DNA of 64,000 nt, from assembly GCA_002787155.1 (NCBI GenBank), contig PCVY01000065.1, forward strand, positions 65,286 through 129,285, read 5' to 3'. How positions within the stretch are numbered: the first letter of the stretch is position 1; every line of letters begins with the position of its first letter. The DNA is from Candidatus Abzuiibacterium crystallinum (GTDB taxonomy: Bacteria > Omnitrophota > Omnitrophia > Omnitrophales > Abzuiibacteriaceae). The translations under genes and the position numbers were made by a program. The notes below the pieces were generated by a model that saw only the letters and a list, made by a program, of their open reading frames with translations, had not been told where the DNA came from and made no database searches. Below, in pieces: positions 1 through 64,000 of the stretch.

Positions 1-1088
<1,088 letters not shown>

Positions 1089-1849
1089 TCCGTCGCCTGC
1101 CGCATCGTTTTTTTCGCTCCGCTGCATCATCAATAGGCCGTTTTGATCAAAATAATAAACGTCATCGCTTGAGTACCGCCTGTAAATCCATTTTTCTGAA
1201 GCACCGTACTCTTGGGCATGATATTGGATGCTGTCCGGTTTGCCTTTCGCTATTTTAATTTGCTCACGGTTCATTTGAGGCTGCACGTAGCCTTCAAAAG
1301 CAGCTAAATCTAAAGCGCTCAAATTCTCTTCTCCATTTAATTGACCTTCTTTGACCGTCCATAGAAAACGTTTTCTCTTTTGAATGTAAATCCATTCCTC
1401 CAATACGATACCGCGTGAAGTATCCAGCAGTGTGTTTTTAGCTAAAAAGTCCGGGATTCCGTACTGTTTCACGACATTTAGTTTTTCATCGGAAATAAAA
1501 CCAAATAACGGATCACGGCTGCCTCGCCGTAACAATTTGTCAGCGACGCCTGATACTTTCGCGCTTCGATATCCCCATGGTTCATCAACAGAAGCACATC
1601 CCATGAGCAGCGCCCAAATAATTGCAAATGATAGAAACACCGTAAAGCCGCCTAACCGTTTTGTATTTCTCAGTTCTCGCTCCCAATGGATGGGCTCAAC
1701 TCGCCAATTGATTTGCTGCATGAGGATCTGATAAAAACGGATGGATTTCTCTGGTTTGAAAAAAGAAAGCATCCCGACTCCCAAACCGCTTAAACCAATG
1801 ACCATAACAAGCCATTTGGCAATTTTCATTAAAATATCAAAATCCATCT

Positions 1850-2857
1850 CTACATAACCTCAATGGTGACAGGGGTTTGCAAACTTTTCCTTCTGACAAC
1901 AAATGTCAGCTTTTGATTTTTCTTCTCTGATAAAATAGCCCGATAGTAACTAACCCAGCCGTCTATCTTGATGCCGTTTTCTTCTATGAGAACATCGCCG
2001 ATCTGAAAACCTGCTTTGGCGGCTTTCGAACCGGCGGTAACTTTGATAATTTCAAACTGACCGTTTTTTTCACGGTACTGAACACGCATTCCCAAAGTCG
2101 GAGCAGCATCTAAATGAAAAACACTGACGGGGATATCCAACGTATGTTTGCGACGTTCGACCGTGAAGGTTTTAATTTCTTCGCCTTCCACACGCAAGAA
2201 GAAATCGAAGAAATTCCTGGGCTGCACTTCCATGCCATTTATTCTAATGACAACATCACCGTTTCGTAATCCTTGTTCATATCCTAAAGATCCTTCATGA
2301 ACGTCAACGATCATGTAACGTTCTGTTTCTTCATTTAACTTAAAACGGCATCCGACAATGGTTGATTCCAATCTGGGATAACGCAGTTTAATTAAATGAT
2401 CACTGATCCTGCCCGCTAAGCGCCACTCAAAAACACCGCGCGATTTATCCTGCTTACTGATTCCAAAAAAATGAAGACCGTGCTTCCGCCGGAAAAAAGC
2501 TTGCAGATTGGCTTGTGTTTTATTTTCGGTTTGCTGCCTCAGCTCAATTTTCAGCATGCAATAACCGCTCGGTGCAAAAAAAGGGCGGTGCGCCCACTGG
2601 CGGTATTCTCGCCTGAACAAAGGAAAGGTTTTGGTTTCAATGAGGCCTTGTGCTTGATCGACTTTTAGAATGGGGATGTCTTCGTCCGCCAAGGTTTTGA
2701 TCGTCGCTTCCCAAACCTGTTCATAAGTACCTTGAAAAGTAGTTGTTTCACCGGAAGGATGCGAACGGAAGAAAGTGAAAGACGAACAACCGCATAAAAA
2801 AAGAAAAACGAAATGCAGGAAATAAAATTCAAGGCGGCTAGGTTTTGTGCGCGCCAT
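1850..2857 (-). CDS. Putative lipoprotein with two PDZ domains
   Basis: Hydrophobic N-terminus with an FLCGCSS lipobox-like motif. Two PDZ-like segments (GLRNGDVVIRINGMEV and AGFQIGDVLIEENGIKI). Confidence 0.6.
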   Translation of the reverse strand: MARTKPSRLEFYFLHFVFLFLCGCSSFTFFRSHPSGETTTFQGTYEQVWEATIKTLADEDIPILKVDQAQGLIETKTFPLFRREYRQWAHRPFFAPSGYCMLKIELRQQTENKTQANLQAFFRRKHGLHFFGISKQDKSRGVFEWRLAGRISDHLIKLRYPRLESTIVGCRFKLNEETERYMIVDVHEGSLGYEQGLRNGDVVIRINGMEVQPRNFFDFFLRVEGEEIKTFTVERRKHTLDIPVSVFHLDAAPTLGMRVQYREKNGQFEIIKVTAGSKAAKAGFQIGDVLIEENGIKIDGWVSYYRAILSEKKNQKLTFVVRRKSLQTPVTIEVM

Positions 2858-2865
2858 TTTAACAC

Positions 2866-3237
2866 CTAGCGATCTGAAATAATATTTTCTTTAAGTGATA
2901 CTTCGGGACCTGCCGGCGCATTGACATAGGCGTCTGTGGCGCTCCAAATGTGGTTCAGAATGAAAATCCCAAGTCCCGTCCAAATTTGAGGGTATCCCGC
3001 AATGCCGCCTACCACCGCCGTGGTGACAATGGCGCCTGCTTCAATCACAATCATGGCGCCGGTCTTGACTTTGCCTCCCCGAGTCTCTAGCTCGCCGTTA
3101 ATGTATTGCCCAAGGCCCGGCACCAGCAAAGAGGCTGCGCCCCGCGTCAAGCTCTCCCCGCCCTTTGCCCACAGGACGGGCTGACTGATGAATAAGCAGG
3201 TCGTAACAATAAGCGCGATTGATAGGCTCTTTTTCAC
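2866..3237 (-). CDS. Small exported or membrane protein, Gly-rich
   Basis: 123-aa ORF with a signal peptide (MKKSLSIALIVTTCLFISQPVLWA) followed by a hydrophobic Gly-rich segment. Confidence 0.45.
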   Translation of the reverse strand: MKKSLSIALIVTTCLFISQPVLWAKGGESLTRGAASLLVPGLGQYINGELETRGGKVKTGAMIVIEAGAIVTTAVVGGIAGYPQIWTGLGIFILNHIWSATDAYVNAPAGPEVSLKENIISDR

Positions 3238-3341
3238 AAATTCTCCTTTTATCTGACATGTGAGCGGTGTGATATATTTTATATCGGCTGAATGGGATAA
3301 AAATAAATAACCGACATGAGCGAGAACTCAATTTATCTGAA

Positions 3342-3420
3342 GGGTCGGGGAGTTTCACCGATCCTTCACCCTATACCAGTCATGATCAAGCGGGGCCGGC
3401 ATAGGGTTTTATTGGCTCAT
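3342..3420. repeat. Dispersed ~80-nt element, family C, copy 1
   Basis: GGGTCGGGGAGTTTCACCGATCC...TCACCCTATACCAGTCATGATCAAGCGGGGCCGGCATAGGGTTTTATTGGCTCAT. The ~55-nt core is about 85% identical to 16976-17055. Confidence 0.6.
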
Positions 3421-3490
3421 TTATCTTTATTTTAAAGAAGCTTTCAGCTATACTAACTCCTTTATACAGTAATACTTACGCGGAAATCCA

Positions 3491-4003
3491 ATGCCTGAAA
3501 CAATTCTCTTTTATCTATTTGCTTCTGTCGCGCTCATCAGCGCTTTATACGTCATCTTCTCGAAAGAACCCACCTATGCCGTACTGTCTCTTGTGGTCAC
3601 CATGTTCTCGTTGGCTGCCCTTTACGTGATGCTGCATGCCTATTTTATTGCCATGATTCAAATCTTAATTTATGCAGGTGCTATTTTGGTTCTTTTTCTC
3701 TTTATTTTAATGCTGTTAGGAACCGAGGGCATCTTGCCGTCCGATCAAGCACGTTTAGGAAGAGGGTGGTGCTTCTTCGGCGTTTTATTGGTCAGTATTT
3801 TTACGGCAGAGCTCGCGATGGTTTTTCAGTCAACTCAAAATCTGAAAGATTGGCCATCTGAAATCTTAGGAACGGTTGAGAATATCGGCCGTTCCATTTT
3901 CTCCGAACATTTGCTGGCGTTTGAATTAATTTCTCTTATTCTTCTGATCGGTATCATCGGTGTCGTTAATCTCGCACACAAAAAAGAGGCGGATAACGCA
4001 TGA
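3491..4003 (+). CDS. nuoJ: NADH-quinone oxidoreductase subunit J
   Basis: 170-aa polytopic protein with NuoJ/ND6-like sequence. It is immediately followed by nuoK. Confidence 0.8.
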   Translation: MPETILFYLFASVALISALYVIFSKEPTYAVLSLVVTMFSLAALYVMLHAYFIAMIQILIYAGAILVLFLFILMLLGTEGILPSDQARLGRGWCFFGVLLVSIFTAELAMVFQSTQNLKDWPSEILGTVENIGRSIFSEHLLAFELISLILLIGIIGVVNLAHKKEADNA

Positions 4004-4305
4004 CATTGTCTTTGGAAAATTATCTAATCGTCAGCGGCATGCTATTCGCGATCGGTGCACTGGGCGTGATGACAAGACGCAATTTAATTATGATTCTTTT
4101 ATCCATTGAAATCATGCTGAACGCCGTTAATCTTTCTTTTGTGGCGTTCTCAAGTTACGGCGATAACGTCACGGGCCAAGTCAGCGCTCTTTTTGTCATT
4201 GCCATTGCCGCCTGTGAAGTCGCCATCGGTTTGGCTATTGCTGTTTTGGTATTTCAATCTCAACGAACCATCAGTACAGATGCTGTCAGCCGTTTAAAAG
4301 GATAA
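4000..4305 (+). CDS. nuoK: NADH-quinone oxidoreductase subunit K
   Basis: 101-aa ORF with 3 TM helices and a NuoK/ND4L signature (LSIEIMLNAVNLSFVAFS). Its start overlaps the nuoJ stop. Confidence 0.9.
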   Translation: MTLSLENYLIVSGMLFAIGALGVMTRRNLIMILLSIEIMLNAVNLSFVAFSSYGDNVTGQVSALFVIAIAACEVAIGLAIAVLVFQSQRTISTDAVSRLKG

Positions 4306-4309
4306 AACA

Positions 4310-6154
4310 TTGACTGAATGGCTCATTCTTTTTCTACCCTTCTTCGCTGCTGTCATCATTGCGCTCGGCACGCAGCGTTACGCTAAATTAAGCGCTGCGG
4401 TGGCGCTGACGAGCATCATCGCGTCTTTGATTTTAACCTGCCGGCTCGGTCTTCCTGAACTTTTTGAAGGTCATTTCTCAACCATTGAGAAAAGCCTCTC
4501 TTGGATCACCTTGCCGGGGCTTTCATTTGAGTTTGGTTTATTAATCAACACGCTATCCTTTGCCATGCTTTTAATTGTTCTGGTGGTTGCCCTGTGCATC
4601 TTTTACTATTCCGTCGAATACATGGAAGGTGAGAAGGGATTTGCCCGTTATTTTGCTTATTTAGCTTTTTTTACCTTCTCCATGCTGGGCATTGTGCTGT
4701 CTAATAATTTCCTCCAACTCTTCATCTTTTGGGAATTAGTGGGCGTCAGCTCTTATCTTTTAATCGGTTTCTGGTATGAAAAACATTCGGCGGCTGATGC
4801 CGGCAAAAAAGCTTTTCTCACCAACCGGATCGGTGATTACGGTTTTATTCTGGGCATCATCCTGCTGTGGACCTTGTCTTCAACATGGCAGGTGGAAACG
4901 CTGAACTTTTTACATCTGGCAAATTATTTGGCAGGTGCTCATTCTCATTCGCATGAAACGCTTCTCACCGTCATTTCTCTTTTGATTTTCTGCGGTGTGA
5001 TTGGTAAGTCAGCCCAGTTTCCTTTGCATGTGTGGCTGCCGGACGCCATGGAAGGCCCGACACCTGTGAGTGCTCTCATTCATGCTGCTACGATGGTAGC
5101 TGCCGGCGTTTATTTGCTAGCGCGCGTTTTCTTTTTGTTTCACCAGTCGCCTCTGGCGCTTGAAATGATCGCTTATTTGGGCGGCTTTACGGCCATTTTT
5201 GCCGCAACGCAGGCGTTGGTACAAACCGATCTGAAACGCGTCCTGGCTTACTCGACTTTAAGTCAATTAGGCTACATGGTTTTGGCCATCGGCTTGGGTT
5301 CGGCCGGCATTGCGATGTTTCATTTGACCACCCATGCCTTCTTTAAAGCCCTGCTTTTCCTAGGAGCCGGGTCCGTCATTCACATGACCCACGAGCAAGA
5401 CATGACTCGCTTGGGAAATTTAAGCCAAAGAATGCCAATCACAACCGGTTTATTTATCGTGGGCGCTTTAGCTTTAAGCGGTTTTTTTCCTTTCAGCGGG
5501 TTTTGGAGTAAGGACGAAATCTTAGTGTTGGCGTTACATCAAAATAGTTGGCTTTATGTCATTGCCATGTTGACTGCTTTTCTGACTGCCGTTTATATCA
5601 CCCGTGCCGTCATTTTAACGTTTTTTGGCTCATCTCAGGCAGAACACGGGCATGAACCGAAGCAGTGGATGTTAATTCCAATGATTTTGTTAGCTATTCT
5701 GTCGCTCGTAAGCGGTTTCCGTGTCCCCGAAATCATGCATCAATCCTTGGATCATCCGGTTCACTGGAACTGGCAGGTAGCCATCGTCAGCACACTGATG
5801 ACTTTGTGCGGGATCGCGCTTTCTGTTTGGCTTTATCAATTTCAACCGCAAATCGTGGTCAAAATACGAGGGAAATTTTCCGGAATTTATCAAATATTAA
5901 ACCGGCGCTACTACATGGATGATTTTTACGATTGGGTCATTCAAAAAATTCAAGCGCCCTTTTCACGAACTTGTTCGGCATTTGAATCTCACGTGGTCGT
6001 GCAAGGTTTGGTTAATTCAACTGCGCGATTGACCGGTGCATGCGGTCATTGGCTCAGGAAAATGCAAACGGGCCGTCTGCAAAACTATGTTACCGTCTTT
6101 TTTGCCGGTGTGGTTCTGATCATTTATTGCCTCATGGCACGGGTGATTTCATGA
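4310..6154 (+). CDS. nuoL: NADH-quinone oxidoreductase subunit L
   Basis: 614-aa antiporter-like subunit (Mrp/ND5 family motifs such as WLPDAMEGPTPVSALIHAATMV). Confidence 0.9.
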   Translation: MTEWLILFLPFFAAVIIALGTQRYAKLSAAVALTSIIASLILTCRLGLPELFEGHFSTIEKSLSWITLPGLSFEFGLLINTLSFAMLLIVLVVALCIFYYSVEYMEGEKGFARYFAYLAFFTFSMLGIVLSNNFLQLFIFWELVGVSSYLLIGFWYEKHSAADAGKKAFLTNRIGDYGFILGIILLWTLSSTWQVETLNFLHLANYLAGAHSHSHETLLTVISLLIFCGVIGKSAQFPLHVWLPDAMEGPTPVSALIHAATMVAAGVYLLARVFFLFHQSPLALEMIAYLGGFTAIFAATQALVQTDLKRVLAYSTLSQLGYMVLAIGLGSAGIAMFHLTTHAFFKALLFLGAGSVIHMTHEQDMTRLGNLSQRMPITTGLFIVGALALSGFFPFSGFWSKDEILVLALHQNSWLYVIAMLTAFLTAVYITRAVILTFFGSSQAEHGHEPKQWMLIPMILLAILSLVSGFRVPEIMHQSLDHPVHWNWQVAIVSTLMTLCGIALSVWLYQFQPQIVVKIRGKFSGIYQILNRRYYMDDFYDWVIQKIQAPFSRTCSAFESHVVVQGLVNSTARLTGACGHWLRKMQTGRLQNYVTVFFAGVVLIIYCLMARVIS

Positions 6155-7629
6155 GTTTGGGCGCCTATTTGATTCCGCTTTTAACGCTGTTGCCCTTAAG
6201 CGGTGCTGTGTTGGTTTTACTGCTGCCCGCTCAATGGACTAAATTAATCCGCGCGCTCGCTTGCACGATTACCTGGATAACTTTGATGATCAGTGCCGTC
6301 ATTTGTTTGCATTACGACACCGCAACGCCGGGCTTTCAATTGATAACTAAAATCGTTTGGCTGCCGTCTTTGGGCATTGCTTATCAAACCGGCGTGGACG
6401 GAATCAGTTGTGTGTTAATTCTTTTACATGCGATTTGTTCGTTAACGGCTGTTTTAGTGTCCGGATCAGTTGAAAACCGTGTCAAAGAATACTATGTTTT
6501 ATTGCTCTTCTTGATTGCCAGTATCTTTGGCGTGTTTACCGCGCTCGATTTATTCTTTCTATACGTTTTCTACGAAATGGCCGTGGTACCCCTCTACCCC
6601 ATGATTATTGTTTGGGGCAGTAAAAATAAAGAATACGGTGCCATGAAATTAACGCTCTACGTCACTTTAGGGGCCGTTTTAGCGCTGGTGGGTTTACTGA
6701 GCATCTATCACGCCACCGGGCTTAAAACATTTGATTTAATTGAAATCCAAAGCTTCCTAGCCGCGCATCCGCTGGATCAAACCTTCCAAACATGGGCTGC
6801 GCTGCTGCTCACAGTAGGTTTTGGCGTGGTCGCCTCGTTATGGCCTTTGCACAGCTGGTCGCCCATTGGATATGCTGCCGCACCGACGGCTGTCAGCATG
6901 CTGCACGCAGGTGTTCTGAAGAAAATCGGCATTTACGCCATCATCCGTCTCGTCTTAGGCTTGCTGCCCTTCGGCGCTTCTGTGTGGATGCCTTACGTTG
7001 CCATTTTGGCAGTGATCAATGTGCTTTACGGTGCTTGGGCAGCGATGGCACAAAATGATCTTAAATTTGTCATTGGGTTTGCCAGTGTCAGCCACATGGG
7101 TTATGCCTTGCTGGGCATCTCTGCTATGACGCCTTTGGCTGTTTCCGGTGTGGTCTTTTTTATGTTTGCCCACGGTGTCATGGCCGCTCTTTCTTTCGCT
7201 TTGATCGGCTTCATTTATCACCAAACACATACCAGAGACATTTCAGATTTGGGCGGCCTTATGAAGCCGCTGCCTTTTGTGGGTGCTTGTTTTGTGATGG
7301 CCGCTTTGGCTTCCAGCGGTTTACCCGGCTTTGCCAATTTTGTTTCTGAAATCATTATTTTCTTCGGCAGTTGGCAGGTGCGCCCTTGGCCGACTTTGTT
7401 TGCTATTTTTGGCATTGTCGTAACAGCAACGTATATGCTGCGGCTCGTCAAAAACGTATTCTTTGGACCAGTAAACCGCAAATGGAACAACTTGAAAGAC
7501 GCTGCTTCTTTCTTAGAGCGTTTGCCTTATGGGTTGTTGGTTCTTATTTTATTAATCTTTGGCTGTTGGCCGGCTTGGCTTTTAAACCTGATTCGTCCGA
7601 GTGTTGCATTACTGCCGCTCTTAAGATGA
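6151..7629 (+). CDS. nuoM: NADH-quinone oxidoreductase subunit M
   Basis: ND4-like antiporter subunit. The likely start is ATG at 6151 (MSLGAYLIPLL), giving an ATGA overlap with the nuoL stop. The track ORF has a spurious N-terminal extension. Confidence 0.85.
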   Translation: MSLGAYLIPLLTLLPLSGAVLVLLLPAQWTKLIRALACTITWITLMISAVICLHYDTATPGFQLITKIVWLPSLGIAYQTGVDGISCVLILLHAICSLTAVLVSGSVENRVKEYYVLLLFLIASIFGVFTALDLFFLYVFYEMAVVPLYPMIIVWGSKNKEYGAMKLTLYVTLGAVLALVGLLSIYHATGLKTFDLIEIQSFLAAHPLDQTFQTWAALLLTVGFGVVASLWPLHSWSPIGYAAAPTAVSMLHAGVLKKIGIYAIIRLVLGLLPFGASVWMPYVAILAVINVLYGAWAAMAQNDLKFVIGFASVSHMGYALLGISAMTPLAVSGVVFFMFAHGVMAALSFALIGFIYHQTHTRDISDLGGLMKPLPFVGACFVMAALASSGLPGFANFVSEIIIFFGSWQVRPWPTLFAIFGIVVTATYMLRLVKNVFFGPVNRKWNNLKDAASFLERLPYGLLVLILLIFGCWPAWLLNLIRPSVALLPLLR

Positions 7630-7661
7630 CGAGCTTTTTGATAAATAAGGGAGAATGATAC

Positions 7662-9101
7662 GTGACTATGCTGTCTTTGATATCGAGATCCGCTGAGACC
7701 GGACTGATTATTGTGGTGGTGGCTTTATTTGCGGCAAGGCTTACCCTGCCCCGTCTTAAGTCAGGGGTTGTGTCTAAGCTTGTGATCACTGTCTTCGCCC
7801 TGCTTTTCTTACTGAACATGACGCTCTGGGGAAGTAAAACGCTTTTACTGCAAGATGCGTTCCGGTTGGATCATTTTGCTTTATTTTTTAAAGGCTTTTT
7901 CCTCTTGGCGGGTATTTTCATCTTCATGATTGCCGGTCATTTCCAAGACACACTCGCTAAACGCATCTATGAGTTTTACAGCTTATTTACTTTAGCAACC
8001 TTAGGGGCTTGTTTTCTAGTATCTGCCAACAATTTTCTGGTGCTTTTCTTATCCATTGAGCTGATAACCTTCTCTTTGTATGTCCTCACCACTTATTGGC
8101 GAACGCAAATTACTTCAATTGAAGCCGGCACCAAATATCTTGTGGTAGGCGCTTTTTCATCAGCCATGATGCTTTTTGGCATTAGCTTTATTTATGGTAC
8201 AACCCAAACGATTAATTTTCATGACTGCCGTTCCGCTTTTACCGTTTTATCTGCACAGCCTTCATTCACTTTGTTGCACTTAGGTTTAATTTTAGTGCTG
8301 GCAGGAATTGGATTTAAAATTTCCGCTTTTCCGTTTCAACTATGGGCGCCCGATGTTTACCAAGGCGCGCCGACGCCGGTCACTGCTTTCTTGGCTGTCG
8401 TGTCTAAAAGCGCCGGTTTTGCGGCTCTTATGCGGCTCGTGTTACTTGCTACGGGCGGATGGAATGCCGTTTGGATTTTAATGTTGGCTTTAATTGCTGC
8501 CGCCACGCTTCTTTATGGCAATTTGGGAGCCATTCCGCAATTGGGCGGCAACATGAAACGTTTCTTGGCATTTTCCGGTATCGGGCATGCCGGCTATCTT
8601 TTAATGGCGATGATTTGTCAAAATGCGCAAGGTTACCAGGCTTTGATTTATTACTTGGTTGTTTATGCGATTGCCACTTTAACGATTTTCCTCGGCATTG
8701 TGTTGACCGACCCGTCTCAAAGCGACATGAAGCACAACATGTCTGATTTTCAAGGCTTATTGGCGCGTTCGCCTATGCTTGGTTTTTCTTTTTTTGTGGC
8801 CATTCTTTCTTTAGCGGGCGTGCCGCCGATGGCGGGGTTTTTTGGAAAATTTCTCGTGATTCAAGCAGTGATTGAGAAGGGAATGTGGCTGCTGGCTTTA
8901 ATTGGTGCCGTCACCATTGCTATTTCGCTCTATTATTACCTCAACGTTATTAAATTAATTTATGCCGATCAACCGAACGACACGTCTTCTATCAAGATCG
9001 GCTTTGGTTATCAATTAACGTTTATTTGTTTAAACCTTTCCCTCATTTTCCTCGGCGTCTTTCAAGCACCGCTCTTACATTTGATTGCGAAGACGATCTA
9101 A
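7662..9101 (+). CDS. nuoN: NADH-quinone oxidoreductase subunit N
   Basis: 479-aa ND2-like antiporter subunit. It is the last gene of the nuoJ-N block. Confidence 0.85.
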   Translation: MTMLSLISRSAETGLIIVVVALFAARLTLPRLKSGVVSKLVITVFALLFLLNMTLWGSKTLLLQDAFRLDHFALFFKGFFLLAGIFIFMIAGHFQDTLAKRIYEFYSLFTLATLGACFLVSANNFLVLFLSIELITFSLYVLTTYWRTQITSIEAGTKYLVVGAFSSAMMLFGISFIYGTTQTINFHDCRSAFTVLSAQPSFTLLHLGLILVLAGIGFKISAFPFQLWAPDVYQGAPTPVTAFLAVVSKSAGFAALMRLVLLATGGWNAVWILMLALIAAATLLYGNLGAIPQLGGNMKRFLAFSGIGHAGYLLMAMICQNAQGYQALIYYLVVYAIATLTIFLGIVLTDPSQSDMKHNMSDFQGLLARSPMLGFSFFVAILSLAGVPPMAGFFGKFLVIQAVIEKGMWLLALIGAVTIAISLYYYLNVIKLIYADQPNDTSSIKIGFGYQLTFICLNLSLIFLGVFQAPLLHLIAKTI

Positions 9102-9106
9102 AACAT

Positions 9107-9135
9107 GGGGTCAGACCCGGGAGGGTCTGACCCCT
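9107..9135. repeat. Family A palindromic element (GGGGTCAGACCC / GGGTCTGACCCC hairpin), copy 1
   Basis: GGGGTCAGACCCgggaGGGTCTGACCCC: a 12-bp stem with a 4-nt loop, directly after the nuoN stop. Confidence 0.8.
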
Positions 9136-9167
9136 ATCGTCCACTATCTAACATAACAGAAACGGCT

Positions 9168-9263
9168 CTCGCCCGGCGGGCGAGGCAGAACCAACCCTAA
9201 ATAAAAAAGAGCTCGTCCGAAGTATCAGGGAGGTGAGTACTTCGAACGAGCTCTTATGTTTTA
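9168..9263. terminator. Bidirectional terminator region between the convergent nuoN and porin genes
   Basis: Tight GC hairpin CTCGCCCggcGGGCGAG (9168-9184). A long hairpin AAGAGCTCGTCCGAAGTA...TACTTCGAACGAGCTCTT (9207-9255) flanked by an A-run on one side and a T-run on the other. Confidence 0.7.
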
Positions 9264-9286
9264 AAGAACGCTAAATCTAAACTGCG

Positions 9287-10675
9287 TTAGAACTGATAAA
9301 TCATCTCAGCGCCAAAGGTGCTTTGCGTGCTTGATGCACCAGTACCAGTTGCTGCTGCAGTGCTCAAGTCAAAAATAGAATCTTGGCTCTTATCAAGACG
9401 CCATTCAAGACGGGTGAGTAAGTTATCAGCTACTTTGATATCAGCCGTATAAGTCATACCAAAAAGGTTGACACGCTCTGCGGTTGTGTACGTGCTGATT
9501 GAACCAAGGCGGACACCGTCGTTATCCGAAAACCATTCCAAACGGCCGGCAACTGTTAACCAATCGTTCACAGCATATTGAGCACCACCCATGACACCAA
9601 TCCATTGGGATGCCCCATTACCAACCACGCCGCCTGTGTTGTTTTCTTCCCAACCCCAGTCAAAATTACCGATAAGATTCAAAGCATCGCTGGCTGAGTA
9701 GCTCACAACCAAATCATACAAACCACGGATGTTGCTATCGGTGTTCAAGCCGCCGACTGTGCGGGTTTGTTCAGGACCCCAAAGCAAGCTGTTTGAAATA
9801 TCAATTGAATCCGTTGGGTGCAAGGTAATGTTGTAAAGACCGGTTTTTCCGCGATTGTTATCAACCGTGGTATCCCAGCCGTTGGCAAAACCAATCTTTA
9901 AATCCACCATGTCATTGAGACTGTACTCTGCCAAAATGCCGTTGTGGGTAAAAGGTTGGGCCAGGTTAAACAGATAGCCGCGTGAAGAATTGAAGTTTTC
10001 AGCGCTTTCAATGACTTCAGCGCCGACGATCGTACTAAAACGACCGACTTTGATGTCTAAGCCGTTACCAAGCGGGGCTAAGTATTCAATGTAAGCTTGT
10101 TGAATATAGAGATTATCATCTGCTTCAGCACCAGTCCCTGACACCATCGCAGAATTTAAGATGCGGGCTGTACGGCCGAATTGCCAATCCGTACGGAAAC
10201 CTGCACGGCTGCTTTCACTGACCGGTTTTTCAAACACGAATTCACCGCTGGTTTCAAAGCTGGCTTCATCGCGGTCAAATGCGCGAGTCACAAGCTCAGG
10301 ATTGGTACCACTAGCACCACCGTTATTGAGCGGATTAATGTTACTGACGTTATACAGCGTCGATAAGTAACCGCCCATGTGAATGTCGGACATGGTTTTA
10401 ACTAAACCTTCACCGGTTGGGGGCATATATTCTTTGCCCTTAACAGGTGAAAGGTGTTCTTTCATACCTGTCTTACTCTCAAGCTGTGCAACTTTGGATT
10501 CCAGAGCTTCGATTTTATCCATGAGCTTTTGGACGCTCACGTCAGCTTGGGCTGTGTTGAGACCGGTAAATGTGAATGCCACTAAGAGCACCAGCATCAC
10601 CGATAGCCATTTACAAGTTAGTTTGGATTGCATGATTCCCTCCCTTGTTTTGTTATCTAGTTGACTTTGAATCAA
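9287..10675 (-). CDS. Outer-membrane beta-barrel porin-like protein with an N-terminal coiled-coil segment
   Basis: Signal peptide from the internal Met (MQSKLTCKWLSVMLVLLVAFTFTGLNTAQA; start near 10633). A heptad-like KLMDKIEALESKVAQLESK segment, then alternating amphipathic strands. C-terminal ...MIYQF, an aromatic terminus typical of OMPs. Confidence 0.6.
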   Translation of the reverse strand: MIQSQLDNKTREGIMQSKLTCKWLSVMLVLLVAFTFTGLNTAQADVSVQKLMDKIEALESKVAQLESKTGMKEHLSPVKGKEYMPPTGEGLVKTMSDIHMGGYLSTLYNVSNINPLNNGGASGTNPELVTRAFDRDEASFETSGEFVFEKPVSESSRAGFRTDWQFGRTARILNSAMVSGTGAEADDNLYIQQAYIEYLAPLGNGLDIKVGRFSTIVGAEVIESAENFNSSRGYLFNLAQPFTHNGILAEYSLNDMVDLKIGFANGWDTTVDNNRGKTGLYNITLHPTDSIDISNSLLWGPEQTRTVGGLNTDSNIRGLYDLVVSYSASDALNLIGNFDWGWEENNTGGVVGNGASQWIGVMGGAQYAVNDWLTVAGRLEWFSDNDGVRLGSISTYTTAERVNLFGMTYTADIKVADNLLTRLEWRLDKSQDSIFDLSTAAATGTGASSTQSTFGAEMIYQF

Positions 10676-10940
10676 TAAACCAAGCCTTTTCTCTCAAGAA
10701 TGTTATTTAATATGCAAAATAAAGCCTGATAGCTGCTTCGTTATTAAATAACTTGCTCTGCATTAGAAAAAGCTTTTTGTGGTGCTCCCAGGTTCCCGAT
10801 TCCTGAGAACAACACTATTGTATTTAAAACTTGATTCTTGTACAGCTTTTTTTAAGGGGAGCTCCGCCCTTGTGTCGGCACAGATAGAGCGCACCTTGAA
10901 CTAAAGAACGGCACCTTTTGGCAAACCTTAAGAAAAAAAT

Positions 10941-11309
10941 TCAACTTTTTTCAAAAGCCCCTTGAAATAAGGAAAAATGGGGTTTTCCGCCGCCGTCTAA
11001 AATGATAGAAAGGACGTCAAACCGGGCCGGAGCGTCCAAAAGACGCCTCTCTTTCATGTAATATTCGGCCAATTGGGTCAGTTTTCTTTGTTTGACACGC
11101 CCAACCGCTTCCTCCGGCCTGCCAAAAATGAGGGAACGGCGGGTTTTCACCTCTATAAAGCAAATGATGCCCTTTTGGACAGCAACGACGTCAATCTCAC
11201 CTAAGGGTGTGCGGTAGTTAACTTCTTTTATGCGGTACCCTTGTTTTTTGAGGAATAAAACGGCAAGCGCTTCACCTTTCCTGCCTGTTTCTAAATGTTT
11301 GGCTTTCAT
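10941..11309 (-). CDS. yraN: YraN/UPF0102 family endonuclease
   Basis: 122-aa ORF with the UPF0102 signature (GEIDVVAV...FIEVKTR). Confidence 0.75.
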   Translation of the reverse strand: MKAKHLETGRKGEALAVLFLKKQGYRIKEVNYRTPLGEIDVVAVQKGIICFIEVKTRRSLIFGRPEEAVGRVKQRKLTQLAEYYMKERRLLDAPARFDVLSIILDGGGKPHFSLFQGAFEKS

Positions 11310-11351
11310 ATAGATGTAACAACAAAAAAGTTTTAGAATCCGTGTTTTCTC

Positions 11352-11972
11352 TTACGGAACGGTGTGACACCTGGCCACAGGCTCAAAACTGAACCGGTGA
11401 ATGGGGGAAGGGCCGTAAGCTGCCAATGCAGCTCGATGTAAGGCGGTCGCATAACCTTTGTGCTGAGAAAACCCATATTGAGGGTATAGTTTGTCATAAT
11501 CTTCCATCATTTTATCTCGCGTGACCTTTGCCACAATGGACGCTGCGGCAATGGAAATGCTTTTGCGGTCACCGTCTATAATCGGAACTTGCTCAATCTG
11601 TTTCGGCAAATCGTGAACACCATGAATCCCATCAATCAAAACCGCTTCGGGGGTCACGCTTAGTGTCAGAATGGCGTGGCGCATGGCTAAAAGAGAGGCT
11701 TGAAGAATATTGAGTTCGTCAATCAGCTTGCCGCTGATGACACCAACCCCGACACGGCCATGGGCCAATATTTCCCAATACTTCTCTTGACGTTTTTTGG
11801 GGGTCAGGGACTTTGAATCCCGGATCTTCTCTTCTTGAAAAAAGGGGGAATCGTGGGGAAAAACAACAGCGGCAGCGACAACCGGGCCTGCTAACGGCCC
11901 TCGTCCGGCTTCATCGACACCGGCAATGCGCCTTAGACCATTTTGAACAAACAGCGCTTCAAATGAATGCAT
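11352..11972 (-). CDS. rnhB: Ribonuclease HII
   Basis: GVDEAGRGPLAGPVV catalytic motif. 206 aa. Confidence 0.9.
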   Translation of the reverse strand: MHSFEALFVQNGLRRIAGVDEAGRGPLAGPVVAAAVVFPHDSPFFQEEKIRDSKSLTPKKRQEKYWEILAHGRVGVGVISGKLIDELNILQASLLAMRHAILTLSVTPEAVLIDGIHGVHDLPKQIEQVPIIDGDRKSISIAAASIVAKVTRDKMMEDYDKLYPQYGFSQHKGYATALHRAALAAYGPSPIHRFSFEPVARCHTVP

Positions 11973-12083
11973 TCACGTCCGCTTTCGTCCTTTATCGCGA
12001 CCAACGATATGTTAGGAGAAAGCCCGGCGTGAGTCAACCAAATAACCGATTAAGCATCTGGACATTCAGTCCCGTATGCTCAT

Positions 12084-12113
12084 CCGCCAGAGGACGGATT
12101 CGTCCTCTGGCGG
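12084..12113. repeat. Family B hairpin element, copy 1
   Basis: CCGCCAGAGGACggattcGTCCTCTGGCGG: a perfect 12-bp stem with a 6-nt loop. A second copy at 62805-62838 carries a compensatory change. Confidence 0.7.
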
Positions 12114-12134
12114 AGAGAGTTTTACTTCATACAC

Positions 12135-12166
12135 CTGGGAGTCAGACCCTCCTGGGTCTGACTCCA
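12135..12166. repeat. Family A palindromic element, copy 2 (variant GGGAGTCAGACCC / GGGTCTGACTCC)
   Basis: cctGGGAGTCAGACCCtcctGGGTCTGACTCCacg, about 10 nt downstream of the rplS stop. Confidence 0.8.
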
Positions 12167-12176
12167 CGTCCGTTAA

Positions 12177-12518
12177 TTAAGCAGTTCCTGCTTTTTTCTG
12201 ACGAAGATAATACAAACGTGAGCGCCGCACATTGCCTTTTTTAATAACTTTGATTTTCTCAATGCTGGGTGAATGCAGCGGAAAAATCTTTTCCACAATG
12301 TCACCGCGCGCATCACGCAGGACAGTAAAAGAAGCGCCCATGCCTTGTCCGCGGCGCCGAATGACGATGCCTTCGAATGACTGAAGGCGGGTTTTGTCGC
12401 CTTCTTTCACGCGAATAGATACTTGGACGGTATCTCCCGTTTTAAAATTAGGCAGATCTTTCTTTAAGTATGTTTTTTCAATCAGTTCTATTTTACTCAT
12501 GGTTTTTCCTCCCGACAT
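12177..12518 (-). CDS. rplS: 50S ribosomal protein L19
   Basis: The L19 sequence starts at the internal MSKIELIEK (near 12500), so the track ORF is probably over-extended at its N-terminus. trmD-rplS order is conserved. Confidence 0.9.
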   Translation of the reverse strand: MSGGKTMSKIELIEKTYLKKDLPNFKTGDTVQVSIRVKEGDKTRLQSFEGIVIRRRGQGMGASFTVLRDARGDIVEKIFPLHSPSIEKIKVIKKGNVRRSRLYYLRQKKAGTA

Positions 12519-13198
12519 CGGTCTCGTGATAATTTTAATAAATCTCGGCGGTATTTCTTAGTTAATCGCCATGCTTCCTTTGCCCGCCATGCTGCAATGG
12601 TTTCATGAACACCCGAACGCAACACCTCGGGCACCTTCCAGCCTTGATAGTCATGCGGCCGCGTATATTGCGGGTACTCCAAATGACCTTTATAAAAAGA
12701 CTCTGATTCTAGCGACTCATGATTACCTAAAACACCGGGCAACAACCGAACGGTTGCATCAATCACGCACATGACCGGCAACTCACCGCCGGTTAAAATG
12801 AAATCTCCGATCGAGATCTCTTCGTCTACCAAATGCTGATGAACTCTCTCATCAACCCCTTCATAATGGCCGCAAATAAAAACCAAATGTTTCTTGCGCG
12901 ATAATTTAACGGCTGTTTGGTGATTAAACTGCTTTCCTCTCGGTGAAAGCATCACCACATGGCGTCCCTTCTTCACAGCTTGAAGCGCTTGATGAATGGG
13001 TTCTATTTTCATCACCATGCCCGGCCCGCCGCCGAAAGGTTTGTCGTCGCAAGTCCGGTGTTTGTCATGTGTCCACCGTCTTAAATCATGAACTTTGATT
13101 TTGACCCGTTTTTTTTTCTGGGCCAAACGGATCATGGACTCACTCAGCGGACCATCAAACATTTTGGGAAAGAGCGTTAAGATATCTATTTTAAGCAT
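12497..13198 (-). CDS. trmD: tRNA (guanine37-N1)-methyltransferase
   Basis: 233-aa TrmD (MLKIDILTLFPKMF... with SPOUT-knot motifs) in its conserved position between rpsP and rplS. Confidence 0.9.
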   Translation of the reverse strand: MLKIDILTLFPKMFDGPLSESMIRLAQKKKRVKIKVHDLRRWTHDKHRTCDDKPFGGGPGMVMKIEPIHQALQAVKKGRHVVMLSPRGKQFNHQTAVKLSRKKHLVFICGHYEGVDERVHQHLVDEEISIGDFILTGGELPVMCVIDATVRLLPGVLGNHESLESESFYKGHLEYPQYTRPHDYQGWKVPEVLRSGVHETIAAWRAKEAWRLTKKYRRDLLKLSRDRCREEKP

Positions 13199-13473
13199 TA
13201 ACCAAACCTCTGGGTACCAAAAAGAAGACTGCCTGTCGTTCTCCTGTCATTGCGAACTCCACGAAGTGGAGCGCGGCAATCTTAGATCTTGAGTTTGCAC
13301 GCGCGCTTTTTGCAGGCGCCGATGCGCCAGCACTAATCGTGGGCAACTTGACGTTGCCCTACGATTATGTGCGCGAGTACTTTTCGGGATGAGCTTGTTG
13401 CTCATCTCCGAAAGTGCCACGTCCCCGCCAAGAATCGTGGCGGACTCCCCGCAATGACGAATAAAAACTTTCT
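13199..13473 (-). other. 275-nt non-coding spacer between rpsP and trmD, where rimM is usually found
   Basis: No ORF of 60 aa or more on the operon strand. GC content is visibly higher than the flanks. Several local hairpins are present (CTCCACgaagGTGGAG, GGCGCcgatGCGCC, GGATGAGCttgttGCTCATC). Confidence 0.4.
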
Positions 13474-13725
13474 TTACTTAGCGACTTCGGCAATGCCTTG
13501 TTTTTTAAACAACTGTTTCACAACCGTTGTGGGCTGTGCCCCGACATTGATCCAATACTGAATCCGTTCGGCATTAAACTTAACGGTCGCCGGATTGGTT
13601 TTCGGGTCGTAGTAACCTACTTCCTCGATAAACCGTCCGTCTCTCGGCATTTTGCTGTCTGTTACAACAATCCGCCAAAAAGGACTGTTCTTGCTGCCCA
13701 ATCGTTTTAATCGAATTCTAACCAC
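13474..13725 (-). CDS. rpsP: 30S ribosomal protein S16
   Basis: [21 protein letters not shown]... is the canonical S16 N-terminus. Confidence 0.9.
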
Positions 13726-13747
13726 GTTTACCTCCTCTTCTTCAAAT

Positions 13748-15013
13748 TTACTCTTTGGCGCGGCGAATATCGGCGCCTAAAGATGATAATTTTTCTTCAA
13801 TTCTTTCATAACCGCGGTCAAGGTGATAAATTCTCGAAACATGTGTTTCGCCTTCACCCGCCAAGCCGGCTAAGACCAAAGCCGCGCTGGCTCTTAAATC
13901 GGAAGCCATGACCGGCGCTCCGCTAATTTTCTGAACGCCGTTTACAATCGCGCTCGATCCTTCCAAAAAAATACGACAACCCATTCGGTTGAGTTCGCTG
14001 ACATGCATAAAGCGGTCCGGATAAATCTTTTCGGTAATGACCGATATGCCTGGCGTCACTGCCATGAGTGCCATGATTTGTGCCTGTAAATCCGTTGGAA
14101 AACCCGGGTACGGCAACGCCGTCACATCAATGGGTTTCAAGCGTCCCTTACGGCTGACGCGCACCGAACCTTTGGAGCGCTTTACGCTCACACCGGCTTG
14201 CTGCAATTTATCAATCAGCGCGTTCAGGTGCTCGGGCTCACAATTCTGAACCGTCACATCGCCTTTTGTGATGGCGGCAGCCACCATAAATGTGCCCGCC
14301 TCGATTCGATCGGGGATAATGGTATGATTCGCACCGTGCAACTTACGCACCCCTTGAATTTTAATTAAGTGTGAACCATGCCCTTCAATTTTAGCGCCCA
14401 TTTTGTTGAGGAAGTCCGCTAAATCAACTACCTCCGGTTCGCTGGCTGCATTTTCAATCAAAGTAACACCGTGCGCCAAAGTAGCCGCCATCATCACATT
14501 CGCCGTCGCTAAGACAGACGACCCAAACGCCCCGCCCAAGTAAATTTCCTTGCCTTGCAACTTACCTTTTGTGCCGGCATACACATCGCCGTGTGAAATT
14601 TGAATTTGTGCACCTAATGCTTGAAGGCCTTTTAAATGCAAATCAATCGGCCGTGCGCCGATGACGCATCCGCCCGGCAAAGACACTTGCGCACTGCCTA
14701 AGCGGGCCAAAAGCGGACCTAACACACAAACGGAAGCACGCATGGTGCTGACCAAATGATACGGCGCTACCGGTTTCATTTTAGAAAACGGTGTAATTTC
14801 CAATCGATCATTTTCAAAGATCACACGCGCGCCGATCACGCGCAACAAACGGCACATCGTCTGGACGTCCCTTAAATTCGGCACGCCTTCCAAAACTGAC
14901 TTTTCGCTGCCTAACAAGCAAGCGGCCATAATAGGAAGCGCCGAATTTTTAGCACCTGAAACCCGAACAGTCCCGCTTAATTTTTTGCCGCCCTTAACAA
15001 CAATCTTATCCAT
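13748..15013 (-). CDS. murA: UDP-N-acetylglucosamine 1-carboxyvinyltransferase
   Basis: 421-aa EPSP-synthase-fold MurA. Begins [31 protein letters not shown]. Confidence 0.9.
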
Positions 15014-15017
15014 CTGC

Positions 15018-15869
15018 TCAGGACCGAATGGCTGTCACCACTCGGTCAATTCCCGCTAAATCTTTTGTGATATGAATGTGGGAAAAATAATTTTCCGTTA
15101 ACCATGTGTTGACCGCAGGCGCCTGCCCGATGCCTAATTCAAAAGCAATCAAACCGCCGGGATGCAGGACTTCTTTTGCCTGTTTGATCATAGAACGATA
15201 AGCATCCAAGCCGTCTTGGCCGCCATCCAAGGCTTCGCGCGGCTCATAAGTAATTTCCGGCTGCAATGCTTTTAAATCCTCTGCCGACAAATAAGGCGGA
15301 TTAGATACCAAACAATCGAAAGAACCGCTGATGCCGTTCCAATACCCCGTTCGAATAAATTGAATTTGCGATGCAACTCGATTGATGCGTGCGTTCTTCA
15401 TCGCTACTTGAACAGCTTTTTCGGAAATATCGGTTGCAACCAAGGACGCGTTTGGCAAGCGCCGCGCTAAACTCACGGCCACACAGCCGCTGCCTGTTCC
15501 GACTTCCAAAATTTGAAGGGACGGGACTTTTTTACCGGCCAGTTCCGTTAAAATGCTTTCTACCAAATGCTCGGTTTCAGGCCGCGGGATAAAGACGCCC
15601 TGTTCAACCTCAAAATAGAGGTCATCGAAGGGCACGCGCCCGGTCAGGTACTGAACCGGATAATGCGTACTTCTTTTTTGCAATAAATCAAAGAACAACG
15701 CTTCTGCTTTTTGAGAAACAGTAGACCCAAAGTCAGCTAATAAAGCAGACCTTGGCTTTTGAAGCGAGAAAGACAAAAGCAGTTCGGATGATTGCGCAGC
15801 ATCTTCAATGGCGCGTGTTTTAAGGAATTCAGTCCCTTTTTTAAGGAGATCTGCGACCTGCGCACTCAT
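15018..15869 (-). CDS. prmC: Release factor glutamine N5-methyltransferase (HemK/PrmC)
   Basis: NPPY motif (VSNPPYL) and SAM-binding motif (LEVGTGSG). Its start overlaps the prfA stop, in the conserved prfA-prmC pairing. Confidence 0.85.
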   Translation of the reverse strand: MSAQVADLLKKGTEFLKTRAIEDAAQSSELLLSFSLQKPRSALLADFGSTVSQKAEALFFDLLQKRSTHYPVQYLTGRVPFDDLYFEVEQGVFIPRPETEHLVESILTELAGKKVPSLQILEVGTGSGCVAVSLARRLPNASLVATDISEKAVQVAMKNARINRVASQIQFIRTGYWNGISGSFDCLVSNPPYLSAEDLKALQPEITYEPREALDGGQDGLDAYRSMIKQAKEVLHPGGLIAFELGIGQAPAVNTWLTENYFSHIHITKDLAGIDRVVTAIRS

Positions 15870-16951
15870 TTCGCCTCCGCCTGCTCCTGAAGCTTTCTGG
15901 TACGCTCATCCTTCCTTAAAACATCGATTAAATCATCTAAATGGCCGTTCAAAATATCATCCAATGCATGCAAAGTCAAACCAATTCGATGGTCAGTTAC
16001 CCGGTTATCCGGGAAGTTATAAGTCCTAATTTTACCTGATCTGTCACCGCTGCCTACTTGGCTTTTCCGAGCCTCTGAGATCTTCTTCTCCTGCTCTTCC
16101 TGCTTCATTTTAAGGAGGCGCGCCCTTAAAATACGCATTCCTTTTGCCTTATTTTTAAGCTGGGAACGCTCATCCTGACACCTGACGGTAAGACCCGTCG
16201 GTAAATGGACAATCTGCACGGCTGAATCGGTTGTATTGACACCTTGTCCGCCCGGCCCGCTTGCCCGGCAAACCTCGATCCTGAGCTCCTCAGGCTTAAT
16301 GTTTACTTCAACCTCATCCGGCTCCTGCATAATAGCGACAGTGGCAGCTGAGGTATGAATCCGCCCGGAAGCTTCCGTCTCGGGTACCCGCTGAACGCGG
16401 TGAATACCGCTCTCGTACTTGAAAGCAGAATAAACCTTCTCCCCGCTTATCCCAAACACGATTTCTTTAAAACCGCCTTTGCCCGCTGTGCTCGTACTCA
16501 TGACATCGACGTTAAATTTATGATTAGCGGCAAACCGCGTGTACATCCGAAAAAGATCTCTCGAAAAAAGAGAGGCTTCTTCTCCGCCCGTCCCGGCCCT
16601 GATTTCAATGATCACATTACGGATATCATCATCACCGTCATCACCAAGCAACATTTCTTCGATTTCTGTTTCAAGCGACTTAAGCTTTGCGCTGAGATCA
16701 GCCTTTTCATCCTCATACAACTTTCGCATATCATGATCATTGGTGCCGGCAGCCAGCAAATGTTCCGTTTCTTTCAGATGCTTTTCAGCGGACTGATAAG
16801 CTTGATAACGGCCGAGAACCGGTTCGATTCTGGATAATTCGCGCCCTAACTTTTGCATTTGCTCGGGATTTTGAGAGACCTCGGGCTTTGCCATTTCGGC
16901 ATGTATCTCTTCTACGCGTTTTTTAATTGCTTCAAGCCGTTCTACCAGCAT
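15866..16951 (-). CDS. prfA: Peptide chain release factor 1
   Basis: GGQ motif (SGPGGQGVNTTDSAV) and PxT-type class-I release-factor architecture. 361 aa. Confidence 0.9.
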   Translation of the reverse strand: MLVERLEAIKKRVEEIHAEMAKPEVSQNPEQMQKLGRELSRIEPVLGRYQAYQSAEKHLKETEHLLAAGTNDHDMRKLYEDEKADLSAKLKSLETEIEEMLLGDDGDDDIRNVIIEIRAGTGGEEASLFSRDLFRMYTRFAANHKFNVDVMSTSTAGKGGFKEIVFGISGEKVYSAFKYESGIHRVQRVPETEASGRIHTSAATVAIMQEPDEVEVNIKPEELRIEVCRASGPGGQGVNTTDSAVQIVHLPTGLTVRCQDERSQLKNKAKGMRILRARLLKMKQEEQEKKISEARKSQVGSGDRSGKIRTYNFPDNRVTDHRIGLTLHALDDILNGHLDDLIDVLRKDERTRKLQEQAEAK

Positions 16952-16975
16952 AGGATGCGAGCTTTAAATTATTGA

Positions 16976-17055
16976 GGGGTCGTGGAGTTTTTCCCCAACC
17001 CCTCACCCTATACCAGTCTTGATCAAACGAGGCTGGTATAGCGTTTCATTGGTTA
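16976..17055. repeat. Dispersed ~80-nt element, family C, copy 2
   Basis: GGGGTCGTGGAGTTTTTCCCCAACCCCTCACCCTATACCAGTCTTGATCAAACGAGGCTGGTATAGCGTTTCATTGGTTAT, which contains the hairpin CTATACCAG...CTGGTATAG. It lies between rpmE and prfA. Confidence 0.6.
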
Positions 17056-17373
17056 TTTTTTAATGACCTTCGCTTTTTCTTCTTTTTTAGCGCGCACTTT
17101 GACGGGCTTTTTCTTACCCTTCGATACCACATTGTCTTTGTACTTCTTCTTGAACTTTTCAATGCGGCCTGCGGTATCAATGAGTTTTTGCTGTCCCGTG
17201 AAAAATGGGTGTGATGCCGACGAAATCTCGAGCCGGATCAACGGATAAACTTGGCCGTCTTCCCATTTAATGGTTTCGTTCGATTTGGCCGTCGAGCGTG
17301 TCAGAATGGCAAAATCAGCGCCGGTGTCTTTAAACACGACAAATCGATAATCGGGATGAATGTCTTTTTTCAT
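17053..17373 (-). CDS. rpmE: 50S ribosomal protein L31 with a Lys-rich C-terminal extension
   Basis: MKKDIHPDY... is an L31 N-terminus. The ~30-aa K-rich tail is an extension not found in all lineages. Confidence 0.85.
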
Positions 17374-17470
17374 ATGTTTTTCCTTTCTTTTCGGGGACGG
17401 TTCCTATCTAACTTCTTATCAACAAATAGGTTATAAGGAACCGTCCCTAAGCATTTAAATTACTTGAGCC

Positions 17471-17498
17471 ATCGGGGAGTTTCCCCGACCTCTCAATT
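17471..17498. repeat. Family C-related hairpin, partial copy 3
   Basis: aTCGGGGAgttTCCCCGAcctctcaatt: a perfect 7-bp hairpin matching the 5' module of family C, at the rho stop codon. Confidence 0.5.
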
Positions 17499-18885
17499 AC
17501 TTATCGTTTTTATTGAGCGACATCAAGAACTCTGCGTTCGATTTTGTCTTGGACAAACGTTCGAGCAAAAGTTCCATCGCTTCGGTCGGATTGAGTTCGT
17601 TCAACACGCGTCTTAGCATCCACACCCGGTTGAGTTCATCCGGATGAAGCAGTAGATCCTCTTTCCGCGTATTGGATTTCTTCACATCAATCGCCGGATA
17701 AATGCGTTTTTGGAAGAGATTGCGGTCCAAAGACAATTCCATGTTGCCCGTTCCTTTAAACTCTTCAAAAATGACTTCGTCCATGCGTGAACCGGTATCA
17801 ACGAGAGCAGTCGCCACAATGGTTAAACTGCCGCCTTCGTCAATGTTACGGGCTGCGCCAAAAAAGCGTTTCGGTTTATGCAGCGCGCTTGAATCTACGC
17901 CGCCCGTTAAGATTTTGCCTGAATGCGGGGCTACCGTGTTATACGCACGCGCCAGACGTGTAATGCTGTCCAGCAGAATGACGACATCGCGGCGATGTTC
18001 CACCAGTCGTTTCGCTTTCTCAAGCACCATTTCGGCCACTTGCACATGCCGTTCGGCCGGTTCGTCAAAAGTAGAAGCGATAACTTCACCTTTGACGGAA
18101 CGCGACATATCCGTCACTTCTTCCGGACGCTCATCGATCAAAAGAATGATCATATAAACTTCCGGATTGTTTTTGGTGATGCTGTTGGCAATCTTTTGAA
18201 GCAAGATCGTTTTACCGCTGTAAGGCGGTGCAACCACCAAGCCGCGCTGGCCTTTACCGACTGGTGATAAAAGATCCATGACACGCATGGAAAGTTCTGT
18301 CGGTTCTGTTTCCAGAATAATCCGCTCCTGCGGATAAAGCGGCGTTAAATTATCGAAAGGAATCTTGTCACGAACCGCCTCTGGTGATTCGTAATTGACC
18401 GCTTCCACTTTGAGCAGGGCAAAATACCGCTCGCCTTCTTTCGGCGGGCGAATTTGGCCGCTCACGGTGTCTCCTGTTCTCAAATTGAATTTACGAATTT
18501 GAGACGGCGACACATAAATATCATCCGGTGAGGGTAAATAATTGTAATTGGGTGAGCGGAGGAACCCAAATCCATCCTGTAAAATTTCAAGCACCCCTTC
18601 CCCAAACATCAAACCTGATTGTTCGGCTTGGGCTTGAAGGATCTTAAAAATGAGATCCTGTTTTTTAACACCAATCACTTGCTCAATTTTGAATTTATGA
18701 GCCAGTTCGTGGAGCTCCGCTACCTTCATCTTGCGGAGACCGGCCACATTGAGCAGACCTTCTCTGTTTTTGAGCTGATCCGCTTCCGGCTGAACCGGGG
18801 CAGGCTTAAACGGCCTGTTGTTGTTTTGATCACGGTCCTTGCGGTGATTGATTCTAGGTTGACTTTCTTTTGTTTCTTTTGGCAT
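17497..18885 (-). CDS. rho: Transcription termination factor Rho with an N-terminal insertion
   Basis: 462 aa with an RNA-binding domain and a RecA-like ATPase. Walker A/B motifs are present. There is a basic N-terminal extension before the Rho N-domain. Confidence 0.9.
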
Positions 18886-18940
18886 TGTTAACTCTCCTTT
18901 TAATTAATTTCTTTAAACTGTTAAATCACTACTTTTTTAA

Positions 18941-19564
18941 TTAAGATTGATCGATAAAGTCCCTCCACCATTTTGTCACTTGCTGCCGAAGCGCCTGTGA
19001 GTTACCGGCATTATGAATGATAAAGTCGGCATGTTTCATTTTGCGTCTGACAGGCCACTGGGCACGCCACCGAGCGGTCATTGTTTGAGCCGTCAAGCCT
19101 TTGCGTTTGAGTCTTTGCCGGATCAGGCGTTTTGGCGCTGTCACCACCATCACATGATCCACTTTTTTCTCATAACCTGTTTCAAGTAAAAGCGGCATCT
19201 CAATGACGATGACATTGGCGTGGGAACGTTTTAAAATGCGCTGAATCCGTTTAAAAACGTAAGGATGAACCAAACGCTCCAGCTGTCGGCGCTTTTTTCT
19301 ATTTTGAAATACCACCGCTGCAATGTCTGCCGGTTTTGCTTTTTTTAATTTTAAAGAGCGCGCGATTTTCTTCTGAAGCGGGTGGTACTTTTTATAAATT
19401 TCTCTTACCAAGGCATCACAATCGATGACCAGAGCGCCCCGCTCTTTTAATATGGCGGCAACCGAACTCTTACCGCTTCCAAAAATACCTGTTAAACCAA
19501 TGATAGAACGTTTTTGTTTGGATGCCATGTCAGGCTTTGAACCAGCTTCCTCCGTGAACCACAT
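18941..19564 (-). CDS. coaE: Dephospho-CoA kinase
   Basis: P-loop GLTGIFGSGKSS. The likely true start is the internal MASKQ (near 19528), which removes the overlap with polA. Confidence 0.85.
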   Translation of the reverse strand: MWFTEEAGSKPDMASKQKRSIIGLTGIFGSGKSSVAAILKERGALVIDCDALVREIYKKYHPLQKKIARSLKLKKAKPADIAAVVFQNRKKRRQLERLVHPYVFKRIQRILKRSHANVIVIEMPLLLETGYEKKVDHVMVVTAPKRLIRQRLKRKGLTAQTMTARWRAQWPVRRKMKHADFIIHNAGNSQALRQQVTKWWRDFIDQS

Positions 19565-22202
19565 CGACTTTTAAAGGCACTTTGAGTTTGGCGGCGCCTT
19601 CCATTTTGTCTTTCACCATTTTGGTTAAGTCCGTCAATTCGCTATCCGGAGCGTCAAAAACCAATTCGTCATGAACTTGAATCGCCATTAAACTTTCCCA
19701 TTTTCCCTGATCCAATGTTTTTTGAATTTCGATCATGGCTACTTTAATTAAATCTGCCGCCGAGCCTTGAATGGGTGCGTTGATGGCAGCCCGTTCTGCA
19801 AACTGTTTGAGCGACGGATTTGAAGAATTGATATCGGGAAAAAGCGAACGGCGGCCAAACATGGTGGTGAGGTAACCGTTTTTCCGGGCCAGTGTTTTTT
19901 GTGCTTCTAAGTAATCTTTAATTTGTGCATACCTCATAAAATAAGAATCGATGAAATGCTGTGCTTCCGGAATCGAAACCTTCAACTCCTGCGCTAACCC
20001 AAAAGCGCTCACGCCGTAAACAATGCTGAAGTTAATGGTTTTAGCAACATTGCGCATTTCCCGGGTGACGTCTTTTTCTTTCACACCGTAAAGCAGCGTG
20101 GCCGTAAAAGAATGAATATCTAAATCTTCTTTAAAAGCGCGCGTTAAATTCTTATCTTCGGATAAATGAGCCAGAATGCGCAACTCAATCTGTGAATAAT
20201 CAGCCGATACAATTTTTCGTTCCTTGCCGCGCGGGACAAATGCCCGCCTGATTTCACGCCCCGTTTCCGTTCGAATGGGAATGTTTTGCAAATTAGGATC
20301 AGAGCTCGAAAGCCTGCCCGTGGATGTCACCGTCTGATTAAAGGAGGCGTGAATCAAACCTGTTTCAGGATTAATCAATTCGGGAAAAGCATCTAAATAA
20401 GTAGACTTTAACTTCGATTTTTCTCGGTATGCCAGCAGCAACTTGGGAAGATCGTAAGTCTGAGCCAGTTTTTCGAGCACCCCGACATCCGTTGAATAAC
20501 CTGTTTTCGTCCGCTTGATGATGGGGAGTTTAAGTTTGTTAAATAAAATATCGGAAAGTTGCTTCGTAGAATTAATGTTAAATTCCTCACCGGCTTCTTT
20601 GTAAATTTGGCTGGTGAGACTGGCAAGATCTTTTTCCGCTTTTTGAGACAACTGCTTTAAGAAAGCCGTGTCAATGGCGACGCCGTTTTGTTCCATTTGA
20701 GCCAGTACCAGCAAAAGGGGCATTTCGATTTCCGCATATAACGCCTCCAGCTGATGCACCTGGAGCAATTTCCGGAGAATCGGAATCAATCGGGCCACAC
20801 AATCGGCGTCTTCACAAGCATATTCACTCACTTGATCAAGCGGCACGGCATCCATGCCAATTTGTTTTTTCCCGCTTCCCAATAAGTCTTTGGTGGCAAT
20901 TTTCCTGACTCCGATATATTCAAACGTCACATCATCCAAATTATGATTCAGTTTAATGGGGTTGATGAGATAAGAGGCGATCATGGTATCGAAGAATGGC
21001 CCTTGAAGCTCGATGCCGTGCCTTCTCAGGACCAGAAAATCATATTTGATGTTGTGTCCCCATTTGCTCTTTGATGACTGTTCAAGCAGGGATTTTATTT
21101 TTTTTTGTATGTTTTTCCATGCCAAACCGCCGCCTTGATGCTCAGGCTGCGAAACAGGGATGTAATAAGCCGTAAACGGCTCCCAGGAAAAACTAAGTCC
21201 CACCAAGCGGGCCGTCATCGGATCAACCGAGGTGGTTTCGGTATCAACCGCAAACCCTTTGGTTTTTTCTAACTTTTGAATTAATTGATCTAAATCTGAT
21301 TCTGTTTGAATGGTATGATAATTTCTCTTCTCTGTTTCAGCGACGCTCGCCGGGGCTAGTTCGTTTAATAAGCTGCGAAATTCGAAACGTTTGTAAAATT
21401 CTCCTAACTTATGCTGGTCTGCCGGATGGGGTTTCAACGCCTCCATATCCGTTTCAACAGGCACCTGACAATCAATGACAGCCAAATCTTTTGACAACAA
21501 TGCAATTTGTTGGTTTTCTTTCAATTTGGTTTGCCGCGAAGCGCCTTTAATTTTTCCTAAGTGCTCATAAATTTTTTCAACAGATCCATGTTCCTTAATC
21601 AATTCGAGCGCCGTTTTTTCTCCGATGCCCGGCACGCCGGGAATGTTATCAGAAGCGTCCCCCATGAGCCCCAACACATCAATAATTTGTGTCGGCCTCA
21701 GTCCCGAGAAAAGCGCTGAAACTTCTTTGGGCCCCATGATTTGTTCTTTGTGCGTATGAAAAATAGAAATGTGATCATCCACCAATTGAAAAGCATCTTT
21801 GTCACTTGTCACAATCAAGACTTTGTAATCTTCTTCTTTTGCCCGCTTGGCTAAGGTGCCAATGATATCGTCCGCTTCATAGCCCGCTAATTCAAAAGCC
21901 GCAATGCCATAAATGTGAAGAAACTCTTTGATATGAGGCATTTGCTCAATGAGCGGTTCCGGCATGGGTTTGCGATGTGCTTTATACTGTTCAAATTTTT
22001 TATGCCGAAAAGTAGGTTCTTTACGGTCAAAACAAACAGCCACAAGATCCGGCTTCAAATCCTGCAGGAGTTTCTTGAAGATGGTAATGAATCCATAAAT
22101 CGCATTCGTCGGCTCGCCTTTCGAACTGGTCAGCTCACGGATTGCATAAAAAGCCCGATAGCATAAGGACTGGCCGTCTACGAGCATTAGTTTTTGTGAC
22201 AT
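19530..22202 (-). CDS. polA: DNA polymerase I
   Basis: 890 aa with a 5'-3' exonuclease N-terminus and Klenow-like polymerase motifs (motif A DYSQIELR, motif B RRAFVPRGK-type). Confidence 0.9.
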   Translation of the reverse strand: MSQKLMLVDGQSLCYRAFYAIRELTSSKGEPTNAIYGFITIFKKLLQDLKPDLVAVCFDRKEPTFRHKKFEQYKAHRKPMPEPLIEQMPHIKEFLHIYGIAAFELAGYEADDIIGTLAKRAKEEDYKVLIVTSDKDAFQLVDDHISIFHTHKEQIMGPKEVSALFSGLRPTQIIDVLGLMGDASDNIPGVPGIGEKTALELIKEHGSVEKIYEHLGKIKGASRQTKLKENQQIALLSKDLAVIDCQVPVETDMEALKPHPADQHKLGEFYKRFEFRSLLNELAPASVAETEKRNYHTIQTESDLDQLIQKLEKTKGFAVDTETTSVDPMTARLVGLSFSWEPFTAYYIPVSQPEHQGGGLAWKNIQKKIKSLLEQSSKSKWGHNIKYDFLVLRRHGIELQGPFFDTMIASYLINPIKLNHNLDDVTFEYIGVRKIATKDLLGSGKKQIGMDAVPLDQVSEYACEDADCVARLIPILRKLLQVHQLEALYAEIEMPLLLVLAQMEQNGVAIDTAFLKQLSQKAEKDLASLTSQIYKEAGEEFNINSTKQLSDILFNKLKLPIIKRTKTGYSTDVGVLEKLAQTYDLPKLLLAYREKSKLKSTYLDAFPELINPETGLIHASFNQTVTSTGRLSSSDPNLQNIPIRTETGREIRRAFVPRGKERKIVSADYSQIELRILAHLSEDKNLTRAFKEDLDIHSFTATLLYGVKEKDVTREMRNVAKTINFSIVYGVSAFGLAQELKVSIPEAQHFIDSYFMRYAQIKDYLEAQKTLARKNGYLTTMFGRRSLFPDINSSNPSLKQFAERAAINAPIQGSAADLIKVAMIEIQKTLDQGKWESLMAIQVHDELVFDAPDSELTDLTKMVKDKMEGAAKLKVPLKVDVVHGGSWFKA

Positions 22203-22532
22203 AAATAAACGCTTTTGGATTCCCTTCTAGAAAAAGATTTTGATCAGGAATTGAATACTTTGTGGGTAACTGACTTGCAAGATGCTAAATTTTAGGATTA
22301 TTATAGGCTTATTAGATGATTCAGGTTAGTTTGAACACCGACAGGCATTGCCTGGCGATTCACTTTATTTTATGTAAAAACTTAATCTTCCGAAAGAACC
22401 TTTGTCTGCCACTTTATTTTAGGGAAACTCGGTAATGATGATGGGATCTTCGACAGGACTTCTTTCGATGTCAATATCGGTAATATAACGAATGTATGAA
22501 TAAAGTGCAAGTATTTTTTGCTGTTGATCAGC

Positions 22533-23645
22533 TTACCGGCCCCAACGCTTTTTAGGTGTTGGTGTGGTACTAACCGGTCCAAGAACATTGGATTTAGCAG
22601 CCTGCTGAATAAACTGGCCCTGATCATATGCGGTTTCTAAGGCTGACTCGTAGCTGATAATCCCTTTGGCGTAAAGATCTATTAAATGGCTGTCCAAGGT
22701 CCGCATGCCGAATTTGTGTCCGGTTTGAATTTCCGAAAAGATCTGAAAGGTTTTATTTTCCCGGATTAAGTTTGAAATCGCGGGTGTTTGGATCATGATT
22801 TCAAAAGCCGCGACACGTCCATCCTGATCAATGCGCGGAATCAGCGCTTGAGACACAACCGCGATTAAAGTGACTGAAAGCTGAACGCGAATTTGCGCCT
22901 GCTGGTGCGAAGGAAAAACGTCAATCACACGATCAACGGTTCTGGCAGCACCGGTGGTATGGAGTGTTGCAAATACCAAGTGCCCCGTTTCAGCTGCGGT
23001 GATGGCAGCTTCCATGGTCGCTAAGTCTCTCATTTCTCCGATCAGCAGAACGTCGGGGTCTTGACGCAGTGACTTGACGACCGCCTCAGAAAAAGATGGG
23101 ACGTCGACACCGACTTCGCGCTGAACAATGATGCCGCGTTTGTGTTCATGGACAAATTCGATCGGATCTTCAATGGTCACAATGTGTGCCGGATGATTCG
23201 CATTGATGTAATCAATCATGGTAGCCAATGTGGTTGATTTACCGCTGCCTGTCGGACCCGTCACCAAAATGAGACCGCGCGGCCGGTTGAGCAGCTGCAC
23301 CACCTTTTCCGGGATACCAATGGCATCAAAATCAAAAAATCGGTTCGGCAATAAACGAAGCACCATGCCGATGTAACTCTTTTGTCTGAAAGCAGAAACA
23401 CGCAACCGAGAGGTCTTCGCATAAGCAAAGCCAAAATCAACGCCGCCGACACGGTCTATTTTCTGCCGATGCGATTCATCGGTAATTGCGCGCATGTATT
23501 CTTCGGTATCCTGCTCGCTCAGTTCTTTGTCGCTAATGGAAACCAAATCCCCATTCAACCGAAAAGTAATTGGACGGCCTACTTCCAAATGAATATCAGA
23601 GGCACGTTTTTCAAAGGCGAGTTCGATGATTTCACGAATGTTCAT
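22533..23645 (-). CDS. pilT: Type IV pilus retraction ATPase PilT
   Basis: Walker A GPTGSGKST, Asp box, His box and the PilT-specific AISNLIRENK motif. Confidence 0.85.
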   Translation of the reverse strand: MNIREIIELAFEKRASDIHLEVGRPITFRLNGDLVSISDKELSEQDTEEYMRAITDESHRQKIDRVGGVDFGFAYAKTSRLRVSAFRQKSYIGMVLRLLPNRFFDFDAIGIPEKVVQLLNRPRGLILVTGPTGSGKSTTLATMIDYINANHPAHIVTIEDPIEFVHEHKRGIIVQREVGVDVPSFSEAVVKSLRQDPDVLLIGEMRDLATMEAAITAAETGHLVFATLHTTGAARTVDRVIDVFPSHQQAQIRVQLSVTLIAVVSQALIPRIDQDGRVAAFEIMIQTPAISNLIRENKTFQIFSEIQTGHKFGMRTLDSHLIDLYAKGIISYESALETAYDQGQFIQQAAKSNVLGPVSTTPTPKKRWGR

Positions 23646-23878
23646 TCAAACCAACTTTCTATAGTTAAAAGAAATCAATAATGTCTCGTTAAGGTGATAA
23701 CGGCTTAATTTAAAAAATCTTCACCCAAACCTTCTTACTAAAAGCTACCCGATAAAAAATCGGCTGTCTAGAACCGTTAGACAGATATCATATTATATTA
23801 CCGGGCAAGTCTTCCGGTGGCACCTGAAAAATAGTCATTTTTTACCCATAAGGCCGCTAATTTCATTGTCTAACGGCA

Positions 23879-24424
23879 CTAGGGCAAGTGAATAAACCGC
23901 AATCCGTAGAGCGTCATCAGATAAATAGCCGCTGTCATGAGCAGAATTGGCAGGCCTCTCCACAATCGAGGAACGTCCGATAATCTTATCCGCTCACTCA
24001 GCGCTATCACCGCCATGGAAAAGAAAATGCTGACAAAGGAAATCAACAGAATTTTGATGTGCTGTATTTCCCAGGAATCCCATTCGGATACTTGCAGCCA
24101 TGTCATTGTTAGAAATAAAACGGAAAATGTAGACAGGGATGGAAACGACTGCTTTTGTTTTTCAATGGATTTCCCTTCCATTTGAAATAACGTCATCAAT
24201 CCCTCCCCGACCGCACAGCTTAAAAAAGCAACAACGACCGCGGTCCACCAATCAAGCCCGATATCGAGAAAGAAACGGCGTATGATTTCTGTGACAATCA
24301 AAGCGATATAAATCATGACCCACAAACCGCCAATTGTGCGCATCAAAGTTCTCATTGATAAACCATAGAAAACTCTTTGAATCAGCGCAAGTACCAACAG
24401 GATTGCAAACCAATGCATGCTCAT
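23879..24424 (-). CDS. Small polytopic membrane protein, possibly a very divergent RnfA/RnfE (NqrDE-family)-like subunit
   Basis: 181-aa ORF with about 5 TM helices. The C-terminal ALSERIRLSDVPRLWRGLPILLMTAAIYL resembles the RnfA/RnfE C-terminus ([30 protein letters not shown]). The canonical LGLCP and TTNC motifs are absent. Confidence 0.35.
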   Translation of the reverse strand: MSMHWFAILLVLALIQRVFYGLSMRTLMRTIGGLWVMIYIALIVTEIIRRFFLDIGLDWWTAVVVAFLSCAVGEGLMTLFQMEGKSIEKQKQSFPSLSTFSVLFLTMTWLQVSEWDSWEIQHIKILLISFVSIFFSMAVIALSERIRLSDVPRLWRGLPILLMTAAIYLMTLYGLRFIHLP

Positions 24425-24894
24425 CGGTGCCGCCTCGCTAAATGCAGGATGCTTTGCACCCCCAGAAATGCCACAGCCATCACAAAAAAATAAGCCGGAT
24501 AAAATAAAGAAAATGCCAAACGCGTCTGGGTTTGGAGCGCTGCTGCCAAGAAAACAAACACCAAAAACAGAAGCCCCGCTTCCAAGCGCTCCACGGCTTT
24601 ACTTGACGTTTGAAGCAAGATAACAATTGAAATGATGCAAAAACTTAATTGAATGTCTGCCAACGGGAGAAAAATTCGGCGCAGTGTTTCAAGTAAGGTA
24701 AGACCTACGATGAGCGCTGCCAGTAAATGAAAGCCCGGCGCCAAAAACCGTTTTAAAAACGTTAAAAATAAATGCGTCAACAATAAAACCAAAAAGACAC
24801 TCAAACTTGCCCAAATTTTGTCATAGGCACTGCCATAAAGAATGACAAATGCAAGCGCGCTTAAAGCAATTCGTTCTAACTGATTTGATTTCAT
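24421..24894 (-). CDS. Small polytopic membrane protein, unknown, in the Rnf-like cluster
   Basis: 157-aa ORF with 4-5 TM helices and a 4-nt overlap with the downstream membrane protein gene. No recognisable motifs. Confidence 0.4.
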   Translation of the reverse strand: MKSNQLERIALSALAFVILYGSAYDKIWASLSVFLVLLLTHLFLTFLKRFLAPGFHLLAALIVGLTLLETLRRIFLPLADIQLSFCIISIVILLQTSSKAVERLEAGLLFLVFVFLAAALQTQTRLAFSLFYPAYFFVMAVAFLGVQSILHLARRHR

Positions 24895-24904
24895 CTTGAT
24901 CCGC

Positions 24905-25009
24905 TCACATGGTTATAAAATCAAGCCACCAATAACTCAATAAAAACAATAAAACTAACACCAAAATACTTTGTCTCATTCGTCTGGTTCTGATGGCAGT
25001 CTTTGTCAT
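24905..25009 (-). CDS. Unannotated 34-aa single-TM peptide (MTKTAIRTRRMRQSILVLVLLFLLSYWWLDFITM)
   Basis: ATG preceded by AGGAGA at -8. It starts 12 nt after the rnfD stop. Basic N-terminus followed by one hydrophobic helix. It falls below the 60-aa cut-off of the ORF track. Confidence 0.45.
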   Translation of the reverse strand: MTKTAIRTRRMRQSILVLVLLFLLSYWWLDFITM

Positions 25010-25020
25010 TTATTTTTCTC

Positions 25021-25917
25021 CTACGATCTCACAAACCGCGCGTACCGGTCCAGGAGAGGCGTTAAACCATTGATGATCAGCACCGAATAAGCCAGCGCTT
25101 CTATTCCGGTCAACCAGCTTTTGAAAAATAAGAAAAATAATGCGCATGCAATCCCCGCCCATATTCTGCCGCGTGATGTAATGGGACTCGTGCTTGAGTC
25201 CGGCAAAATGAAAAAAGCAAACAGAGCAATCGGGTGGCTCAGAAACAAACGGTCGATACGTATGCCGATGAGAAGCGCAAGTATCAGTAACGCGGCAAGG
25301 AAAGTGGCGGGTGTCCGTGGATCAATGCGCCGATGCCAAGCAAGCACCATACCGCCGATTAAAACCGCGATGGGACTCATGTTACCAAGCGTCGGTGCAT
25401 CGACTTGGAAAAACCACGCATAAAACGGAATGACTGCCTGCTGGGTACCATACTCATAAGCTCTGAGGTAAGGTGTGATTTCACCGGCAAAACAAGTCGC
25501 TAAAAAAATAAGACCGGCCAATGACGGATGAAAAATATACTGTCCCCAGCCGCCAAAACAAGCTTTCCCCGCCGCGATAACAAAGAAGACACCGAGCATC
25601 ACTGCCCACCAAGGCGTGTAGCGCGGTATCACCAGAATAAACAAAAGACACAACAAGAAACTGCTGCCGTCATCGATGGTAATTTCTTCCCGGTGAAAAA
25701 AAGCAAATAAATAGTCGCACATCAAGCCGCTTAAAACCGCAAAAATCAAAAGCCGTAGCGTATCCTGAAAATCAATGATGACGTTTAATAAAATGAGAGG
25801 CAATAAACCCAACGTAATTTGCCATGCCCAATAGGATGAAGAAAAACGGGAATGCCAATGCGGTGAAGTGGTCTTAGGAAACGTTTTTTTTAAGCGCTCC
25901 TTAGGGGACAACGGCAT
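25021..25917 (-). CDS. rnfD: RnfD/NqrB-family membrane subunit (short form)
   Basis: DGSSFLLCLLFILVIPRYTPWWAVMLGVFFVIAAGKACFGGWGQYIFHPSLAGL aligns to the E. coli RnfD block DNSALLTGLL...PWWMVVLG...GGLGQNPFNPAMIG. ILPDSSTSPITSRGRIWAG aligns to ILTDPVTASTTNRGRLIFG. It is about 55 aa shorter than typical RnfD. Confidence 0.75.
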   Translation of the reverse strand: MPLSPKERLKKTFPKTTSPHWHSRFSSSYWAWQITLGLLPLILLNVIIDFQDTLRLLIFAVLSGLMCDYLFAFFHREEITIDDGSSFLLCLLFILVIPRYTPWWAVMLGVFFVIAAGKACFGGWGQYIFHPSLAGLIFLATCFAGEITPYLRAYEYGTQQAVIPFYAWFFQVDAPTLGNMSPIAVLIGGMVLAWHRRIDPRTPATFLAALLILALLIGIRIDRLFLSHPIALFAFFILPDSSTSPITSRGRIWAGIACALFFLFFKSWLTGIEALAYSVLIINGLTPLLDRYARFVRS

Positions 25918-27235
25918 AAATTAAATCCTTTTCCGAATGCATGGATTCATATGGCGCGCCAAAATATGTTTGCTTGCCTTCTTTTAAAATATCTAATAAC
26001 GGGATGTTAGACGGGCACACAAAAGCGCAGTTGCCGCATTCGATACAATTTTGAAGTTGAAATGCCCGGACGACGGCACGGTCTTTTAGTCGAATACCCT
26101 TAATTAAAGTCTCCGGTACAAGATGTTCTGGGCAAGTTTCAACACATAATCCGCACCGGATGCAGGGCTTTTCCTTACCTTCATCAATAAATTCCTGCGC
26201 CAGTGCCACAATGCCGTTTACAGGTTTGGTGAGCGGTGTATTGAGATGAGAAAGAGAAACGCCCGTCATCGGACCGCCAAAAATCACGCGGACGGGATCT
26301 CGCAAAAACCCTTTGCAAGTTTTAATGGCATCATAAGCGCTGGTACCGATTCGAAACATCAAATTTTGAGGTTCCACAATGCAGTGGCCGGTGATTGTCA
26401 CCACGCGTTCAATCAGCGGTTTATGATACTTCACGGCCTCGTAGACCGCATAAGCGGTTGCCACATTATGAATTAACACTTTTACGTCATCGCGGTTCTT
26501 GGAAGGAATGCACGTTCGTTTTAACTCTGAATCACTGCCTTGCGGATAGCGAGCCGGCACTTGCTTGACCTCAATATCTTTGAAACCCAGCAGCCTGATT
26601 TTGCTAAGGATGATTTCGATACATTCTAATTTGTTATCTTCAATAGCGATTAAACATTTCTTGGCACCCGAAACGCACATGAGGAATCTTGCCCCATGCA
26701 AAATTTCAACGGCTTTATTGAACATCAGAATAAAGTCAGCCGTTAGAAACGGCTCTGATTCACAGCCATTCAAGATTAATAAATCACACGCCCCTTTGGT
26801 AGTTTGGTCTAACTTCAAGTGAGTCGGAAAACCCTTTCCGCCTAAGCCGACCAAACCAGCATTAAAAATACACTGCCGGATCTTATCACGTTCTGTATTT
26901 TTCCAATCCGGCTGCTCGACAATTTCTGCCTCCCACTCATCTTTTCCGTCACTTTCAAGGCGAATATAATCCGGCGTCACTTCCCGAACCGTACCGGAAA
27001 CACTGGCATGAATATGAGCCGAGAAATCGCCTTGTGCAGCTGCAATTTTAGCACCAGTTTTGACGGCTTCGCCGGAACGGACTAAAGGAATAGCCGGCAA
27101 ACCCTGGTGCTGTTTGAGCGGAAGTGTGACAAAAGCCGGGAGCGGCGCTTTCTTAAAATGGGGTGTTAAAAGACTGAGGGCTTTGTAATCCGGAAGTTTG
27201 ATGCCTCGGCGAAAAATCTTCATGCCAAAAATCAC
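25901..27235 (-). CDS. rnfC: RnfC-family electron transport complex subunit C
   Basis: PLKQH, GLVGLGGKGFPTHLKL, LILNGCESEPFLTAD, LIAIEDNK and VPARYPQGSDSEL motifs. Two 4Fe-4S motifs (CIRCGLCVETCP and CIECGNCAFVCPSNIPL). These match RnfC block by block. Confidence 0.85.
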   Translation of the reverse strand: MIFGMKIFRRGIKLPDYKALSLLTPHFKKAPLPAFVTLPLKQHQGLPAIPLVRSGEAVKTGAKIAAAQGDFSAHIHASVSGTVREVTPDYIRLESDGKDEWEAEIVEQPDWKNTERDKIRQCIFNAGLVGLGGKGFPTHLKLDQTTKGACDLLILNGCESEPFLTADFILMFNKAVEILHGARFLMCVSGAKKCLIAIEDNKLECIEIILSKIRLLGFKDIEVKQVPARYPQGSDSELKRTCIPSKNRDDVKVLIHNVATAYAVYEAVKYHKPLIERVVTITGHCIVEPQNLMFRIGTSAYDAIKTCKGFLRDPVRVIFGGPMTGVSLSHLNTPLTKPVNGIVALAQEFIDEGKEKPCIRCGLCVETCPEHLVPETLIKGIRLKDRAVVRAFQLQNCIECGNCAFVCPSNIPLLDILKEGKQTYFGAPYESMHSEKDLIYAVVP

Positions 27236-27260
27236 CTTTCAAAGGTTGTCATGAAGCTAT

Positions 27261-28463
27261 TTAAGCAAACAATAACTCTCTCATTCTGGTGCGGATGTGA
27301 GCAGAGCTTGCTTTCCCTTGTTCTGTTGAACGGCCGATCCAGCCGCCGCCTAAGACGATATCACCGTCGTAAAGAACGCATGCTTGACCGGGTGTAATGG
27401 CGTCTTGCGGTTCACGAAAGTTCACCTGCACATGATCATTCGAAAGAAATGAAAGCGTGGCTTCAGCTTTTTGATGCCGCGAACGAATTTTAGCTTGAAC
27501 GTGGTTAGGATTAATTTGTTCCAACGGGACAAACCAATTGATTCTTTCAACTTCACACCGTTGACTATAAACATCCTCTTTGGGACCGACAATGACCAGA
27601 TTTTCTTCGGGCAGGATATCAATCACATAAAGTGCGTGCGGATGCGCAATGTTAAGTCCTTTGCGTTGACCAATCGTAAAATGATAATAGCCTGGGTGCG
27701 TTCCTAACACGCTGCCTTCTTTGTCTCTGACTTGACCGACGTCCTCAGAAGCAGCGGCAGAAACCGCGCCCTGTTTTTCAAGAAAAGCACCGTAATCATT
27801 GCTGGGGATAAAACAAATTTCCTGCGAGTCGGGTTTATTGGCAACGCACAAGCCGATCCGGCCGGCAATTTCGCGAATCGTTTGTTTGGTATATTGACCA
27901 ACCGGCAGTTCGAGATGACTTAAGACATCTTGTGATAGCGGGAATAAAACATATGATTGGTCTTTGGCCGCATCTAACCCCTGGGAAACGACAAAATGTT
28001 GTTTGTGTTTGTCATATTTCAATTGCGCGTAATGCCCTGTTGCAATTTTGTCGTATCCAAGTTCGCGGGCTCTTTGTAAAAACAATTTAAATTTGATGTG
28101 CTCGTTACAAGCAATGCAAGGATTAGGCGTGTTTCCCTTCATATATTCATCGGTAAAGTAATCGACCACGTGGGTTTTGAATTCTTTCTCAAAATTAAAT
28201 ACGTGATAAGGAATCTCGAGGCGTTCTGCTACATCGCGCGCATCTTCAACACCAATTACCCCGCAGCACGATTTGGTATTTTTTTCTTCACAGTCGCCGC
28301 TTGCCCACGTGCGAATGGTAGCGCCGCCCACTTCCCAGCCTGCTTGCTGCAGTAAGTAAGCTGCGACTGACGAATCAACGCCTCCGCTCATGGCAACCAA
28401 TATTTTCTTTTTCATAATAACAATCCTGAATCCTGGGGTCAGGTTAGGGTCTGACCCCATCAA
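27261..28463 (-). CDS. mnmA: tRNA-specific 2-thiouridylase MnmA
   Basis: PP-loop ILVAMSGGVDSSVAAYLL. The likely true start is the internal MKKKIL (near 28415). The track ORF extends into the family A repeat, translating it as GSDPNLTP. Confidence 0.85.
   Translation of the reverse strand: MMGSDPNLTPGFRIVIMKKKILVAMSGGVDSSVAAYLLQQAGWEVGGATIRTWASGDCEEKNTKSCCGVIGVEDARDVAERLEIPYHVFNFEKEFKTHVVDYFTDEYMKGNTPNPCIACNEHIKFKLFLQRARELGYDKIATGHYAQLKYDKHKQHFVVSQGLDAAKDQSYVLFPLSQDVLSHLELPVGQYTKQTIREIAGRIGLCVANKPDSQEICFIPSNDYGAFLEKQGAVSAAASEDVGQVRDKEGSVLGTHPGYYHFTIGQRKGLNIAHPHALYVIDILPEENLVIVGPKEDVYSQRCEVERINWFVPLEQINPNHVQAKIRSRHQKAEATLSFLSNDHVQVNFREPQDAITPGQACVLYDGDIVLGGGWIGRSTEQGKASSAHIRTRMRELLFA
28435..28458. 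repeat. Family A palindromic element, copy 3
   Basis: cctGGGGTCAGgttaGGGTCTGACCCC, between bioD and mnmA. Confidence 0.8.
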
Positions 28464-28479
28464 TACTAACTAAGTTCAC

Positions 28480-29259
28480 TTAATAACCAAGTACCAGTGT
28501 TGGTTCTGGTTTTAATAAAGCATCAATATTAATACGATCTTTAAACACTTGGCCCAACTTGCCAAACTTACAATTTTCAACATCCAAATCTTCAAGCTCA
28601 GGCAACGAGCCCAAAATCGGTAGTCCGGTTAACTCATGCACCACTTTTGGGTTGGTGAGTTCCGCCAATGAAAAATTGACCAGGGGCGCCCGATTAAAAA
28701 TAATGCCTTTGATAATGAGTCCGCGGATAATCGCCGAATCAACCGTGAGTAAAGTATGATTGATGGCGCCCAAACCAATGGGTGACACAATTAAAATGGG
28801 CAATCCCAAATCACGGATCAAATTAGCCACGTAATACTTTTTTTGGATCGGGACCATTAAACCGCCGATGCCTTCCACAATCACATAATCATAATGATGA
28901 CAAAGTTGCTGATACGCATTCTTAATCGTTTGGACATCAACTTTGGTTTGTTCATAAATTTCCGCCACACTCGGCGCAACCGGGTTACGAAATCGAAACG
29001 GGCTGGTTAAAGGTGCATATTCATTTTCAGCCGCTTCAAACAAGTAAACAGCATCATGACTCACCAAGCGCTGATCAGATCCAATACAGCCTGTCGCAAC
29101 CGGCTTCATGACACCTACTTTTAATCCGCGCGCTTTCAGTGTCATGGCGAGACCCGCAGAAACGATGGTTTTACCTACACCTGTATCCGTGCCGACAACA
29201 AAAATTCCTTTGCCCATTCTATCGTCTCCCAAATTTCGCATCTTCTTTACGCCGCACAC
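28480..29259 (-). CDS. bioD: Dethiobiotin synthetase
   Basis: P-loop GTDTGVGKT and the MKPVATGC motif. The probable start is the internal MGKGIFV. Confidence 0.85.
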   Translation of the reverse strand: MCGVKKMRNLGDDRMGKGIFVVGTDTGVGKTIVSAGLAMTLKARGLKVGVMKPVATGCIGSDQRLVSHDAVYLFEAAENEYAPLTSPFRFRNPVAPSVAEIYEQTKVDVQTIKNAYQQLCHHYDYVIVEGIGGLMVPIQKKYYVANLIRDLGLPILIVSPIGLGAINHTLLTVDSAIIRGLIIKGIIFNRAPLVNFSLAELTNPKVVHELTGLPILGSLPELEDLDVENCKFGKLGQVFKDRINIDALLKPEPTLVLGY

Positions 29260-29277
29260 AGCGGCAAAAAGCGGAAA

Positions 29278-30636
29278 TTATTCCGTGACTTCCCGAATCG
29301 ATTGATAAACAACTTTTAATAATTGATTTAATTCTTGGTGCGTGATGGAAAGTGGCGGCATTAAAACCACCACGTTGCCTAACGGACGAATAATCACGCC
29401 CTTCTCACGTGCCCGCATGGTGACTGCTGCCCCGGCACGCCGGTTCAATTCAAATGGCTTTTTGGTTCGGCGGTCTGCTACCAACTCAATGCCGGCCATC
29501 AAACCTTTTTGTCTAATATCACCCACATGCCGAAGGTTTTCGAACTGCTTCAGGCCTTGTGCCAACAGCTTGATTTTCAGCTGCAACTTCGACAGTGTTT
29601 TTTGTTTCTTGAAAACTGTTAAATTTGCAAGGGCGGCACGGCAAGCCAAAGGATTGGCTGTGAACGTGTGGCCGTGAAAGAAAGTTTTAAAACGCGTATA
29701 ATCACCTAGGAAGGCGTTGTAAATATTCTCTGTCGTGAGCGTTGCTGCCAGCGGTAAATACCCGCCGCTTAAACCTTTTGCCACACAAAAAATATCGGGC
29801 GTCACTCTTTCATGATCGCAGGCAAACCATTTTCCTGTCCGGCCGAAACCAGTTGCGACTTCGTCAAAGATCAAGAGCGTATTATACTTTTTCGTCAACT
29901 GTCTTGCACGTGAAATATAACCTTTTGGCTGATCAATCATGCCGGCAGCCCCTTGCATAAGGGGTTCCATCACCAAAGCAGCTGTCACATTTGCGTGACG
30001 CTTTAAAACAGCTTCCAGCCGAGCGGTGCAATAATCCAGATAATCTGCCTCTGAACCTTTAAAAGAATCCCGGTATCGATAAGGAGATGAGACAGGAATG
30101 GTGTTGAACAACAGAGGGCGATACATTTGGTGGAAAAGATCAATGCCGCCTACTGAGACAGAACCGAGCGTGTCGCCGTGGTAAGCATTGGTAAGACGGA
30201 TAAATTTTTTACGTTTCTTCCCGCCTCTATTCTGCCAATATTGAAAAGCGATTTTGAGTGCGATTTCAACGGCTTCCGATCCGGAATCGGAATAAAAAAC
30301 CCGCTTGAGACCTTTGGGGGCAATCCGAATCAGTTCTCTGGAAAGTTCAATGGCCGGTACGTTGGAAAGTCCTAAGAAAGTTGAGTGAGCAATTTGCCGC
30401 AATTGTTTCTCGACAGCACGGTCAATGTCTTTGACGCGGTGGCCATGTACGTTGCACCACAAAGATGACACACCGTCCAAGTAACGTTTACCGTCGGTAT
30501 CTTTTAAGTAGTTCCCGCTGCCCGACTCAATAATCAAAATATCTTCAGCCTCCCACTCCTGCTGCTGCGTAAAAGGATGCCAAATATATTCTTTGTCAAG
30601 CTTGGCCAATTGTTTGGTTTTATTTGATTGACGCAC
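29278..30636 (-). CDS. bioA: Adenosylmethionine-8-amino-7-oxononanoate aminotransferase
   Basis: 452-aa class-III PLP aminotransferase. It sits upstream of bioD in a bioA-bioD operon. Confidence 0.85.
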   Translation of the reverse strand: MRQSNKTKQLAKLDKEYIWHPFTQQQEWEAEDILIIESGSGNYLKDTDGKRYLDGVSSLWCNVHGHRVKDIDRAVEKQLRQIAHSTFLGLSNVPAIELSRELIRIAPKGLKRVFYSDSGSEAVEIALKIAFQYWQNRGGKKRKKFIRLTNAYHGDTLGSVSVGGIDLFHQMYRPLLFNTIPVSSPYRYRDSFKGSEADYLDYCTARLEAVLKRHANVTAALVMEPLMQGAAGMIDQPKGYISRARQLTKKYNTLLIFDEVATGFGRTGKWFACDHERVTPDIFCVAKGLSGGYLPLAATLTTENIYNAFLGDYTRFKTFFHGHTFTANPLACRAALANLTVFKKQKTLSKLQLKIKLLAQGLKQFENLRHVGDIRQKGLMAGIELVADRRTKKPFELNRRAGAAVTMRAREKGVIIRPLGNVVVLMPPLSITHQELNQLLKVVYQSIREVTE

Positions 30637-30669
30637 TTTGCCTCCAAAAGCCGTTATTATAATTGGATA

Positions 30670-30739
30670 GTCACAAAGTCACAAGGATGCAAGTGATGAC
30701 TTATGATATTGTAACGTTGTAACGTTATAACTTTGTGAC
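30670..30739. promoter_or_regulatory. Composite symmetric operator-like element upstream of bioA (candidate biotin-operon operator)
   Basis: Outer inverted repeat GTCACAAAG (30670-78) / CTTTGTGAC (30731-39), flanking a 22-bp near-palindrome TTGTAACGTTGTAACGTTATAA (18 of 22 self-complementary). It lies 34-103 nt upstream of the bioA start. Confidence 0.4.
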
Positions 30740-30766
30740 CCTATAATTTTAAACATAAAATTATGA

Positions 30767-31945
30767 TTGATTTGCCGTGCGCTTCCTTTTATATATAGAC
30801 GCATGAAAACAATCAAATCGTTTCCCCAAGCGGCGTTTCAGAAGAAGCTGCTCAAATGGTATCAAACCTCAAAGCGCCCACTGCCATGGCGGCAGAAGAA
30901 AAGTGCTTATGGAACCCTGGTCTCAGAAATCATGCTCCAGCAAACGCAAATCAAAACCGTGATTCCTTATTACGGGCGCTGGCTTAAAACTTTTCCGACC
31001 ATTCAAAAACTGGCAAAAGCACCGCTTAGGAAAGTGCTTAAATTATGGGAAGGCCTGGGTTATTACTCGCGCGCTCGCAATCTTCACCGAACGGCTCAAA
31101 CAATTGACCGCCGATTCCAAGGACAAATTCCATCCGATCCGGAAATCCTGATGATGCTCCCCGGCATCGGACGCTACACAGCCGGCGCCATCGCAAGCAT
31201 TGCCTATGATCAACCGGTGCCTTTGGTAGATGGGAATGTCGCACGCGTATTTTCACGCATTTTTTTAATCAAACAAGATATTTTGAAACCGGAAACGCAG
31301 AAACTGCTTTACACGTATGCTTCCTCACTGGTTTCTTCAAAACAAGCAGGCAATTTCAATCAAGCTTTGATGGAATTAGGTGCTTTAATCTGTACACCTG
31401 CATTACCGGAGTGCTCGCTCTGCCCGGTTCGTTCCCTCTGCTGCGCTTATCAAAACGGCGTGCAAGAAACACTTCCTGTTCGATCAAAAGGTCCTCAAAA
31501 AAAGAAGGTGTTTTTGCAAGCAGCACTTCTGACACACCAAAACAAAATATTAGTTCAGGAACGTCCGGCAAAAGGTATTTGGGGTGGTTTGTGGGAGTTG
31601 CCTAACAGGCGCGTGAATGGCGAGCATGAACCCAGAAAATTTAAACGTTATTTAGAAAAACAATATCGTGTTTCTTTGGCGCCGACTTTTAAACGTTTAT
31701 CTTTAATGAAACGTGAACTCACGCATTTGTCCGTTGTGATTGAACCTTTTCAATTTCTGGTTAAAAAAACTGCTTTAAAACAAAGCGAAAAGCTGCGTTG
31801 GATATTGAAGCCTCATTTAAAATCCATTTCTTGTCCGGTCCCTTATCAGCAAATCCTTCAAAATCATTTTGAATCTAAAGTCTTGGGGTCAGACCCTGAC
31901 CTGACCCCAAGCAAAGGGTCTGACCCCGCGCAACCAAATGGATAA
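30767..31945 (+). CDS. mutY: A/G-specific adenine DNA glycosylase MutY
   Basis: HhH-GPD fold, 4Fe-4S loop CTPALPECSLCPVRSLC and a NUDIX-like C-domain. The last ~20 codons run through two family A repeats (…GSDPDLTPSKGSDPAQPNG). Confidence 0.85.
   Translation: MICRALPFIYRRMKTIKSFPQAAFQKKLLKWYQTSKRPLPWRQKKSAYGTLVSEIMLQQTQIKTVIPYYGRWLKTFPTIQKLAKAPLRKVLKLWEGLGYYSRARNLHRTAQTIDRRFQGQIPSDPEILMMLPGIGRYTAGAIASIAYDQPVPLVDGNVARVFSRIFLIKQDILKPETQKLLYTYASSLVSSKQAGNFNQALMELGALICTPALPECSLCPVRSLCCAYQNGVQETLPVRSKGPQKKKVFLQAALLTHQNKILVQERPAKGIWGGLWELPNRRVNGEHEPRKFKRYLEKQYRVSLAPTFKRLSLMKRELTHLSVVIEPFQFLVKKTALKQSEKLRWILKPHLKSISCPVPYQQILQNHFESKVLGSDPDLTPSKGSDPAQPNG
31883..31928. repeat. Family A palindromic elements, copy 4 (a full hairpin plus a half-site)
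   Basis: CTTGGGGTCAGaccctgaCTGACCCCAAG hairpin, then GGGTCTGACCCCgcgc. Located inside the 3' end of mutY and overlapping the ygfZ-like start. Confidence 0.8.
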
Positions 31946-32924
31946 ATTACTCCTGGAACAATATGACAACACGGCCAAGCATGGCGCTATTTTTGATGTC
32001 TCCGCACGAGGGAAAATAGAACTGTCAGGCGAAGACGCAGTTTCTTTTCTGCATCGGATGATCACCAATGACATTGAGCATTTAGGTGCTGGCAGCGGCT
32101 GTTACGCTTGCTTTCTCACCAATCAAGCCAAAGTGATTGCCGACATGAATGTTTTTGTCTTAGAGAAAACCGTTTGGCTTGACGTTGAGCCGGGTTATCG
32201 AACCAAAGCCATCCAAGCCCTCGAAAAATTCGTTTTAATGGATAACGTTAAAATCGAAGACAAAACTGAAGCCTTTTCAAGCCGCTTACTATTTGGCCCC
32301 AAAGCACAGGTCTTTTTGCAGATGATGACCAAAACAACCGGTTATCCTGATCAGCCTTTTCGGCATCTTTGCTCTAAAATCAAAGACATGGGCTGCCATA
32401 TTATTTGCTTACCCGTGTTTGGCAGCCGCGGATGGCTTCTTGTTTTCCCGAAGGAAAGTTCTGATTCCTTTCATCAAATGCTCGCTCAGGCCGCCGCTTC
32501 ATTTGACATTCAACCGATGCCAGGCGAAATAGCTGAGATTTTGCGGGTGGAAAACGGAGTGCCCCGGTTTGGCGTTGATTTTGATGAAACCACGATCGTA
32601 ATGGAAGCTGGGATTGAGGATCGGGCAATCAGTTTTGATAAAGGCTGTTACCCCGGTCAGGAGTTGGTCGCACGGATGGACAGCCGGGTTAAGTTTGCCA
32701 AGAAATTAACCATGCTTGTTTTAAATGATGAGCAAATACCTCGCGCCAATGACCCGATTCAAAAAGAAGGCAAACACATCGGTAGAATCACCAGTGCTGT
32801 CTTTTCGCCCAAACTGATGAAACCTGTTGCACTTGGTTTTGTCATGCGGGATTATTTAATTAATGGTAACGAAGTGGAAATCATTTCTGACGGTAAGCCT
32901 TGCCGTGCCAAATTAAAAATCTAG
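31938..32924 (+). CDS. ygfZ: Folate-binding GcvT/YgfZ-family protein
   Basis: 328-aa aminomethyltransferase-fold protein (…ARGKIELSGEDAVSFLHRMITND…), matching tRNA-modifying YgfZ-like proteins. Confidence 0.7.
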   Translation: MDKLLLEQYDNTAKHGAIFDVSARGKIELSGEDAVSFLHRMITNDIEHLGAGSGCYACFLTNQAKVIADMNVFVLEKTVWLDVEPGYRTKAIQALEKFVLMDNVKIEDKTEAFSSRLLFGPKAQVFLQMMTKTTGYPDQPFRHLCSKIKDMGCHIICLPVFGSRGWLLVFPKESSDSFHQMLAQAAASFDIQPMPGEIAEILRVENGVPRFGVDFDETTIVMEAGIEDRAISFDKGCYPGQELVARMDSRVKFAKKLTMLVLNDEQIPRANDPIQKEGKHIGRITSAVFSPKLMKPVALGFVMRDYLINGNEVEIISDGKPCRAKLKI

Positions 32925-32944
32925 GGGTCAGACCCCGCGCCGCG
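32924..32944. repeat. Family A element, copy 5 (GGGGTCAGACCCC followed by GCGCCGCG)
   Basis: Palindromic GGGGTCaGACCCC between the convergent ygfZ-like and giant-protein stops. Like the copy-4 half-site, it shares the GACCCCGCGC extension. Confidence 0.7.
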
Positions 32945-32946
32945 AC

Positions 32947-35900
32947 TTAAGCCATTTCGGCAATCCGGCTCCATGATCGGATCTCCCGATCGAGAATATC
33001 AGCCAAACCGGCAATGCCTGATCTTAAATTTTTGATGGTGTTGTCTGAAAGTGTAATAATGCGATCGTAAAACTCGGACAACCGGGAATTGGCAAGTGTT
33101 GTTCTGGTCAATAGAGTGAGTCGCTTAGCACCACTCGCACGTAACTTGACGGCCAAAGCTTGAGGTGTTTTGGCAAAAACGATTTTTCGGTCTTCCGGAA
33201 GCATCGCATTGGCATTTTGAATCAATTCTAATTCGGAACCGGTCGTATAAACCACGCCTATCAATGTGCCGCTGTGTGCTGCTTCGGTTGCTAAAGCAAA
33301 AAGCCCGTCCCCAAAAGCAACGCTCCAGTCAAAAACAGTTGCTTGTGATTGGTCAAGCGTGGCACTGATGCCAAGTCGATCATAAAAATAAGATTTGGCA
33401 CTTGGATTTTGGTCAAACAAAGCATGAGCTTGTTCTACCGCGCGGGCAAATTGTGTTCTATCATTGGCGGATTCCGGCAATGCGATTCTTAACTCAGCTC
33501 GTTCATCAACATTCGATGCCGCGCGTGCTAGCTGGTGTGTAACGGTTGCAATGAGCCGGTCACCTTCATTTGGCGCATTTGTAATGGCTTTTGACACTGC
33601 TTGCACGAAACGCGCGGGCACTCTTCTCTCAATAAGGGCGGCCGCCCATTCGCCGATCGCAAACGCCCAAGCACGCCAATCATCGGCAGGAATGGTTGTC
33701 AAAGCATCAACCAATGTGCGCTTTCCGGCATCTTTCATGATTTCAGATTGAATGATTTGGAAAGTAATTTTGTCACCCACTGAAGCTGCTGCCGCTAATT
33801 GCAGCACCCACGCCCAAAGGCGGTTGGTAATATCGCCAGGCGTTTGGTTGGGAAGTTCTTTGGTGCGGATAATTCCAAACTCTTTCCATTCATTGTAATC
33901 GATAGAACCATCTTCGCTCATGGCATATAAAATAAGCAAATAACCAAACGCCCATATTTCAAATTCAGTTTTCGGCATATCCGCTCTCGCCATCACGTCT
34001 TCTATTTGATAAAGCCAAGGACCAAATAAGTTTTCTCGTAAAGGCGCCCGGCCTCTGGCTTGGAATTCGGCCAAAGCCATTCTGCCGATTAACCATCGCC
34101 GCCAACTTTGGAACGATTCTTCAGTCAGTCTTTCAATATCCTGTTTCATAAAATCTTTGATTTGAGAATAAATTCGGTTGCCATTCCCGGCAGCAACCAA
34201 TAAAGCAACGCTTGCGCTGTAAGCACGCAGTTTAATTTCCTCTTGCGTGTTACCCGGCATCGCTTTCATTGCTTCAAAAAACCGCCACACTTGCTTAGAC
34301 ACTTCTTTCTTATCGGTGTAATCGATCTCGCGCAGATTGATTACAAATTTTCCGCGCAGCTCAGAATGACCGGATCTTTTATTTCGTTTCATACGAAGCT
34401 TATATTGGAGATCGGTTTGAATACCGATGGATACATACAATCTGTTTAATTCTTCTTTTGCCTTTTTAATTCTTACTTCGTCTTGATCAACTTCGGCTTG
34501 TACACGTTCTTCCATTAACGCCAACCACATTTTAACGACAATTGGAATGCCTGCTAAATAGCGTTCTCCAGTATGGACGTCATGTTCTAAATCAAGAATG
34601 ATTTCTTCATCCGCATCATCAGTGATGCTATTAATAAAGGCGCCCATCCGGGCATCTTCGATTTGCCTATCAAGACTCAGGTTGGTACGAAGAATTAAAA
34701 CTTGAACAATATTAAATTCATCCAAAATAGATTCGGCTAAATTTTCCTTGCTTGCCATTGTTCTTAAAGTTGCTAGTTTGGGCAAGATGCGATTTCTGGA
34801 TGTTTCGATAAGCTGCATCAAAGAAATTTGAGATTGAATGCGTAATTCTGCATGGCCGGAAGAACTTTCTTTTGATTCCGCGAGTTTGATACTGATACCA
34901 ACAATGCGGCCGGCGCCTGCAAAATCTCCCAAAAGAAGGACGGTTGGTTCTTTGCTGCCATTTTCTTTGACAACCAAACTGGTTAGTTCTTCATCCTGAA
35001 AGGATACGAATGTGCCATAAATGACACGATTCGTCGTTTGTCCATGCGCACGATAAAGCAATCGGATTGAATCGCCCGGTTTGAGCGAGTTCGCCAATAA
35101 AAATTCGGCATTAAGCGTTTGTTCGATATTCAGTCGAATTTTCTGATTTGACCGTATTTCAAAACGACGCACCTCGCCATCTTGACTGACAAAAGTGATT
35201 AGCACTTCTAAACCGGTTACTTTGTTCCGGTAATGCATCGCAGAACCGGGATTAAAATATGTTTGGCGGCCAGGGTCGACCAATGTTTCATTTTTGCCGT
35301 GATTGATATAAATTACTTCTAAATTGCGGGGTCGTACGCCTCGGTAGGGTTTGGGGAACTGAAAAACATTTTTATTGGCTCTGTTCTGAACAACGCCTAT
35401 GGGTAACAAAAAGTCTTGGTTAAAATTAATGGTCATCCATCGGTACGGCAAGGCAATGGTGGTTGAAAATTTTAATTCTGTTTGTTCTTTTTCATCTGAT
35501 TTTGTTTCAATTTCATCTTCAGCAGGTTTTTGACGCAATTCTGAATGAGTCGAAGCTGAGACGATTTTAGCAAGCACAATACCTAAGGCCCGAATTTCAC
35601 CGGTACCCTCAAAATCCTCCAAGGGGAATACGGTTGGAACGAGCTTATCATTTTCTTGAACCACTAAGTGATTGACCGTATCACCGATTTCGTAACTCAC
35701 AAAATGACCTTTAACGGGCCGGCCTTTGTTTTCTCCGTGCAAACGATAGAAGAAGTGAATTTCATCTCCCGATTTTAATGAATCAGCAAGCATGAAATCA
35801 ATATGCCGTGCTCTTTTAAATGTCAGGCGAATTTTTTTGTTAGATTTTATTTCAAAACGCCGGCCGGTATCGTTTTTTGAAACATATTCGATTGAAACAA

Positions 35901-37128
35901 CTAATCCTGTTGTTTTGTTTTCAATTCGTGCAGACTTGCCAACATTCACATAAACTTGCTCACCTAAAGCAGCGGGAATTTCTTTTCCCTCTACATTAAC
36001 ATAGATTAATTGAAGATCGGACCCAGGTCGGCGGTTTTTGGGATAGTTAAACAGCGTGACGGCTGTTTTCTTTGACTGGACAATGCCAAACGGTAATGTA
36101 AACTCGTCGCCGAAATTCACGCCTACCCATTCATGCGGAATGGTAATAAAAGCCGAAAAAGGTAACTGTATTTGGTCTGCAATGATTTCTTTATCCTTTT
36201 CTATGAAACGTAATTCTTGACGACTTAAGAGTTTTTGTTCGGCTGATTTTGCAGCTTTATTCACATCCTGATCAAAGAGGCCAAAGACACTTATTGTTTT
36301 TATCCAATCCCGCAACTCTGAACGTTCAAAAGTAACTTCAAAATCACCCATCATGAGCCGCCCGTCTGTAGCGGCAAAGCGCAAGCGATTACCGTTAATA
36401 TGTTTGAGAAGAATCGAAACACCCGCTTTCGAATCAACGGGTTGCTGGCGGCCTTTTAAATCAGCCAATTTTGAATCTCTTGAAGTAGTTATAAACGCTT
36501 CTGCCGCGGAAATTAACCAAGCCAATGCTGCTTGATTATCATCACGATCAACATCCAATAAAGTATAAAGCTGCGGATGTGGATTAAAACTTCCGGGAAT
36601 AAGCGCAAGTTTAAAAGGATACCTTTTCCTGGGCGGTAGATTTTGAGGCGGCGCTGTTTCTAGCGGAAGAAGTTCTTTTAAGATATCAAGAACAGTTCTC
36701 GGAATTCTTCCTTCAGAATTAATGATACCGGCTTTTTTCCAAGCTTTCCCTGCTGTTTGTACCTCTGAATCTTGAGGGGTAAGTTTATTGTGTACAAGAC
36801 CTCTTAGAATGCTGCGCTCTTCTTGTGTCAGCCCCACGAGCATCTGGTTGACTTGATTTTTTAAAGTCTCGCCTTCTCTTAATTCTGCTCTTAATTCAGG
36901 TGCCGTTTGTAAACGTGAAAGCGCTTCCATTGACCCTGTTTGTTGCAACCACCCATTGTTAATGAGCGTTTGCTGTCTGGCATGCGAAAATTCTTCACGA
37001 ATGGTTTGTGTAACGGTAGTAGGAACGTCGGAATATGCGATTGTCTCCGTCCAGCTAAAAGCCGCTACGAGCACAATGGCAATGGTTTTAAGAAGAATTG
37101 GGTTTGACTTCGTTTTTAGAAAGGACAT
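32947..37128 (-). CDS. Giant secreted protein (1393 aa) with two tandem ~210-aa internal repeats, function unknown
   Basis: Sec-type signal peptide. Repeats at about aa 322-532 and aa 553-763 (nt ~35533-36165 and ~34840-35472) share LP(F/I)G(I/V)VQ…(I/V)Y(V/I)N…KTTGL/KVTGL…RRFEI(K/R)SN(K/Q)KIRL…SLK(S/P)GD…HG…V(K/I)YGTFVS… at about 35-40% identity. The long C-terminal half is predicted to be helical. Confidence 0.7.
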   Translation of the reverse strand: MSFLKTKSNPILLKTIAIVLVAAFSWTETIAYSDVPTTVTQTIREEFSHARQQTLINNGWLQQTGSMEALSRLQTAPELRAELREGETLKNQVNQMLVGLTQEERSILRGLVHNKLTPQDSEVQTAGKAWKKAGIINSEGRIPRTVLDILKELLPLETAPPQNLPPRKRYPFKLALIPGSFNPHPQLYTLLDVDRDDNQAALAWLISAAEAFITTSRDSKLADLKGRQQPVDSKAGVSILLKHINGNRLRFAATDGRLMMGDFEVTFERSELRDWIKTISVFGLFDQDVNKAAKSAEQKLLSRQELRFIEKDKEIIADQIQLPFSAFITIPHEWVGVNFGDEFTLPFGIVQSKKTAVTLFNYPKNRRPGSDLQLIYVNVEGKEIPAALGEQVYVNVGKSARIENKTTGLVVSIEYVSKNDTGRRFEIKSNKKIRLTFKRARHIDFMLADSLKSGDEIHFFYRLHGENKGRPVKGHFVSYEIGDTVNHLVVQENDKLVPTVFPLEDFEGTGEIRALGIVLAKIVSASTHSELRQKPAEDEIETKSDEKEQTELKFSTTIALPYRWMTINFNQDFLLPIGVVQNRANKNVFQFPKPYRGVRPRNLEVIYINHGKNETLVDPGRQTYFNPGSAMHYRNKVTGLEVLITFVSQDGEVRRFEIRSNQKIRLNIEQTLNAEFLLANSLKPGDSIRLLYRAHGQTTNRVIYGTFVSFQDEELTSLVVKENGSKEPTVLLLGDFAGAGRIVGISIKLAESKESSSGHAELRIQSQISLMQLIETSRNRILPKLATLRTMASKENLAESILDEFNIVQVLILRTNLSLDRQIEDARMGAFINSITDDADEEIILDLEHDVHTGERYLAGIPIVVKMWLALMEERVQAEVDQDEVRIKKAKEELNRLYVSIGIQTDLQYKLRMKRNKRSGHSELRGKFVINLREIDYTDKKEVSKQVWRFFEAMKAMPGNTQEEIKLRAYSASVALLVAAGNGNRIYSQIKDFMKQDIERLTEESFQSWRRWLIGRMALAEFQARGRAPLRENLFGPWLYQIEDVMARADMPKTEFEIWAFGYLLILYAMSEDGSIDYNEWKEFGIIRTKELPNQTPGDITNRLWAWVLQLAAAASVGDKITFQIIQSEIMKDAGKRTLVDALTTIPADDWRAWAFAIGEWAAALIERRVPARFVQAVSKAITNAPNEGDRLIATVTHQLARAASNVDERAELRIALPESANDRTQFARAVEQAHALFDQNPSAKSYFYDRLGISATLDQSQATVFDWSVAFGDGLFALATEAAHSGTLIGVVYTTGSELELIQNANAMLPEDRKIVFAKTPQALAVKLRASGAKRLTLLTRTTLANSRLSEFYDRIITLSDNTIKNLRSGIAGLADILDREIRSWSRIAEMA

Positions 37129-37227
37129 GCGTCAACCATTCAAAAGCTGAAATAACTGGATCAAGCTTAACTGCTATGCCTCCTATTGTCAATATAAAAT
37201 GTTATAAAAGAATAATAAATGGAATTA

Positions 37228-37249
37228 TATAGAACCATTTGGTTCTATA
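37228..37249. promoter_or_regulatory. Perfect 10-bp inverted repeat TATAGAACCA-tt-TGGTTCTATA upstream of the giant-protein gene
   Basis: Seen directly in sequence, about 100 nt upstream of the start at 37128 and 12 nt downstream of the preceding gene's stop. An AT-rich palindrome typical of dimeric HTH operator sites. Confidence 0.4.
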
Positions 37250-37260
37250 AAAAGGCTGAT

Positions 37261-38838
37261 TCAGTGGGAATATTTTCGCTTGAAGAGAACGCTCCGTCCA
37301 AACCGTTGATCCAAAACCCAACGACCGCCTCGGGAAATAGAATCGACGGTATTTCGATAATCATCCTCGCTTAATGGGTAAGTACTTGCAGCGGGATTAA
37401 GGAATAAATATTGCGCCTCATCGGCACACTCAGGAAAAATAGAGAAATCACCTTTGGGGATTAAATGAGGGAATAAAGATGATTGCACGCAGATAGCTTT
37501 CTCTCTTTTGAGAGAATTTGCATGCTCAGAAAGCAGGAATGATTCGGGTTGAGGCCAATAGATCCAGTAACGACCAATGCCGACAATCAGCAAAAGACAC
37601 GCCAGTAGAACAGTCAACCGGTCAAGCCCTTTATTCTTTAGAAACCGAAGCGCTTCAACGCATCCCACATAAGTAAGTGTGACTGGTATGAGACCATAAT
37701 GAATGCTTAAATGGCGGATGAGCGGAAATGATGAAACCGTATTTAAAAAAAGAGGTGGTAAAATATAAATGAGTGTCAAAGGACTCACCAAAGGAAGAAA
37801 TAAACATTTGACTCCAAAATTAAATAGCGTGCGGCCGGAAAGATTTTGAATAACGCTGATGGGATGACTGATAACCGTTGCCATCACTTCTGAAAAACCA
37901 TGCCCGAGATGCCCCCACGAACCTAAATAGGCATATCCGCCGCTCTTGCCTGCCAATCCATAGAAATAGGGAATTAAAACCCGAAAAGCGAGCCAACTAT
38001 ATACCATCCCCGCCATAACCAGCCAGAGGCCCTGACGCCGATTTTTGTGAGTCAAAATAAAATAAATACCGATCGGAATAAGATAAAGAGCATAATCTTC
38101 TTTCAGGGATAAAACAGCTAGGGTTGATAAGAATAATAAAATATTATTTTGACGATCAATACTGAGAAATAAGGCAAAGAAAAAAAACGGCGCAAAGAAA
38201 TCAGGGTGAAATTCATGCAAAAAAGCACCCCAGACATAACGATTGAGTAAAAAAGCTGCTCCCAAAATAAAAGCGACCGACCGATCACCAATCCGCGCTT
38301 CAGCTAACCGGCTCAAGATAACGGCGGTAGCTGCAAATGCGACGGCAGTTAGCAGAAACAGCGTTCCGACTCCGGCATGTATTTTGTAAAAGGGTGCTAA
38401 TAACGCCAAAAAGAAGATGAGATGATCTGAAAAATAAATCTGATGCTTAAAAGCATCCACAAAGCCATTGCCATTCGCTGCATTCCACAGAATGCTGTGA
38501 AAAAGACCGAGATCATGTGAATGGGTGTGAAACGAAAGATGCTGCCCCCATTTGGTTAAAAGCATCCAAATAAATGACGCCGCAATGATGATCCAAAAAA
38601 AGCCGCGGTGCCGGGCGAAGAATTGACCACGGGACATACCATAGATTAGGTAAGCAAGAATCGTTAAGCGCAGCCAAATCAGTGTTGCAGATGAAAACCT
38701 AAAAGCCGATTTGTGAATGAGCCGAGCATCAAAAAAGACGTAGCAGAAAAAAACAATCGAGCATAAAACAAGGAAAGTTTTCAGAATAAGCGGTAGAAAA
38801 TTTCTTTTTACCGTCAGTTGCATACGTGAAGATGACAA
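37261..38838 (-). CDS. Polytopic membrane protein, GT-C/DUF2079-like (putative membrane glycosyltransferase-like)
   Basis: 525 aa with 10 or more predicted TM helices, a His-rich loop (SFHTHSHDLGLFHSILWN) and a C-terminal soluble domain. The family assignment rests on general architecture only. Confidence 0.45.
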   Translation of the reverse strand: MSSSRMQLTVKRNFLPLILKTFLVLCSIVFFCYVFFDARLIHKSAFRFSSATLIWLRLTILAYLIYGMSRGQFFARHRGFFWIIIAASFIWMLLTKWGQHLSFHTHSHDLGLFHSILWNAANGNGFVDAFKHQIYFSDHLIFFLALLAPFYKIHAGVGTLFLLTAVAFAATAVILSRLAEARIGDRSVAFILGAAFLLNRYVWGAFLHEFHPDFFAPFFFFALFLSIDRQNNILLFLSTLAVLSLKEDYALYLIPIGIYFILTHKNRRQGLWLVMAGMVYSWLAFRVLIPYFYGLAGKSGGYAYLGSWGHLGHGFSEVMATVISHPISVIQNLSGRTLFNFGVKCLFLPLVSPLTLIYILPPLFLNTVSSFPLIRHLSIHYGLIPVTLTYVGCVEALRFLKNKGLDRLTVLLACLLLIVGIGRYWIYWPQPESFLLSEHANSLKREKAICVQSSLFPHLIPKGDFSIFPECADEAQYLFLNPAASTYPLSEDDYRNTVDSISRGGRWVLDQRFGRSVLFKRKYSH

Positions 38839-38918
38839 GCGGCCGGAAGTTGTTTTGTGAGCTGCATAAGGACTTTGCCTTCGAGTATTCGTCTAGTGCA
38901 CAGCGGCATATTCTGGTG

Positions 38919-39569
38919 TTATTTTTTTTGTCTCAGTTTCGTGATTTGGTCATCTTCGCCTACGACAATCATAACATCATCCGGTTGAAACTGATACTTA
39001 GGTTCCGGCACAACTTTCAAGTTGCCCTTAAGCGGGTTTTTGACGGCCAAAACATGAAATCCATAACGGTTTCTGAGATCCAATGCCTCGATGGATTTCC
39101 CGATAAATTCCTGCGGCACCGCTACTTCTACTACGCTTTTATCCTCGCTCAACCGCACAACATCAAGCACATCGGGAGAAACGAGGCTTGAAACCAGCCG
39201 GATGGCTTCATCCCGTTCGGGAAAAACCACTTGATGCGCCCCGATAATTTTTAAAATTTTACCGTGGTCATCGCTAATGGCTTTCGCAATGATCCGCTTA
39301 GTACCGAGATCTTTCAAATGATGTGTTACCAAAACACTGGCATCAACAATATCACCCAAAGAAACCACCACTACGTCCATATCCCGCGCAAACTTCTCCA
39401 ACAAATCACGGTCCTTGGCATTCCCGATAACTACTTGCCCAACGTTGTCTTTCAGATCATCCAGCTTTTCCTGATCGATGTCGATTAAGACCACTTCGCA
39501 TTCTTTTGCCGCCATCTCCACAGCAACCGTCGCTCCGAAATTACCCGCACCAATCACCAATGCTTTCAT
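38919..39569 (-). CDS. trkA: Potassium uptake protein TrkA/KtrA (NAD-binding RCK domain)
   Basis: Rossmann motif VIGAGNFG plus a C-terminal RCK_C domain. It is adjacent to trkH. Confidence 0.8.
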   Translation of the reverse strand: MKALVIGAGNFGATVAVEMAAKECEVVLIDIDQEKLDDLKDNVGQVVIGNAKDRDLLEKFARDMDVVVVSLGDIVDASVLVTHHLKDLGTKRIIAKAISDDHGKILKIIGAHQVVFPERDEAIRLVSSLVSPDVLDVVRLSEDKSVVEVAVPQEFIGKSIEALDLRNRYGFHVLAVKNPLKGNLKVVPEPKYQFQPDDVMIVVGEDDQITKLRQKK

Positions 39570-39594
39570 ATTGCTTCTCCTCTCATCATTGATC

Positions 39595-40950
39595 TTATCC
39601 GATTACCACTTCTTCTTCCGCATATTCATAACTGGGTCCCCGTTTACGAGCCCAAAAAGCCAGCCCTAAGGTAAGCGGCCCGATACGTCCGACAAACATC
39701 AAAAAAATCGTCAATAACTTGCCCGGCGCAGACAGAACAGGCGTCACGCCGGTTGACAAACCGACGGTACCAAAAGCTGAGGTTGCCTCAAAAAAAAGAT
39801 CCAGAAAACCTCCTTTCGAAGCGGTATGAGAAATGCCGATGTGCTCTGTCACCTGATAAAGAAGGGTAGCGATACTAATTAAAACCAAAGCACTTGCAAA
39901 AACAGCTACCGCCCGCCCTACATTTTCTCTTGCAACATTGCGCCGAAAAATGGAAGCGGTGACTTTGCCCCGCATGTGGTTACGCACAAGTGCCGCTAAC
40001 ACCGCAAAGGTCGATACCTTGATACCGCCCGCGGTAGAACTGGGACAGCCTCCGATAAACATATAAAACACGATAAAGAAAAGGGTAGCGTTGGTCAAAG
40101 AAGCCGTGTGGATCGTGTTCAGACCTGCCGTGCGTGAAGTAACGGAAAGGAAAAAAGCGTTTATAATCTGTTCGTGCATCTTTAAGCCCAATAATAAATT
40201 TTGTCTTTCAAACAACCAAACTACCAAAGCACCCAATACAATTAAAACCGCACTGGTTACAAGGCAAATCCGTGTGTGTAAGCTGAGGCGCATGCGTTCT
40301 CCGTGCATGCGTTTGAACATCCACACCCGAAGCTCGTCAACTAGCATAAAACCAAGACCGCCCAGCACAATTAAGATCATAATGACCGACGGCAGATAAA
40401 TTTCTTTTTGAAAATGCATTAAACTATCTTCATACAAACTAAATCCTGCGTTACAAAAGGCGGATACCGCATGAAAAATAGACGAATAAAGTGCATAGGG
40501 CGCCGCATGGATCTCTTGAAGCCGAATATAAAGCAATGCTGCGCCCAATGTTTCAAAAGAGATCGTCATAAGAAAAACTGCTACTAAGACTGCTAATAAA
40601 TTACGTTTGTCGCCACGGTGAGGCTGGAATCCGACAGCATAGCGCGACGTCAATGTGACGCTGCGCCTTGCGACCAGCATGAAGAAAACGGAAAATGTCA
40701 TGATACCGAGTCCGCCGGCTTGCATCAAAGCAAGAATAATCAGCTGGCCGAATCGCGTCAGTTCCGTTCCAATATTAACAACACTCAAGCCGGTCACGCA
40801 AACCGCCGAGGTCGCCATAAAAAAAGCGTCTAGCCAACTAAGCGGCGCCTCGGCACTTGCATTTGGAAACATCAAAAGCAACGTGCCAAAGGCAATCACA
40901 CCTAAAAAGCTGAATGCAATCGTTTTGGCTGGGTTTAAGGTTGCTGTCAT
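39595..40950 (-). CDS. trkH: Potassium transporter TrkH/KtrB family
   Basis: 451-aa polytopic protein with repeated M1PM2 selectivity-filter-like GxG segments (TGLS, AGGL, GGCPSSTAGG, VGLSTG). Confidence 0.8.
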   Translation of the reverse strand: MTATLNPAKTIAFSFLGVIAFGTLLLMFPNASAEAPLSWLDAFFMATSAVCVTGLSVVNIGTELTRFGQLIILALMQAGGLGIMTFSVFFMLVARRSVTLTSRYAVGFQPHRGDKRNLLAVLVAVFLMTISFETLGAALLYIRLQEIHAAPYALYSSIFHAVSAFCNAGFSLYEDSLMHFQKEIYLPSVIMILIVLGGLGFMLVDELRVWMFKRMHGERMRLSLHTRICLVTSAVLIVLGALVVWLFERQNLLLGLKMHEQIINAFFLSVTSRTAGLNTIHTASLTNATLFFIVFYMFIGGCPSSTAGGIKVSTFAVLAALVRNHMRGKVTASIFRRNVARENVGRAVAVFASALVLISIATLLYQVTEHIGISHTASKGGFLDLFFEATSAFGTVGLSTGVTPVLSAPGKLLTIFLMFVGRIGPLTLGLAFWARKRGPSYEYAEEEVVIG

Positions 40951-41054
40951 AAAAAGACCATGGAATAAAGATGAGGGACGGTTTTTTTCAGGAACCGTCC
41001 CTATTTTTCTTTTACACCATTAAGTGATGACTTATGTTCTGGTGCACTTGTCAT

Positions 41055-43160
41055 TTAAAACAAATGATTCTGAGCAACAAATGATGCCAAGACAATGGCA
41101 ACCATCGACATCAATTTAATCAAGATGTTGAGAGAAGGCCCGGCTGTGTCTTTAAAAGGATCTCCTACCGTGTCACCCACGACCGCAGCTTTATGCGCGG
41201 AGGATCCTTTGCCGCCAAAATTACCTGCTTCAATATGCTTTTTCGCATTATCCCATGCGCCGCCGGCACTGGCCATCATGATGGCCAGTACAAATCCGCA
41301 CACGATACTCCCTAAAAGTAATCCGATGGTTGCTTCCACACCAAACAACCATCCAATAACAGCAGGCGCCAACAACGCTAGAATAGAAGGCAGCACCATT
41401 TCTTTTTGAGCTGCTTTGGTCACAATATCAACGCAGCGTCCGTTATCGGCCTCGGCTTTACCTTCAAGCAATCCTTTGATTTCTTTGAATTGGCGCCTGA
41501 CTTCTACGACCACCTGCTGAGCCGCGCGCCCCACCGCATCCATGGTTAAAGCACAAAAAACAAAGGGCAGCATGGCGCCGATAAAAAGCCCTACGATAAA
41601 ATTTGGATTTGTAATCGATAAACTCACCTGAAAACCCATTTTGATCACGAGATCTCGATAAGCAACCACTAATGCCAAAGCAGTCAAAGCAGCAGAACCG
41701 ATGGCAAAACCTTTTCCGGTAGCGGCTGTCGTATTGCCCAAACTATCAAGCGCGTCTGTTCGTTCCCTGACCTTCGGATCTAAATTCGCCATTTGTGCAT
41801 TGCCGCCGGCATTATCGGCAATCGGCCCATAAGCATCGGACGCTAATGTAATACCGAGTGTCGAAAGCATCCCCACTGCTGCGATCGCAATGCCGTAAAG
41901 ACCTTTTTCAAATTCCAGCTTGCCTCCTGAAAAATAGAAAGCAGCTAAAATACCAACAGCCACAAAAATAACAACCGGTGCTGTTGAAAGAAATCCGACG
42001 CCCAAACCGCGAATAATAACGGTAGCCGGTCCGGTTTGTGCACTTTCGGAAATAGAACGCGTCGGCCCATAAGTGTCCGAGGTAAAATACTCAGTGGCGA
42101 AACTAATGAGAAGCCCGACTACAAGACCCGTCACAATAGCCCAGAAGATTCCAATATTTTCCGCACCCATGACGTGGCGAACCATAAAAAATGAAAATAA
42201 AACGATAAACCCGCTGCTCGCAATAACACCGCTTCTGAGCGCTTTCAACAACTCGCCTTGATTGACGGTTTCTTTTGTTCTCACAAAGAAAAATCCGATG
42301 ATGGAAGCTAAAATGCCGCAAGCGGCAATACCGATCGGAAGCAGCATGCCGCTCAAACCAAAACCAGCGCTAACAGAAAGTGCTACCGCTGCAATAATAG
42401 AACCGATGTAGGATTCAAATAAGTCAGCGCCCATACCAGCCACATCACCAACGCAATCTCCGACGTTATCGGCAATGACCGCAGGGTTTCGGGGATCGTC
42501 TTCCGGAATGCCGGCTTCTACTTTCCCTACCAGATCGGCGCCAACATCCGCCGCTTTGGTAAAAATACCGCCGCCCACACGCGCAAAAAGTGCTTGAGAG
42601 CTAGCGCCGATTCCAAACGGCAGGATGGTTTGCGAAAGAAGAAGCAGGCGATCAGCTTCGGTTAATTCGCCGCTGCCCATGAAATAATGATTTAATGCGA
42701 AATACCAACCCGTCACATAAATGACCCCGAGGCCTACAACGGTAAAACCCATCACGGCACCGCCTGAGAAAGCGACGCGGAGGGCTTGATTTAAGCTGGT
42801 AATCGCCGCATGCGCTGTCCGGCTGCTGGAACTGGTTGCGATAGTCATTCCAATATATCCGGCTAAAGCCGAAAATAAACCGCCGATTAAAAACGCAAAT
42901 GGGACAAAAATAAGGAAGTATCCTTGTGAAGACAAATAAAGCAGGATAATAAAAACAACCGTGAAAAAAACAGACACCCCGATATATTGGCGGCGTAAAT
43001 ACGCGCGTGCACCCACTTTTACCGCATTGGCAATATGGCGCATTCGCTCATTGCCATCCGGACTCCAAAAAATGCGCATCATGAGATAAACTGAAAAACC
43101 CAGCGCCAAAAACCCGCTCAATAAGCCGCTCACGGCGAGCCAATCGGTTGTTATTTGCAT
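41055..43160 (-). CDS. hppA: Membrane-bound proton/sodium-translocating pyrophosphatase
   Basis: Diagnostic H+-PPase motifs GGG(I)[16 protein letters not shown] and DNVGDCVGD(V)[11 protein letters not shown]. 701 aa. Confidence 0.9.
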
Positions 43161-43179
43161 ACGACTCTCCCTGTCATTA

Positions 43180-43209
43180 GGGGGCCAGACCCTAACCTGA
43201 CCCTCAGGT
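43180..43209. repeat. Family A palindromic element, copy 6 (variant)
   Basis: GGGGGCCAGACCCTAACCTGACCCTCAGG. Its reverse complement contains GGGTCAGGTTAGGGTCTG, identical to the core of copy 3. It lies downstream of cysK. Confidence 0.7.
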
Positions 43210-43256
43210 TACGAATTAAATTGGATTGATAAGAAAATTGTGGAACTCAGAAAAGT

Positions 43257-44210
43257 TCATGAAGCGCTAGCTTGCGCGATCTCCCGTACATCATCTGTTA
43301 AAGCTGTGCTCAGGTAACGTTCGCCAAAGCTGGGGATAATGACCACGATTAATTTACCTTTATTTTCGGCACGCTTTGCGACTTGTACAGCTGCGCAGAC
43401 GGCTGCTCCGGATGAAATGCCGACCAATAGACCTTCTTCTTTGGCAAGACGTCTTGCCCAAGCAATCGCATCCTCATTGGATATTTGGATAACTTCATCA
43501 ATGATTTTCGTATTCAAAATGTCGGGCACAAAACCGGCACCAATGCCTTGAATTTTATGCGGACCCGGAGCACCGCCCGACAAAACAGGAGAATCTTTCG
43601 GTTCTACTGCAATTGCCTTAAATGCGGGTTTCTTAAGTTTGATGACCTCCGAGACACCCGTAATGGTTCCACCCGTTCCGACTCCCGAAATCAGGATATC
43701 AACTTTACCGTCTGTGTCGTTCCAGATTTCATTCGCAGTGGTTTTTTTATGGATGTCAACGTTCGCAGGGTTTTTAAACTGCTGCGGCATAAATGAATTA
43801 GCTGTTTTAGAAACTAACTCTTCTGCCTTTTCAATAGCCCCCCTCATCCCCTTCGGCCCCGGTGTGAGGATTAATTCGGCGCCCAACAAACGGAGCAGGA
43901 CGCGTCTTTCAATACTCATCGTTTCAGGCATGGTCAAAATCAGACGATAGCCCTTCGCAGCACAAACAAAAGCAAGCGCAATACCCGTGTTGCCGCTGGT
44001 GGGCTCAATGACCACAAAACCTTTTTTAAGGATGCCCTTTTTTTCGGCGTCCTCAATCATATTAACGCCGATTCTGTCTTTGACGCTTGCCAAGGGATTA
44101 AAGAATTCGAGTTTGGCGGCTATGGTTGCCGCACAACCTTCGGTGACCCGGTTTAACCGGACCAATGGTGTGTTGCCTATGGTTTTGGTAATATCATCGT
44201 AAATCTTCAT
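43257..44210 (-). CDS. cysK: Cysteine synthase A (O-acetylserine sulfhydrylase)
   Basis: PLP-lysine motif ([10 protein letters not shown]) and the GTGGT(I)TG glycine loop. 317 aa. Confidence 0.9.
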
Positions 44211-44263
44211 CGCTTACCTTTCTGTTATGAGACCAGACAGCCTTAAACACGGGAAATCAAATT

Positions 44264-44896
44264 TTATCGCTGATTAGAATGTTCGTCAATTAATTGCTTT
44301 AACACCTTCAGATGCTCCGCCATCAGCGGTTTTTTACGCGGGTCACGCAGAATATAAGCAGGATGATAAAGGACGATTAATTGAACTTGCGGAAAATGAG
44401 GGTGCGTAAAAGGTTTACCGACCGCTTCTGCCATTCCCGTTTGCGGCTTGCCCGAAATCATGTGTTTAAGCGACGTGGCACCTAAAAGACCGATCACCGT
44501 CGGGTTTAAAAGTGCAATTTGTTTGCGGAGAAAAGGCAAACATTGATCAACTTCTTCTTGCTTGGGAGCACGGTTTTCAGGTGGACGGCATTTGATGATA
44601 TTAGCAATGAGGGTATCCTGATTCGTATCAATGCCGGCTTCCAGCATCATTTGATCCATTAACTGACCTGCGCGCCCGACAAAAGCTCTTCCTTGTTTGT
44701 CCTCATTTTCACCGGGCGCTTCACCAATCAGAAGTGTGGCAGCTTGGGAATTGCCGCGATCAATAACGATATGCTGTCTGCCCTGTGATAAAGGACATTT
44801 TTGACAGTTAGAAGCAATCAGGGCCTGTTTGAATGCCTGGTAGGTTTTAGCTTCTAAGATTTGATTGGAAGTAGAGTCAAATAAATCAAACTGCAT
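44264..44896 (-). CDS. Uracil-DNA glycosylase, family 4 (Fe-S type)
   Basis: GEAPGENED and GRAGQLMD motifs, and HPAYILR near the C-terminus. Confidence 0.8.
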   Translation of the reverse strand: MQFDLFDSTSNQILEAKTYQAFKQALIASNCQKCPLSQGRQHIVIDRGNSQAATLLIGEAPGENEDKQGRAFVGRAGQLMDQMMLEAGIDTNQDTLIANIIKCRPPENRAPKQEEVDQCLPFLRKQIALLNPTVIGLLGATSLKHMISGKPQTGMAEAVGKPFTHPHFPQVQLIVLYHPAYILRDPRKKPLMAEHLKVLKQLIDEHSNQR

Positions 44897-44904
44897 CTTT
44901 TTTT

Positions 44905-44963
44905 AAGGGGACAACTCCCTTTTTCACTTTTCCATCTTTTTCAGAAAAAGGGAGTTGTCCCCT
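44905..44963. promoter_or_regulatory. 20-bp perfect inverted repeat AAGGGGACAACTCCCTTTTT (19-nt spacer) AAAAAGGGAGTTGTCCCCTT
   Basis: Seen directly in sequence. It lies between the stop of the small basic ORF and the UDG start codon, on the same strand, with T-rich flanks and a T-rich loop. Confidence 0.55.
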
Positions 44964-44975
44964 TACCCTTCACGA

Positions 44976-45149
44976 ATTATTTCAACAAAAGGCCCTGCCT
45001 TTTCAAAGCTTTCTTAATACGTGCCACCGCTTGGATGATGCTGTTGCCTTCTGTTAAGTTGTTCCGGCAGATGGCTGCATAACCGCGCCGATTTTTAATT
45101 TTGAAAGTTTTGACTTCCCGTTTTGAAATGGAGCGTAATGTTTTTGCCA
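44976..45149 (-). CDS. Unannotated 57-aa highly basic protein (MAKTLRSISKREVKTFKIKNRRGYAAICRNNLTEGNSIIQAVARIKKALKRQGLLLK)
   Basis: ATG with a strong SD (AAAGGAGG, 5-nt spacer). 16 Lys/Arg against 2 acidic residues. Not in the ORF track because it is under 60 aa. Likely a ribosome- or nucleic-acid-associated small protein. I could not confidently match it to bS20 or bS21. Confidence 0.55.
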
Positions 45150-45180
45150 TGGCGGCCTCCTTTTTAGTTTGGAAACAGAT

Positions 45181-46296
45181 CTAATTACCGAGAATCTTTT
45201 TGGAACTTTCTCCTCCGCCGAACTGAATCCCTTTCATGCTGAGCGATAACTCATGAGGTCTGTCACTGGCACGGTACATTTCAATTTCCGAAATTAATCC
45301 TTCATTTTTTAACCCAACCAAACTTTGATTGAGGGATTGCATACCGTCAGCTGCACCGCTTTGCATCACTTGTGTGAGTTTATCTAAACGCTGTTGACGA
45401 ACCATGTCGGCTACCATTTGTGTCATCGTCAAGATTTCAAAAGCAGGCACGTAACCATGCCCCCTGGCAATCGGAACAAGACGCTGGGTAGCAATCAGGT
45501 TTAAATTGTAAGAAATATCTACCAAGACCCGTGAACGTTCATCGGGCGGGAAGAAACTCAACAAGCGTTCAAACACATGCATGATACTTCTGGCATGGAC
45601 CGTTGAAATCACCAAACGGCCGATTTCGGCAGCTGCCATGGCGCTGATAAAGGTTTCCGCATCCCGAATTTCGCCGATAAAAATGACGTCCGGTGCCTGA
45701 CGCGTCGCAAAACGAAGCGCGCTCGCAAAGCCCGGCGTATCTTGGCCGACTTCGCGCTGATTGATCAAACTCCGTTTATTCACGTGCAAAAACTCAACCG
45801 GGTCTTCAATGGTGATAATATGCTTTTCAACATTTTGGTTGATTTGATTGATCATGGCATTCGCGGTTGTGCTTTTACCAGATGAGGCGGCGCCAGCAAT
45901 TAAAATTAAGCCGCGTTCTGCCAAAGCCCATTTTTTCAAAATGGGCGGGATGCGCAATGCTTCAAACGAGGGGATTTCCCGCCAAGCTACCCGAATCACA
46001 CAACTTAGTTGCCCTTGTTGATAAAAAAGATTGGCGCGCAAGCGCCCATGGCCTTCGATGGCAAATGACAAATCAACGCTTTTATCATGTTCTAATTGAT
46101 TCTTGTGATGCGCCTGCATTAAAAATTCTGCGATGCGGGTCATTTCTTCGTGCGTGGTTGTGTTGAGACCTTCAAACAAACGCAATTGGTTGGCCGAACG
46201 GAAGCAGGGCTTGGCATCTGTTTTAAGATACAAATCCGTCCCCTTATGGGTTTCCATATAATCCAAGCATTTCTTCAAATAATCATGCGCATTCAT
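45181..46296 (-). CDS. PilT/PilU-family hexameric ATPase (second paralog, atypical P-loop)
   Basis: Walker A GAASSGKST, Asp box ITIEDPVEF, Walker B VIFIGEIRD and His box LVISTVHA. It lacks the PilT-specific AIRNLIRE motif. Confidence 0.7.
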   Translation of the reverse strand: MNAHDYLKKCLDYMETHKGTDLYLKTDAKPCFRSANQLRLFEGLNTTTHEEMTRIAEFLMQAHHKNQLEHDKSVDLSFAIEGHGRLRANLFYQQGQLSCVIRVAWREIPSFEALRIPPILKKWALAERGLILIAGAASSGKSTTANAMINQINQNVEKHIITIEDPVEFLHVNKRSLINQREVGQDTPGFASALRFATRQAPDVIFIGEIRDAETFISAMAAAEIGRLVISTVHARSIMHVFERLLSFFPPDERSRVLVDISYNLNLIATQRLVPIARGHGYVPAFEILTMTQMVADMVRQQRLDKLTQVMQSGAADGMQSLNQSLVGLKNEGLISEIEMYRASDRPHELSLSMKGIQFGGGESSKKILGN

Positions 46297-46326
46297 GAGA
46301 AGGTATTCCGGTTTTTGGGATGAACT

Positions 46327-46560
46327 TTAAATTTCATAATCTGTGGGCTCTTCTTTTATCAAGCCGAACTTAATTCGATTCCAAATACGTTCGTGAACAA
46401 AATAGCCAAAGATCTTTGCGAGCGAATCTATGATACCAATGGTAGCGGAAAGTTTAAGTTCGCCCGTTACTATGAAGACCACGCCAAAAGTAAAAAGCGT
46501 GCCCATCGCTCTGTATGTAATGGCTTTGACAATGCTTCGTTTGTGCGTTTCGATAACCAC
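46327..46560 (-). CDS. DUF2061-family small membrane protein
   Basis: 77 aa with a KAITYR…TG motif and two TM helices. Confidence 0.5.
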   Translation of the reverse strand: MVIETHKRSIVKAITYRAMGTLFTFGVVFIVTGELKLSATIGIIDSLAKIFGYFVHERIWNRIKFGLIKEEPTDYEI

Positions 46561-46590
46561 GGGTTTTCTTTCCTATATACAACGTCACTT

Positions 46591-46851
46591 TTAGGAGATT
46601 CCTAACTTTTTATCCAACTGGCCGGATTCATCCAGCGCTTGTAACTCTTGAAATCCGCCGACAAAATCATCACCAATAAAAATTTGAGGCACGGTTTGGT
46701 GATTGGTTTTCTTAATCACAGCCGTCAAGGCAGAAGGATCCTTTGATGCGTTAATCTCCTCGAAAGCAACTTGTTTGTCTTCTAGAAGACGTTTAGCGGC
46801 TTGGCAGTACGGACAATAGTCTTTTGTATAAATTGTAACTTTAGGCATCAT
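46591..46851 (-). CDS. grxC: Glutaredoxin (Grx3-type)
   Basis: CPYC active site (YTKDYCPYCQAAK) and a TVPQIFI…GG glutathione-binding region. Confidence 0.85.
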   Translation of the reverse strand: MMPKVTIYTKDYCPYCQAAKRLLEDKQVAFEEINASKDPSALTAVIKKTNHQTVPQIFIGDDFVGGFQELQALDESGQLDKKLGIS

Positions 46852-46861
46852 TTCTATTATA

Positions 46862-48172
46862 TTACAAATACTGCCTCATGTAACGAAAAGGCGGCGTGAA
46901 GCGGCCATTCTGGGTAATCACAGCCCGCCGCAGTTCTCCCGGCAATGCCGCATGCTCTGTTATATCCAAAGCACCGTGCGCTGCAACCTGATAAACATAA
47001 TCCCTGATAAGAGCGCTGAAATCAACGCTGGCATCTTTGGGTAACTCACAGGGAAGGTTGTCCACGGCTAATACCGCGATACCTCTTCTCCAAAACCCGT
47101 CTTGAATTTGTCCGGTCTCGGGATGATAAGTATAAATGGGGTTTCCCGGTGTCGTGGTTTTCTTCGTGATTTCGATGGTACCGCTGACATCACAGGATAA
47201 ATCACCGATAAATACCAGCCTGGGCTTCTTTTTCTGACGAGTTAACTTTTTTATCATTTTTTCCGAAACCAGCCGCGGATAACGTTTAGTCCAATAGCTG
47301 GCATTGATTAACATATTGATGTGGGGCAAATATTGATCTAAGTTTGATTCAAATCGGTCGGGATATTCTAAATATTCTTCAAAATAAAACCCTTTTCGTT
47401 TTTTTGATCTTAATTTTTCTTCACGGTTAAAAACAATTTTATAAATTTGTTTGTTTCGTTTCTTTTGGTGTCGAATAAAAACCATGATATCTTTGGGATG
47501 AATTTCGATCGGCCTAAAGATATCTAATACTTCTTGCGCGCCTTGCGACACATTGCCGTGCCCTGTAATCCCTACGATAAAAGGCGTGATGGGAAGAGGA
47601 AATCCTTTCTTTCTGGTTTCACGGGCTACCCAACGCAAATGACGTCTCGCTTGTTTGTAGTCTTTGTAGTCCAATGCACGCCTCACATGCAGCAAGGGTG
47701 TTTCGATGCCTTGTGCTTCGTAACGTCTGCCCAAAAAATGCAAGCCGTCAATCATGCCGCAAATACCGGCAAATCGGCCAAAATAAACCAAACGTTGACG
47801 GCGCAGATCGACAATGTGTTCGTAGTCTATCAAGGTGATGCGTTGACGAAGGGCTTCGCGCAATAAGGGCCGATTCGCGGGTTGGCCTTTTGTGGTATGA
47901 GAAAAAACCATGTAAATCTTGCGGTTTAGAAGTTCTGCGGGAAGCGGTTCTTTAACGCCGATGAGTAATTTAGCTTGCTTAAAACGCGTCACGATTTTAG
48001 CGCCGGCCCGTTTGAATTCATGATCACGAAAAATTCTTAAAGAACTCGAAAGCACTTCAACCGGAATATGCCGTTCGACAAGCCATTTGACATCATGCGG
48101 TGTCAGGGGAGCTCGCCTTTCCCATCTATTTTTTGATTCGGCCAAAATACCAACGGTTAAAACTTGCCTCAC
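46862..48172 (-). CDS. LOR/SDH-family protein (AlaDH/PNT-like N-domain; saccharopine-dehydrogenase-like)
   Basis: The N-terminus (VGILAESKNRWERRAPLTP…VKEPLPAEL…VFSHTTKGQ…LIDYEHIVD) matches the AlaDH/PNT N-terminal domain pattern used by lysine-oxoglutarate reductase/saccharopine dehydrogenase-like proteins. The substrate is unknown. Confidence 0.5.
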   Translation of the reverse strand: MRQVLTVGILAESKNRWERRAPLTPHDVKWLVERHIPVEVLSSSLRIFRDHEFKRAGAKIVTRFKQAKLLIGVKEPLPAELLNRKIYMVFSHTTKGQPANRPLLREALRQRITLIDYEHIVDLRRQRLVYFGRFAGICGMIDGLHFLGRRYEAQGIETPLLHVRRALDYKDYKQARRHLRWVARETRKKGFPLPITPFIVGITGHGNVSQGAQEVLDIFRPIEIHPKDIMVFIRHQKKRNKQIYKIVFNREEKLRSKKRKGFYFEEYLEYPDRFESNLDQYLPHINMLINASYWTKRYPRLVSEKMIKKLTRQKKKPRLVFIGDLSCDVSGTIEITKKTTTPGNPIYTYHPETGQIQDGFWRRGIAVLAVDNLPCELPKDASVDFSALIRDYVYQVAAHGALDITEHAALPGELRRAVITQNGRFTPPFRYMRQYL

Positions 48173-48191
48173 AAATCACTCGACAATTTAA

Positions 48192-49676
48192 TTATTCGTG
48201 ATGCCATCCCAATGAACGTATGACGGCTCGTTTCCATTGAACATATAATCGTTGACTAACTGTCTGGTTGACTCTGGGTTTAAAAACGCGATCCACGGAA
48301 CGATTTTTTAGAAACGCTTCTTTGGACGGCCAAAAATGAACAGCTAAACCGGCCAGGCCGGCTGCTCCCAGTGCTGTCGTTTCGATGATGCGCGGGCGTT
48401 CGACGCAGCTCCCCAGTAAATCAGCTTGAAATTGCATTAAAAAATTATTCGCTGCTGCACCGCCGTCTACTTGTAGTTTTTTAAGCGAGCGCCCAAGACC
48501 CTTTTCCATTTCAACCACAACATCTTTGGTTTGATAAGCAATAGATTCCAGTGCCGCGCGCGCTAAATGTTCCACTTGAGTACCGCGAGTAATCCCCAGA
48601 ATGGTGCCTCGCGCGCTTGAATCCCAATAAGGAGCCCCCAATCCCACCAATGCCGGCACAAAGTAAACACCTTCGTTTGAGGCAAGGTTTTGGGCAAGAC
48701 GGGCTGTTTCTTTGGCGTGATGAATCACTTTTAGTCCGTCACGCAGCCATTGAATCACTGCACCGCCTATAAAAACACTCCCTTCTAAAGCATAATCGAC
48801 CTGTCGCCCGATTTTCCAGGCAACGGTACTAAGCAGGTTTTTTTCGAAAATAAGTTTGTGACGCGTGTTGGTTTGTAAAAAAAGCCCCGTGCCGTAAGTA
48901 TTTTTGACAACACCGGGTTCAAAACAGCCCTGGGCAAACATGGCTCCCTGTTGATCGCCGATAATCCCTGCGATTGGAATTTCTGTGCGGAGTCCCGCGC
49001 AAGAAAGTGTGCCGATAACCCCGCTTGAATCAACCAGTTGAGGCAGCATAGAAAACGGAATGCCAAATTTTCGGCAAAGCATTTTATCCCACCGAAGTGA
49101 TTTGATATTGAGCAGCATGGTCCGGGAGGCATTGCTGTAATCAGTGACATGACATTTACCCTCGGTCATTTTCCAAATGATCCACGAATCAATGGTGCCG
49201 AATGCTAACCGTCCTTGCTTCGCTTTCTGCCGCACCCCGGAGACGTGATCTAGAATCCACTTGATTTTGGTTGCCGAAAAGTAAGAATCAATCACCAACC
49301 CTGTTTTTTGTTTAATGCGTTTAGACCATCCAGCACGCTTGAGTGCTTCGCATTCTTTTTGTGTCCGGCGGCATTGCCACACGATGGCGTTAAAAACAGG
49401 CCGGCCTGTTTTTTTGTCCCACACAACGGCTGTTTCTCTTTGATTGGTAACGCCAACGGCAGCAACCTCTTCGAGCCGCACACCGGAAAGGACTTTTTTC
49501 ATGACCCCAAATGTCGTTCGCCAAATTTCATTTGGGTCGTGTTCTACCCAGCCCGGTTTTGGAAAAATTTGGCGGAACTCTTGATAAGCTTTCTTGATGA
49601 TCCTCTGCTGGCGGTCAAAAAGAATGGCGCGGTTTCCGGTGGTTCCTAAATCAAGGGCTAAAATGTATTTTTTCAT
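48192..49676 (-). CDS. glpK: Glycerol kinase
   Basis: 494-aa FGGY kinase (ALDLGTTGNRAILFD…; GGGAAN-type C-terminal ATPase motifs). Confidence 0.85.
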   Translation of the reverse strand: MKKYILALDLGTTGNRAILFDRQQRIIKKAYQEFRQIFPKPGWVEHDPNEIWRTTFGVMKKVLSGVRLEEVAAVGVTNQRETAVVWDKKTGRPVFNAIVWQCRRTQKECEALKRAGWSKRIKQKTGLVIDSYFSATKIKWILDHVSGVRQKAKQGRLAFGTIDSWIIWKMTEGKCHVTDYSNASRTMLLNIKSLRWDKMLCRKFGIPFSMLPQLVDSSGVIGTLSCAGLRTEIPIAGIIGDQQGAMFAQGCFEPGVVKNTYGTGLFLQTNTRHKLIFEKNLLSTVAWKIGRQVDYALEGSVFIGGAVIQWLRDGLKVIHHAKETARLAQNLASNEGVYFVPALVGLGAPYWDSSARGTILGITRGTQVEHLARAALESIAYQTKDVVVEMEKGLGRSLKKLQVDGGAAANNFLMQFQADLLGSCVERPRIIETTALGAAGLAGLAVHFWPSKEAFLKNRSVDRVFKPRVNQTVSQRLYVQWKRAVIRSLGWHHE

Positions 49677-49769
49677 CTAAAACTCCTATGGTAATATCGG
49701 CTAGATGACTTTCCTGGTGCACAATCATATTTTCTGTATTAAAATAAACAAGTCTCAAAAAGAGGTCCC

Positions 49770-50144
49770 GTGAAAATCAAATTACTGATTCTACTCATTT
49801 TAATTTGTGCACTTGCCAAACCGGCATTGGCAATTGAATTTCGTGAAGTTGCTCCACAAGCTCATTACGACTCCGGTCTTTGGTATCAAGAAGAACTTTA
49901 TATTGACCGAATGTTTGGCAAGTTGCTTTTTGGTGCGTGGAATTTCTTTCTGGGCCCGTTTGAACTCATTAAAGAACCCTATGAATCAGCTTTGGTAGGA
50001 GATAACTTGATCATCGGCTTAGGGCGCGGTCTTTATTATGCCGTTGCTAATACCCTGGGCGGCTTCGCAAATGCTGTCACCTTTCCCATTACACCGCTTC
50101 GAATTCCGCTGCCTGAAGGCGGCGTCGATCACAACCGCTTCTAG
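49770..50144 (+). CDS. Small secreted protein, unknown
   Basis: 124 aa with a signal peptide (MKIKLLILLILICALAKPALA). Shares a loose Gly-rich pattern with the 62033-62716 product. Confidence 0.5.
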   Translation: MKIKLLILLILICALAKPALAIEFREVAPQAHYDSGLWYQEELYIDRMFGKLLFGAWNFFLGPFELIKEPYESALVGDNLIIGLGRGLYYAVANTLGGFANAVTFPITPLRIPLPEGGVDHNRF

Positions 50145-50154
50145 TGCGCTTTGA

Positions 50155-50192
50155 CACTTGAAATTGACAGTGTTAAGTTTCAATTTCAAGTG
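50155..50192. terminator. Hairpin between the convergent genes (49770-50144 + and metF -)
   Basis: CACTTGAAATTGA-cagtgttaagt-TCAATTTCAAGTG: a perfect 13-bp stem, with outer AGTGC/GCACT extensions. Confidence 0.6.
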
Positions 50193-50240
50193 AGCACTCC
50201 TGCCGCCTTCCCATCAAATCAATCGCCAGGCGGTACTAGT

Positions 50241-51107
50241 TCACTTCTGATTTAAATTCGACAGGATTGTTTTAACGGAACGAGACCGGTTAAGACAGTA
50301 AAAATGAATTCCGGGCACACCCTGCTTGATTAAATCTTGGCACTGTTGAGTGGCCAGTTCAATCCCATATTGTGTGGCGGCTTCGCTGTCATTTTCATAT
50401 TTTGCGAGCATCCGTCCAACAGCAGGCGGAATTTGAGATCGGCACAATGCGGTAAAACGCTTGACTTGTTGGGTGGATAAAATAGGAAGAATGCCGGGAA
50501 TCACCGGGACTTGAACACCTGCTCGGCGAACTTTGTCTAAATAGCCGTAATAGAATCGATTGTCAAAAAAAAGCTGCGTAATCACGGCATCAGCGCCTGC
50601 ATCTACTTTTTCTTTGAGATGTTGAATATCACTTTCCAAAGTCGGTGCATCCGGATGTTTTTCGGGGAAACCAGCAACCGCTACGGAAAAAAAATTGTCC
50701 CTTTTAGCTTCGCGCACCAAATCGACTGCGTGCCGGAACCCATTCGGATGCGGTTGAAATTTCTCTGTACCTTGCGGTGGGTCCCCGCGAAGCGCGATGA
50801 GATTATAAACTCCCTTTTCCTTTAAAAAATTGAGGACATTGCGGACATCTGCTTTTGATTGGCTGACAACGGTCAAATGACACATGGTCTCAACGCCGAT
50901 TTTATTTTTAAGCTCGTCAACCAATTCAAGCGTTAAATCGCGTGTTGATCCGCCGGCCCCATAAGTCATCGAAAAAAAGGTGGGATGAAATTGATTTAAA
51001 ATTTTCACCTCTTCAAAGATTTTATCCGTTCCTTCTTTTGTCTTGGGAGGAAAAAGTTCGACGGAAATATCAGGTTTTTGTGATCGGTATAATTTGCTTA
51101 AACGCAT
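50241..51107 (-). CDS. metF: 5,10-methylenetetrahydrofolate reductase
   Basis: 288-aa TIM-barrel MTHFR (…ISVELFPPKT…; FAD-binding motifs). Confidence 0.85.
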   Translation of the reverse strand: MRLSKLYRSQKPDISVELFPPKTKEGTDKIFEEVKILNQFHPTFFSMTYGAGGSTRDLTLELVDELKNKIGVETMCHLTVVSQSKADVRNVLNFLKEKGVYNLIALRGDPPQGTEKFQPHPNGFRHAVDLVREAKRDNFFSVAVAGFPEKHPDAPTLESDIQHLKEKVDAGADAVITQLFFDNRFYYGYLDKVRRAGVQVPVIPGILPILSTQQVKRFTALCRSQIPPAVGRMLAKYENDSEAATQYGIELATQQCQDLIKQGVPGIHFYCLNRSRSVKTILSNLNQK

Positions 51108-51185
51108 CAGGATGCCTGTGATTGATAATAAGGTGAATTATATCAAATGAAGCGATGTCTCGTCATATGAAAAACAAGGCCGTCA

Positions 51186-51908
51186 ATGTTCCGGCCAGAT
51201 CTTCCGATAATACAGGATATGAAATTGTCTATTGTGATTCCTTGTTACAACGAAAAAAATACCATTGAACGGCTCATTCGAGCCGTTTTGGCCGCACCTT
51301 TTCCTGATAAAGAAATCATTGTCGTTGATGATGGCTCAGCGGACGGTACCCGGGACATTTTAAAATCCACGATTGCTCCGCTCGTCTCTCAAGTCATCTA
51401 CCACGAAAAAAACCAAGGTAAGGGAGCTGCGCTTCGGACCGGTTTTCAGCAAGCAACGGGCGATATTGTTTTGGTGCAAGATGCTGATTTAGAATATGAC
51501 CCTCAGGAATACACCAAATTAGTTGAACCCATTGTGGAGGGTCGTGCAGATGCCGTTTTTGGCTCGCGATTCATTGGCGGTGATTCACATCGGGTTGTTT
51601 ATTTTTGGCACTTTGTCGGAAATAAAGTCGTGACGTTTTTATCAAACATGTTTACTAATATTAATTTAACGGATATGGAAGCCTGTTACAAAGTTTTTAG
51701 ACGGGAATTGCTCCAAAAAATTACGATTGAAGAAAATTCGTTTGGATTTGAACCTGAAGTCACAGCTAAAATTGCTAAACTCAAGTGCCGCATTTATGAA
51801 GTCGGTATTTCTTACGCGGGAAGAACTTACAGTGAGGGCAAAAAGATCAATTGGCAAGACGGTTTTTGGGCCATTTGGTGTATTTTAAAGTACAATATCC
51901 TGCGTTGA
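51186..51908 (+). CDS. Family 2 glycosyltransferase (polyprenyl-phosphate sugar transferase-like)
   Basis: [10 protein letters not shown]…[10 protein letters not shown]…[10 protein letters not shown] are the GT2 DXD/ED motifs. The probable start is the internal MKLSIV (near 51222). Confidence 0.8.
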
Positions 51909-51924
51909 ATTCGTACCTGCCATA

Positions 51925-52884
51925 TCACTTCTTTCGAAGGCAGGCCAAATAAAAACCTTCCATATAGTTATTAGGTAAAATCCGGACGCTTTGCCGCACG
52001 CCAGGCAAAAATGGTTTCCCCTGCCAACCCATCAAACCCGCGACATGATTAGGGAAAGAAAGCTTAATCGGCATCATTTCAAGCATATCCGTAAATTTCT
52101 TAAGCGCCCAATCAATCACGCCTTCATTTTCTTCGGGCGCAAAAGTACAAGTGGAATACAATAAAAGACCGCCCGGCCGGAGTGCTGAGAGCGCCGCATG
52201 CAAAAGTTTTTTCTGCTTCTGCTGCATTTCTTTCACTTTGCGCGGTTTCCAGTATTTGAAACTTGCCGGGTCGCTCACTAAAAATCTGCCTTCCGAACTG
52301 CATGGCACATCTAACAAAACACGGTCAAAATAATTCGGATATTTCCGGCCAAATGATTCACCATAACTTAAAGTGGTTTTAACAAAATCACAGCCTTGTG
52401 TTTTTAAATTGGCCTTCAACTTGAAAAACCGCACTTGATTGTTGTCGTTGGCGACTAATTCGCCATCCCCTTGCATCATGGCCGCCATTTGTGTGGTTTT
52501 ACTGCCCGGTGCAGCAGCCAAATCCAGCACCTTTTCTCCCGGTTGCGGATTTAAAATTAATGGCGGCACCATGCTGGAAAGTGCTTGCACATAAATCTGG
52601 CCGTTTTCGTAAACGGCTGTTTTTTGTAAATCCCGAAGCCGTCCTTTCTGAAGCACAAAAGCCCCCGGGCACCAAGACACGGGATGAATCTGAAAACCAT
52701 CCGCATTTAATTTTTCTCGGACAATTTCAACCGATGGTGCTTTCAGCGGATTGATACGAAAAGTGGTAGGCCTTTCTACTGCAAATAAATTAACTAATTC
52801 ATGATATTTGTGTGCAGGGAAAACCTGTTTTAAACGTCCAAGAAATTCTTCGGGAAGTCTATTAATTTCGGATCGCATGGGCAA
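51925..52884 (-). CDS. NOL1/NOP2/Sun-family RNA m5C methyltransferase (RsmB/RsmF-like)
   Basis: SAM motif LDLAAAPGSKTT, motif IV DRVLLDVPCSSEG and catalytic Cys TCT. 319 aa. Confidence 0.8.
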   Translation of the reverse strand: MPMRSEINRLPEEFLGRLKQVFPAHKYHELVNLFAVERPTTFRINPLKAPSVEIVREKLNADGFQIHPVSWCPGAFVLQKGRLRDLQKTAVYENGQIYVQALSSMVPPLILNPQPGEKVLDLAAAPGSKTTQMAAMMQGDGELVANDNNQVRFFKLKANLKTQGCDFVKTTLSYGESFGRKYPNYFDRVLLDVPCSSEGRFLVSDPASFKYWKPRKVKEMQQKQKKLLHAALSALRPGGLLLYSTCTFAPEENEGVIDWALKKFTDMLEMMPIKLSFPNHVAGLMGWQGKPFLPGVRQSVRILPNNYMEGFYLACLRKK

Positions 52885-52890
52885 GGCAAA

Positions 52891-55800
52891 TCACGAATGA
52901 CTCTTGCTGCGAAGGGCTGATTGCATCAATTTGTCCCATTGTGTTTGCCAAAAAGAAATGGTTAAAAGTTTACGGCGTTTAACAGGATTTTCCAATGGCA
53001 CAAGTCCTTCATAAGCGCAAGGCACCACAATGAGTGTCAGAATGGTCGACACCAACACGCCGCCAATCACTGCCACCGCCATCGGAATACGGGTTTCGGC
53101 GCCCGGCCCCAAGGCCAAAGCCGGCGGAATAGCGGCGGCAATGGTTGAAATGGATGTCATCATAATTGGTCTGAACCGAATGGGGCATGCTTTCATCAGA
53201 GCCTCATGCGGCGGTAAACCTTCTTCACGTAATTGATTGGTAAATTCCACCAACAAGATAGAATTCTTTTTCACAATTCCCATTAAAAGCAAAAGACCGA
53301 TCATGCTAAATACATTCAACGAGAAATTCCCCATCCAAAGTGCAATCAATGCCCCCGAAATACTAAACGGTAACGCCAATAAAACGGTAAACGGATGAAT
53401 CACGTGATTAAATTGAGATGCCAACACCATGTAAGCAATCACAATGCCAAGCCACAAAGCAAAAAATAAACTTGAGAAAGATTCTTGAAATGTTTGGCTG
53501 CTGCCGCTAAAAATAATTCTGTAATCTTCGGACAGGATTCGTTTCCCAATTTGACGTGCAAGCGCAATGGCATCTGCCTGTGATTTTCCGTCCCCAACAT
53601 TGGCGAAAACACCGAAGGCCCGTTCCCTGTCCCTTCTTGTAATCGTTAAAAGACTAAGCTGTTCCTTGATTTGAATAACTTCTGAAAGTCTGACAAGTTC
53701 GCCGCGATTATTGCGCACCAATAAATTTTCGATGTCCTCAGGTGTTTGCCGCCCTTCTTTGCGGACACTCACCCGCACATCATAACGTCTTCCCCCGCGC
53801 GTGTACTTAGAAACGCGCTCGCCTGCAATCAACGTATTAATAGTCCGTGCAATTGCGTTCACGGAAACGCCCCGGCTGGTGGCAGCATCCCGGTCGGGAT
53901 AAATGCGAACTTCAGGCATTCCTTCGATATAATCCGTATCCACATCCTGGAACAAATCACTTTTTTTCATCTCGGTTTGAATTTGTTCGGCATAAGTGAC
54001 TAACTTTTCCCAGTCCGGCCCTCGTACCGTAAATTCAATCGGAAAACCGCGCTGGGCGGCAAACCCTCGGGTGGAAAGATCCTGCAACACTGCTTTGAGA
54101 TCAGGTACGGCATTTAAATCTTTGCGAGCACGCGCCATAATCTCCTGTTGGGTTAGCCGGCGATGTGTTTTAGGATCGCGCGGTCTGTCTTTTGGCTGCT
54201 TGAGCGTTATAAAAATGACTCCCTGGTTGGCTCCGCCGCCGCCAAATCCGCCAACAGCCGCAAAATAACGCTCAATTTCAGGATATTGGCTGACAATCTC
54301 TTCGGCATTCTTAAAACGCTCGTTCGTGAACTCGATAGAGGATCCGATGGGTGTTTTAAGGCGAGCCATAAACATGCTTTGATCCTGAACAGGAACAAAT
54401 TCGCGGCGGATGCGCGGAATAAGGGTCAGCGTTGCCAAGAAAAAGAGAAAAGCCAATACAATAACTTTTTTCTTACGAACCAATACAAATCTAAGCACGC
54501 GCTCATAGACTTGGCCCGAATATTTAACGCTGCTTTCAAACCACCGGCCGAAATGAGTTTTACGCTTACTGATTTCTAGAAATTGCGAACAACGCATGGG
54601 CGCAAACGTAACAGCTTCCAATAAAGAAAGCATCACTGCTACTGAAATCGTAATTCCAAATTGTAAGAAAAATTTTCCGATGATGCCTTTCATAAAAACA
54701 ACAGGTAAAAAAATAGCCACAAGCGCAGTGGTGGCAACAAGCGCCGCCATATAAATTTGTTGAGCTCCGTTTAAGGCCGCATCGTGTTGTGACTCGCCCA
54801 TTTCTCGATGGCGGACAATATTCTCCAATACCATGATGGCGTCATCCACCACAATACCAATCGCAAGCGTTAACCCCAATAGCGTAAACGTGTTGAGCGT
54901 AAAACCGGCAAATTTCAGACAGATAAAAGCGCCGAGCAACGAAGTGGGAATGGCGAGCAGAATATTAACGGTGCTGCTCCATGAGCCCAAGAAAAGCCAA
55001 CAAACAAGCGAGGTAAGTGCGGCGGAGAGTATCATCGTAAAAATCAATTCGTTAACGGCATCTTCGATAAAGCGGGTGCTGTCAAAATTAATCCCGATCG
55101 CCATATCTTTAGGCAAAGTCTCTTGTAGTTCACGAACTCGCTGCTTCACTTCATGAGCAACTTTAACGGTATTAGCACCTCTTTGTTTCCGAATACCTAA
55201 TCCAACAGAGGTTTTGCCGTTGACACGGGAGATACGCCTCACATCTGCCATACCATCCTCAATGCTAGCGACTGCCTGGAGCGGGATCGATTTATACATG
55301 GGCTGGCCACCACGAAAATTAATCGTGATATTTCTAAAATCTTCCACAGTTCTGACCTCGCCCATGACTCGAACGTTTGACTCTTTTTTCTTCGTTTCAA
55401 GCTGACCGGCCGGTATTTCCAAATGCTCTGTTTGGATGGAATTAACAATATCGTCTACCGTCAGTTCATAAGCCGCTAATTTCTTGGGGTCGATCCACAC
55501 TCTTAGGTTAGGCTCCGTATAACCGCCCAGAAAAACTTCTCCAACACCAGGAACTGTTTTAAACCTGTCTTCCACTTGACGATCAATAAACTGCATGAGC
55601 TCTGAAAGCGGCCTGTCTCCGGAAACACCCACCCACATGATGGGCTGATCCTCAGGGTTGCTTTTGCGAATCACGGGCGGGTCAATATCTTCGGGTAAAC
55701 GTCTTTGAACTTCTGAAAGCTTACTTTGCGCTTCTTGAAGCGCAGCATCAATGTCACGCTCCAATTCAAACTCGAGTGTAATGCTGGCTGATCCATGGCG

Positions 55801-56052
55801 AGATGAAGATGAGATGTCGCGCAGGCCTTCGATTCCCATCATGGCATCTTCCACCACATCAACCACATCAATTTCCATGACTTCAGGAGAAGCCCCTTCC
55901 CAAGAAACACTGATACTGAGAATTGGAAAATCAACGTCCGGCATTTGGCTGATGCCCATGCCGCGAAAACACAGATAACCAAAAAGCATCATGCCCAGCA
56001 TGAGCATCCAGGCAAAAACTGGTTTTTTAATCGATAGTTCAGGCAGTGTCAC
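52891..56052 (-). CDS. RND (HAE1-type) multidrug efflux transporter, AcrB-like
   Basis: 1053 aa with 12 TM helices and two large periplasmic loops. Canonical AcrB N-terminus and motif regions. Confidence 0.9.
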   Translation of the reverse strand: MTLPELSIKKPVFAWMLMLGMMLFGYLCFRGMGISQMPDVDFPILSISVSWEGASPEVMEIDVVDVVEDAMMGIEGLRDISSSSRHGSASITLEFELERDIDAALQEAQSKLSEVQRRLPEDIDPPVIRKSNPEDQPIMWVGVSGDRPLSELMQFIDRQVEDRFKTVPGVGEVFLGGYTEPNLRVWIDPKKLAAYELTVDDIVNSIQTEHLEIPAGQLETKKKESNVRVMGEVRTVEDFRNITINFRGGQPMYKSIPLQAVASIEDGMADVRRISRVNGKTSVGLGIRKQRGANTVKVAHEVKQRVRELQETLPKDMAIGINFDSTRFIEDAVNELIFTMILSAALTSLVCWLFLGSWSSTVNILLAIPTSLLGAFICLKFAGFTLNTFTLLGLTLAIGIVVDDAIMVLENIVRHREMGESQHDAALNGAQQIYMAALVATTALVAIFLPVVFMKGIIGKFFLQFGITISVAVMLSLLEAVTFAPMRCSQFLEISKRKTHFGRWFESSVKYSGQVYERVLRFVLVRKKKVIVLAFLFFLATLTLIPRIRREFVPVQDQSMFMARLKTPIGSSIEFTNERFKNAEEIVSQYPEIERYFAAVGGFGGGGANQGVIFITLKQPKDRPRDPKTHRRLTQQEIMARARKDLNAVPDLKAVLQDLSTRGFAAQRGFPIEFTVRGPDWEKLVTYAEQIQTEMKKSDLFQDVDTDYIEGMPEVRIYPDRDAATSRGVSVNAIARTINTLIAGERVSKYTRGGRRYDVRVSVRKEGRQTPEDIENLLVRNNRGELVRLSEVIQIKEQLSLLTITRRDRERAFGVFANVGDGKSQADAIALARQIGKRILSEDYRIIFSGSSQTFQESFSSLFFALWLGIVIAYMVLASQFNHVIHPFTVLLALPFSISGALIALWMGNFSLNVFSMIGLLLLMGIVKKNSILLVEFTNQLREEGLPPHEALMKACPIRFRPIMMTSISTIAAAIPPALALGPGAETRIPMAVAVIGGVLVSTILTLIVVPCAYEGLVPLENPVKRRKLLTISFWQTQWDKLMQSALRSKSHS

Positions 56053-57388
56053 AGCAATCCCCGGATGACATCTTAAAATCCCAATAATTGGTATTCATTT
56101 CCGAATAAGCACGGCTAACATTCAGCCGCGCATCACTGAAAGACTCAAGCGCCTCTAACACATCAAGATTGTTGACCAAGTTATGCTCGTAATCCTCTTT
56201 TTGAAGTTTGTAGTTCTCCTCTGAAGCGCTTTGAGCATCTTGTAACGCTTTTAATTCTTCAAAAGAACTATTCCACAAATCCCATGCTTGCTTAAGTTCA
56301 AGTTCGGCTTGCCGTTTGGCTTCCGAATAAGTATGTTCGGCAGTTTTCAGGTCACTCACAGCTGCTTTAATGGCACTCATGGTCGTACCGCCTTTAAAAA
56401 GCGGAATATCAAATGTCAGCAAGAGGTCCCAATCAATACCGGATTGAAACCCTTCCCGCTTTTCATATAAATTACCATCAACAGAAATTTCCGGCCACAA
56501 ATCGCTTTGGGCTTTGGTAATATTGCGTTTGGCAATTTGAAGCGCCAGGAAAGCGGCTTTGACATCCGCTCTTTCTTCGATGTTCTCCAAAGCGGTTTCA
56601 ATCTGGCTGGATGGCACTTGTGGTTCCTGGGTTTCGATGAGCGTTCGGTGATCAAGCGAAACACCTGTTAGAAATTCCATCACGCGTTTTTCGGCCGAGA
56701 GCATGCCGCGTGAACGTGCCAAATCTGCTTGTTTTGTTTTAATACGTGTCATTGCTGTCGCCACCTCACTAGGTCTTGAACGGCCGATGGCTTCGCGTTC
56801 ATGGAGTTCTTTGATGCGTTCATCCAAATAAGTGACGATTTCTTCAGTAATGACAATGTCCTTTTGATAATGAACAATATTATAAAATGATTCTGCCACG
56901 TCATAAAAAAGGAGTTGTTCTGCCCTTAAACGTTCATAAGTACGTTCTTTTCTGAGATTCCCCGCAGCACGAACAGCAGCTAAAGCTTTAAAACCTCTAA
57001 ACAGAGGTTGGCTAAAAGTAAAATAACGCGAACGCCGGCTAGACCGTGTGGCGGTTGAAGTTGCGCCCGCATCTCCTGCGGCGCCATGCTGAACTTCCTG
57101 ATAAAAGTGCGTGAGCTTAAAATCCGCGTCCCCGATGGTATCACCTGCTGCTGCTAAAAAATCAGCCCAGGTTTTCTCGATGGCAATATCTTGCATGGCT
57201 AAATTGTCACTGTGTTTAAGCGCAAGACGATAACAATCGCCCAAGCTAAGCGGCGGTTCCGCTTTAAAAGCAGTTCTTTTTTGCTCTCGATATTCATCCG
57301 GCACACGGCCTGCCATAGGCCATCCCGGCGTTGGGATGCTCGTAGAAAACACGATGAAGGCGGCGATTATTTGGTTAAGTTTTCTCAT
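56039..57388 (-). CDS. TolC-family outer membrane efflux protein
   Basis: 449 aa with a signal peptide and a duplicated helical/beta OEP architecture. Its stop overlaps the RND start by 14 nt. Confidence 0.8.
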   Translation of the reverse strand: MRKLNQIIAAFIVFSTSIPTPGWPMAGRVPDEYREQKRTAFKAEPPLSLGDCYRLALKHSDNLAMQDIAIEKTWADFLAAAGDTIGDADFKLTHFYQEVQHGAAGDAGATSTATRSSRRSRYFTFSQPLFRGFKALAAVRAAGNLRKERTYERLRAEQLLFYDVAESFYNIVHYQKDIVITEEIVTYLDERIKELHEREAIGRSRPSEVATAMTRIKTKQADLARSRGMLSAEKRVMEFLTGVSLDHRTLIETQEPQVPSSQIETALENIEERADVKAAFLALQIAKRNITKAQSDLWPEISVDGNLYEKREGFQSGIDWDLLLTFDIPLFKGGTTMSAIKAAVSDLKTAEHTYSEAKRQAELELKQAWDLWNSSFEELKALQDAQSASEENYKLQKEDYEHNLVNNLDVLEALESFSDARLNVSRAYSEMNTNYWDFKMSSGDCCDTA

Positions 57389-57840
57389 CGAAATTTAAAA
57401 TAGTTCCGGCTTTGAAGTGCTTTTGCCACGCGTAAAGACAAATTTTGTTGATATTTTAGGATCACTTTCCGTTCCCGTACACTCATGTCGTTTAATACAC
57501 GAATTCTAAATTGAAAAACTTGGTTTTGAATACGTTTAACCGCTGACTTACCTTTGGGTGTGACTTGAATAAAATAGGAACGTTTGTCGGTGCGGCTATT
57601 TTCTTTCCTAATCCAATCATGTCGAATGAGCCGTTTGATCATAGGCGTCAAACATGGCTTTGAAATATAAAGGCGTTTAGCAAGTTCGGTAAATGACATA
57701 GGGCCCAATTCTACCAGTTGATTTAATAAAACATATTGGGGAAGTGTGATGCCGGCCTGCCTAAAAGCGCAAGCATACATACGCGAAACATGCAAATGTA
57801 AATCACGCATGCCGTTGATTGAAGTTGTGTATTGTTTCAT
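57385..57840 (-). CDS. MarR-family transcriptional regulator
   Basis: Winged helix (…LPQYVLLNQLVELGPMSFTELAKRLYISKPCLTPMIKRL…DKRSYFIQVTPKGK…). It overlaps the OMF start by 4 nt. Confidence 0.8.
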   Translation of the reverse strand: MKQYTTSINGMRDLHLHVSRMYACAFRQAGITLPQYVLLNQLVELGPMSFTELAKRLYISKPCLTPMIKRLIRHDWIRKENSRTDKRSYFIQVTPKGKSAVKRIQNQVFQFRIRVLNDMSVRERKVILKYQQNLSLRVAKALQSRNYFKFR

Positions 57841-57862
57841 TATTGATGTGTTTCTGTATATT

Positions 57863-57881
57863 TAGTTAACTAAGTTAACTA
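57863..57881. promoter_or_regulatory. Candidate MarR operator: tandem palindromes TAGTTAACT-A-AGTTAACTA just upstream of marR
   Basis: Seen directly in sequence. The AGTTAACT palindrome occurs twice, 23-41 nt upstream of the marR start codon. Confidence 0.45.
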
Positions 57882-57963
57882 TATCACGGGGAGATATCCT
57901 AACGAAGGATGTTTTGGAAAGCAAGCAGGAAAAGCGTCAAAGAAAATAAAAGGACCTCCCGGC

Positions 57964-58302
57964 TTATAAACTCATGGTTTTACTATGATGTTTCTCCATG
58001 AATTTAACAAGCTGGCGTTCGGCAGCATCAAAACTTTCCCGCACCAATTTGGGAAGCACGCTTGCACCATCAGCCCCGATGGCTTCACGTGTCACATCAA
58101 GCTCATGGCCTTTGGGAATATGTAAATCGATTCGGATTCGATAAGGATTGCCCTTTTTATGATGATGCTGGGTCATTTCAACTGCGACACGGCAGCTCAT
58201 GATATAACTGCAAAACCGCTCTAACTTGGCTGCTCTTTCTTCGATCAGCGCATCTAAAGCGAGGTCTTTATCAAGATGCCGATAAACGGATTGTGGTTTC
58301 AT
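57964..58302 (-). CDS. hpf: Ribosome hibernation promoting factor / RaiA (S30AE family)
   Basis: The S30AE core starts at the internal MKPQSVYRHLDKDLAL… The track ORF carries an N-terminal extension overlapping the GH1 gene. Confidence 0.7.
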   Translation of the reverse strand: MKPQSVYRHLDKDLALDALIEERAAKLERFCSYIMSCRVAVEMTQHHHKKGNPYRIRIDLHIPKGHELDVTREAIGADGASVLPKLVRESFDAAERQLVKFMEKHHSKTMSL

Positions 58303-58355
58303 TGCTATTAGTCTACAAGATTTGAAAGCTTTTTTCCAGTGCCAAAGAATGAGGC

Positions 58356-59627
58356 TCAATTTTCTATTTGACCGGTTTCACAGATACGGCTAAGCATTTG
58401 GCCGCTTAATTTGATCCGGCGTTTTTGCGTTTGATAATCGACTGCCACTAGCCCAAATCGGGGGCCAAACCCCCAATGCCATTCAAAATTATCTAAAAGC
58501 GACCAATGCAGATACCCGATGACAGAGGCTCCCTCCATCACGGCACGAGCCACCATGAAAAGGTGCGTTTGGATAAACCGCTCTCTTTGATGATCATCGT
58601 CGGTACAGATGCCATTTTCCGTAATTAAAATGGGTAACTTGAACTTAGATAATGCCATCAAACAATCATAAAGACCTGCCGGGTAAATTTCCCATCCCAT
58701 CATGTTCCGTTCCCCAGTTTCCCGGTGATGTGTTTGTGTGCATACTTCGCCGAATAATTCCCTCGAAAAGGAAGGTTTAAAATGAATAAAGTCCCGTGTG
58801 TAATAATTGAGTCCCCAAAAATCGAGGTAGCGCTTGGAAAATACCCACGGAAATGGAATCATCCGTCCAATCAAGAAAGCATCCGACAAAGAATGGTTAA
58901 AAAGAAAATTGCGCATCCACGTGACAAAACGGTCCTGCCAAGATTGGGGCCGACAGGGTGAAAAGATAAGCATGTGTTTGGCCAAACCGACCAATGGATG
59001 TTTGTTGAGTGGCTGATAAATTTGGTGGATCGTTTTATAAGCTTCAACGTGTGCGCGAAGCAGCGAACGAAAAGCGCGGAAAGCAGAGACGATTGATTTT
59101 TCGCCGGGAGGCCAGACACCTATTACGAAACCTTGATAAAGATAAACCATGGGTTCATTAATCGTTATCCAATAGCGCACGCCGAGAGGCGCCAAGGCAG
59201 TGACAACTTCGGTTACAAAACGGTTAAAAAAATAAACGGCTTGCTTTTGCTTCCAACCGCCTTTGCTGCTAAACCAAATGGGATTGGTAAAATGATGAAG
59301 TGTGATGACAGGCTCAAGATTTCTTGCTTGGAGTGCGCGCACCACCTCTTGATAATGCTGAATAGCTTCTTGATTAAATTTACCTTCTTCCGGCTCAATT
59401 CGGCTCCATTCGATAGAAAAACGGTGTGCTTTGTGATTAAGCACTTTCGCAATATCAAAATCTTCCTGAAACCGCACATAATGATCACAAGCAGCGCCGG
59501 AAACATTTTTGGTTTTCCCTGCCTGCTCCCACTGCCACCAATCGTTCAATTGATTATTGCCTTCTACTTGATGAGCAGATGTGGCAGCCCCCCACAAAAA
59601 ATCACTTGGGAACTTCATTGAGTTCAT
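58356..59627 (-). CDS. Glycoside hydrolase family 1 beta-glucosidase
   Basis: N-terminal FPSDFLWGAATSAHQVEG, acid/base TINEP-type motif (ITINEPMV) and nucleophile motif ITENG. Confidence 0.85.
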   Translation of the reverse strand: MNSMKFPSDFLWGAATSAHQVEGNNQLNDWWQWEQAGKTKNVSGAACDHYVRFQEDFDIAKVLNHKAHRFSIEWSRIEPEEGKFNQEAIQHYQEVVRALQARNLEPVITLHHFTNPIWFSSKGGWKQKQAVYFFNRFVTEVVTALAPLGVRYWITINEPMVYLYQGFVIGVWPPGEKSIVSAFRAFRSLLRAHVEAYKTIHQIYQPLNKHPLVGLAKHMLIFSPCRPQSWQDRFVTWMRNFLFNHSLSDAFLIGRMIPFPWVFSKRYLDFWGLNYYTRDFIHFKPSFSRELFGEVCTQTHHRETGERNMMGWEIYPAGLYDCLMALSKFKLPILITENGICTDDDHQRERFIQTHLFMVARAVMEGASVIGYLHWSLLDNFEWHWGFGPRFGLVAVDYQTQKRRIKLSGQMLSRICETGQIEN

Positions 59628-59647
59628 GTTGTTTAACTATCCGGAAA

Positions 59648-61867
59648 TTAAGATTTCTGTATTATTTTTAATAACATCTTTGGCCATTGTACAGTTGTGA
59701 TAAAAATAAAAACGACTAGCGCAGCTAAAGGTGTGGTGACGGCTCCAAGCAAGACCATCACACCGAACCGTTGCGTGGGTGGAAATTGAGAAAGCGCAAA
59801 AATGCCAAACCCGGCGCCAATGATAACTGAAGTATAAAGAATTGGACGCCAAAGATGCGCTGAGGCTTCTCTCCAACTTAACCACGCCGTTATTTGGTTT
59901 CGGTAATTTCTCCTGACATAAAGAAGCAGGTGGATCATGGCGTCCACCGCAATGCCTATTGAAATATTCACGGCTGGTGCCGCAATAACATCAAGCGGTA
60001 TATGACAATACCCCAGAAAACCTAAAACGGTTGCGGGGATCATCGCTAAACTAAAGAACATGGCGAACGATATTTTGACGGATCGACTCAAGAACCAACT
60101 CATACAGATAAACAACCCGAGCAATAGAATCATTCCCGAGATAAGACTCGATGTCACTAGCTTTGCCATGCGTCCTTGCAAACTGTAAACCCCGCCCAAT
60201 AAAAATGGTTTGAGCTTATGCTCCGTTACAATATTTTCAAGTCGTTTAATGATTTCGGTTCTGCGCCCCTGACGTCCTGTCTCCCGCATCCGAAGCATTA
60301 AAAGTGCTTTTTCACGATCCTCTGTCACAAAATATTTAGCTGCTTTACCAAATCTTTCGGTCTCCAACAAGTCAATAAGCCATTCCATGGTCAACACGCG
60401 TGCAATCACATTGGTTTGAGCTTGGGCCAAGAGAATAGGAAGTGAAACAGCGCTTCCAACCTCTTGATCTTCTTCTAACGCTTCAGTGACATCCCAGAGT
60501 TTTTCGTATGCTTTCCGCTGGTTAAATTTAAGCTGCTCGGAATCTTCTACCGCTATAAATAAGGGACTGCTTCCTCCATTTTGATCGATGTATTCTAGAC
60601 CTTCTCTCATGGGTGTGCCGACTTTAAAGTAAGCCAATAAACTCGGATCTGTATTTAAACGAAAAAGACCGAACGCAAGAAAGAAAGCAACCACCGTTAA
60701 GCCGAAGAAGATGTTCGTGTGGCGGCGATAAAAAAAGGGTTCAAGATTTTTTTCTACCGGCACCACGTTTTTATGTGTCTCATTGGTATGACGTGCCACC
60801 AAAAACATTGGGAAAATAAGATAGGCGCAAAGAAATGAGATCGCCGTCCCTATAGCACCGGCAGCGCCTAATTGTCTTAGTGGTTCTGCCTTAACTAATT
60901 GCAGACTCCAAAAACCTAAGAAAGTGGTCAGCATGCTCCAAAACGATGCTTGAAATGTCATTTGAATCGCTTGCAGAACCAATGAAGAGGGGTGAGCGCG
61001 GCCTGCTGAATGACATTGTTTCCAATTAAAAGTTAAGAAGATCATGTGTGATAGCGTTAATACAAACACGATGGTAGAAAGATTGGCGGTTAAAGGCCCT
61101 GTTGCAATTCCGCTTACCTGAGAAATGATCAGCGTAATCATGCCGGCATTTAAACAAGTTAATAACGTGCCGAATAAAATACGAATTGAACGAAAAACAA
61201 AAATAAGAATGGCGCCAAAAACCACAAATGCCGCTAAAGTGAACACTTTTAGATCTTGAAATAAGCTGCGGCGGAGCAGTTCTGTGATGTACGGCTCTCC
61301 CGAAATCATTAATTCGAAATCATCGGCGTTATTTTGTTTAACTATATTTTCAATTTTGGGAATCAACTCTTCAGAAGAAACTTTCTTAATAAACAAAATG
61401 ATTAAAGTCGACTTTCCATCTTTTGACACCAGAACACGCGACCAAAGGGGCCCTTCTTGGGCCTTTTCCATATTGCCGGGACCGTTTGAAATCGATTGCA
61501 CACTAATCACCTCCTCCAGACTAATCAACTGATCTGAAAGAGTTTTGACTTTGCTTAAATAAGGGTCTGATTCGACGGGGCCCTTGGCGCTGATGATTAA
61601 CTGCGGTTGCTGGGCAAAAAGTTTCTGAATCTCCTTTTCTTCCTGCATTTGAGGATCATGACTCGAAAAAAAGAAGTTTTCTCCGATTTGTGGTTTTAAA
61701 TTAACAATACTGACAAAGAGCGTGAAGCTGATAATCGTAAAAAGACTGCCAACTAATATGGGCGCTGAAAACTTGATGGAATGCCGTTTCAGAGGGATAA
61801 GAAATTCTTGTTCTAGGAAATGGGATATGCGAAGTTGTGCTTCTTTTTTAAATCGGCTTAAATTCAT
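59648..61867 (-). CDS. MMPL/RND-superfamily exporter-like membrane protein
   Basis: 739 aa with two 6-TM bundles, each preceded by a large extracytoplasmic loop. No RND signature more specific than this architecture. Confidence 0.55.
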   Translation of the reverse strand: MNLSRFKKEAQLRISHFLEQEFLIPLKRHSIKFSAPILVGSLFTIISFTLFVSIVNLKPQIGENFFFSSHDPQMQEEKEIQKLFAQQPQLIISAKGPVESDPYLSKVKTLSDQLISLEEVISVQSISNGPGNMEKAQEGPLWSRVLVSKDGKSTLIILFIKKVSSEELIPKIENIVKQNNADDFELMISGEPYITELLRRSLFQDLKVFTLAAFVVFGAILIFVFRSIRILFGTLLTCLNAGMITLIISQVSGIATGPLTANLSTIVFVLTLSHMIFLTFNWKQCHSAGRAHPSSLVLQAIQMTFQASFWSMLTTFLGFWSLQLVKAEPLRQLGAAGAIGTAISFLCAYLIFPMFLVARHTNETHKNVVPVEKNLEPFFYRRHTNIFFGLTVVAFFLAFGLFRLNTDPSLLAYFKVGTPMREGLEYIDQNGGSSPLFIAVEDSEQLKFNQRKAYEKLWDVTEALEEDQEVGSAVSLPILLAQAQTNVIARVLTMEWLIDLLETERFGKAAKYFVTEDREKALLMLRMRETGRQGRRTEIIKRLENIVTEHKLKPFLLGGVYSLQGRMAKLVTSSLISGMILLLGLFICMSWFLSRSVKISFAMFFSLAMIPATVLGFLGYCHIPLDVIAAPAVNISIGIAVDAMIHLLLYVRRNYRNQITAWLSWREASAHLWRPILYTSVIIGAGFGIFALSQFPPTQRFGVMVLLGAVTTPLAALVVFIFITTVQWPKMLLKIIQKS

Positions 61868-61970
61868 ATTAAAACGTATAGTATCCTGATCGGGTTTTAA
61901 GCGCCATTCAATATTTTACTCATGAAACCTTTCTTTTAAATGAATACTTTGTACCTATTTAGCCTACTCA

Positions 61971-62006
61971 AAAAAAGTGCCAAGCAAAGTTTGCCTGGCA
62001 CTTTTA
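61971..62006 (-). terminator. Rho-independent terminator for the 62033-62716 gene
   Basis: On the minus strand: AGTGCCAGGCAAActTTGCTTGGCACT followed by TTTTTTT. Confidence 0.65.
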
Positions 62007-62032
62007 AAAAACCATCTTAAATAATGAACGAT

Positions 62033-62716
62033 TTATTCGACTAAGGCAGACCAAGCCCAAGTGCCGTTCATCGGATACCCCGGATTGTCCGGAGGATTCG
62101 GAACTAAACAAGTATATACGCTTCCGAAACCATAAATTTCCCGGCTCCACCAAAACCAAAAACCTTTCCCGAGACCCGCTAAAACATTGCCTTCGCGCGC
62201 GCCTTTTAAGGTTTGCCCAGGCAATTCGGCAATGCCTAAAAGCCCGTCTGAGAATCCGTGAAGCAGCTTGCGTCCGATAGGCTTCACACCTTCAGCCAAG
62301 GAAGGTTTGAAAAGATCATATTGTTCGCCCATTTGCCAAGGATATTCGGCATCAAACGGAATACCAACGCCTTCATTATCAGCCGGGTTTGCCATCCAAA
62401 AGCCAACAAGTTCCAATCCGCCCCAACCCACACGACCAGCAGCATGACCTATCCCGCGAAAGAACCCTAGGATAGTGCCAACGGTTTTTGACCCTACGTT
62501 ATTTTTAATCAAACCGAATCCTTTGTCATATCCCTTGTAAATTTGCATGGGAATTTCGACAACTCCTGTCACCATGTTGACACCGCCACGCACGGCTTTA
62601 TGTACCATTCCTGACGGAATGTTGTCGGTGGCAGCATAGAGAGGCGGTGCAACGAGCAGTAGAGCAAGAATTGCTCCGATCAATTTTTGCATAAATCCTC
62701 CTTTGGCATCTAACAC
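62033..62716 (-). CDS. Secreted Gly/Trp-rich protein, unknown
   Basis: Signal peptide from the internal MQKLIGAILALLLVAPPLYAA. No known motifs. Confidence 0.5.
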   Translation of the reverse strand: MLDAKGGFMQKLIGAILALLLVAPPLYAATDNIPSGMVHKAVRGGVNMVTGVVEIPMQIYKGYDKGFGLIKNNVGSKTVGTILGFFRGIGHAAGRVGWGGLELVGFWMANPADNEGVGIPFDAEYPWQMGEQYDLFKPSLAEGVKPIGRKLLHGFSDGLLGIAELPGQTLKGAREGNVLAGLGKGFWFWWSREIYGFGSVYTCLVPNPPDNPGYPMNGTWAWSALVE

Positions 62717-62804
62717 GTTAAGCTATACACCTCATCGTTAGTTTGTCATTAATACTTTAGGTAATTATAGATGTAATCTCAGCGGGGATTGTTTCGGCCA
62801 AAGG

Positions 62805-62838
62805 CCGTCAGCCAGAGGACTGATTCGTCCTCTGACGG
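62805..62838. repeat. Family B hairpin element, copy 2
   Basis: CCGTCAG(cc)AGAGGACtgattcGTCCTCTGACGG. Relative to copy 1, the C-G pair is replaced by T-A at the same stem position, a compensatory change. The downstream flank (…AAAGTTAACTCCACG) also resembles the copy-1 flank (…GAGAGTTTTACTTCATACACC). Confidence 0.65.
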
Positions 62839-63217
62839 AAAAGTTAACTCCACGATGGCAATTATATGAAATTGAAAGGCGCCAATGCTTGTGGCCGAAT
62901 TTCTTAAGATTGCCTGTCCTATTTTCTCCTATACAAAATCTCCTTTTCTTTGTTCTCAATCAACCCCATTGACTTTTGACCCGCCCGGTATATACTTCTT
63001 CCATTCACGGAGGATGTTAATCCGAAATATTCCTATCAAGATGTTTTAACGATGACCGTTAGAATATCGAAAATCAGGTAGCAGATTGAAACATTAAGTT
63101 TCTCTCTGACGGAAACAAGCCAAAGCCTTTTAATTTTGAGTTGCTGGTCCCTTATCCAAGGGAGTGGTGGCATAAAATTAAGAGGCTTTTTTTATGTGAA
63201 CAGAAAGGAAGAATAAA

Positions 63218-63496
63218 ATGAAGAAGTTTAAATTAATAGCTTTGACATTGCTCTTGGTATTGGTGGCCTTACAAACCGCTGCCATGGCTGAAACCATTGA
63301 GGGTAAAGTGGCGTCTGTTAATGCTGAAACAAGCGAAATAGAAGTCATCGCCAATGGGGACAGTTATTGGGTCGCGTATGACAGCAGCACCAAATGGCCG
63401 GAAGGTGTTACAAAGCCGGATGAGTTGGTTGATTCAATGGTTAAAATTGATGCCGATGATATCAGCTACATCGCATCAAGCGTTGAAAAGATGTAA
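63218..63496 (+). CDS. Small secreted protein, unknown
   Basis: 92 aa with a signal peptide (MKKFKLIALTLLLVLVALQTAAMA) and a good SD (AAAGGAAG). Confidence 0.55.
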   Translation: MKKFKLIALTLLLVLVALQTAAMAETIEGKVASVNAETSEIEVIANGDSYWVAYDSSTKWPEGVTKPDELVDSMVKIDADDISYIASSVEKM

Positions 63497-63683
63497 TGAT
63501 TGAAACGAAGCGTTCTTTAAAAACCCTTTCGAAGGGTCGCCTAATTCTGTTGCTTCACGGAAATGGGGGGGCTAATTTGCGAACTCTCTTAAATGAGAGA
63601 AGGGCTAATCTGCGGCCCGAGCGTTTAATAGCCGCCCCATAGGCGTTGCAGATTGTTTTACTTGCTCATTCAAAAATTTTTAA

Positions 63684-64000
63684 ATGTTAACCATCGCGCT
63701 TCTTACTTTATCTAACTTTTTCATGACATTTGCCTGGTACGGCCATTTACGTTATAAACAAGCCGCCTTGTGGAAAGTCATCATTATTTGTTGGTTAATC
63801 GCATTTATCGAATATTGTTTTCAGGTGCCGGCGAATCGCATCGGTTCTTATCAATTCACCACCGTCCAGTTAAAAACCATTCAAGAAATCATTTCGCTTG
63901 TGGTTTTTTCTATCTTTTCGGTTTGTTATCTTCGTGAAGAAATGAGACTCAACACGTTGGTTGGATTTTGCTTCTTGGCAGCTGCGGCATTCTTTATTTT
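63684..64000 (+). CDS. DMT-superfamily membrane protein, DUF486-like (3' end outside the window)
   Basis: The N-terminus MLTIALLTLSNFFMTFAWYGHLRYK… resembles the DUF486 N-terminal signature (…SN.FMTFAWYGHL). Open to the window end. Absent from the track because there is no stop codon in the window. Confidence 0.5.
   Translation, partial: MLTIALLTLSNFFMTFAWYGHLRYKQAALWKVIIICWLIAFIEYCFQVPANRIGSYQFTTVQLKTIQEIISLVVFSIFSVCYLREEMRLNTLVGFCFLAAAAFFI

What the first reader, a model, noticed from the sequence alone, without database searches (positions are those of the whole stretch)
3342..3420. Family C: ~80-nt structured element present in 3 copies (3342-3420, 16976-17055, partial 17471-17498)
There is a conserved ~55-nt core (TCACCCTATACCAGTCnTGATCAAnCGnGGCnGGnATAGnGTTTnATTGG) at about 85% identity, preceded by a GGGGTCG…GAGTTT…CCCC hairpin module. 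Copy 3 carries only the 5' hairpin. Copies 2 and 3 flank rpmE inside the rho-rpmE-prfA operon. Copy 1 lies in the divergent promoter region upstream of nuoJ. It is too long and too conserved to be a simple terminator, so it is a candidate small RNA, an RNA regulatory element, or a miniature non-autonomous mobile element.
Basis: seen in the sequence. Interest (0 to 1): 0.55.

Follow-up and report, generated by a model that had tools for sequence, protein, structure and literature searches.

The report
Small hairpin insertion element, MITE-like
A roughly 80-base, two-hairpin sequence has been inserted at two or three places in this uncultivated Omnitrophota genome, with short duplicated flanks and empty sites in relatives, so it is most likely a small non-coding mobile element of an ordinary kind and not a regulatory RNA.

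Summary
Two full copies (3339-3418 and 16974-17052/55) align over 88 nt at 81% identity (core 50 nt at 86%). A 29-bp hairpin (17466-17494) resembles the element's smaller hairpin. Each full copy folds into two adjacent hairpins. The window is contig PFGO01000092.1 of an Omnitrophica MAG (GCA_002781965.1).

New evidence points to insertion:
- Copy 1 is flanked by a perfect 8-bp direct repeat (ATTTATCT), and copy 3 by another (AATTACTT). The chance is about 0.001 per element.
- Copy 2 has only a 5-bp flanking repeat.
- Relatives with the same gene order have uninterrupted sites. The nearest one has 5 nt between rpmE and prfA, against 101 nt here.
- Two relatives carry the copy-1 target sequence unbroken.

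No Rfam family matches. A covariance model finds no further copy in about 81 kb of this contig or in 1.3 Mb of related loci. No transposase gene lies in the window.

Verdict: a lineage-specific, non-autonomous, MITE-like insertion family with 8-bp target duplications in A/T-rich sites. Two sites lie at TAA stop codons.

Not settled: genome-wide copy number, the mobilising enzyme and any RNA-level role. The full element has no terminal inverted repeats. Interest is low to moderate: a new member of a known kind.

The parts
3339..3418 (-). Copy 1, full element of 80 bp. Read on the minus strand it is GAGCCAAT-AAAAC, then hairpin A, then hairpin B. It lies between divergent nuoJ and the 123-aa gene.
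   Evidence: 99.7 bits. It is 100% identical in five assemblies of the same strain.
3368..3407 (-). Copy 1 hairpin A: 12-bp stem and a 16-nt loop containing TTGATCA.
   Evidence: Two G-U pairs form only on the minus strand.
3339..3367 (-). Copy 1 hairpin B: GAAGGATCGGTG / CCCCGACCCTTC, a 29-nt palindrome.
3331..3338 (.). Left target-site duplication of copy 1: ATTTATCT.
   Evidence: Read and confirmed by script.
3419..3426 (.). Right target-site duplication of copy 1: ATTTATCT.
   Evidence: Removing the element and one repeat restores a sequence that is contiguous in relatives L112 and L114.
16974..17052 (-). Copy 2, full element of 79 bp (82 bp if TAA/TTA 17053-17055 is counted). It fills the rpmE-prfA spacer, starting at the rpmE stop codon and ending 22 nt before the prfA ATG.
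   Evidence: 107 bits. Identical in six assemblies.
17005..17044 (-). Copy 2 hairpin A.
16974..17004 (-). Copy 2 hairpin B.
   Evidence: It carries one compensatory change (A-U to G-C) and one U-G pair relative to copy 1.
16969..16973 (.). Left 5-bp flanking repeat of copy 2 (TTATT). A possible decayed duplication.
   Evidence: Read. No exact 8-mer repeat is present.
17053..17057 (.). Right 5-bp flanking repeat of copy 2 (TTATT). It overlaps the rpmE stop codon.
17466..17494 (.). Copy 3: the 29-bp palindrome GAGCCATCGGGGAGTTTCCCCGACCTCTC, located 2 nt after the rho stop codon. Either a solo hairpin B or an internal-deletion derivative of the full element.
17458..17465 (.). Left target-site duplication of copy 3: AATTACTT.
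17495..17502 (.). Right target-site duplication of copy 3: AATTACTT. It contains the rho stop codon (TAA on the minus strand, 17497-17499).

Best explanation
Family C is a small, non-coding, non-autonomous insertion element (MITE-like) specific to this Omnitrophota lineage.

Structure. The full unit is about 80 bp. Read on the minus strand it has a short 5' end (GAGCCAAT AAAAC), then hairpin A (12-bp stem, 16-nt loop with TTGATCA), then hairpin B (a 29-nt near-perfect palindrome).

Insertion. It entered A/T-rich sites and duplicated 8 bp of target, which implies a staggered cut by an enzyme supplied in trans (inferred). That enzyme is most simply a DDE-type transposase encoded elsewhere in the genome. 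Two of the three sites lie at the TAA stop codons of rho and rpmE. The duplication regenerates the stop codon, so the genes stay intact.

The three copies.
- Copy 1 landed in a conserved block of the spacer between divergent nuoJ and the 123-aa gene.
- Copy 2 fills the formerly very short rpmE-prfA spacer.
- Copy 3 is a 29-bp derivative that keeps both element ends. It is either a solo hairpin B or an in-situ internal deletion.

What is shown and what is not. Shown: repeat homology, the hairpins, the 8-bp duplications, and empty sites in relatives. Inferred: the enzyme, the copy-and-spread history, and target preference. Once transcribed within the rho-rpmE-prfA mRNA, copies 2 and 3 will form stable intercistronic hairpins (-31 to -38 kcal/mol for the full unit). 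These could protect upstream mRNA or weaken translational coupling. That is a side effect I cannot demonstrate, not the reason the element exists.
For: 1. Dispersed copies. Two 79-80 bp copies sit 13.6 kb apart in unrelated contexts at 81-86% identity.

2. Target-site duplications. Perfect 8-bp direct repeats directly flank copy 1 (ATTTATCT, 3331-3338 / 3419-3426) and copy 3 (AATTACTT, 17458-17465 / 17495-17502). Only 0.11-0.12% of pseudo-elements placed across the window have such a repeat within +-3 nt of both ends. Copy 3 is the only one of 371 8-mer repeat pairs in the window whose interior also has terminal inverted repeats of at least 9/12. Shuffles give a mean of 0.17 such pairs.

3. 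Empty sites at the rho-rpmE-prfA locus. All relatives keep this gene order.
- In the nearest relative, L032 (PrfA 74% identical), RpmE ends ...SIKK* like the window's ...VIKK*, and prfA starts 5 nt later, against 101 nt here.
- L034 and L035 have 10-11 nt between rho and rpmE, against 123 nt here.

4. Empty sites at the copy-1 locus.
- Relatives L112 and L114 keep the divergent nuoJ / 123-aa gene layout.
- The window's left flank AAAATAAAGATAAAT and right flank TTGAGTTCT are contiguous in them (AAATAAAGATAAAATCTGATTTCT; AAAATAAAGAGGGAATTTGAAGTT).
- Deleting the element plus one repeat copy improves the alignment scores: 27 against 20.5 for L112, and 36.5 against 32.5 for L114.

5. No known RNA family matches at gathering or permissive thresholds.

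6. Relatives carry other, unrelated palindromic inserts in the same spacers. These spacers therefore tolerate such insertions.
Against: - The full 80-bp unit has no terminal inverted repeats. Only GA(G)...(C)TC is shared between its ends. A classical MITE has them.
- Only two full copies and one fragment were seen in about 81 kb of this contig. Genome-wide copy number is unknown.
- No transposase or parent IS with matching ends was found among about 38 window ORFs scanned.
- Copy 2 lacks an 8-bp duplication. It has 5 bp, and reaching 8 bp requires assuming a 6-bp deletion.
- No copy was found in any other genome or metagenome searched, so there is no independent evidence of spread.
- The relatives used as empty sites are distant (59-74% protein identity). 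They show absence, not a recent presence/absence polymorphism. All assemblies of the strain itself are identical.
Confidence: 0.68

Rival explanations
1. It is a cis-acting structured RNA: an intercistronic stabiliser, processing site or attenuator. On this reading it is kept because its two hairpins act in the rho-rpmE-prfA mRNA and in the leader of the 123-aa gene. An insertion origin would be irrelevant or wrong.
For: - Both full copies have the same orientation relative to a downstream minus-strand gene. Copy 2 ends 22 nt before prfA and copy 1 ends 101 nt before the 123-aa gene.
- The folds are strong, with z-scores down to -6.5.
- All three one-sided stem changes give G-U pairs on the minus strand only, and there is one compensatory pair.
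- Relative L033 has an unrelated hairpin plus T-run in the same rpmE-prfA spacer.
Against: - The element is not conserved at orthologous sites in any relative.
- prfA and the 123-aa secreted or lipoprotein-like gene have no evident functional link.
- Substitution rates are similar in stems (9/48) and unpaired columns (8/34), counted.
- With n=2 the shuffle control is uninformative (254/500).
- Three G-U pairs on one strand has a chance of about 0.25.
- This reading does not explain the 8-bp flanking duplications.
- No Rfam family matches.
Confidence: 0.15
2. It is an independent small RNA gene present in two paralogous copies. It would be transcribed on the plus strand and end at hairpin A followed by T-rich sequence.
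For: - On the plus strand, hairpin A is followed by TTTTATTGG in copy 1 and by CGTTTCATTGGTTATTTTTT in copy 2.
- The scan flags copy 2 as terminator-like on the plus strand.
- Copy 1 lies in a spacer where it could have its own promoter.
Against: - No promoter-like site lies upstream of either copy on the plus strand. The only hit, at 3253-3280, is at chance level.
- The T-run after copy 2 lies outside the element and consists of rpmE's lysine codons.
- On the plus strand the stem changes become A-C mismatches (logic).
- There are no homologues in Rfam or in relatives.
- The flanking duplications are unexplained.
Confidence: 0.05
3. It is not mobile. On this reading an 80-bp segment was copied once by illegitimate recombination or repair, copy 3 is an unrelated terminator-like hairpin, and the flanking repeats are coincidence in A/T-rich DNA.
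For: - Only two full copies are known.
- Copy 3's sequence match alone is weak, E 0.03-0.07.
- 8-mer direct repeat pairs are common in the window overall: 371 with spacing of 20-200 nt.
Against: - Exact 8-mer repeats at both ends occur for about 0.1% of placements. Two of three elements having them gives roughly 4e-6.
- Both repeats are exactly 8 bp and abut the homology or palindrome boundaries.
- The reconstructed pre-insertion site matches relatives.
Confidence: 0.1

Closest known systems
Bacterial MITEs (for example Correia/CREE of Neisseria, RUP of Streptococcus pneumoniae, IMU), as defined in Delihas 2011 (PMC3184786)
   Same: - Small (below 200 bp), with no coding capacity.
- Dispersed in intergenic DNA.
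- Flanked by direct-repeat target duplications.
- Folds into stable stem-loops as RNA.
- Absent from orthologous sites of relatives.
   Different: - The ends of the full unit share no terminal inverted repeat beyond GA...TC.
- Only 2-3 copies have been seen so far.
- No cognate IS or transposase has been identified.
- The target duplication is 8 bp, against TA for Correia and RUP and 5 bp for IMU. The Correia and RUP values are from my own knowledge; the IMU value is from PMC3184786.
REP / BIME / REPIN elements mobilised by RAYT (TnpA-REP) transposases
   Same: - Hairpin B alone (29 bp, a G+C-rich imperfect palindrome) is in the REP size range of 21-65 bp (PMC3184786).
- It sits just after stop codons inside an operon, as REPs often do.
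- A possible mRNA-stabilising effect.
   Different: - REPs are not flanked by target duplications (own knowledge). Here two elements have perfect 8-bp duplications.
- No RAYT gene lies in the window.
- There is no evidence of hundreds of copies.
- The unit is a composite of two different hairpins.
Composite or modular pneumococcal repeats (BOX, SPRITE) and Rickettsia palindromic elements (RPE)
   Same: - About 100-nt structured repeats built from hairpin modules.
- Some copies carry only a subset of modules.
- Insertions are tolerated next to or within essential genes.
   Different: - No sequence similarity.
- RPEs insert in frame into coding regions, whereas these copies stay just outside the ORFs.
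- SPRITE ends in a terminator-like T-run, which this element lacks in the sense orientation.
IS200/IS605-derived palindrome-associated elements (PATEs)
   Same: - No terminal inverted repeats.
- Subterminal hairpins.
   Different: From my own knowledge of the family, IS200/IS605 transposition makes no target duplication and inserts 3' of a fixed 4-5 nt motif. Here there are 8-bp duplications of different sequence.

Membership tests
MITE (miniature inverted-repeat transposable element) | Small (generally below 200-400 bp) and lacking a transposase gene. | tested here: met
   79-80 bp and 29 bp. The only ORF across an element (3098-3358, minus strand; it overlaps 20 nt of copy 1) has no Pfam match.
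MITE (miniature inverted-repeat transposable element) | Flanked by target-site duplications (direct repeats). | tested here: met
   Perfect 8-bp repeats flank copies 1 and 3, and a 5-bp repeat flanks copy 2. The null frequency is about 0.0012 per element.
MITE (miniature inverted-repeat transposable element) | Terminal inverted repeats at the two ends of the element. | tested here: not met
   The full-unit ends GAAGGGTCGG... and ...TTATTGGCTC share only GA/TC when compared as inverted repeats (sequence). The 29-bp copy 3 does have 9/12 inverted termini, and hairpin B is itself a 12-bp inverted repeat. For this reason I call the element MITE-like and not a MITE.
MITE (miniature inverted-repeat transposable element) | Multiple dispersed copies in the genome. 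| tested here: inconclusive
   Two full copies and one partial copy were found in about 81 kb of one contig. The rest of the MAG could not be searched. The genome and metagenome pattern scans found no related copy.
MITE (miniature inverted-repeat transposable element) | Presence/absence at orthologous sites (empty sites). | tested here: met
   L032 is empty at rpmE-prfA. L034 and L035 are empty at rho-rpmE. L112 and L114 are empty at nuoJ / 123-aa gene. These relatives are distant (59-74% protein identity).
MITE (miniature inverted-repeat transposable element) | A cognate autonomous IS with the same ends that supplies the transposase. | not testable with these tools
   No transposase domain was found in about 38 window ORFs.
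REP/REPIN | Short imperfect palindromes without target duplication, associated with a RAYT gene and present in high copy number. | tested here: not met
   8-bp duplications are present. No RAYT or Y1 transposase lies in the window. Copy number is unknown.
Any Rfam RNA family | Score at or above the family's gathering threshold. | tested here: not met
   There are 0 hits at gathering threshold for the whole window. The best permissive hits score 12-21 bits against thresholds of 35-72.
Intrinsic (Rho-independent) terminator | G+C-rich hairpin followed directly by a T/U run on the transcribed strand. | tested here: not met
   No terminator-like site lies on the minus (sense) strand at either locus. 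One plus-strand call at 17008-17041 has a tail that is not a clean T-run.

The most novel reading that the evidence does not exclude
The element may be a mobile unit that has hairpins at its ends, lacks terminal inverted repeats, and still makes fixed 8-bp target duplications. That combination is not typical of classical MITEs, which have inverted repeats, or of IS200/IS605 and REP-type hairpin elements, which make no duplication. It would point to an unusual transposition chemistry or end-recognition mode in Omnitrophota. Its apparent preference for TAA-containing A/T-rich sites would place stable RNA hairpins right after stop codons of essential genes (rho, rpmE), where they may have been co-opted as intercistronic RNA elements.
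Probability: 0.12. Interest if true: 0.5.

Novelty: new member of a known kind. Interest (0 to 1): 0.28.

Why it matters
If correct, this is a first described small mobile repeat family in an Omnitrophota genome, a candidate phylum known only from metagenomes. A full-text search for Omnitrophica together with MITE found no paper.

It shows that the tightly packed rho-rpmE-prfA operon tolerates hairpin insertions placed exactly at stop codons, with the duplicated target restoring the stop.

In practice, annotators should not read this element as a riboswitch or sRNA. The set of different hairpin inserts in these spacers across relatives could serve as lineage markers.

It does not open a long-standing question. 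The only unusual points are the missing terminal inverted repeats and the 29-bp derivative with intact duplications.

Tried and rejected
- Rfam at gathering threshold on the whole window, and at permissive threshold on both loci: nothing credible.
- Exact-pattern scan of GTDB genomes with CCCTATACCAGTCNTGATCAA: 0 hits.
- Metagenome scan with TGATCANGACYGGYATAGGG: 20 hits. All are chance matches with no similarity outside the pattern. The window's own loci were not in that collection.
- Viral contig scan: 0 hits. Plasmid and phage blastn: no match.
- Looked for strain-level presence/absence: all 11 other assemblies of the strain are 100% identical at the three sites.
- Looked for more copies with blastn-short and a covariance model in the window, in 7 kb to the left and 9.5 kb to the right of it, and in 1.3 Mb of related loci: none. 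A weak model hit at 61951-62042 is an ordinary terminator hairpin.
- Looked for a transposase among window ORFs: none.
- Checked whether the GGGGTCAGACCC hairpin family has similar flanking duplications: none seen.
- Considered that RpmE's C-terminal extension was created by the insertion. Rejected, because L032 has the homologous extension with no element.
- Considered that copy 1 is a duplicated rpmE-prfA junction that includes the prfA start. The aligned ATG opens only a 12-codon ORF, and similarity outside the element is at background level.
- Promoter assignments around copy 1 remain uncertain. The conserved block GCCGATA lies 10 nt from the start codon in relatives but 47 nt from it here. 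I therefore do not claim where the 123-aa gene's promoter is.
- One look-up failed because the ORF start was wrong.

Full report
**Observation**

The two full copies are real.
- The 24-nt core TCACCCTATACCAGTCNTGATCAA occurs at 3366 and 17003 and nowhere else, against 0 expected in 100 shuffles.
- The repeat finder reports a 70-nt ungapped pair at 80% identity (D2).
- Gapped blastn extends this to 88 nt at 80.7%, E about 1e-16, with a 50-nt core at 86%.
- A trimmed alignment (A2) places the homologous unit at 3339-3418 and 16974-17055.

Read on the minus strand the unit has three parts:
- a short 5' end, GAGCCAAT AAAAC;
- hairpin A, with a 12-bp stem and a 16-nt loop containing TTGATCA;
- hairpin B, a 29-31 nt near-palindrome.

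Both strands fold well, with z-scores from -2.8 to -6.5.

The third 'copy' is only a 29-bp palindrome at 17466-17494. It resembles hairpin B weakly: 17 nt at 94%, E 0.03-0.07, and 21.8 bits with the covariance model.

**Where the window comes from**

The RpmE protein of the window is encoded, with an identical sequence, on NCBI contig PFGO01000092.1 of MAG GCA_002781965.1. The source names it Candidatus Omnitrophica bacterium CG11_big_fil_rev_8_21_14_0_20. It also occurs in several ENA, JGI and Logan assemblies. All of those assemblies are 100% identical to the window at the three sites, so they give no comparative signal.

**Gene context**
- rho (17497-18885), rpmE (17053-17373), prfA (15866-16951), prmC and aroA are all on the minus strand.
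- Copy 3 starts 2 nt after the rho stop codon.
- Copy 2 starts at the rpmE stop codon and ends 22 nt before the prfA ATG.
- Copy 1 lies in the 253-nt spacer between nuoJ (3491, +) and a 123-aa gene (2866-3237, -). That gene has a good Shine-Dalgarno sequence and belongs to an Omnitrophota-specific family.

**Known RNA families**

None matches. There are 0 gathering-level hits in the window. Relaxed thresholds give only 12-21 bit noise.

**Target-site duplications**

Reading the flanks shows perfect 8-bp direct repeats directly against the element boundaries:
- ATTTATCT at 3331-3338 and 3419-3426 around copy 1;
- AATTACTT at 17458-17465 and 17495-17502 around copy 3.

The right repeat of copy 3 contains the rho stop codon.

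Two controls bear on chance.
- A script that slides pseudo-elements of 80 or 29 nt across the window finds an exact 8-mer repeat within +-3 nt of both ends in only 0.12% and 0.11% of placements. Two of three elements having one by chance is therefore of order 4e-6.
- Of 371 8-mer repeat pairs in the window with 20-200 nt spacing, copy 3 is the only one whose interior also has inverted termini of at least 9/12. Shuffles give a mean of 0.17.

Copy 2 has only a 5-bp flanking repeat: TTATT at 16969-16973 and 17053-17057. An 8-bp duplication (AAATTATT) can be recovered only by assuming a 6-bp deletion at the rpmE-proximal end. I do not count that as evidence.

**Empty sites in relatives**

A protein-anchored scan of GTDB genomes with PrfA returned the nearest relatives:
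- L032, Omnitrophota NC_groundwater_1334, 74% identity;
- L033, 62%;
- L034, 60%;
- L035, 59%.

All keep the order rho-rpmE-prfA.

At the rpmE-prfA spacer:
- In L032, RpmE carries the same Lys-rich C-terminal extension and ends ...SIKK*, against ...VIKK* in the window. The prfA ATG follows after only 5 nt, against 101 nt here.
- The other relatives have spacers of 45-74 nt with unrelated sequence.

At the rho-rpmE spacer:
- The spacer is 10-11 nt in L034 and L035, against 123 nt here.

At the copy-1 site:
- Homologues of the 123-aa protein led to L112 (72% identical, spacer 73 nt) and L114 (70% identical, spacer 201 nt). Both have the same divergent nuoJ arrangement.
- In the window, minus strand, the sequence reads AAAATAAAGATAAAT [element] AGATAAATTGAGTTCT.
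- L114 reads GAAATAAAGATAAAATCTGATTTCT without interruption. L112 reads AAAATAAAGAGGGAATTTGAAGTT without interruption.
- Removing the element and one repeat copy gives a sequence that aligns across the junction with both relatives. The scores improve over the uninterrupted window sequence: 27 against 20.5 for L112, and 36.5 against 32.5 for L114.

Together with the duplications, this is the classic signature of an insertion.

**Search for more copies and for the enzyme**

None of these searches found a further copy:
- blastn-short and a covariance model built on copies 1 and 2 (R1), run with filters off on the window;
- the 7 kb of the contig to the left of the window and the 9.5 kb to the right;
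- 1.32 Mb of related loci;
- genome, metagenome and viral pattern scans, plus plasmid and phage blastn.

The MAG itself is evidently not in the searchable nucleotide collections, so the genome-wide copy number could not be determined. About 38 ORFs of the window were scanned against Pfam. All those with matches are housekeeping genes and none is a transposase, integrase or reverse transcriptase.

**Structure and strand**

On alignment A2 the two-hairpin structure pairs 91.7% of cells, against 33-46% when the partners are slid. With two sequences the shuffle control is uninformative (254/500).
- There is one compensatory change, A-U to G-C in hairpin B.
- Three one-sided changes give G-U or U-G pairs on the minus strand and would be A-C mismatches on the plus strand. 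This mildly favours the minus (operon-sense) strand if RNA structure matters. Three of three on one strand has a chance of about 0.25.
- Substitutions are about as frequent in stems (9/48) as in unpaired columns (8/34). That fits slow neutral decay better than strong structural selection.

**Ends of the element**

The full unit has no terminal inverted repeat. Its ends share only GA...TC. Hairpin B is itself an inverted repeat.

Copy 3 read on the plus strand begins GAGCCAT, like the GAGCCAAT end of the full unit read on the minus strand. It ends ...CCCCGACCTCTC, like the other end of that unit.
- A model in which copy 3 is the full element with an internal 51-nt deletion gives 23/29 identities at exactly the observed length.
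- Treating it as a solo hairpin B in either orientation gives 20-21/29 (my count).
- I cannot tell whether the deletion preceded or followed insertion.

**Mechanism**

The best-supported account is that Family C is a non-autonomous, MITE-like insertion element. An enzyme encoded elsewhere mobilises it and makes 8-bp staggered cuts in A/T-rich targets. On the minus strand the targets read AGATAAAT, AAGTAATT and AATAATTT, and all contain TAA.

Two insertions landed on TAA stop codons, and the duplication preserved the stop. As parts of the rho-rpmE-prfA transcript, copies 2 and 3 must form stable hairpins between cistrons. In sense orientation neither is followed by a T-run, so they are not classical terminators. 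A REP-like effect on mRNA stability is possible but untested.

Copy 1 lies inside a block that is conserved among relatives in the divergent spacer. A conserved TATACT box sits on the nuoJ side, outside the element. Whether copy 1 is transcribed is unknown.

**Comparison with known kinds**

By the definition in Delihas 2011 (PMC3184786), MITEs are small, lack a transposase, have terminal inverted repeats, are flanked by target duplications and fold into stem-loops as RNA.
- This family meets size, lack of coding, duplications, folding and empty sites.
- It fails the inverted-repeat criterion for the full unit.
- Copy number and the parent IS are untested.

I therefore call it MITE-like and not a MITE.

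It is not a REP/REPIN, because duplications are present and no RAYT gene was seen. It is not IS200/IS605-like, because that family makes no duplication. It is not a terminator, and it is not any Rfam family.

**Verdict**

This is a real repeat, best explained as an ordinary kind of small mobile insertion in an unusual organism. It is a new member of a known kind and of low to moderate interest. The two features worth a follow-up are the absence of terminal inverted repeats despite fixed 8-bp duplications, and the 29-bp derivative.

Noticed in passing
window 9103-9134, 12138-12169, 28434-28459, 31884-31909 (plus a half-site at about 31916-31927), 43181-43203: A separate family of short G+C-rich palindromes, GGGGTCAGACCC...GGGTCTGACCCC, sits in at least five intergenic spots, often just after gene ends. 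I saw no flanking direct repeats.
   Followed up: partly
window 12083-12114 and 62808-62839: Two copies (91% identical) of a 32-nt perfect or near-perfect palindrome, TCCGCCAGAGGACGGATTCGTCCTCTGGCGGA. This is another small hairpin repeat family.
   Followed up: no
window 17394-17449 and 40975-41005: Hairpins that share the stem AGGGACGGTTCC / GGAACCGTCCCT. One is a 56-nt stem-loop just upstream of the rpmE Shine-Dalgarno sequence. The other lies between the H+-PPase and TrkH genes and is followed by a T-run on the plus strand. They could be a leader structure and a terminator, or a further repeat family.
   Followed up: partly
window 17053-17373 (rpmE) compared with L032: L31 here is 106 aa with a Lys-rich C-terminal extension of about 25 aa. 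It lacks the CxxC...CxxC zinc motif. The syntenic L31 of the nearest relative has the same extension but keeps the cysteines. Most homologues are 80-85 aa.
   Followed up: partly
L032 about 297-371 (rho-rpmE spacer), L035 about 2522-2575 (rpmE-prfA spacer), L113 about 3480-3530: Related Omnitrophota carry hairpin inserts that begin GTCATTGCGA(G/A)C... in the same spacers. This looks like a widespread repeat family unrelated to Family C.
   Followed up: no
window 44904-44965: A perfect 22-bp inverted repeat (TAAGGGGACAACTCCCTTTTTC / GAAAAAGGGAGTTGTCCCCTTA) with an 18-nt spacer lies between the uracil-DNA glycosylase gene and a T2SSE ATPase gene.
   Followed up: no
L114 about 7842-7874: A relative has its own perfect 16-bp-stem palindrome (ATTGTGACAGTCACAA TT TGTGACTGTCACAAT) about 30 nt from the site equivalent to the copy-1 insertion point.
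   Followed up: no
window 3491-9101 and 1-1088: The nuoJ-K-L and two further antiporter-like subunit genes (five genes) stand alone, with no nuoA-I genes upstream. They are divergent from a PDZ-protein operon and lie next to the F-type ATP synthase operon.
   Followed up: no
window 32947-37128 (minus strand): A 1393-aa ORF with no Pfam match at E<=1e-5.
   Followed up: no

Follow-up and report, generated by a model that had tools for sequence, protein, structure and literature searches.

TIRtrons, with their TIRYT transposases, are marked by the TIR motif GGGGWSAS, a tag that has been published for about two dozen of them, and their TIR families include single, dimeric and clustered repeats (Di Nocera et al. 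2013, PMC3733652). They have been equated with subclass 2.1 of the TnpA(REP)-like class, and genes of this subclass have been described as having no REP-like secondary structures nearby (Quentin et al. 2018, PMC6006769). The REPIN and REP/BIME sequences of Pseudomonas and E. coli are inverted doublets of short palindromes, extragenic and near stop codons, which occur far above chance frequency and are linked as a repeat class to a single-copy HUH Y1 transposase with the same repeats flanking its gene (PMC3116915, PMC2817692, PMC3479197). In-frame, translated insertions are known for Rickettsia palindromic elements (RPEs) and for some GTAG/CGTC REPs (PMC3733652).

The repeats analysed here lie in a 64-kb stretch of DNA (the window) from a Candidatus Omnitrophica MAG, a group mentioned in neither PMC3733652 nor PMC6006769 according to text searches. 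They resemble the REPIN and REP/BIME sequences in the above respects, the link to a Y1 transposase gene being one that other bacteria show, and the proposal of an earlier note that they are REP/BIME-like stands as to kind, given that they are short, extragenic, palindromic and multi-copy inverted doublets with ends matching the flanks of RAYT-like genes. However, they are not canonical REPs, because the 5' GTAG or CGTC at the stem foot is absent and the tag is GGGGTCAG instead, leaving the TIR repeats of TIRtrons as the closest published class. We favor the view that the repeats are REPIN-like, non-autonomous inverted dimers of TIRYT-type ends that were probably mobilised by a transposase, which would give a puzzling lineage-specific motif of an uncultured phylum a testable origin. 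The family is most likely a known kind of element, now in a new lineage.

Six loci and their repeat units

Searching both strands of the window for GGGGTCAGACCC with at most one mismatch gave 10 matches against 0.08 ± 0.31 expected from 100 dinucleotide shuffles, while GGTCTGACCC at the same stringency gave 16 matches against 1.47 expected. The motif family described by the earlier note is therefore real and lies where the note had placed it, although the seven or more loci counted there become six because 31883-31912 and 31917-31928 belong to one compound element. No additional copy was found in the flanking ~8 kb on each side of the window, bringing the count to six loci for ~80 kb; they are confined to 34 kb, and the density of about one locus per 11-13 kb is modest. 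Canonical REPs and REPINs, by comparison, exceed 100 copies per genome. The family consists of one single unit, four dimers and one dimer-plus-unit compound, with a monomer of 13 nt, dimers of 24-28 nt with loops of 3-8 nt, and an overall size range of 13-43 nt. Such units are extremely short in comparison with TIRtrons, and Pseudomonas REPINs are several-fold longer than the dimers here. MITEs are 50-500 bp in length and possess TIRs and target-site duplications; by contrast, no direct repeats were visible at the element flanks of the six loci, where the 5' flanks AACAT, GACGT, TTGAT, GTCTT, ATCTA and CATTA are each followed by GGGG.

Two of the dimers are of type I. The plus-strand copy at 9107..9134 reads GGGGTCAGACCC-GGGA-GGGTCTGACCCC with perfect 12-bp arms, and sits 5 nt past the nuoN stop in the convergent spacer between nuoN and a porin gene, upstream of a terminator at 9200-9262. 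The minus-strand copy at 12138..12165 (GGAGTCAGACCC-AGGA-GGGTCTGACTCC on the rplS sense strand) sits 11 nt past the stop of rplS, a gene identified here together with rnhB, and both of its arms carry a complementary G>A / C>T change so that pairing is still perfect. Type II is represented by the minus-strand dimer at 28435..28458, which reads GGGGTCAGACCC-TAAC-CTGACCCC on that strand with two GGGGTCAG tags facing outward and an 8-bp stem. This dimer lies upstream of mnmA and 21 nt past the bioD stop; if the mnmA ORF is taken at its longest, the two overlap, but the mnmA family match begins only at residue ~18-20. The compound element at 31885..31927 (plus strand), in the 3'-terminal part of the mutY ORF (30767-31945), is composed of the type II dimer GGGGTCAGACCCTGACCTGACCCC (31885-31908), AAGCAAA and a third unit, GGGTCTGACCCC (31916-31927). 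The single 13-nt unit GGGGTCAGACCCC at 32924..32936 (plus strand) occupies most of a 22-nt convergent spacer, its first G being the last base of the TAG stop of a ygfZ-like gene, and has the 3' flank GCGC in common with the unit at 31916-31931, GACCCCGCGC being found at both 31922 and 32931. The last copy, at 43181..43204 (plus strand), is a decayed dimer of type II, GGGGCCAGACCCTAACCTGACCCT, which departs from the 28435 and 31885 copies by two substitutions. It lies between cysK and the H+-PPase gene, 47 nt from the stop of the former and 20 nt from the ATG of the latter, and its sequence is identical in three independent assemblies. The type II 24-mers at 28435 (minus), 31885 (plus) and 43181 (plus) differ by 1-3 bases, loop included, and the type I loops on the sense strand are GGGA and AGGA; the copies are related in loop as well as stem sequence, beyond merely all being hairpins. 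Rfam and tRNA scans gave no match.

A short conserved motif in inverted pairs past genes is also what DNA uptake sequences would present, as in Neisseria with its inverted DUS pairs in terminators, and the window encodes T2SSE/PilT-family genes (PilT-type ATPase). Nevertheless, uptake sequences are a scarcely credible explanation: DUS and USS in Neisseria and Haemophilus occur at roughly one per kb, against one per 11-13 kb here, full copies are confined to spacers and one ORF end rather than occurring in ordinary coding sequence, several copies are degenerate, and the motif is also present in unrelated phyla, where it flanks transposase genes.

Hairpins at gene ends

RNA folding separated the copies into two groups. 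Strong hairpins, from −26.6 to −29.9 kcal/mol with z-scores of −4.6 to −5.2, were predicted at 9107-9134 (−27.8 kcal/mol, z −4.76), 12138-12165 (−26.6 kcal/mol, z −5.15) and 31885-31927 (−29.9 kcal/mol, z −4.55), whereas the 28435-28458 region folded at −19.6 kcal/mol (z −2.1), the 32924-32936 unit gave a weak fold only (z +0.6) and the 43181-43204 copy no significant fold (z 0.0). Thus, the idea that every copy is a perfect or near-perfect hairpin applies to the first three, while the other three are truncated or decayed. Coding density in the window is 92% (~8% non-coding), yet five of the six loci are non-coding and the sixth falls in the last ~20 codons of an ORF. Among 55 successive-ORF junctions, copies occupy 2/5 convergent, 4/45 tandem and 0/5 divergent ones; little can be made of the location at gene 3' ends, since 50 of the 55 junctions are tandem or convergent anyway. 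The stronger claim that all copies immediately follow stop codons was borne out for nuoN, rplS, bioD and the ygfZ-like gene (5, 11, 21 and 0 nt, respectively) and not for the copy inside the mutY ORF or the one 47 nt past cysK.

GC-rich stem-loops directly past genes are shared with intrinsic (Rho-independent) terminators, and the earlier note had raised a lineage-specific terminator motif as its second possibility while observing that most copies have no U-tract. In fact, all six lack one in the sense orientation of the gene upstream, and among the copies a terminator scanner flagged the one at 9107-9134 alone, on its antisense side. Because sense-strand U tracts are missing and a canonical bidirectional U-tract terminator is found at 9200-9262, ~70 nt beyond the nuoN copy, the repeats are not this genome's terminators. 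The presence of one copy within mutY also fails to support that role, and, different from intrinsic terminators, sequence as well as structure is conserved across the loci.

A broader version of this explanation is that the hairpins are host-evolved RNA elements, either terminators without U tracts or mRNA 3'-end stabilisers, kept by selection at each gene end and similar to one another through local duplication or convergence. The three very stable hairpins, the positions 0-21 nt past stops at operon ends (nuoN, rplS), the shared orientation relative to the upstream gene of both type I loops and of two of the three type II copies, and the perfect pairing kept at 12138-12165 via a change on both arms are in its favor. 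We consider such an origin unlikely because, apart from the absent sense-strand U tracts and the canonical U-tract terminators in use in this genome, three of the six copies have no significant fold, termination at the mutY copy would be harmful, given that the ygfZ-like start, which overlaps mutY and is translationally coupled to it, follows at once, the loops and flanks show a conservation across loci that terminators do not need, and transposase genes elsewhere have this end sequence at their flanks. A secondary, exapted RNA role is compatible with these observations, but a host RNA element as origin is not. The paired change on the two arms at 12138-12165 suggests that this hairpin is under selection or was repaired from a template, which counts against the transposon-end view in that it also fits a purely structural role.

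The mutY copy and comparison with relatives

At 31883..31942 (plus strand), mutY has an element-derived, in-frame 3' extension encoding ...V LGSDPDLTPSKGSDPAQPNG. Comparison of C-termini and junction DNA showed that MutY of the nearest relatives (L134, L136 and L138) stops at the position of ...FESK in the window, where ~57 extra in-frame nucleotides supply about 22 additional MutY residues. The 8-nt overlap of mutY with the ygfZ-like ATG (31938) is retained, and the two genes overlap by 8-11 nt in L134 and L138, where they adjoin. The syntenic loci of the same three relatives (15-21 kb each) contain zero copies. The element at mutY/ygfZ is a clean insertion, and the extended MutY is probably functional. 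Presence/absence polymorphism was not seen, ten assemblies being identical at the 31885 and 32924 sites and three at the 43181 site; the database relatives are distant, with the next ygfZ homologue 50% identical. Scanning of metagenomes with a type II 23-mer gave 0 matches, indicating that the metagenome collection does not include this organism.

Like RPEs, the mutY copy is in frame and translated. By contrast with RPEs, only one of the six copies is intragenic, it extends a C-terminus only, and there is no RPE sequence similarity. For genome annotation, it follows that such hairpins are not to be taken for terminators and that they may lengthen ORFs, as at mutY.

Transposase-gene flanks in other bacteria

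The outer 8 nt of the repeat, GGGGTCAG, form the outer end of every intact unit and fit the published TIR consensus GGGGWSAS, which has 16 matches in the window against 6.9 ± 2.3 expected, 10 of the 16 belonging to the six loci. Occurrence as intergenic singles, inverted dimers and clusters is likewise in common with the TIR repeats of TIRtrons, and so is association with TIRYT-like genes in other bacteria. A tblastn search with an approximate E. coli RAYT sequence led to a Marinobacter locus (L109) whose ORF 1848-2546 was validated as PF01797 Y1_Tnp (E 2e-15) by Pfam, with REP_Tyr_transpos as its best NCBIfam match, just under cut-off (76 vs 80 bits); a match of the same probe in L021 was spurious. 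This ORF is flanked by GGGGTCAGACCCC dimers, and motif flanks are also present in L139-141, so that in Marinobacter RAYT-like Y1 (HUH) tyrosine-transposase genes lie between outward-pointing copies of the exact motif. A homologue with 48% identity in a Burkholderiales MAG (L091) is bracketed by AATCGGGGTCAGACC ... GGTCTGACCCCGATT, with one mismatch to the motif. Given that their end sequence is the same as the inverted repeats flanking tyrosine-transposase genes elsewhere, the Omnitrophica repeats are most likely tiny passive mobile elements.

In a family survey of 80 metagenomic loci with transposase homologues (43-86% identity), outward GGG[GT][TA]CAG[AG] was found on 45 of 72 left and 47 of 74 right flanks (~63%), compared with ~0.03 per flank expected from the rest of the loci, with the left-flank heads at a distance of 58-160 nt (median 79) from the start of the gene. 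A GGGGWCAGA-type head is a common feature of the flanks across the TIRYT/TIRtron gene family, and the GGGGWSAS tag of about two dozen TIRtrons extends to most of 80 further metagenomic homologues. The possibility of one RAYT clade with the exact 12-mer throughout was rejected: the exact form is restricted to close Marinobacter relatives, and only the GGGGWCAGA head is shared by homologues further away. Counts of head-in versus head-out arrangement in the fetched loci are biased by locus selection and were left out of the argument.

Different from TIRtrons, no TIRYT gene is present in the ~80 kb of this genome that was read; the search for a RAYT gene that the earlier note had proposed, performed by tblastn with 23 family members, found no Y1/RAYT-like gene in that span. 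The ends here form perfect hairpins, whereas no REP-like structures were reported for subclass 2.1 (PMC6006769), and the related transposases fall just below the NCBI cut-off for RAYTs, which sets them apart from RAYT systems proper. That bearers of the tag can be perfect hairpin dimers places the TIRYT class closer to RAYT/REPIN systems than the literature suggests.

If the repeats are REPIN-like dimers of TIRYT-type ends, each would contain between one and three short transposon ends, the outer 8 nt of such an end being GGGGTCAG. The ends of a dimer would point outward (GGGGTCAG...CTGACCCC), as if a deletion had removed the transposase gene between two TIRs and left a loop of 3-17 nt. The folded single-stranded ends would have been recognised by a transposase of the TIRYT type, whose gene would lie elsewhere in the genome or have been present formerly, and this enzyme would have placed copies of the mini-elements at new sites, cutting and joining single strands as IS200/IS605 and RAYT enzymes do. 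We know of no TIRYT member that has been studied biochemically, and the mechanism therefore rests on analogy. Insertions would persist only where harmless, either in the few bases that follow a stop codon or, in frame, where the C-terminus of a protein is dispensable. Inserted copies would be transcribed into 3'-UTR hairpins that may slow 3' exonucleases without acting as terminators, and the coexistence of perfect, compensated and decayed copies would fit an old family, or one that has ceased to be actively renewed. A more tentative extension, to which we give limited credence, is that GGGGTCAGA-headed ends define one superfamily of minimal REPINs (24-55 nt) across phyla, for which TIRYT/subclass-2.1 Y1 transposases are the mobilising enzymes, with the Omnitrophica copies either extending this system to a candidate phylum or representing orphan relics after transposase loss. 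If this were true, few known mobile DNA units would be as small as the Omnitrophica copies.

The same hairpin appears in many phyla among the genome matches listed, being multi-copy in Oxalobacteraceae, Alcaligenaceae, Marinobacter and Halomonas, and its flanking position prefers G/C in 112 of 144 of the genome matches listed and in 37 of 37 viral-contig matches. Such recurrence with a strong G/C preference, together with the 13-mer GGGGTCWGACCCC being a perfect palindrome around a central W, could also indicate sites for a sequence-specific DNA-binding protein, either a dimeric regulator of GGGGTC-W-GACCCC or, in analogy to E. coli BIMEs, a gyrase/IHF-like or nucleoid-associated partner. This is very improbable in view of the empty divergent junctions (0/5) and the lack of any promoter-region copy, of the variable dimers and truncated forms, of the absence of a regulon-like distribution, and of no candidate binding protein being linked to the copies; furthermore, the association with transposase flanks explains the cross-phylum recurrence.

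A string search of the literature for the motif returned nothing bacterial. Counting against the favored view, the shared tag is short (8-12 nt), and GC-rich perfect hairpins of the same composition also arise by chance. In viral contigs, the motif had 27 matches compared with 7, 7 and 0 for composition-matched control palindromes, roughly an at least 4-fold excess. The multi-copy "viral" matches that were checked (L228 and L230) are terminase-portal-capsid clusters of GC-rich bacteria.

A repeat family at six loci

Ten matches to GGGGTCAGACCC with at most one mismatch were found across both strands of the window, compared with 0.08 ± 0.31 in dinucleotide-preserving shuffles, and the shorter core GGTCTGACCC occurred 16 times versus 1.47 expected; one extra 8-mer match at 11800, within rnhB, is at chance level. 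The repeat family proposed in the earlier note is thus real, but the matches group into six loci, so its seven coordinates reduce to six. No further copies were present in the ~8 kb beyond either window edge. Copies 1 (9107-9134; GGGGTCAGACCC-GGGA-GGGTCTGACCCC) and 2 (12138-12165; + strand GGAGTCAGACCC-TCCT-GGGTCTGACTCC) constitute type I, with 12-bp arms and a 4-nt loop that, in the sense of the preceding gene, reads GGGA (copy 1) or AGGA (copy 2, − strand, the rplS sense). Type II is a near-identical 24-mer, loop included, found at 28435-28458 (copy 3; − strand GGGGTCAGACCC-TAAC-CTGACCCC), within 31885-31927 (copy 4; GGGGTCAGACCC-TGAC-CTGACCCC followed by AAGCAAA and then GGGTCTGACCCC) and, in decayed form, at 43181-43204 (copy 6; GGGGCCAGACCC-TAAC-CTGACCCT), and amounts to a bare pair of outward-facing GGGGTCAG octamers. 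Copy 5 (32924-32936) is a lone 13-mer palindrome, GGGGTCAGACCCC, sharing a GCGC 3' flank with the unit at 31916. Given their degree of sequence identity and the presence of truncated and mutated members, the copies look like descendants of one element and unlike independently selected hairpins. The 9107, 12138 and 31885 copies fold with energies of −27.8, −26.6 and −29.9 kcal/mol (z = −4.8, −5.2 and −4.6), while the remaining three (28435, 32924 and 43181) gave weak or non-significant folds; in the 12138 copy, G>A in one arm is offset by C>T in its partner, keeping the pairing.

The window has a GC content of 45%, and 92% of it lies within maximal ORFs. Spacers hold five of the loci and the sixth takes up the final 20 codons of an ORF; by junction type, copies were found at two of the five convergent junctions, four of the 45 tandem ones and none of the five divergent ones. 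That all copies lie immediately downstream of stop codons, as had been claimed, holds for nuoN (5 nt from the stop), rplS (11 nt), bioD (21 nt) and the ygfZ-like gene directly after mutY (0 nt, the last base of TAG being the element's first G), but not for cysK, at 47 nt, or for the mutY copy, which is inside the ORF. We also noted a 1393-aa ORF at 32947-37128 (− strand) that has no Pfam match and is conserved in all assemblies of the host species; no gene of comparable size stands at its position in the syntenic loci of the nearest relatives (L134, L136 and L138).

Copies and intrinsic terminators

A lineage-specific intrinsic terminator had been offered as one reading of the motif. However, none of the six copies is followed by a sense-strand U tract. 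The convergent spacer between nuoN and a BBP2-family porin gene holds a canonical bidirectional intrinsic terminator at 9200-9262, with a stem of ~18 bp and U tracts on both strands (UUUUUUAUUU on the − and UUAUGUUUU on the + strand; folds of −35.1 and −28.6 kcal/mol), indicating that this organism uses canonical terminators, and the nuoN copy lies upstream of it, within the 3' UTR. Moreover, the position of the mutY copy just before a coupled start codon makes it a poor terminator site. On these three observations, the copies are not the terminators. Rfam and tRNA scans returned no matches.

Three other inverted repeats were seen. In the nuoN/porin spacer, a GC-rich hairpin, CTCGCCCGGCGGGCGAG, at 9163-9187 separates the repeat copy from the terminator. 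Just downstream of the rplS copy, 12083-12114 forms a perfect hairpin of 14 bp (TCCGCCAGAGGACG/CGTCCTCTGGCGGA; −37.9 kcal/mol for the region, z = −7.2) that has no U tract and no second instance in the inverted-repeat list. A further perfect inverted repeat, of 22 nt (TAAGGGGACAACTCCCTTTTTC) and with arms 18 nt apart, occupies 44904-44965, on the downstream side of a small rpsU-like ORF that had not been called (about 45152-44980, − strand); the repeat is unique in the window, and its start, GGGGACAA, nearly fits GGGGWSAS.

An insertion at the mutY/ygfZ junction

The mutY ORF ends at 31945, and its MutY family match stops ~26 residues earlier. The nearest relatives have conserved gene order and ygfZ homologues of 45-50% identity; their MutY ends where that of the window reads ...FESK, and the mutY stop and ygfZ start overlap by 8-11 nt in L134 and L138. 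At exactly this junction the window carries ~57 additional nucleotides, made up of the element and translated in frame as LGSDPDLTPSKGSDPAQPNG, with an 8-nt overlap with the ygfZ-like start preserved. The mutY copy is therefore an insertion relative to the relatives, whose three syntenic loci (15-21 kb each) contain no motif copies. Independent same-species assemblies were identical at sites 4-5 (the 31885 and 32924 copies; 10 assemblies) and site 6 (the 43181 copy; 3 assemblies), so there is no sign of ongoing movement among them.

Relation to TIRYT-associated repeats

Scanning species-representative genomes for GGGTCAGACCC-N(0-30)-GGGTCTGACCC gave hairpins in many phyla among the matches listed; Oxalobacteraceae, Alcaligenaceae, Marinobacter and Halomonas carry several of them within 8 kb. 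The flanking pair was G/C in 112 of 144 among these listed matches, so their arms are the 12-mer found in the window. Loci of Halomonas (L069), Marinobacter (L109 and L065) and Alcaligenaceae (L115 and L042) hold very dense arrays of the same 13-mer, with as many as 14 half-sites per 8 kb; the spacers differ by lineage, that of Marinobacter having an inner hairpin, ACATTTGG...CCAAATGT.

In the Marinobacter locus L109, repeats lie on both sides of a 215-232-aa ORF matching PF01797 Y1_Tnp (E = 2e-15), whose best match is the NCBI REP-associated tyrosine transposase model, just below its cut-off (76 vs 80 bits). A 48%-identical homologue in a Burkholderiales MAG (L091) is bracketed by AATCGGGGTCAGACC / GGTCTGACCCCGATT; two unrelated lineages thus have transposase genes with the motif at their flanks. 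A PIN-domain gene at 2569-2955 (−) of L109 separates the transposase-like gene from the next repeat dimer. In a survey of 80 metagenomic loci with homologues of 43-86% identity, the exact 12-mer was confined to close Marinobacter relatives. When the two flanks of a gene are compared, their longest inverted match starts in most cases with GGGGTCAGA or GGGGACAGA, and outward GGG[GT][TA]CAG[AG] was found in 45 of 72 left and 47 of 74 right flanks, where the rest of the loci predicted ~0.03 per flank. Left-flank heads lie 58-160 nt (median 79) from the gene start; sequence past the head diverges, the commonest tails being GTAA (24 of 86), CCAC (19) and CCCC (5).

RAYT-like genes with terminal inverted repeats (TIRs) rather than GTAG REPs have been named TIRYTs, residing in TIRtrons; their TIRs share the motif GGGGWSAS and form moderately abundant families of singles, dimers or clusters (Di Nocera et al. 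2013, PMC3733652). TIRYTs have been equated with TnpA(REP)-like subclass 2.1, with the consensus quoted as GGGG[AT][CG]A[CG] and no REP-like structures found near its genes (Quentin et al. 2018, PMC6006769). Since GGGGTCAG fits the TIR consensus exactly, the window elements are best filed, on this sequence likeness, as new, unusually compact members of the TIRYT-associated repeats tagged with GGGGWSAS; such repeats had not been noted before in their phylum, Candidatus Omnitrophica. As in REPINs, two inverted ends together form the hairpin; unlike canonical REPs, the elements carry no GTAG/CGTC tag. The REP/BIME-like reading suggested earlier was right in outline.

Sequence similarity ties the copies together, at least one of them is an insertion that the relatives lack, and their shared end sequence is the one carried by a family of transposase genes. 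By analogy with IS200/IS605 TnpA and E. coli RAYT acting on their own hairpins, a TIRYT-type HUH Y1 enzyme would have copied the ends after recognising them as folded single strands. Purifying selection would then have spared only insertions hugging stop codons or lengthening a tolerant C-terminus, and, once transcribed, the hairpins may shield 3' ends. Given the decayed copies and the absence of a transposase gene within 80 kb of the host genome (the window and ~8 kb on each side), the family may now be inactive.

A scan of viral contigs returned 27 stretches for the motif versus 7, 7 and 0 for composition-matched palindromes, so the exact 12-mer hairpin is enriched but not unique. Short GC-rich "viral" contigs of IMG/VR carry 2-3 copies of GGGGTCAGACCC-GCA/TGC-GGGTCTGACCCC, with similar hairpins in L222, L225-L229, L232, L234, L236 and L245. 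Two annotated multi-copy contigs, L228 and L230, have hairpins among terminase, portal and HK97-type capsid genes and look like head-gene clusters (GTA or prophage) of GC-rich bacteria that have a family of this hairpin of their own.

Follow-up and report, generated by a model that had tools for sequence, protein, structure and literature searches.

Two hairpins of closely similar sequence lie more than 50 kb apart in the 64-kb stretch of DNA analysed here (the window), and they raise the question of whether their likeness reflects selection on a folded structure or some other history. The preliminary description of this DNA placed the first hairpin, termed family B, at positions 12084–12113 and the second at 62805–62838. 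It held that the same stem-loop was kept in both, with a single C-G pair exchanged for T-A, and that such a compensatory change argued for selection on RNA or DNA secondary structure.

The first copy was read from the sequence exactly as it had been written, CCGCCAGAGGAC-GGATTC-GTCCTCTGGCGG at 12084–12113. Its perfect stem, however, is larger than that span: at 12083–12114 (32 nt, plus-strand sequence TCCGCCAGAGGACGGATTCGTCCTCTGGCGGA) the arms TCCGCCAGAGGACG and CGTCCTCTGGCGGA pair perfectly over 14 bp and enclose a 4-nt loop, GATT. Folded as RNA in a 50-nt context it reaches -34.8 kcal/mol on the plus strand and -33.1 kcal/mol on the minus strand (z about -8.5), and it is thus very stable on either strand. 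The copy occupies the spacer between rplS (ribosomal protein L19, Pfam PF01245; 12177–12500, minus strand), which is upstream of it on the minus strand, and rnhB (RNase HII; 11352–11972, minus strand), whose ATG lies 112 nt downstream. The order of elements on the minus strand is rpsP-trmD-rplS, a family A hairpin, the family B hairpin and rnhB-yraN. The family A palindrome (GGAGTCAGACCC-TCCT-GGGTCTGACTCC, 12138–12165) follows closely on the rplS stop codon and is separated from copy 1 by 23 nt. The interval from copy 1 to rnhB contains a sigma-70-like promoter match, TTGACT-17-TAACAT, at 12009–12037 on the minus strand; it is a consensus match only (9/12), and about as many matches (0.8) are expected by chance. 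The same spacer holds a 13-nt mini-hairpin, GGAC-ATTCA-GTCC, at 12060–12072, 10 nt from copy 1. It looks like the tip of the family B hairpin (GGAC-GAATCA-GTCC), with a BLAST E value of 5.9, which is not significant, and judging by its letters it may be either a chance structure or the stump of a second family B copy.

The second copy exists near the place assigned to it, and its relation to the first is not due to chance, as the statistics given below demonstrate. Its homologous 32 nt are found at 62808–62839 (TCAGCCAGAGGACTGATTCGTCCTCTGACGGA) and form an 8-bp perfect core stem with a 6-nt loop, the outer pairs being partly broken. The span previously given, CCGTCAGCCAGAGGAC-TGATTC-GTCCTCTGACGG, is 34 nt long and not 30, and it includes four extra bases, which can be placed as CCGT(CAGC)CAGAGGAC or, equivalently, as CCGTCAG(CCAG)AGGAC. 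Directly beside the copy stands a small hairpin, CGGCC-AAA-GGCCG (62795–62807), which competes for the CCG flank in minimum free energy folds of 54 nt on both strands. Folds of copy 2 in this 54-nt context, with the GGCC hairpin included, gave -21.9 and -27.1 kcal/mol. The copy 2 hairpin is much less stable than that of copy 1 (about -18 to -20 versus -30 kcal/mol), and this lower stability is decay, not maintenance. The spacer of copy 2 is a divergent one, between a gene for a TIGR04073-family exosortase-system-associated protein (62033–62692, minus strand; 61 bits against a cut-off of 50), which is downstream of the copy, and a gene for a 92-aa secreted protein that starts at 63218 on the plus strand. 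The ATG of the TIGR04073-family gene is at 62692, with AAAGGAGG immediately before the start, and it is 116 nt from copy 2 (113 nt if counted from 62805). Gene positions therefore confirm the setting first described for both copies, in the rplS 3' region adjoining family A and in a divergent spacer, respectively. The window is contained in contig PFGO01000092.1 of Candidatus Omnitrophica bacterium CG11_big_fil_rev_8_21_14_0_20_45_26 (GCA_002781965.1). Loci from assemblies of the same population show zero variation in either spacer, with base-for-base identity in 14 loci for copy 1 and in 10 for copy 2; thus, the hairpins are not assembly artefacts.

How closely are the two copies related? A repeat search of the window aligned 12083–12114 with 62808–62839 ungapped, with 29 of 32 bases in common (91% identity). 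When the 64-kb window was searched with up to three mismatches, only these two sites were found, and 100 shuffles gave no match. The 20-base core CAGAGGACNNATTCGTCCTCTG occurs in the window only at the two copies, and the 8-mers CAGAGGAC and GTCCTCTG have no other occurrence in the 64 kb. BLAST of spacer against spacer aligned 39 nt at 87% identity (E = 7.5e-9), and E was 9e-7 against the whole window. The family consensus is a 32-bp near-perfect inverted repeat, TCMGCCAGAGGAC-KGATTC-GTCCTCTGRCGRA.

A metagenome scan with the exact core returned six stretches, of which one, L005, is related to the window copies; the others are 7–9 mismatches away from the consensus. Four of these others (L001, L002, L003 and L006, copies of one sequence) as well as L004 were rejected as family B members, their agreement outside the search pattern being at chance level. 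L005, from a soil bacterium, is a 1,256-bp contig of an unrelated metagenome, and the reverse complement of its positions 88–119 reads TCAGCCAGAGGACTGATTCGTCCTCTGGCGAA, with 1 mismatch in 32 to the family consensus and a 10-bp stem. Since this contig encodes GldD (TIGR03512, 227 bits), it comes from Bacteroidota. The 32 nt of family B are therefore 91–94% identical between the Omnitrophota aquifer genome and a Bacteroidota contig, with all flanking DNA unrelated. This near-identical copy in another phylum is the one mildly surprising fact about the family, and it rests on a single 1.2-kb contig.

Hairpins of this type might also have arisen independently, as terminators or through chance similarity, with no common origin. 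GC-rich hairpins are indeed common, and unrelated ones with the same 8-bp core stem were encountered in metagenomes and viral contigs (L001–L004, L006, L142–L145). The identity statistics nevertheless effectively refute this explanation: the 29/32 identity extends through the loop with none expected in shuffles, and L005 agrees at 10 of the 12 positions left free by the search pattern, as compared to approximately 3 of 12 for chance matches. Intrinsic (Rho-independent) terminators are likewise stable GC-rich stem-loops, and copy 1 does follow rplS, as the L005 copy follows an ORF. Family B departs from them in that no T/U tract comes after the hairpin, in that copy 2 is not preceded by any co-directional gene that it could terminate, and in its 90% sequence identity, which terminators of unrelated genes do not share. 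Terminator scans of both window copies on both strands found neither a terminator nor a T-run; canonical terminators do exist elsewhere in this genome, e.g., at 9200–9262 after a porin gene.

The similarity of the copies essentially ends at the palindrome. BLAST extends it by 7 nt on the 3' side, and beyond this the flanks gave p values of 0.04–0.94. The resemblance of the downstream flanks that had been noticed earlier is not significant, with p of about 0.08 in an anchored test and p = 0.04 for the best local alignment, which consists of the 8-mer ACTCCACG at different offsets in the two flanks. What is repeated is thus little more than the 32-bp palindrome, extended on its 3' side by a few bases at most, the flanks further out being unrelated. 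The 8-mer itself was observed at 62847–62854, 7 nt after copy 2, and also at 12161–12168, where it closes the family A unit on its 3' side. Three larger units were considered and set aside. A composite of B and A, part of which copy 2 would have lost by deletion, has this common 8-mer (p about 0.04) as its sole support, which may be chance. A shared extended unit or promoter cassette was dropped, as the flanks are not similar. An excisable element between the two direct copies was rejected, the interval carrying rplS, trmD, rpsP, murA, prfA, rho and polA (the last an ORF at 19530–22202 that matches the 890-aa DNA polymerase I).

The proposed compensatory change does not withstand the homologous alignment. 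The C-G to T-A covariation (CCGCCAG/CTGGCGG versus CCGTCAG/CTGACGG) is an artefact of a shifted register, which needs a 4-nt insertion in the 5' arm. The ungapped register was given by the repeat search, MAFFT and BLAST, and the third copy, L005, agrees with it. In this register no exchange of a single pair relates the stem-loop of copy 2 to that of copy 1; the two copies differ by three single substitutions, at positions 3, 14 and 28. T62808 stands at family position 1, where all three copies agree, and A62835 is position 28, the sole substitution of the supposed pair. The CCG at 62805–62807, which was counted as stem, is flank and is not homologous to the CCG of copy 1; in the 54-nt fold it pairs into the neighbouring GGCC hairpin. 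Over the three copies, the 14-pair helix has 10 invariant pairs, 2 changed on one side, 2 broken and none changed on both sides, a count that uses three sequences and has very low power. Both one-sided stem changes are C to U, giving G·U on the minus strand and A·C on the plus strand. The two broken pairs are intact only in copy 1, whose specific bases, C3 and G14, both complete pairs and make the palindrome perfect; this could be either the ancestral state or the outcome of quasipalindrome correction.

The G28-to-A change in copy 2 does open a register-shifted helix, CCGTCAG/CTGACGG, with 12 bp and a 4-nt bulge. On the plus strand the shifted register was calculated at -17.7 kcal/mol and the homologous one at -14.3 kcal/mol, and on the minus strand the values were -17.8 and -19.6 kcal/mol, respectively. 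According to these models, the shifted helix is a real possible structure of copy 2. As a single event, indistinguishable from chance, it cannot carry an argument for selection. The case for selection on secondary structure thus loses its basis, since no pair of the 14 is changed on both sides in the homologous alignment, and the stem of copy 2 is degraded. The lesson is a methodological one: a register shift between two palindromic copies can mimic a compensatory change, and therefore the alignment has to be unbiased and to include an outgroup copy.

A function in RNA might still be sought on the minus strand, where the hairpin would be sense to rnhB, to the TIGR04073-family gene and to gldD, and would act in cis from a 5' UTR or an intercistronic region by stabilising the message or by binding a protein or RNase. 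We consider this rather unlikely. There are weak hints in its favour, namely the single orientation relative to the downstream gene and the one-sided changes, which keep pairing only on that strand. The nearly invariant loop reads GAAUCM on the strand of the downstream gene in all three copies, and both C-to-U changes keep G·U there, while they give A·C on the plus strand. The two window copies start 112 and 113 nt (in the coordinates first given) from their downstream ATGs, and the ungapped helix of copy 2 is the most stable state of the minus strand (-19.6 kcal/mol). However, the coincidences of orientation and of wobble each have a probability of about 1/4 by chance, and the L005 copy is only 19 nt from its ATG. 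Moreover, no pair covaries, no Rfam family matches, and the predicted rnhB promoter downstream of copy 1 would exclude the hairpin from that 5' UTR. Nor do the downstream genes have a common function: a check of whether the copies flank particular gene classes yielded RNase HII, the TIGR04073-family protein and GldD, which are unrelated.

The hairpin is also absent upstream of the orthologues in relatives, which speaks against the RNA explanation as well. The nearest relatives available have an RNase HII 61–70% identical to that of the window. In the window, the rplS-rnhB spacer is 204 nt long (11973–12176) and contains the two palindromes and the promoter-like site. As called in the relatives, it is 6 nt in L023 (2995–3000; RNase HII 65% identical), 24 nt in L021, where the rnhB start is possibly over-extended, and 78 nt in L025, where it contains a scaffold gap; there is no hairpin in any of the three. 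The TIGR04073 orthologues (about 70% identity) stand in other neighbourhoods, with upstream spacers of 103 nt and 18 nt from which the hairpin is absent. In L005 the hairpin is located in an 81-nt gldE-gldD spacer, after the upstream ORF and 19 nt from the gldD ATG, and in L161, a 75%-identical relative, the gldE-gldD gap is 11 nt and has no hairpin. All three copies are thus confined to intergenic spacers, intercistronic for copy 1 and L005 and divergent for copy 2. As the hairpin is absent from the same junctions in the relatives available, the three copies look like lineage-specific additions and not like conserved regulatory parts. Comparison of the spacers suggests that operon junctions in this lineage, e.g., rplS-rnhB, have been expanded by inserted DNA.

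A palindrome may equally serve as a protein-binding site in DNA, either the operator of a dimeric regulator or the core of a site-specific recombinase (dif/lox-like, with 13-bp arms and an asymmetric 6-bp spacer). The near-perfect dyad symmetry with its conserved asymmetric centre, KGATTC, would suit such a site, as would the location of copy 2 in a divergent promoter region, that of copy 1 about 46 nt upstream of a promoter-like -35 element, and the direct orientation of the two window copies. We nevertheless regard this explanation as very improbable. The copies have neither a regulator nor a recombinase gene beside them, with the nearest MarR gene in an efflux operon at a distance of about 5 kb, and the palindrome is absent from orthologous promoters. 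It is implausible that a regulator should have kept the same 32-bp site ahead of unrelated genes in two phyla. Core sites of tyrosine recombinases (dif, loxP-type) share with family B the inverted arms of about 13 bp and the asymmetric 6-bp centre. Family B differs in that no recombinase gene is found nearby, that the centres of the two window copies are not the same (GGATTC versus TGATTC) and that essential genes lie between these copies; polA, rho, prfA, murA and rplS would be lost if the direct copies recombined.

How widespread is the family? A mismatch search of 82.4 kb of the source contig (the window with flanks of 8.9 kb and 9.5 kb) revealed no third copy. A covariance model, R1, was built from three copies, the two of the window and L005. 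Run on the 64-kb window with filters off it found no new member, the next best match scoring 12 bits (E = 0.15), and neither did it find one in the two contig flanks with default filters or in 0.74 Mb of other genomes. Its best extra matches were rejected: one, in an Actinomycetota contig (L063), is a hairpin unrelated to family B, and the other (L075) falls in a coding region. The exact 20-base core had no match in 185,579 species-representative genomes, a set in which inclusion of the source genome is not established, and family B is not abundant anywhere in that set. Viral contigs yielded only unrelated hairpins or nothing, and BLAST of plasmids gave only coding-region noise with E of at least 0.3. 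Rfam had no match at gathering score in the 64-kb window; around all three copies, with E up to 10, it returned sub-threshold noise (E of at least 0.6; 10.7–20.9 bits against cut-offs of 39–100). The loop contains CGAATCC, and ARAGORN found nothing that would point to a tRNA-derived origin. A literature search for the arm sequences of family B and for Omnitrophica REPs found nothing relevant.

The explanation that best accommodates these results makes family B a dispersed DNA repeat of the REP-like palindromic kind, low in copy number, that reached its intergenic spacers by insertion or copying; we give it an even chance of being correct. It agrees with the 29/32 repeat and its relative in L005, with the palindrome-only similarity, the lineage-specific sites and the family A neighbour, and likewise with the unrelated downstream genes, the lack of covariation, the degraded stem of copy 2 and the lack of a terminator T-run and of an Rfam match. 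The family is most fittingly classed among the small extragenic palindromic repeats already known, of which it is a new and rare member. Like the REP, REPIN and BIME elements of E. coli, Pseudomonas and Stenotrophomonas, it is a short (32 nt, within 20–40 nt), GC-rich, near-perfect palindrome that forms a stem-loop, and it is extragenic, present at distant loci and placed in intercistronic spacers that are short in relatives. As in mosaic BIMEs, copy 1 lies beside a different palindromic unit, and a stable hairpin is expected in read-through RNA.

Several features of the REP class were not seen, however. Tens to hundreds of copies per genome and a cognate RAYT gene (a Y1/HUH transposase, typically REP-flanked) are hallmarks of REPs and REPINs, and classical REPs are far denser than family B, with its two copies in the 82.4 kb searched of the source contig. 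The genes of the window and the adjoining 18 kb include neither a transposase nor a RAYT gene. The borders read gctca|TCCGCC...GGCGGA|gagag (copy 1), ggccg|TCAGCC...GACGGA|aaagt (copy 2) and gtaaa|TCAGCC...GGCGAA|ggtga (L005); a GTAG/CTAC head (GT[AG]G) next to the palindrome is absent at all three. An inverted doublet (REPIN) was not found either, the three copies being single units whose only neighbour is a family A unit. REPs are mostly inherited vertically, and near-identity between phyla is unusual for them, so that the near-identity of the Omnitrophota and Bacteroidota copies also counts against the REP-like assignment. It is because the features looked for were only partly found, with neither the GTAG head nor the doublet, and because no transposase occurs in 82 kb, that we rate this assignment no higher. 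MITEs (Correia/NEMIS, ERIC, RUP) resemble family B in being non-coding, dispersed and intergenic with terminal inverted symmetry. They differ from it in that family B measures 32 bp, has no internal sequence except a 4–6 nt loop and shows no target-site duplication, as none of the three copies has a direct duplication at its borders.

If family B is a REP-like repeat, we infer that it has spread at the DNA level, as a hairpin-forming unit that would be mobilised in trans by an enzyme of the RAYT/HUH type or, alternatively, copied by recombination or template switching. Any effect in RNA would then be a by-product and not the reason for the conservation of the sequence. A minus-strand transcript would carry a stable hairpin in the rplS-rnhB intercistronic RNA, which could slow 3'-exonucleases or attenuate read-through. 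Both effects have been described for E. coli REPs. Such a repeat would matter little in itself, being one more small palindromic family in a poorly studied candidate phylum, in which junctions such as rplS-rnhB would have been expanded by inserted hairpins.

The neighbour of copy 1 belongs to a more widely distributed family. Family A follows the pattern (t)GGGGTCAGACCC(C)-N2-4-(G)GGGTCTGACCCC(a) and occurs in the window at 9107–9134, 12138–12165, 28434–28459, 31884–31909, 31916–31927, 32927–32939 and 43181–43203. These sites (at least 6 in the window) are intergenic or intercistronic, except for the pair at 31884–31927, which overlaps the ends of two genes. In species-representative genomes, more than 116 stretches among the matches listed contain its exact core, GTCAGACCC-N4-GGGTCTGAC (L026–L141), and GGG/CCC extensions, which the pattern does not require, were present in every group inspected. 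Among the matches listed, many genomes carry several copies: Omnitrophota MAGs, 'Planctomycetia' ERP125453 MAGs, Parapusillimonas, Rugamonas/Janthinobacterium/Duganella, an Oceanospirillaceae MAG and Actinomycetota MAGs. The copies are often adjacent, with alternating orientation. By analogy, copy 1 and its family A neighbour, two palindromic units of different kinds, are reminiscent of a small BIME-like cluster.

The multi-copy occurrence of family A across phyla is more striking than anything seen for family B. The near-identity of short palindromes between phyla is the only point of wider interest here; the case is strong for family A and weak for family B, with its one copy. One may ask whether family B, and perhaps family A too, forms an undescribed class of very short palindromes that move between phyla or are kept by a conserved hairpin-binding protein. 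Such a class would explain the 91–94% identity across phyla amid unrelated flanks, and also the common orientation to the downstream gene; we think it improbable. A protein that mobilises or binds the palindromes of families A and B is worth looking for.

Several further features were observed in the window. A 1,393-aa ORF at 32947–37128 (minus strand) stands amid housekeeping genes and gave no Pfam match at E up to 1e-5. A 70-nt direct repeat with 80% identity is found at 3353–3422 and 16990–17059 and includes a hairpin, CCCTATACCAG...CYGGYATAGSG. One of its copies occupies the spacer from which a 123-aa gene and the nuo operon diverge; the other is 39 nt ahead of prfA, in the spacer between that gene and rpmE. 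Both are upstream of minus-strand genes. The pair may represent a leader or promoter common to the two loci, or else a further family of repeats. Two perfectly complementary 22-nt arms, 18 nt apart (44904–44925 and 44944–44965; TAAGGGGACAACTCCCTTTTTC and GAAAAAGGGAGTTGTCCCCTTA), form an inverted repeat between a uracil-DNA-glycosylase gene and a T2SSE ATPase gene. Each arm is a small hairpin with a T/A run, and from its layout the whole looks like a pair of back-to-back terminators. Finally, a 36-nt imperfect inverted repeat at 30657–30692 and 30717–30752, containing CACAAAGTCACAAGG and CTTTGTGAC, is located in the divergent spacer between a bioA-bioD-like pair (Aminotran_3 and AAA_26 domains) and mutY, a position in which it may act as an operator for the biotin genes.

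Follow-up and report, generated by a model that had tools for sequence, protein, structure and literature searches.

The reduced rnf locus of Candidatus Abzuiibacterium crystallinum (class Omnitrophia, Omnitrophota) is a conserved, remodelled Rnf derivative and not a split operon; in the host and its relatives, the module has been inherited vertically and has degenerated from a canonical rnfCDGEAB operon. Judging from the encoded sequences, every coupling cofactor site of the published Rnf/Nqr mechanisms, i.e., the RnfB clusters, the RnfA/E [2Fe-2S] cluster, the RnfG FMN, and the RnfD FMN-Thr (list from PMC12174285), is missing. Both the subunit identities and the loss of the canonical mechanism are considered highly probable. 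New is the assignment of a 157-aa protein as RnfE-derived and of a 181-aa protein as RnfA-derived; Rnf itself is known, and the module is a variant of it.

Organization of the locus

The window, i.e., the whole 64-kb stretch of DNA that was analysed, carries a minus-strand cluster of five ORFs at 23879-27235, comprising rnfC, an rnfD derivative (rnfD'), a 34-aa ORF, and the 157-aa and 181-aa genes (rnfE' and rnfA'). An ORF check on the sequence reproduced the coordinates and the strand which an earlier sequence-only reading had given for all five. The predicted features are:

23764..23784, minus strand: terminator-like hairpin with a T-run behind it, about 95 nt past the rnfA' stop (consensus scan only)
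23879..24424, minus strand: 181-aa RnfA derivative with six helices; its start codon shares the sequence ATGA with the stop codon of the preceding gene
24421..24894, minus strand: 157-aa RnfE derivative with about six helices and no conserved Cys
24905..25009, minus strand: micro-ORF, 34 aa, with an N-terminus rich in Lys/Arg and then a single transmembrane helix
25018..25022, minus strand: AGGAG Shine-Dalgarno sequence of the micro-ORF, overlapping the rnfD' stop codon, 8 nt before the ATG (read from the sequence)
25021..25917, minus strand: rnfD derivative, 298 aa, 17-nt overlap with rnfC; PF03116, 180 bits
25901..27235, minus strand: rnfC, 444-aa ORF from GTG 27235; NCBI start ATG 27223, 440 aa

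The gene order is that of canonical C-D-G-E-A-B, with the micro-ORF at the rnfG slot and rnfB gone. The hairpin likely marks the end of the transcription unit, and pilT comes next after rnfA' and this hairpin. Respiratory complexes I-V and a likely aerobic lifestyle have been described for the species (Seymour 2023 supplement).

Subunits encoded by the module

In the NCBIfam profile search, the rnfC product scored 379 bits against TIGR01945 (cut-off 246), and it matches PF13375 (RnfC_N), PF01512 (Complex1_51K) and Fer4 families. It contains two CxxCxxCxxxCP motifs, corresponding to two [4Fe-4S] motifs, whose cysteines are all invariant (8/8, 18 clade members), and an NADH/FMN motif, GLVGLGGKGFPT, of the canonical GxVGxGGxGFPT type. 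By these motif and domain matches, RnfC has kept all of its cofactor motifs, and its description in the sequence-only reading as unambiguous is borne out. Models of nqrA gave 26-66 bits (cut-offs 321-450). PrdC, which is associated with proline reductase, is likewise an RnfC-like NADH/FMN/Fe-S protein outside a full Rnf, but the window RnfC passes the rnfC model and fails TIGR04481 (173 bits, cut-off 490); its neighbours are mnmA and rnfD', and within the clade rnfC is always followed by rnfD. A PrdC-type stand-alone RnfC was rejected.

RnfD had also been called unambiguous. Its homology to RnfD/NqrB stands, with 180 bits for PF03116 and matches to the solved RnfD chains 9eri_D (1.6e-30) and 7zc6_D (1.3e-25), but the score of 138.8 bits against TIGR01946 (NCBIfam rnfD) is below the cut-off of 207. 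The protein was said to be about 55 aa short, which is true in comparison with proteobacterial RnfD (~350 aa), but not with the solved firmicute RnfDs of 310-318 aa. In a clade-wide alignment with canonical RnfD/NqrB, the residues absent from the window RnfD correspond to the periplasmic loop with the (S/T)(G/A)AT(P)L FMN site, in agreement with the earlier observation that an FMN-attachment Thr is lacking. The window protein and most clade members have lost this loop, and none of the clade RnfDs examined has the FMN-Thr motif. The relative L025 retains the loop, with SAGLNAL at the motif position; Thr158 of the window RnfD is not conserved in the clade. The Asp equivalent to Asp248 of Clostridium tetanomorphum RnfD is kept in the window protein and in 8/9 reduced-clade RnfDs (Asn in L024), and the second polar riboflavin contact, Asn124, is replaced by His in the window protein. 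Roles in the riboflavin/Na+ site have been ascribed to Asp248 and Asn124 (PMC9588780). The one conserved Asp suggests that RnfD' might bind riboflavin.

The family HMM of the 157-aa protein matches RnfE only (27.5 to 10.4 bits); in a control with 3000 locally shuffled RnfE sequences, no score exceeded 16 bits. The only PDB matches of the family were 7zc6_E (E=9e-4) and 9eri_E, and PF02508 was matched by three of its six members (best E=3.3e-5). These profile searches identify the 157-aa protein as a derivative of RnfE. The two small membrane proteins are indeed divergent, as had been noted, but the 157-aa protein is no orphan, since its family profile matches RnfE specifically. A natural RnfE'-RnfA' fusion protein (P0137) exists; in its structure model, the RnfE' half is of low confidence.

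The 181-aa protein retains the C-terminal ERLxLSDVPxxxRGLPILLI motif of RnfA; the ER(I/L)xxxDVPxxxRG motif recognized in it earlier is thus real and matches RnfA. Comparison of its family with the RnfA profile gave an hhalign probability of 97.4% (E=1.3e-11), and the family profile retrieved 9eri_A at 5.8e-9 and NqrE at 2.7e-6. The AF2 model of the protein (pLDDT 84.9) had the RnfA chains 9eri_A and 7zc6_A as top PDB matches in Foldseek (TM 0.61-0.66). Profile-profile comparison, PDB profile search and predicted fold concur in identifying it as an RnfA derivative.

The micro-ORF, with AGGAG 8 nt upstream, is lacking in the annotation of the NCBI record and is conserved in relatives, so that the earlier description of a tightly coupled, unannotated 34-aa single-TM peptide holds. 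In 17 distinct relatives there is an equivalent ORF (32-58 aa) that agrees with it in position and layout and has an L-S-[FY]-x-x-L motif, and gene callers predicted the ORF in L019, L021 and L024. The RnfG profile detected no sequence similarity to RnfG. The single-pass helix at the RnfG anchor position may be a remnant, or a replacement, of the RnfG membrane-anchor helix. A conserved, mostly unannotated membrane protein of this size at the place of a lost subunit would represent a clean case of a domain shed and an anchor helix kept.

Loss of cofactor sites and of RnfG and RnfB

Canonical RnfA/E references have invariant Cys25 and Cys113. In the alignments of the 157-aa and 181-aa families there is no conserved Cys column; the window proteins have one Cys each, which is non-conserved, and the canonical positions are taken by Ser, Ala or hydrophobic residues. 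The ligands of the RnfA/E [2Fe-2S] cluster are therefore lost, as the reported lack of LGLCP and TTNC signatures had indicated. Profiles for RnfA/E/G built here found no other Rnf subunits in the 64-kb window. The absence of RnfG and RnfB from the cluster, also noted before, was corroborated: FMN_bind (PF04205), the RnfG profile and RnfB gave no match in the cluster or elsewhere in the 64-kb window, and RnfB gave none at any reduced locus examined in relatives.

Compared with the canonical Rnf complexes of Acetobacterium woodii (9ERI) and C. tetanomorphum (7ZC6), the module has homologous RnfC, RnfD, RnfE and RnfA in the same order, including an RnfC with the NADH/FMN domain and the motifs for two [4Fe-4S] clusters, an RnfD homologous to RnfD/NqrB, though below the NCBIfam rnfD cut-off, RnfA and RnfE homologues of the PF02508 fold, with the RnfA fold predicted for RnfA', and the single-pass helix at the rnfG slot. 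Unlike these complexes, it is devoid of the RnfD loop with the covalent FMN-Thr motif, of the four Cys (LGxCP and (T/V)(T/V)NC in RnfA and RnfE) for the intramembrane [2Fe-2S] cluster, of an RnfG with periplasmic FMN domain, for which the cluster has only the 34-aa helix, and of the RnfB polyferredoxin as ferredoxin entry, the operon ending after rnfA'. Given these losses, the relay Fd -> RnfB -> [2Fe-2S] -> FMN(G) -> FMN(D) is impossible, and the known type of ferredoxin:NAD+ pump is not what this module encodes. According to a review, the four membrane cofactors are strictly conserved across RNF and NQR (PMC12174285); with them missing, the module can neither couple to ferredoxin nor pump by a known mechanism.

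The proposal of a minimal redox-driven ion pump, made in the sequence-only reading, is therefore at odds with the loss of every coupling cofactor site of the published mechanisms. In a modified form, RnfC and the RnfD riboflavin alone would drive Na+ or H+ via RnfD' and/or RnfE'/RnfA'. Consistent with such a function are the retention of the proposed Na+/riboflavin Asp in 8/9 clade members, the predicted RnfA fold of RnfA', and the selection on RnfE', RnfA' and the micro-protein in spite of their lack of cofactor sites, which suggests a non-redox role, e.g., as an ion path. However, both published pumping models, one based on FMN on RnfD and the RnfG shuttle and the other on reduction of the RnfA/E [2Fe-2S] cluster, need the missing cofactors (PMC12174285, PMC9588780); with only cytoplasm-side centres remaining, there would be no transmembrane electron step, and some lineages have rnfC and rnfD without rnfE' and rnfA'. 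We regard a pump of this kind as improbable.

Conservation in relatives

The module, including the micro-ORF, recurs in many Omnitrophota contigs with RnfC identities of 37-62%, within a shared bioA-bioD-mnmA ... pilT-polA neighbourhood, and every relative examined with an RnfC identity of at least 42% has the same reduced set. For the pair L021/L024, pN values of 0.17-0.23 compare with pS values of 0.65-0.82 (saturated), indicating purifying selection on all five genes; for the micro-ORF (42 codons), pN was 0.17 and pS 0.76. Family-specific WW, GE, PSF and GLPI motifs are nearly invariant. Given its conservation under purifying selection in many relatives, the module is neither a split operon nor a chance cluster, and with its RnfE and RnfA derivatives it fits the earlier notion of a remodelled Rnf-type module.

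A split operon would imply that canonical rnfG and rnfB (and rnfA/rnfE) reside elsewhere in the genome and that an ordinary Rnf is assembled. The scan covered 64 kb of a genome of about 2.5 Mb, which leaves room for such genes, but the defects in RnfD (FMN-Thr) and in RnfE and RnfA (Cys ligands) lie inside the proteins and therefore could not be complemented in trans. The sequence-only reading had tied this explanation to the two small proteins being of an unrelated family, which is contradicted by their homology to RnfE and RnfA. The recurrence of the reduced set in relatives and, as weak evidence, the absence of a second RnfC from the same species among the 120 best RnfC matches argue in the same direction, and a split operon seems extremely unlikely.

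Two relatives retain less: L023 has only C-D-A' and L025 only C-D. A palindromic repeat element sits where E'/A' would be in L025. The graded series, together with a Thr-to-Asn intermediate in RnfD, documents the stepwise dismantling of a respiratory complex. It could also reflect a decaying relic, made useless by a change from fermentation or acetogenesis to respiration, in which only RnfC, perhaps anchored by RnfD, retains a residual redox job of a soluble type while the remaining genes are disappearing. A conserved Rnf has been reported for the acetogenic classes of Omnitrophota, whereas Omnitrophia respire; the loss series C-D-micro-E'-A' -> C-D-A' -> C-D, the repeat element in L025, and pN values of the membrane subunits of 0.21-0.23 versus 0.11 for RnfC, i.e., 2-3 times faster change, would be in line with decay. 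Yet a relic would not be expected to outlast the divergence over which five intact ORFs persist in many species (RnfC identity 37-62%), pN is far below saturated pS in every gene, even the micro-ORF, and the family motifs are nearly invariant. Decay thus appears quite unlikely.

Possible function of the module

The explanation which we tentatively favour as a whole, although it is slightly likelier to fail than to stand, is a degenerate Rnf in which RnfC-RnfD acts as an NADH dehydrogenase feeding a membrane acceptor. The electron route itself is somewhat more doubtful. The working core would be RnfC-RnfD; NADH would be oxidized at the RnfC FMN, and electrons would pass via the two RnfC [4Fe-4S] clusters to a riboflavin near the conserved RnfD Asp, reversing the final steps of the canonical complex. 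The riboflavin might then pass them on to a membrane acceptor, most plausibly a quinone, by analogy with the riboflavin of NqrB, which gives electrons directly to ubiquinone (PMC12174285). RnfE', RnfA' and the micro-protein would be structural partners of RnfD, dispensable in some lineages; L023 and L025, which dispense with other subunits, are consistent with a C-D core. A quinone acceptor is made plausible by the respiratory complexes described for the species and by the committing step of ubiquinone synthesis, which is common in Omnitrophia. The quinone pocket of NqrB, however, is formed by N-terminal helices which RnfD lacks (PMC12174285), and this counts against the quinone step. Complex I is reportedly already present, so that the organism does not need another NADH dehydrogenase. 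A purely C-D enzyme also leaves the selected RnfE', RnfA' and micro-protein unexplained.

The conserved membrane proteins could instead point to a redox-sensing transporter or channel, in which RnfD' and RnfE'/RnfA' move a solute or cation and RnfC serves as a gating NADH/NAD+ sensor. We know of no precedent for such an Rnf-derived system. The membrane proteins are conserved though all membrane redox sites are lost, and RnfD/NqrB has an Amt/urea-transporter-like fold, being structurally related to ammonium/urea transporters (PMC12174285). However, the eight invariant Fe-S cysteines of RnfC favour electron transfer over mere nucleotide sensing, and the loci of relatives have no conserved transport-related neighbour; this function is very improbable.

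For an NADH-oxidizing RnfC-RnfD enzyme, Nqr is a parallel in that it is also an Rnf offshoot with the ferredoxin input replaced, and in that the riboflavin-to-quinone step of RnfD/NqrB (PMC12174285) is the one proposed here. Nqr differs in having all four membrane cofactors, NqrF as NADH input, and a cofactor-less NqrA, whereas in the module the RnfC/NqrA-type subunit keeps its cofactor motifs and would itself be the NADH input, and the membrane relay is gone. Identity with Na+-NQR was rejected, as the cluster has no gene resembling that of NqrF and the FMN/Fe-S motifs of RnfC are kept; so was an NqrB with an N-terminal ubiquinone-pocket extension, RnfD' being 298 aa long with a short N-terminus and far below the nqrB cut-offs (38-51 bits, cut-offs 350-792). 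A second, independent conversion of Rnf to a respiratory NADH dehydrogenase, parallel to the origin of Nqr yet unlike it, is rather unlikely but conceivable: RnfC would be the NADH input, a lone non-covalent riboflavin in the stripped RnfD would reduce quinone, and cofactor-free RnfE/RnfA and the 34-aa RnfG remnant would serve as scaffold or ion path. If true, the module would be a naturally occurring "minimal RnfCD" enzyme isolating the least-understood step of Rnf/Nqr. E. coli RsxABCDGE, which reduces SoxR, likewise is an Rnf homologue of a respiring bacterium with a purpose other than ferredoxin energy conservation (PMC12174285), but it has the six-subunit set and the flavinylation motifs of RsxD and RsxG (PMC12174285), which the module lacks.

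Metabolic reconstructions from Omnitrophota genomes refer to a conserved Rnf complex. Automatic RnfC and RnfD calls would wrongly imply ferredoxin:NAD+ coupling or an ion gradient in this Omnitrophia lineage, and an entry "Rnf present" for these genomes is probably no sign of a functional ferredoxin:NAD+ pump. The lineage is devoid of all membrane cofactors save possibly riboflavin and its proteins are still selected, providing a natural dissection of the non-electron-carrying roles of RnfD, RnfE and RnfA, and the module isolates the RnfC-to-riboflavin step.

A reduced, rnf-derived operon

The module lies between positions 23879 and 27235 and comprises five open reading frames (ORFs), all on the minus strand.

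25901-27235, minus strand: rnfC, 444 aa
25021-25917, minus strand: RnfD/NqrB-family ORF (rnfD'), 298 aa, overlapping rnfC by 17 nt
24905-25009, minus strand: micro-ORF, 34 aa
24421-24894, minus strand: RnfE' ORF, 157 aa
23879-24424, minus strand: RnfA' ORF, 181 aa, with an ATGA start/stop overlap

The composition of the module, with RnfC, RnfD, a 34-aa peptide and two small proteins, agrees with what had been described from the sequence alone. The first ORF codes for RnfC by every test: it scores 379 bits against TIGR01945 (cut-off 246) and contains the RnfC_N and Complex1_51K domains as well as two CxxCxxCxxxCP motifs. The 298-aa protein matches PF03116 at 180 bits and stays under the cut-off of the NCBIfam rnfD model. 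Across the 64-kb window, custom RnfA, RnfE and RnfG profiles turned up no further Rnf subunit. The gene mnmA precedes the module, and a terminator-like hairpin followed by pilT lies downstream. Since the gap between the mnmA stop codon and rnfC measures just 25–37 nt, rnfC is probably co-transcribed with bioA-bioD-mnmA. The longest ORF for rnfC starts with GTG at 27235 (444 aa); NCBI and other gene callers place the start at the ATG at 27223 (440 aa, MKIFRRG...). A protein with exactly the RnfD sequence is also encoded on contig PFGO01000092.1 (GCA_002781965.1, Candidatus Omnitrophica bacterium CG12_big_fil_rev, Crystal Geyser), as well as on 16 further contigs.

Identity of the two small membrane proteins

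Taken alone, the 181-aa protein gives a weak but colinear RsxA/RnfA signal, and the 157-aa protein as a single sequence matches nothing in Pfam, NCBIfam or the PDB; its single-sequence HMM test is weak, 41 of 1970 shuffles having reached the score. With family alignments, the homology of both becomes clear. The 181-aa family aligns with the RnfA/NqrE profile in hhalign (97.4% probability, E=1.3e-11) and gives no hhalign match to RnfE. Its HMM scores 28–52 bits on ten RnfA/NqrE sequences and on nothing else, and its profile, searched against all PDB sequences, retrieves RnfA of A. woodii (5.8e-9), NqrE (2.7e-6), and RnfA of C. tetanomorphum and A. vinelandii. An AlphaFold model of the protein, built from 15 sequences (pLDDT 84.9), shows six helices; in a Foldseek comparison with 350,542 PDB chains the best matches were RnfA 9eri_A and 7zc6_A (TM 0.61–0.66 over 162–169 columns), followed by NqrE and NqrD.

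The assignment of the 157-aa protein to RnfE rests on family HMM and PDB profile searches; hhalign of its seven-member family with a nine-member RnfE alignment gave just 14% probability. With the family HMM, seven RnfE sequences reach 27.5 to 10.4 bits and RnfA at most 5 bits, and none of 3000 locally shuffled RnfE sequences exceeded 16 bits. The only PDB matches of the family profile at E≤1 are RnfE 7zc6_E (9.4e-4) and 9eri_E, and three of six members match Pfam Rnf-Nqr (best E=3.3e-5). These comparisons place the 181-aa and 157-aa proteins with RnfA/NqrE and RnfE, respectively, so that the gene order C, D, [slot of G], E', A' is that of canonical rnf operons. A natural E'-A' fusion exists in the database protein P0137 (311 aa), with an RnfE'-like N-terminal and an RnfA'-like C-terminal half, and fits a pairing of E' with A' like that of RnfE with RnfA. 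The N-terminal half of P0137 lacks the final helix seen in the 157-aa family, and the AF2 model of P0137 is confident in the RnfA' half only.

Relatives and gene neighbourhood

Word-indexed searches with the 181-aa protein returned only the query itself, and with RnfD solely relatives at 23–29% identity; a genome-contig search with RnfC as query yielded four canonical spirochaete operons (C-D-G-E-A-B) and nothing more. An exhaustive HMMER search with the 181-aa protein against 1.84 billion representatives found only 16 relatives; the RnfA' family is therefore small. RnfC relatives form a graded series from 62% to about 40% identity, many of them labelled Omnitrophica, and the genomic context of eight (loci L019–L026) was inspected. 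Five of these (L019, L020, L021, L024 and L022; RnfC identity 48–62%) have in common the string bioA-bioD-mnmA-(PP-loop ATPase)-rnfC-rnfD-small ORF-E'-A'-pilT-polA, with an rnfD product of 257–311 aa and proteins of 156–169 aa and 173–181 aa in the E' and A' slots, respectively. L023 (RnfC 43%) contains rnfC-rnfD and a 170-aa ORF only, and L025 (43%) only rnfC-rnfD. L026, from a WOR-3 genome (41%), has a full rnfCDGEAB-rseC operon adjoining pyruvate:ferredoxin oxidoreductase.

Scanning metagenomes with the RnfC alignment of this clade added 80 loci, which were classified with custom profiles. All those with RnfC at ≥42% identity and enough downstream sequence are of the reduced type. Four loci at 37–39% (L043, L048, L052, L096) are also reduced, and the two that were checked, L043 and L048, have the same bioA-bioD-mnmA neighbourhood; the remaining loci at ≤41% are mostly canonical. 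A functional link of the module to pilT or mnmA was rejected, because the whole bioA...polA string is syntenic across the clade and adjacency accordingly carries no functional signal.

Several variations were noted among the rnfC loci. Most relatives have the PP-loop ATPase (272–279 aa, weak NAD_synthase/QueC matches) flanked by mnmA and rnfC (L021:5162-5992, L022:5165-6004, L024:5135-5965, L025:5217-6035), often with an overlap into rnfC; in L023:3948-5858 it forms a fusion with mnmA, and the window, L019 and L020 lack it. In L025:7396-8610, a GC-rich palindromic repeat element occupies a gap of 213 bp ahead of pilT, the place expected for rnfE'/rnfA'. In two distant reduced loci (L048:6499-8826 and L052), a 775-aa protein encoded between rnfC and rnfD combines a membrane helix at its N-terminus with three DsbA/thioredoxin-like domains, all bearing an FSDFHCPFC motif; this may point to periplasmic thiol-disulfide chemistry or be a chance insertion. 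Seven metagenome loci (L046, L047, L058, L060, L080, L092, L102) contain an RnfC homologue (37–41%), and no RnfD/G/E/A/B could be recognised in the 5 kb or so that follow; they may be further cases of stand-alone RnfC usage. The high-GC, otherwise canonical rnfCDGEA operon of L011:5580-12787 is preceded by a multihaem cytochrome c gene and has RnfB fused to a Pyr_redox_2/GltD-like oxidoreductase (672 aa); its RnfD is without the (S/T)GAT motif, with QEPIRV at that position.

Cofactor sites lost and retained

The cofactors of RNF comprise six or more [4Fe-4S] clusters in RnfB, one intramembrane [2Fe-2S] cluster with cysteines from both RnfA and RnfE, covalent FMN in RnfG, covalent FMN and riboflavin in RnfD, and two [4Fe-4S] clusters and FMN in RnfC (PMC12174285, PMC9588780). 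In keeping with the sequence-only reading, which had noted neither RnfG nor RnfB in the cluster, custom-profile classification found rnfB in none of the reduced loci, and the module has no FMN_bind domain, the rnfG slot being occupied by an ORF of 32–58 aa. The absence of the RnfA/E cysteine signatures holds for the families as well: all reference RnfA/E sequences carry Cys25 and Cys113, whereas neither the E' nor the A' alignment has a conserved cysteine column. The (S/T)(G/A)AT(P)L flavinylation loop of RnfD occurs in eight of nine aligned reference RnfD/NqrB sequences and in the WOR-3 locus; in the window protein and its relatives this periplasmic loop is deleted. In L025 the loop survives, but its motif has become SAGLNAL, with Asn replacing Thr. 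Thr158 of the window RnfD, which pairwise alignment places opposite the FMN-Thr of 7zc6_D, was ruled out, as it is variable in the clade and stands in the wrong motif context.

The sites of RnfC are retained. All of 18 clade members have its eight Fe-S cysteines, and the canonical GLVGLGGKGFPT is present in the window protein. In RnfD, the Asp equivalent to C. tetanomorphum Asp248, assigned to riboflavin and Na+ binding by Vitt et al. (PMC9588780), is kept in eight of nine clade sequences; at the position of the other polar contact, Asn124, the clade has Asn, His or Gln.

The micro-ORF

The 34-aa ORF is preceded at 8 nt by AGGAG, which overlaps the rnfD stop codon, and it is absent from the NCBI record, so that its description as tightly coupled and unannotated is correct. 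It directly follows rnfD in 17 distinct reduced loci (among them L019–L022, L024, L027, L028, L030, L032, L035–L037, L043, L048, L052, L096) with the same layout: an N-terminus rich in Lys and Arg, a single hydrophobic helix and the motif L-S-[FY]-x-x-L. In most loci of the metagenome scan, its start and the rnfD stop codon overlap; in the window, it begins 11 nt past that stop. No counterpart was detected in L023/L039 and L034, all without E', nor in L025, where both E' and A' are missing. The C. tetanomorphum structure shows a four-helix bundle to which RnfG and RnfB each contribute their single helix, and RnfA and RnfE one helix apiece (PMC9588780). The most economical reading is that the micro-ORF represents the RnfG anchor helix, kept or replaced in situ for its bundle role after loss of the flavin domain; position and topology make this link, the RnfG profile giving no signal (E=0.4–1.2). 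An NqrM-like maturation factor was rejected, as the peptide has no Cys.

Selection on the module genes

Across the operon, six of the contigs with the identical RnfD, which come from different samples, match the window at 100%; L021 and L024 were therefore compared instead, and synonymous sites are saturated in this pair (pS 0.65–0.82), so that dN/dS is an upper bound only.

Nonsynonymous divergence (pN), L021 versus L024
RnfC: 0.11
RnfD': 0.23
micro-ORF: 0.17 (pS 0.76)
RnfE': 0.22
RnfA': 0.21
mnmA, pilT: 0.03–0.07

All five module genes are under purifying selection, and the membrane subunits are less strictly constrained than RnfC.

Proposed function

The transmembrane electron relay of Rnf cannot exist in the module, which is therefore not a ferredoxin:NAD+ pump of the known kind. 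A split operon would require the missing parts to be encoded elsewhere; they cannot be supplied in trans. Of the earlier proposal of a remodelled or minimal Rnf, possibly acting as a redox-driven ion pump, the derivation stands, given the homology of RnfC, RnfD, RnfE' and RnfA'; a pump of the known ferredoxin:NAD+ kind is impossible with the relay lost. The module, clearly an Rnf derivative, fails four of the features that define Rnf as well as those that define Nqr, and should be classed as a functional member of neither complex. PrdC was rejected as an identity for its RnfC. In a limited search, no such variant was found described in the literature on Omnitrophota Rnf or on Rnf structure, where a conserved Rnf complex is described or the membrane cofactors are called strictly conserved (the latter in PMC12174285).

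The retained core would correspond to the cytoplasmic end of the chain, namely the NADH/FMN site and two [4Fe-4S] clusters of RnfC beside a probable riboflavin site in RnfD, and RnfC-RnfD is the sole part conserved in all lineages. Electrons might then pass from NADH via RnfC and the RnfD riboflavin to a membrane acceptor such as quinone; E', A' and the micro-protein would form a scaffold. The acceptor would have a higher potential than NADH, because NADH without energy coupling cannot usefully reduce ferredoxin and the docking subunit is gone. The homologous riboflavin of Nqr passes electrons straight to ubiquinone (PMC12174285). For A. crystallinum (class Omnitrophia), Seymour et al. (2023, PMC10066038) give an estimated 100% complete genome with respiratory complexes I–V and a likely aerobic lifestyle, and the committing ubiquinone step is common in Omnitrophia; on these grounds a quinone-type acceptor is favoured. 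We tentatively propose, at somewhat less than even probability, that the module is an RnfC-RnfD NADH:membrane-acceptor (quinone) oxidoreductase with a putative acceptor site. Against this proposal, RnfD has no counterpart of the N-terminal helices from which the quinone pocket of NqrB is built, and the host reportedly already has complex I. The proposal also leaves unaccounted for why E', A' and the micro-protein are retained under selection. Rival explanations are an ion pump working with riboflavin only, a slowly decaying relic, a redox-gated transporter and a split operon.

Other features of the window

A short palindromic intergenic repeat, GGGGTCAGACCC(T)AACCTGACCCC, occurs at no fewer than five sites (9105-9135, 28436-28460, 31884-31928, 32924 and 43186) and reads 'GSDP(D/N)LTP' within ORF calls, in the N-terminal extension of mnmA and at the C-terminus of mutY. 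An ORF of 1393 aa (32947-37128, minus strand) matches no Pfam family at E≤1e-6; in relatives it is conserved beside a glycine-cleavage-T-like gene, and large unannotated ORFs have been reported as typical of Omnitrophia. Further genes related to ions and energy, in the nearby regions 38919-43160 and 45181-46296, encode TrkA and TrkH for K+ uptake, a second PilT/T2SSE-type ATPase, and a membrane H+/Na+-pyrophosphatase of 701 aa (PF03030, 868 bits).
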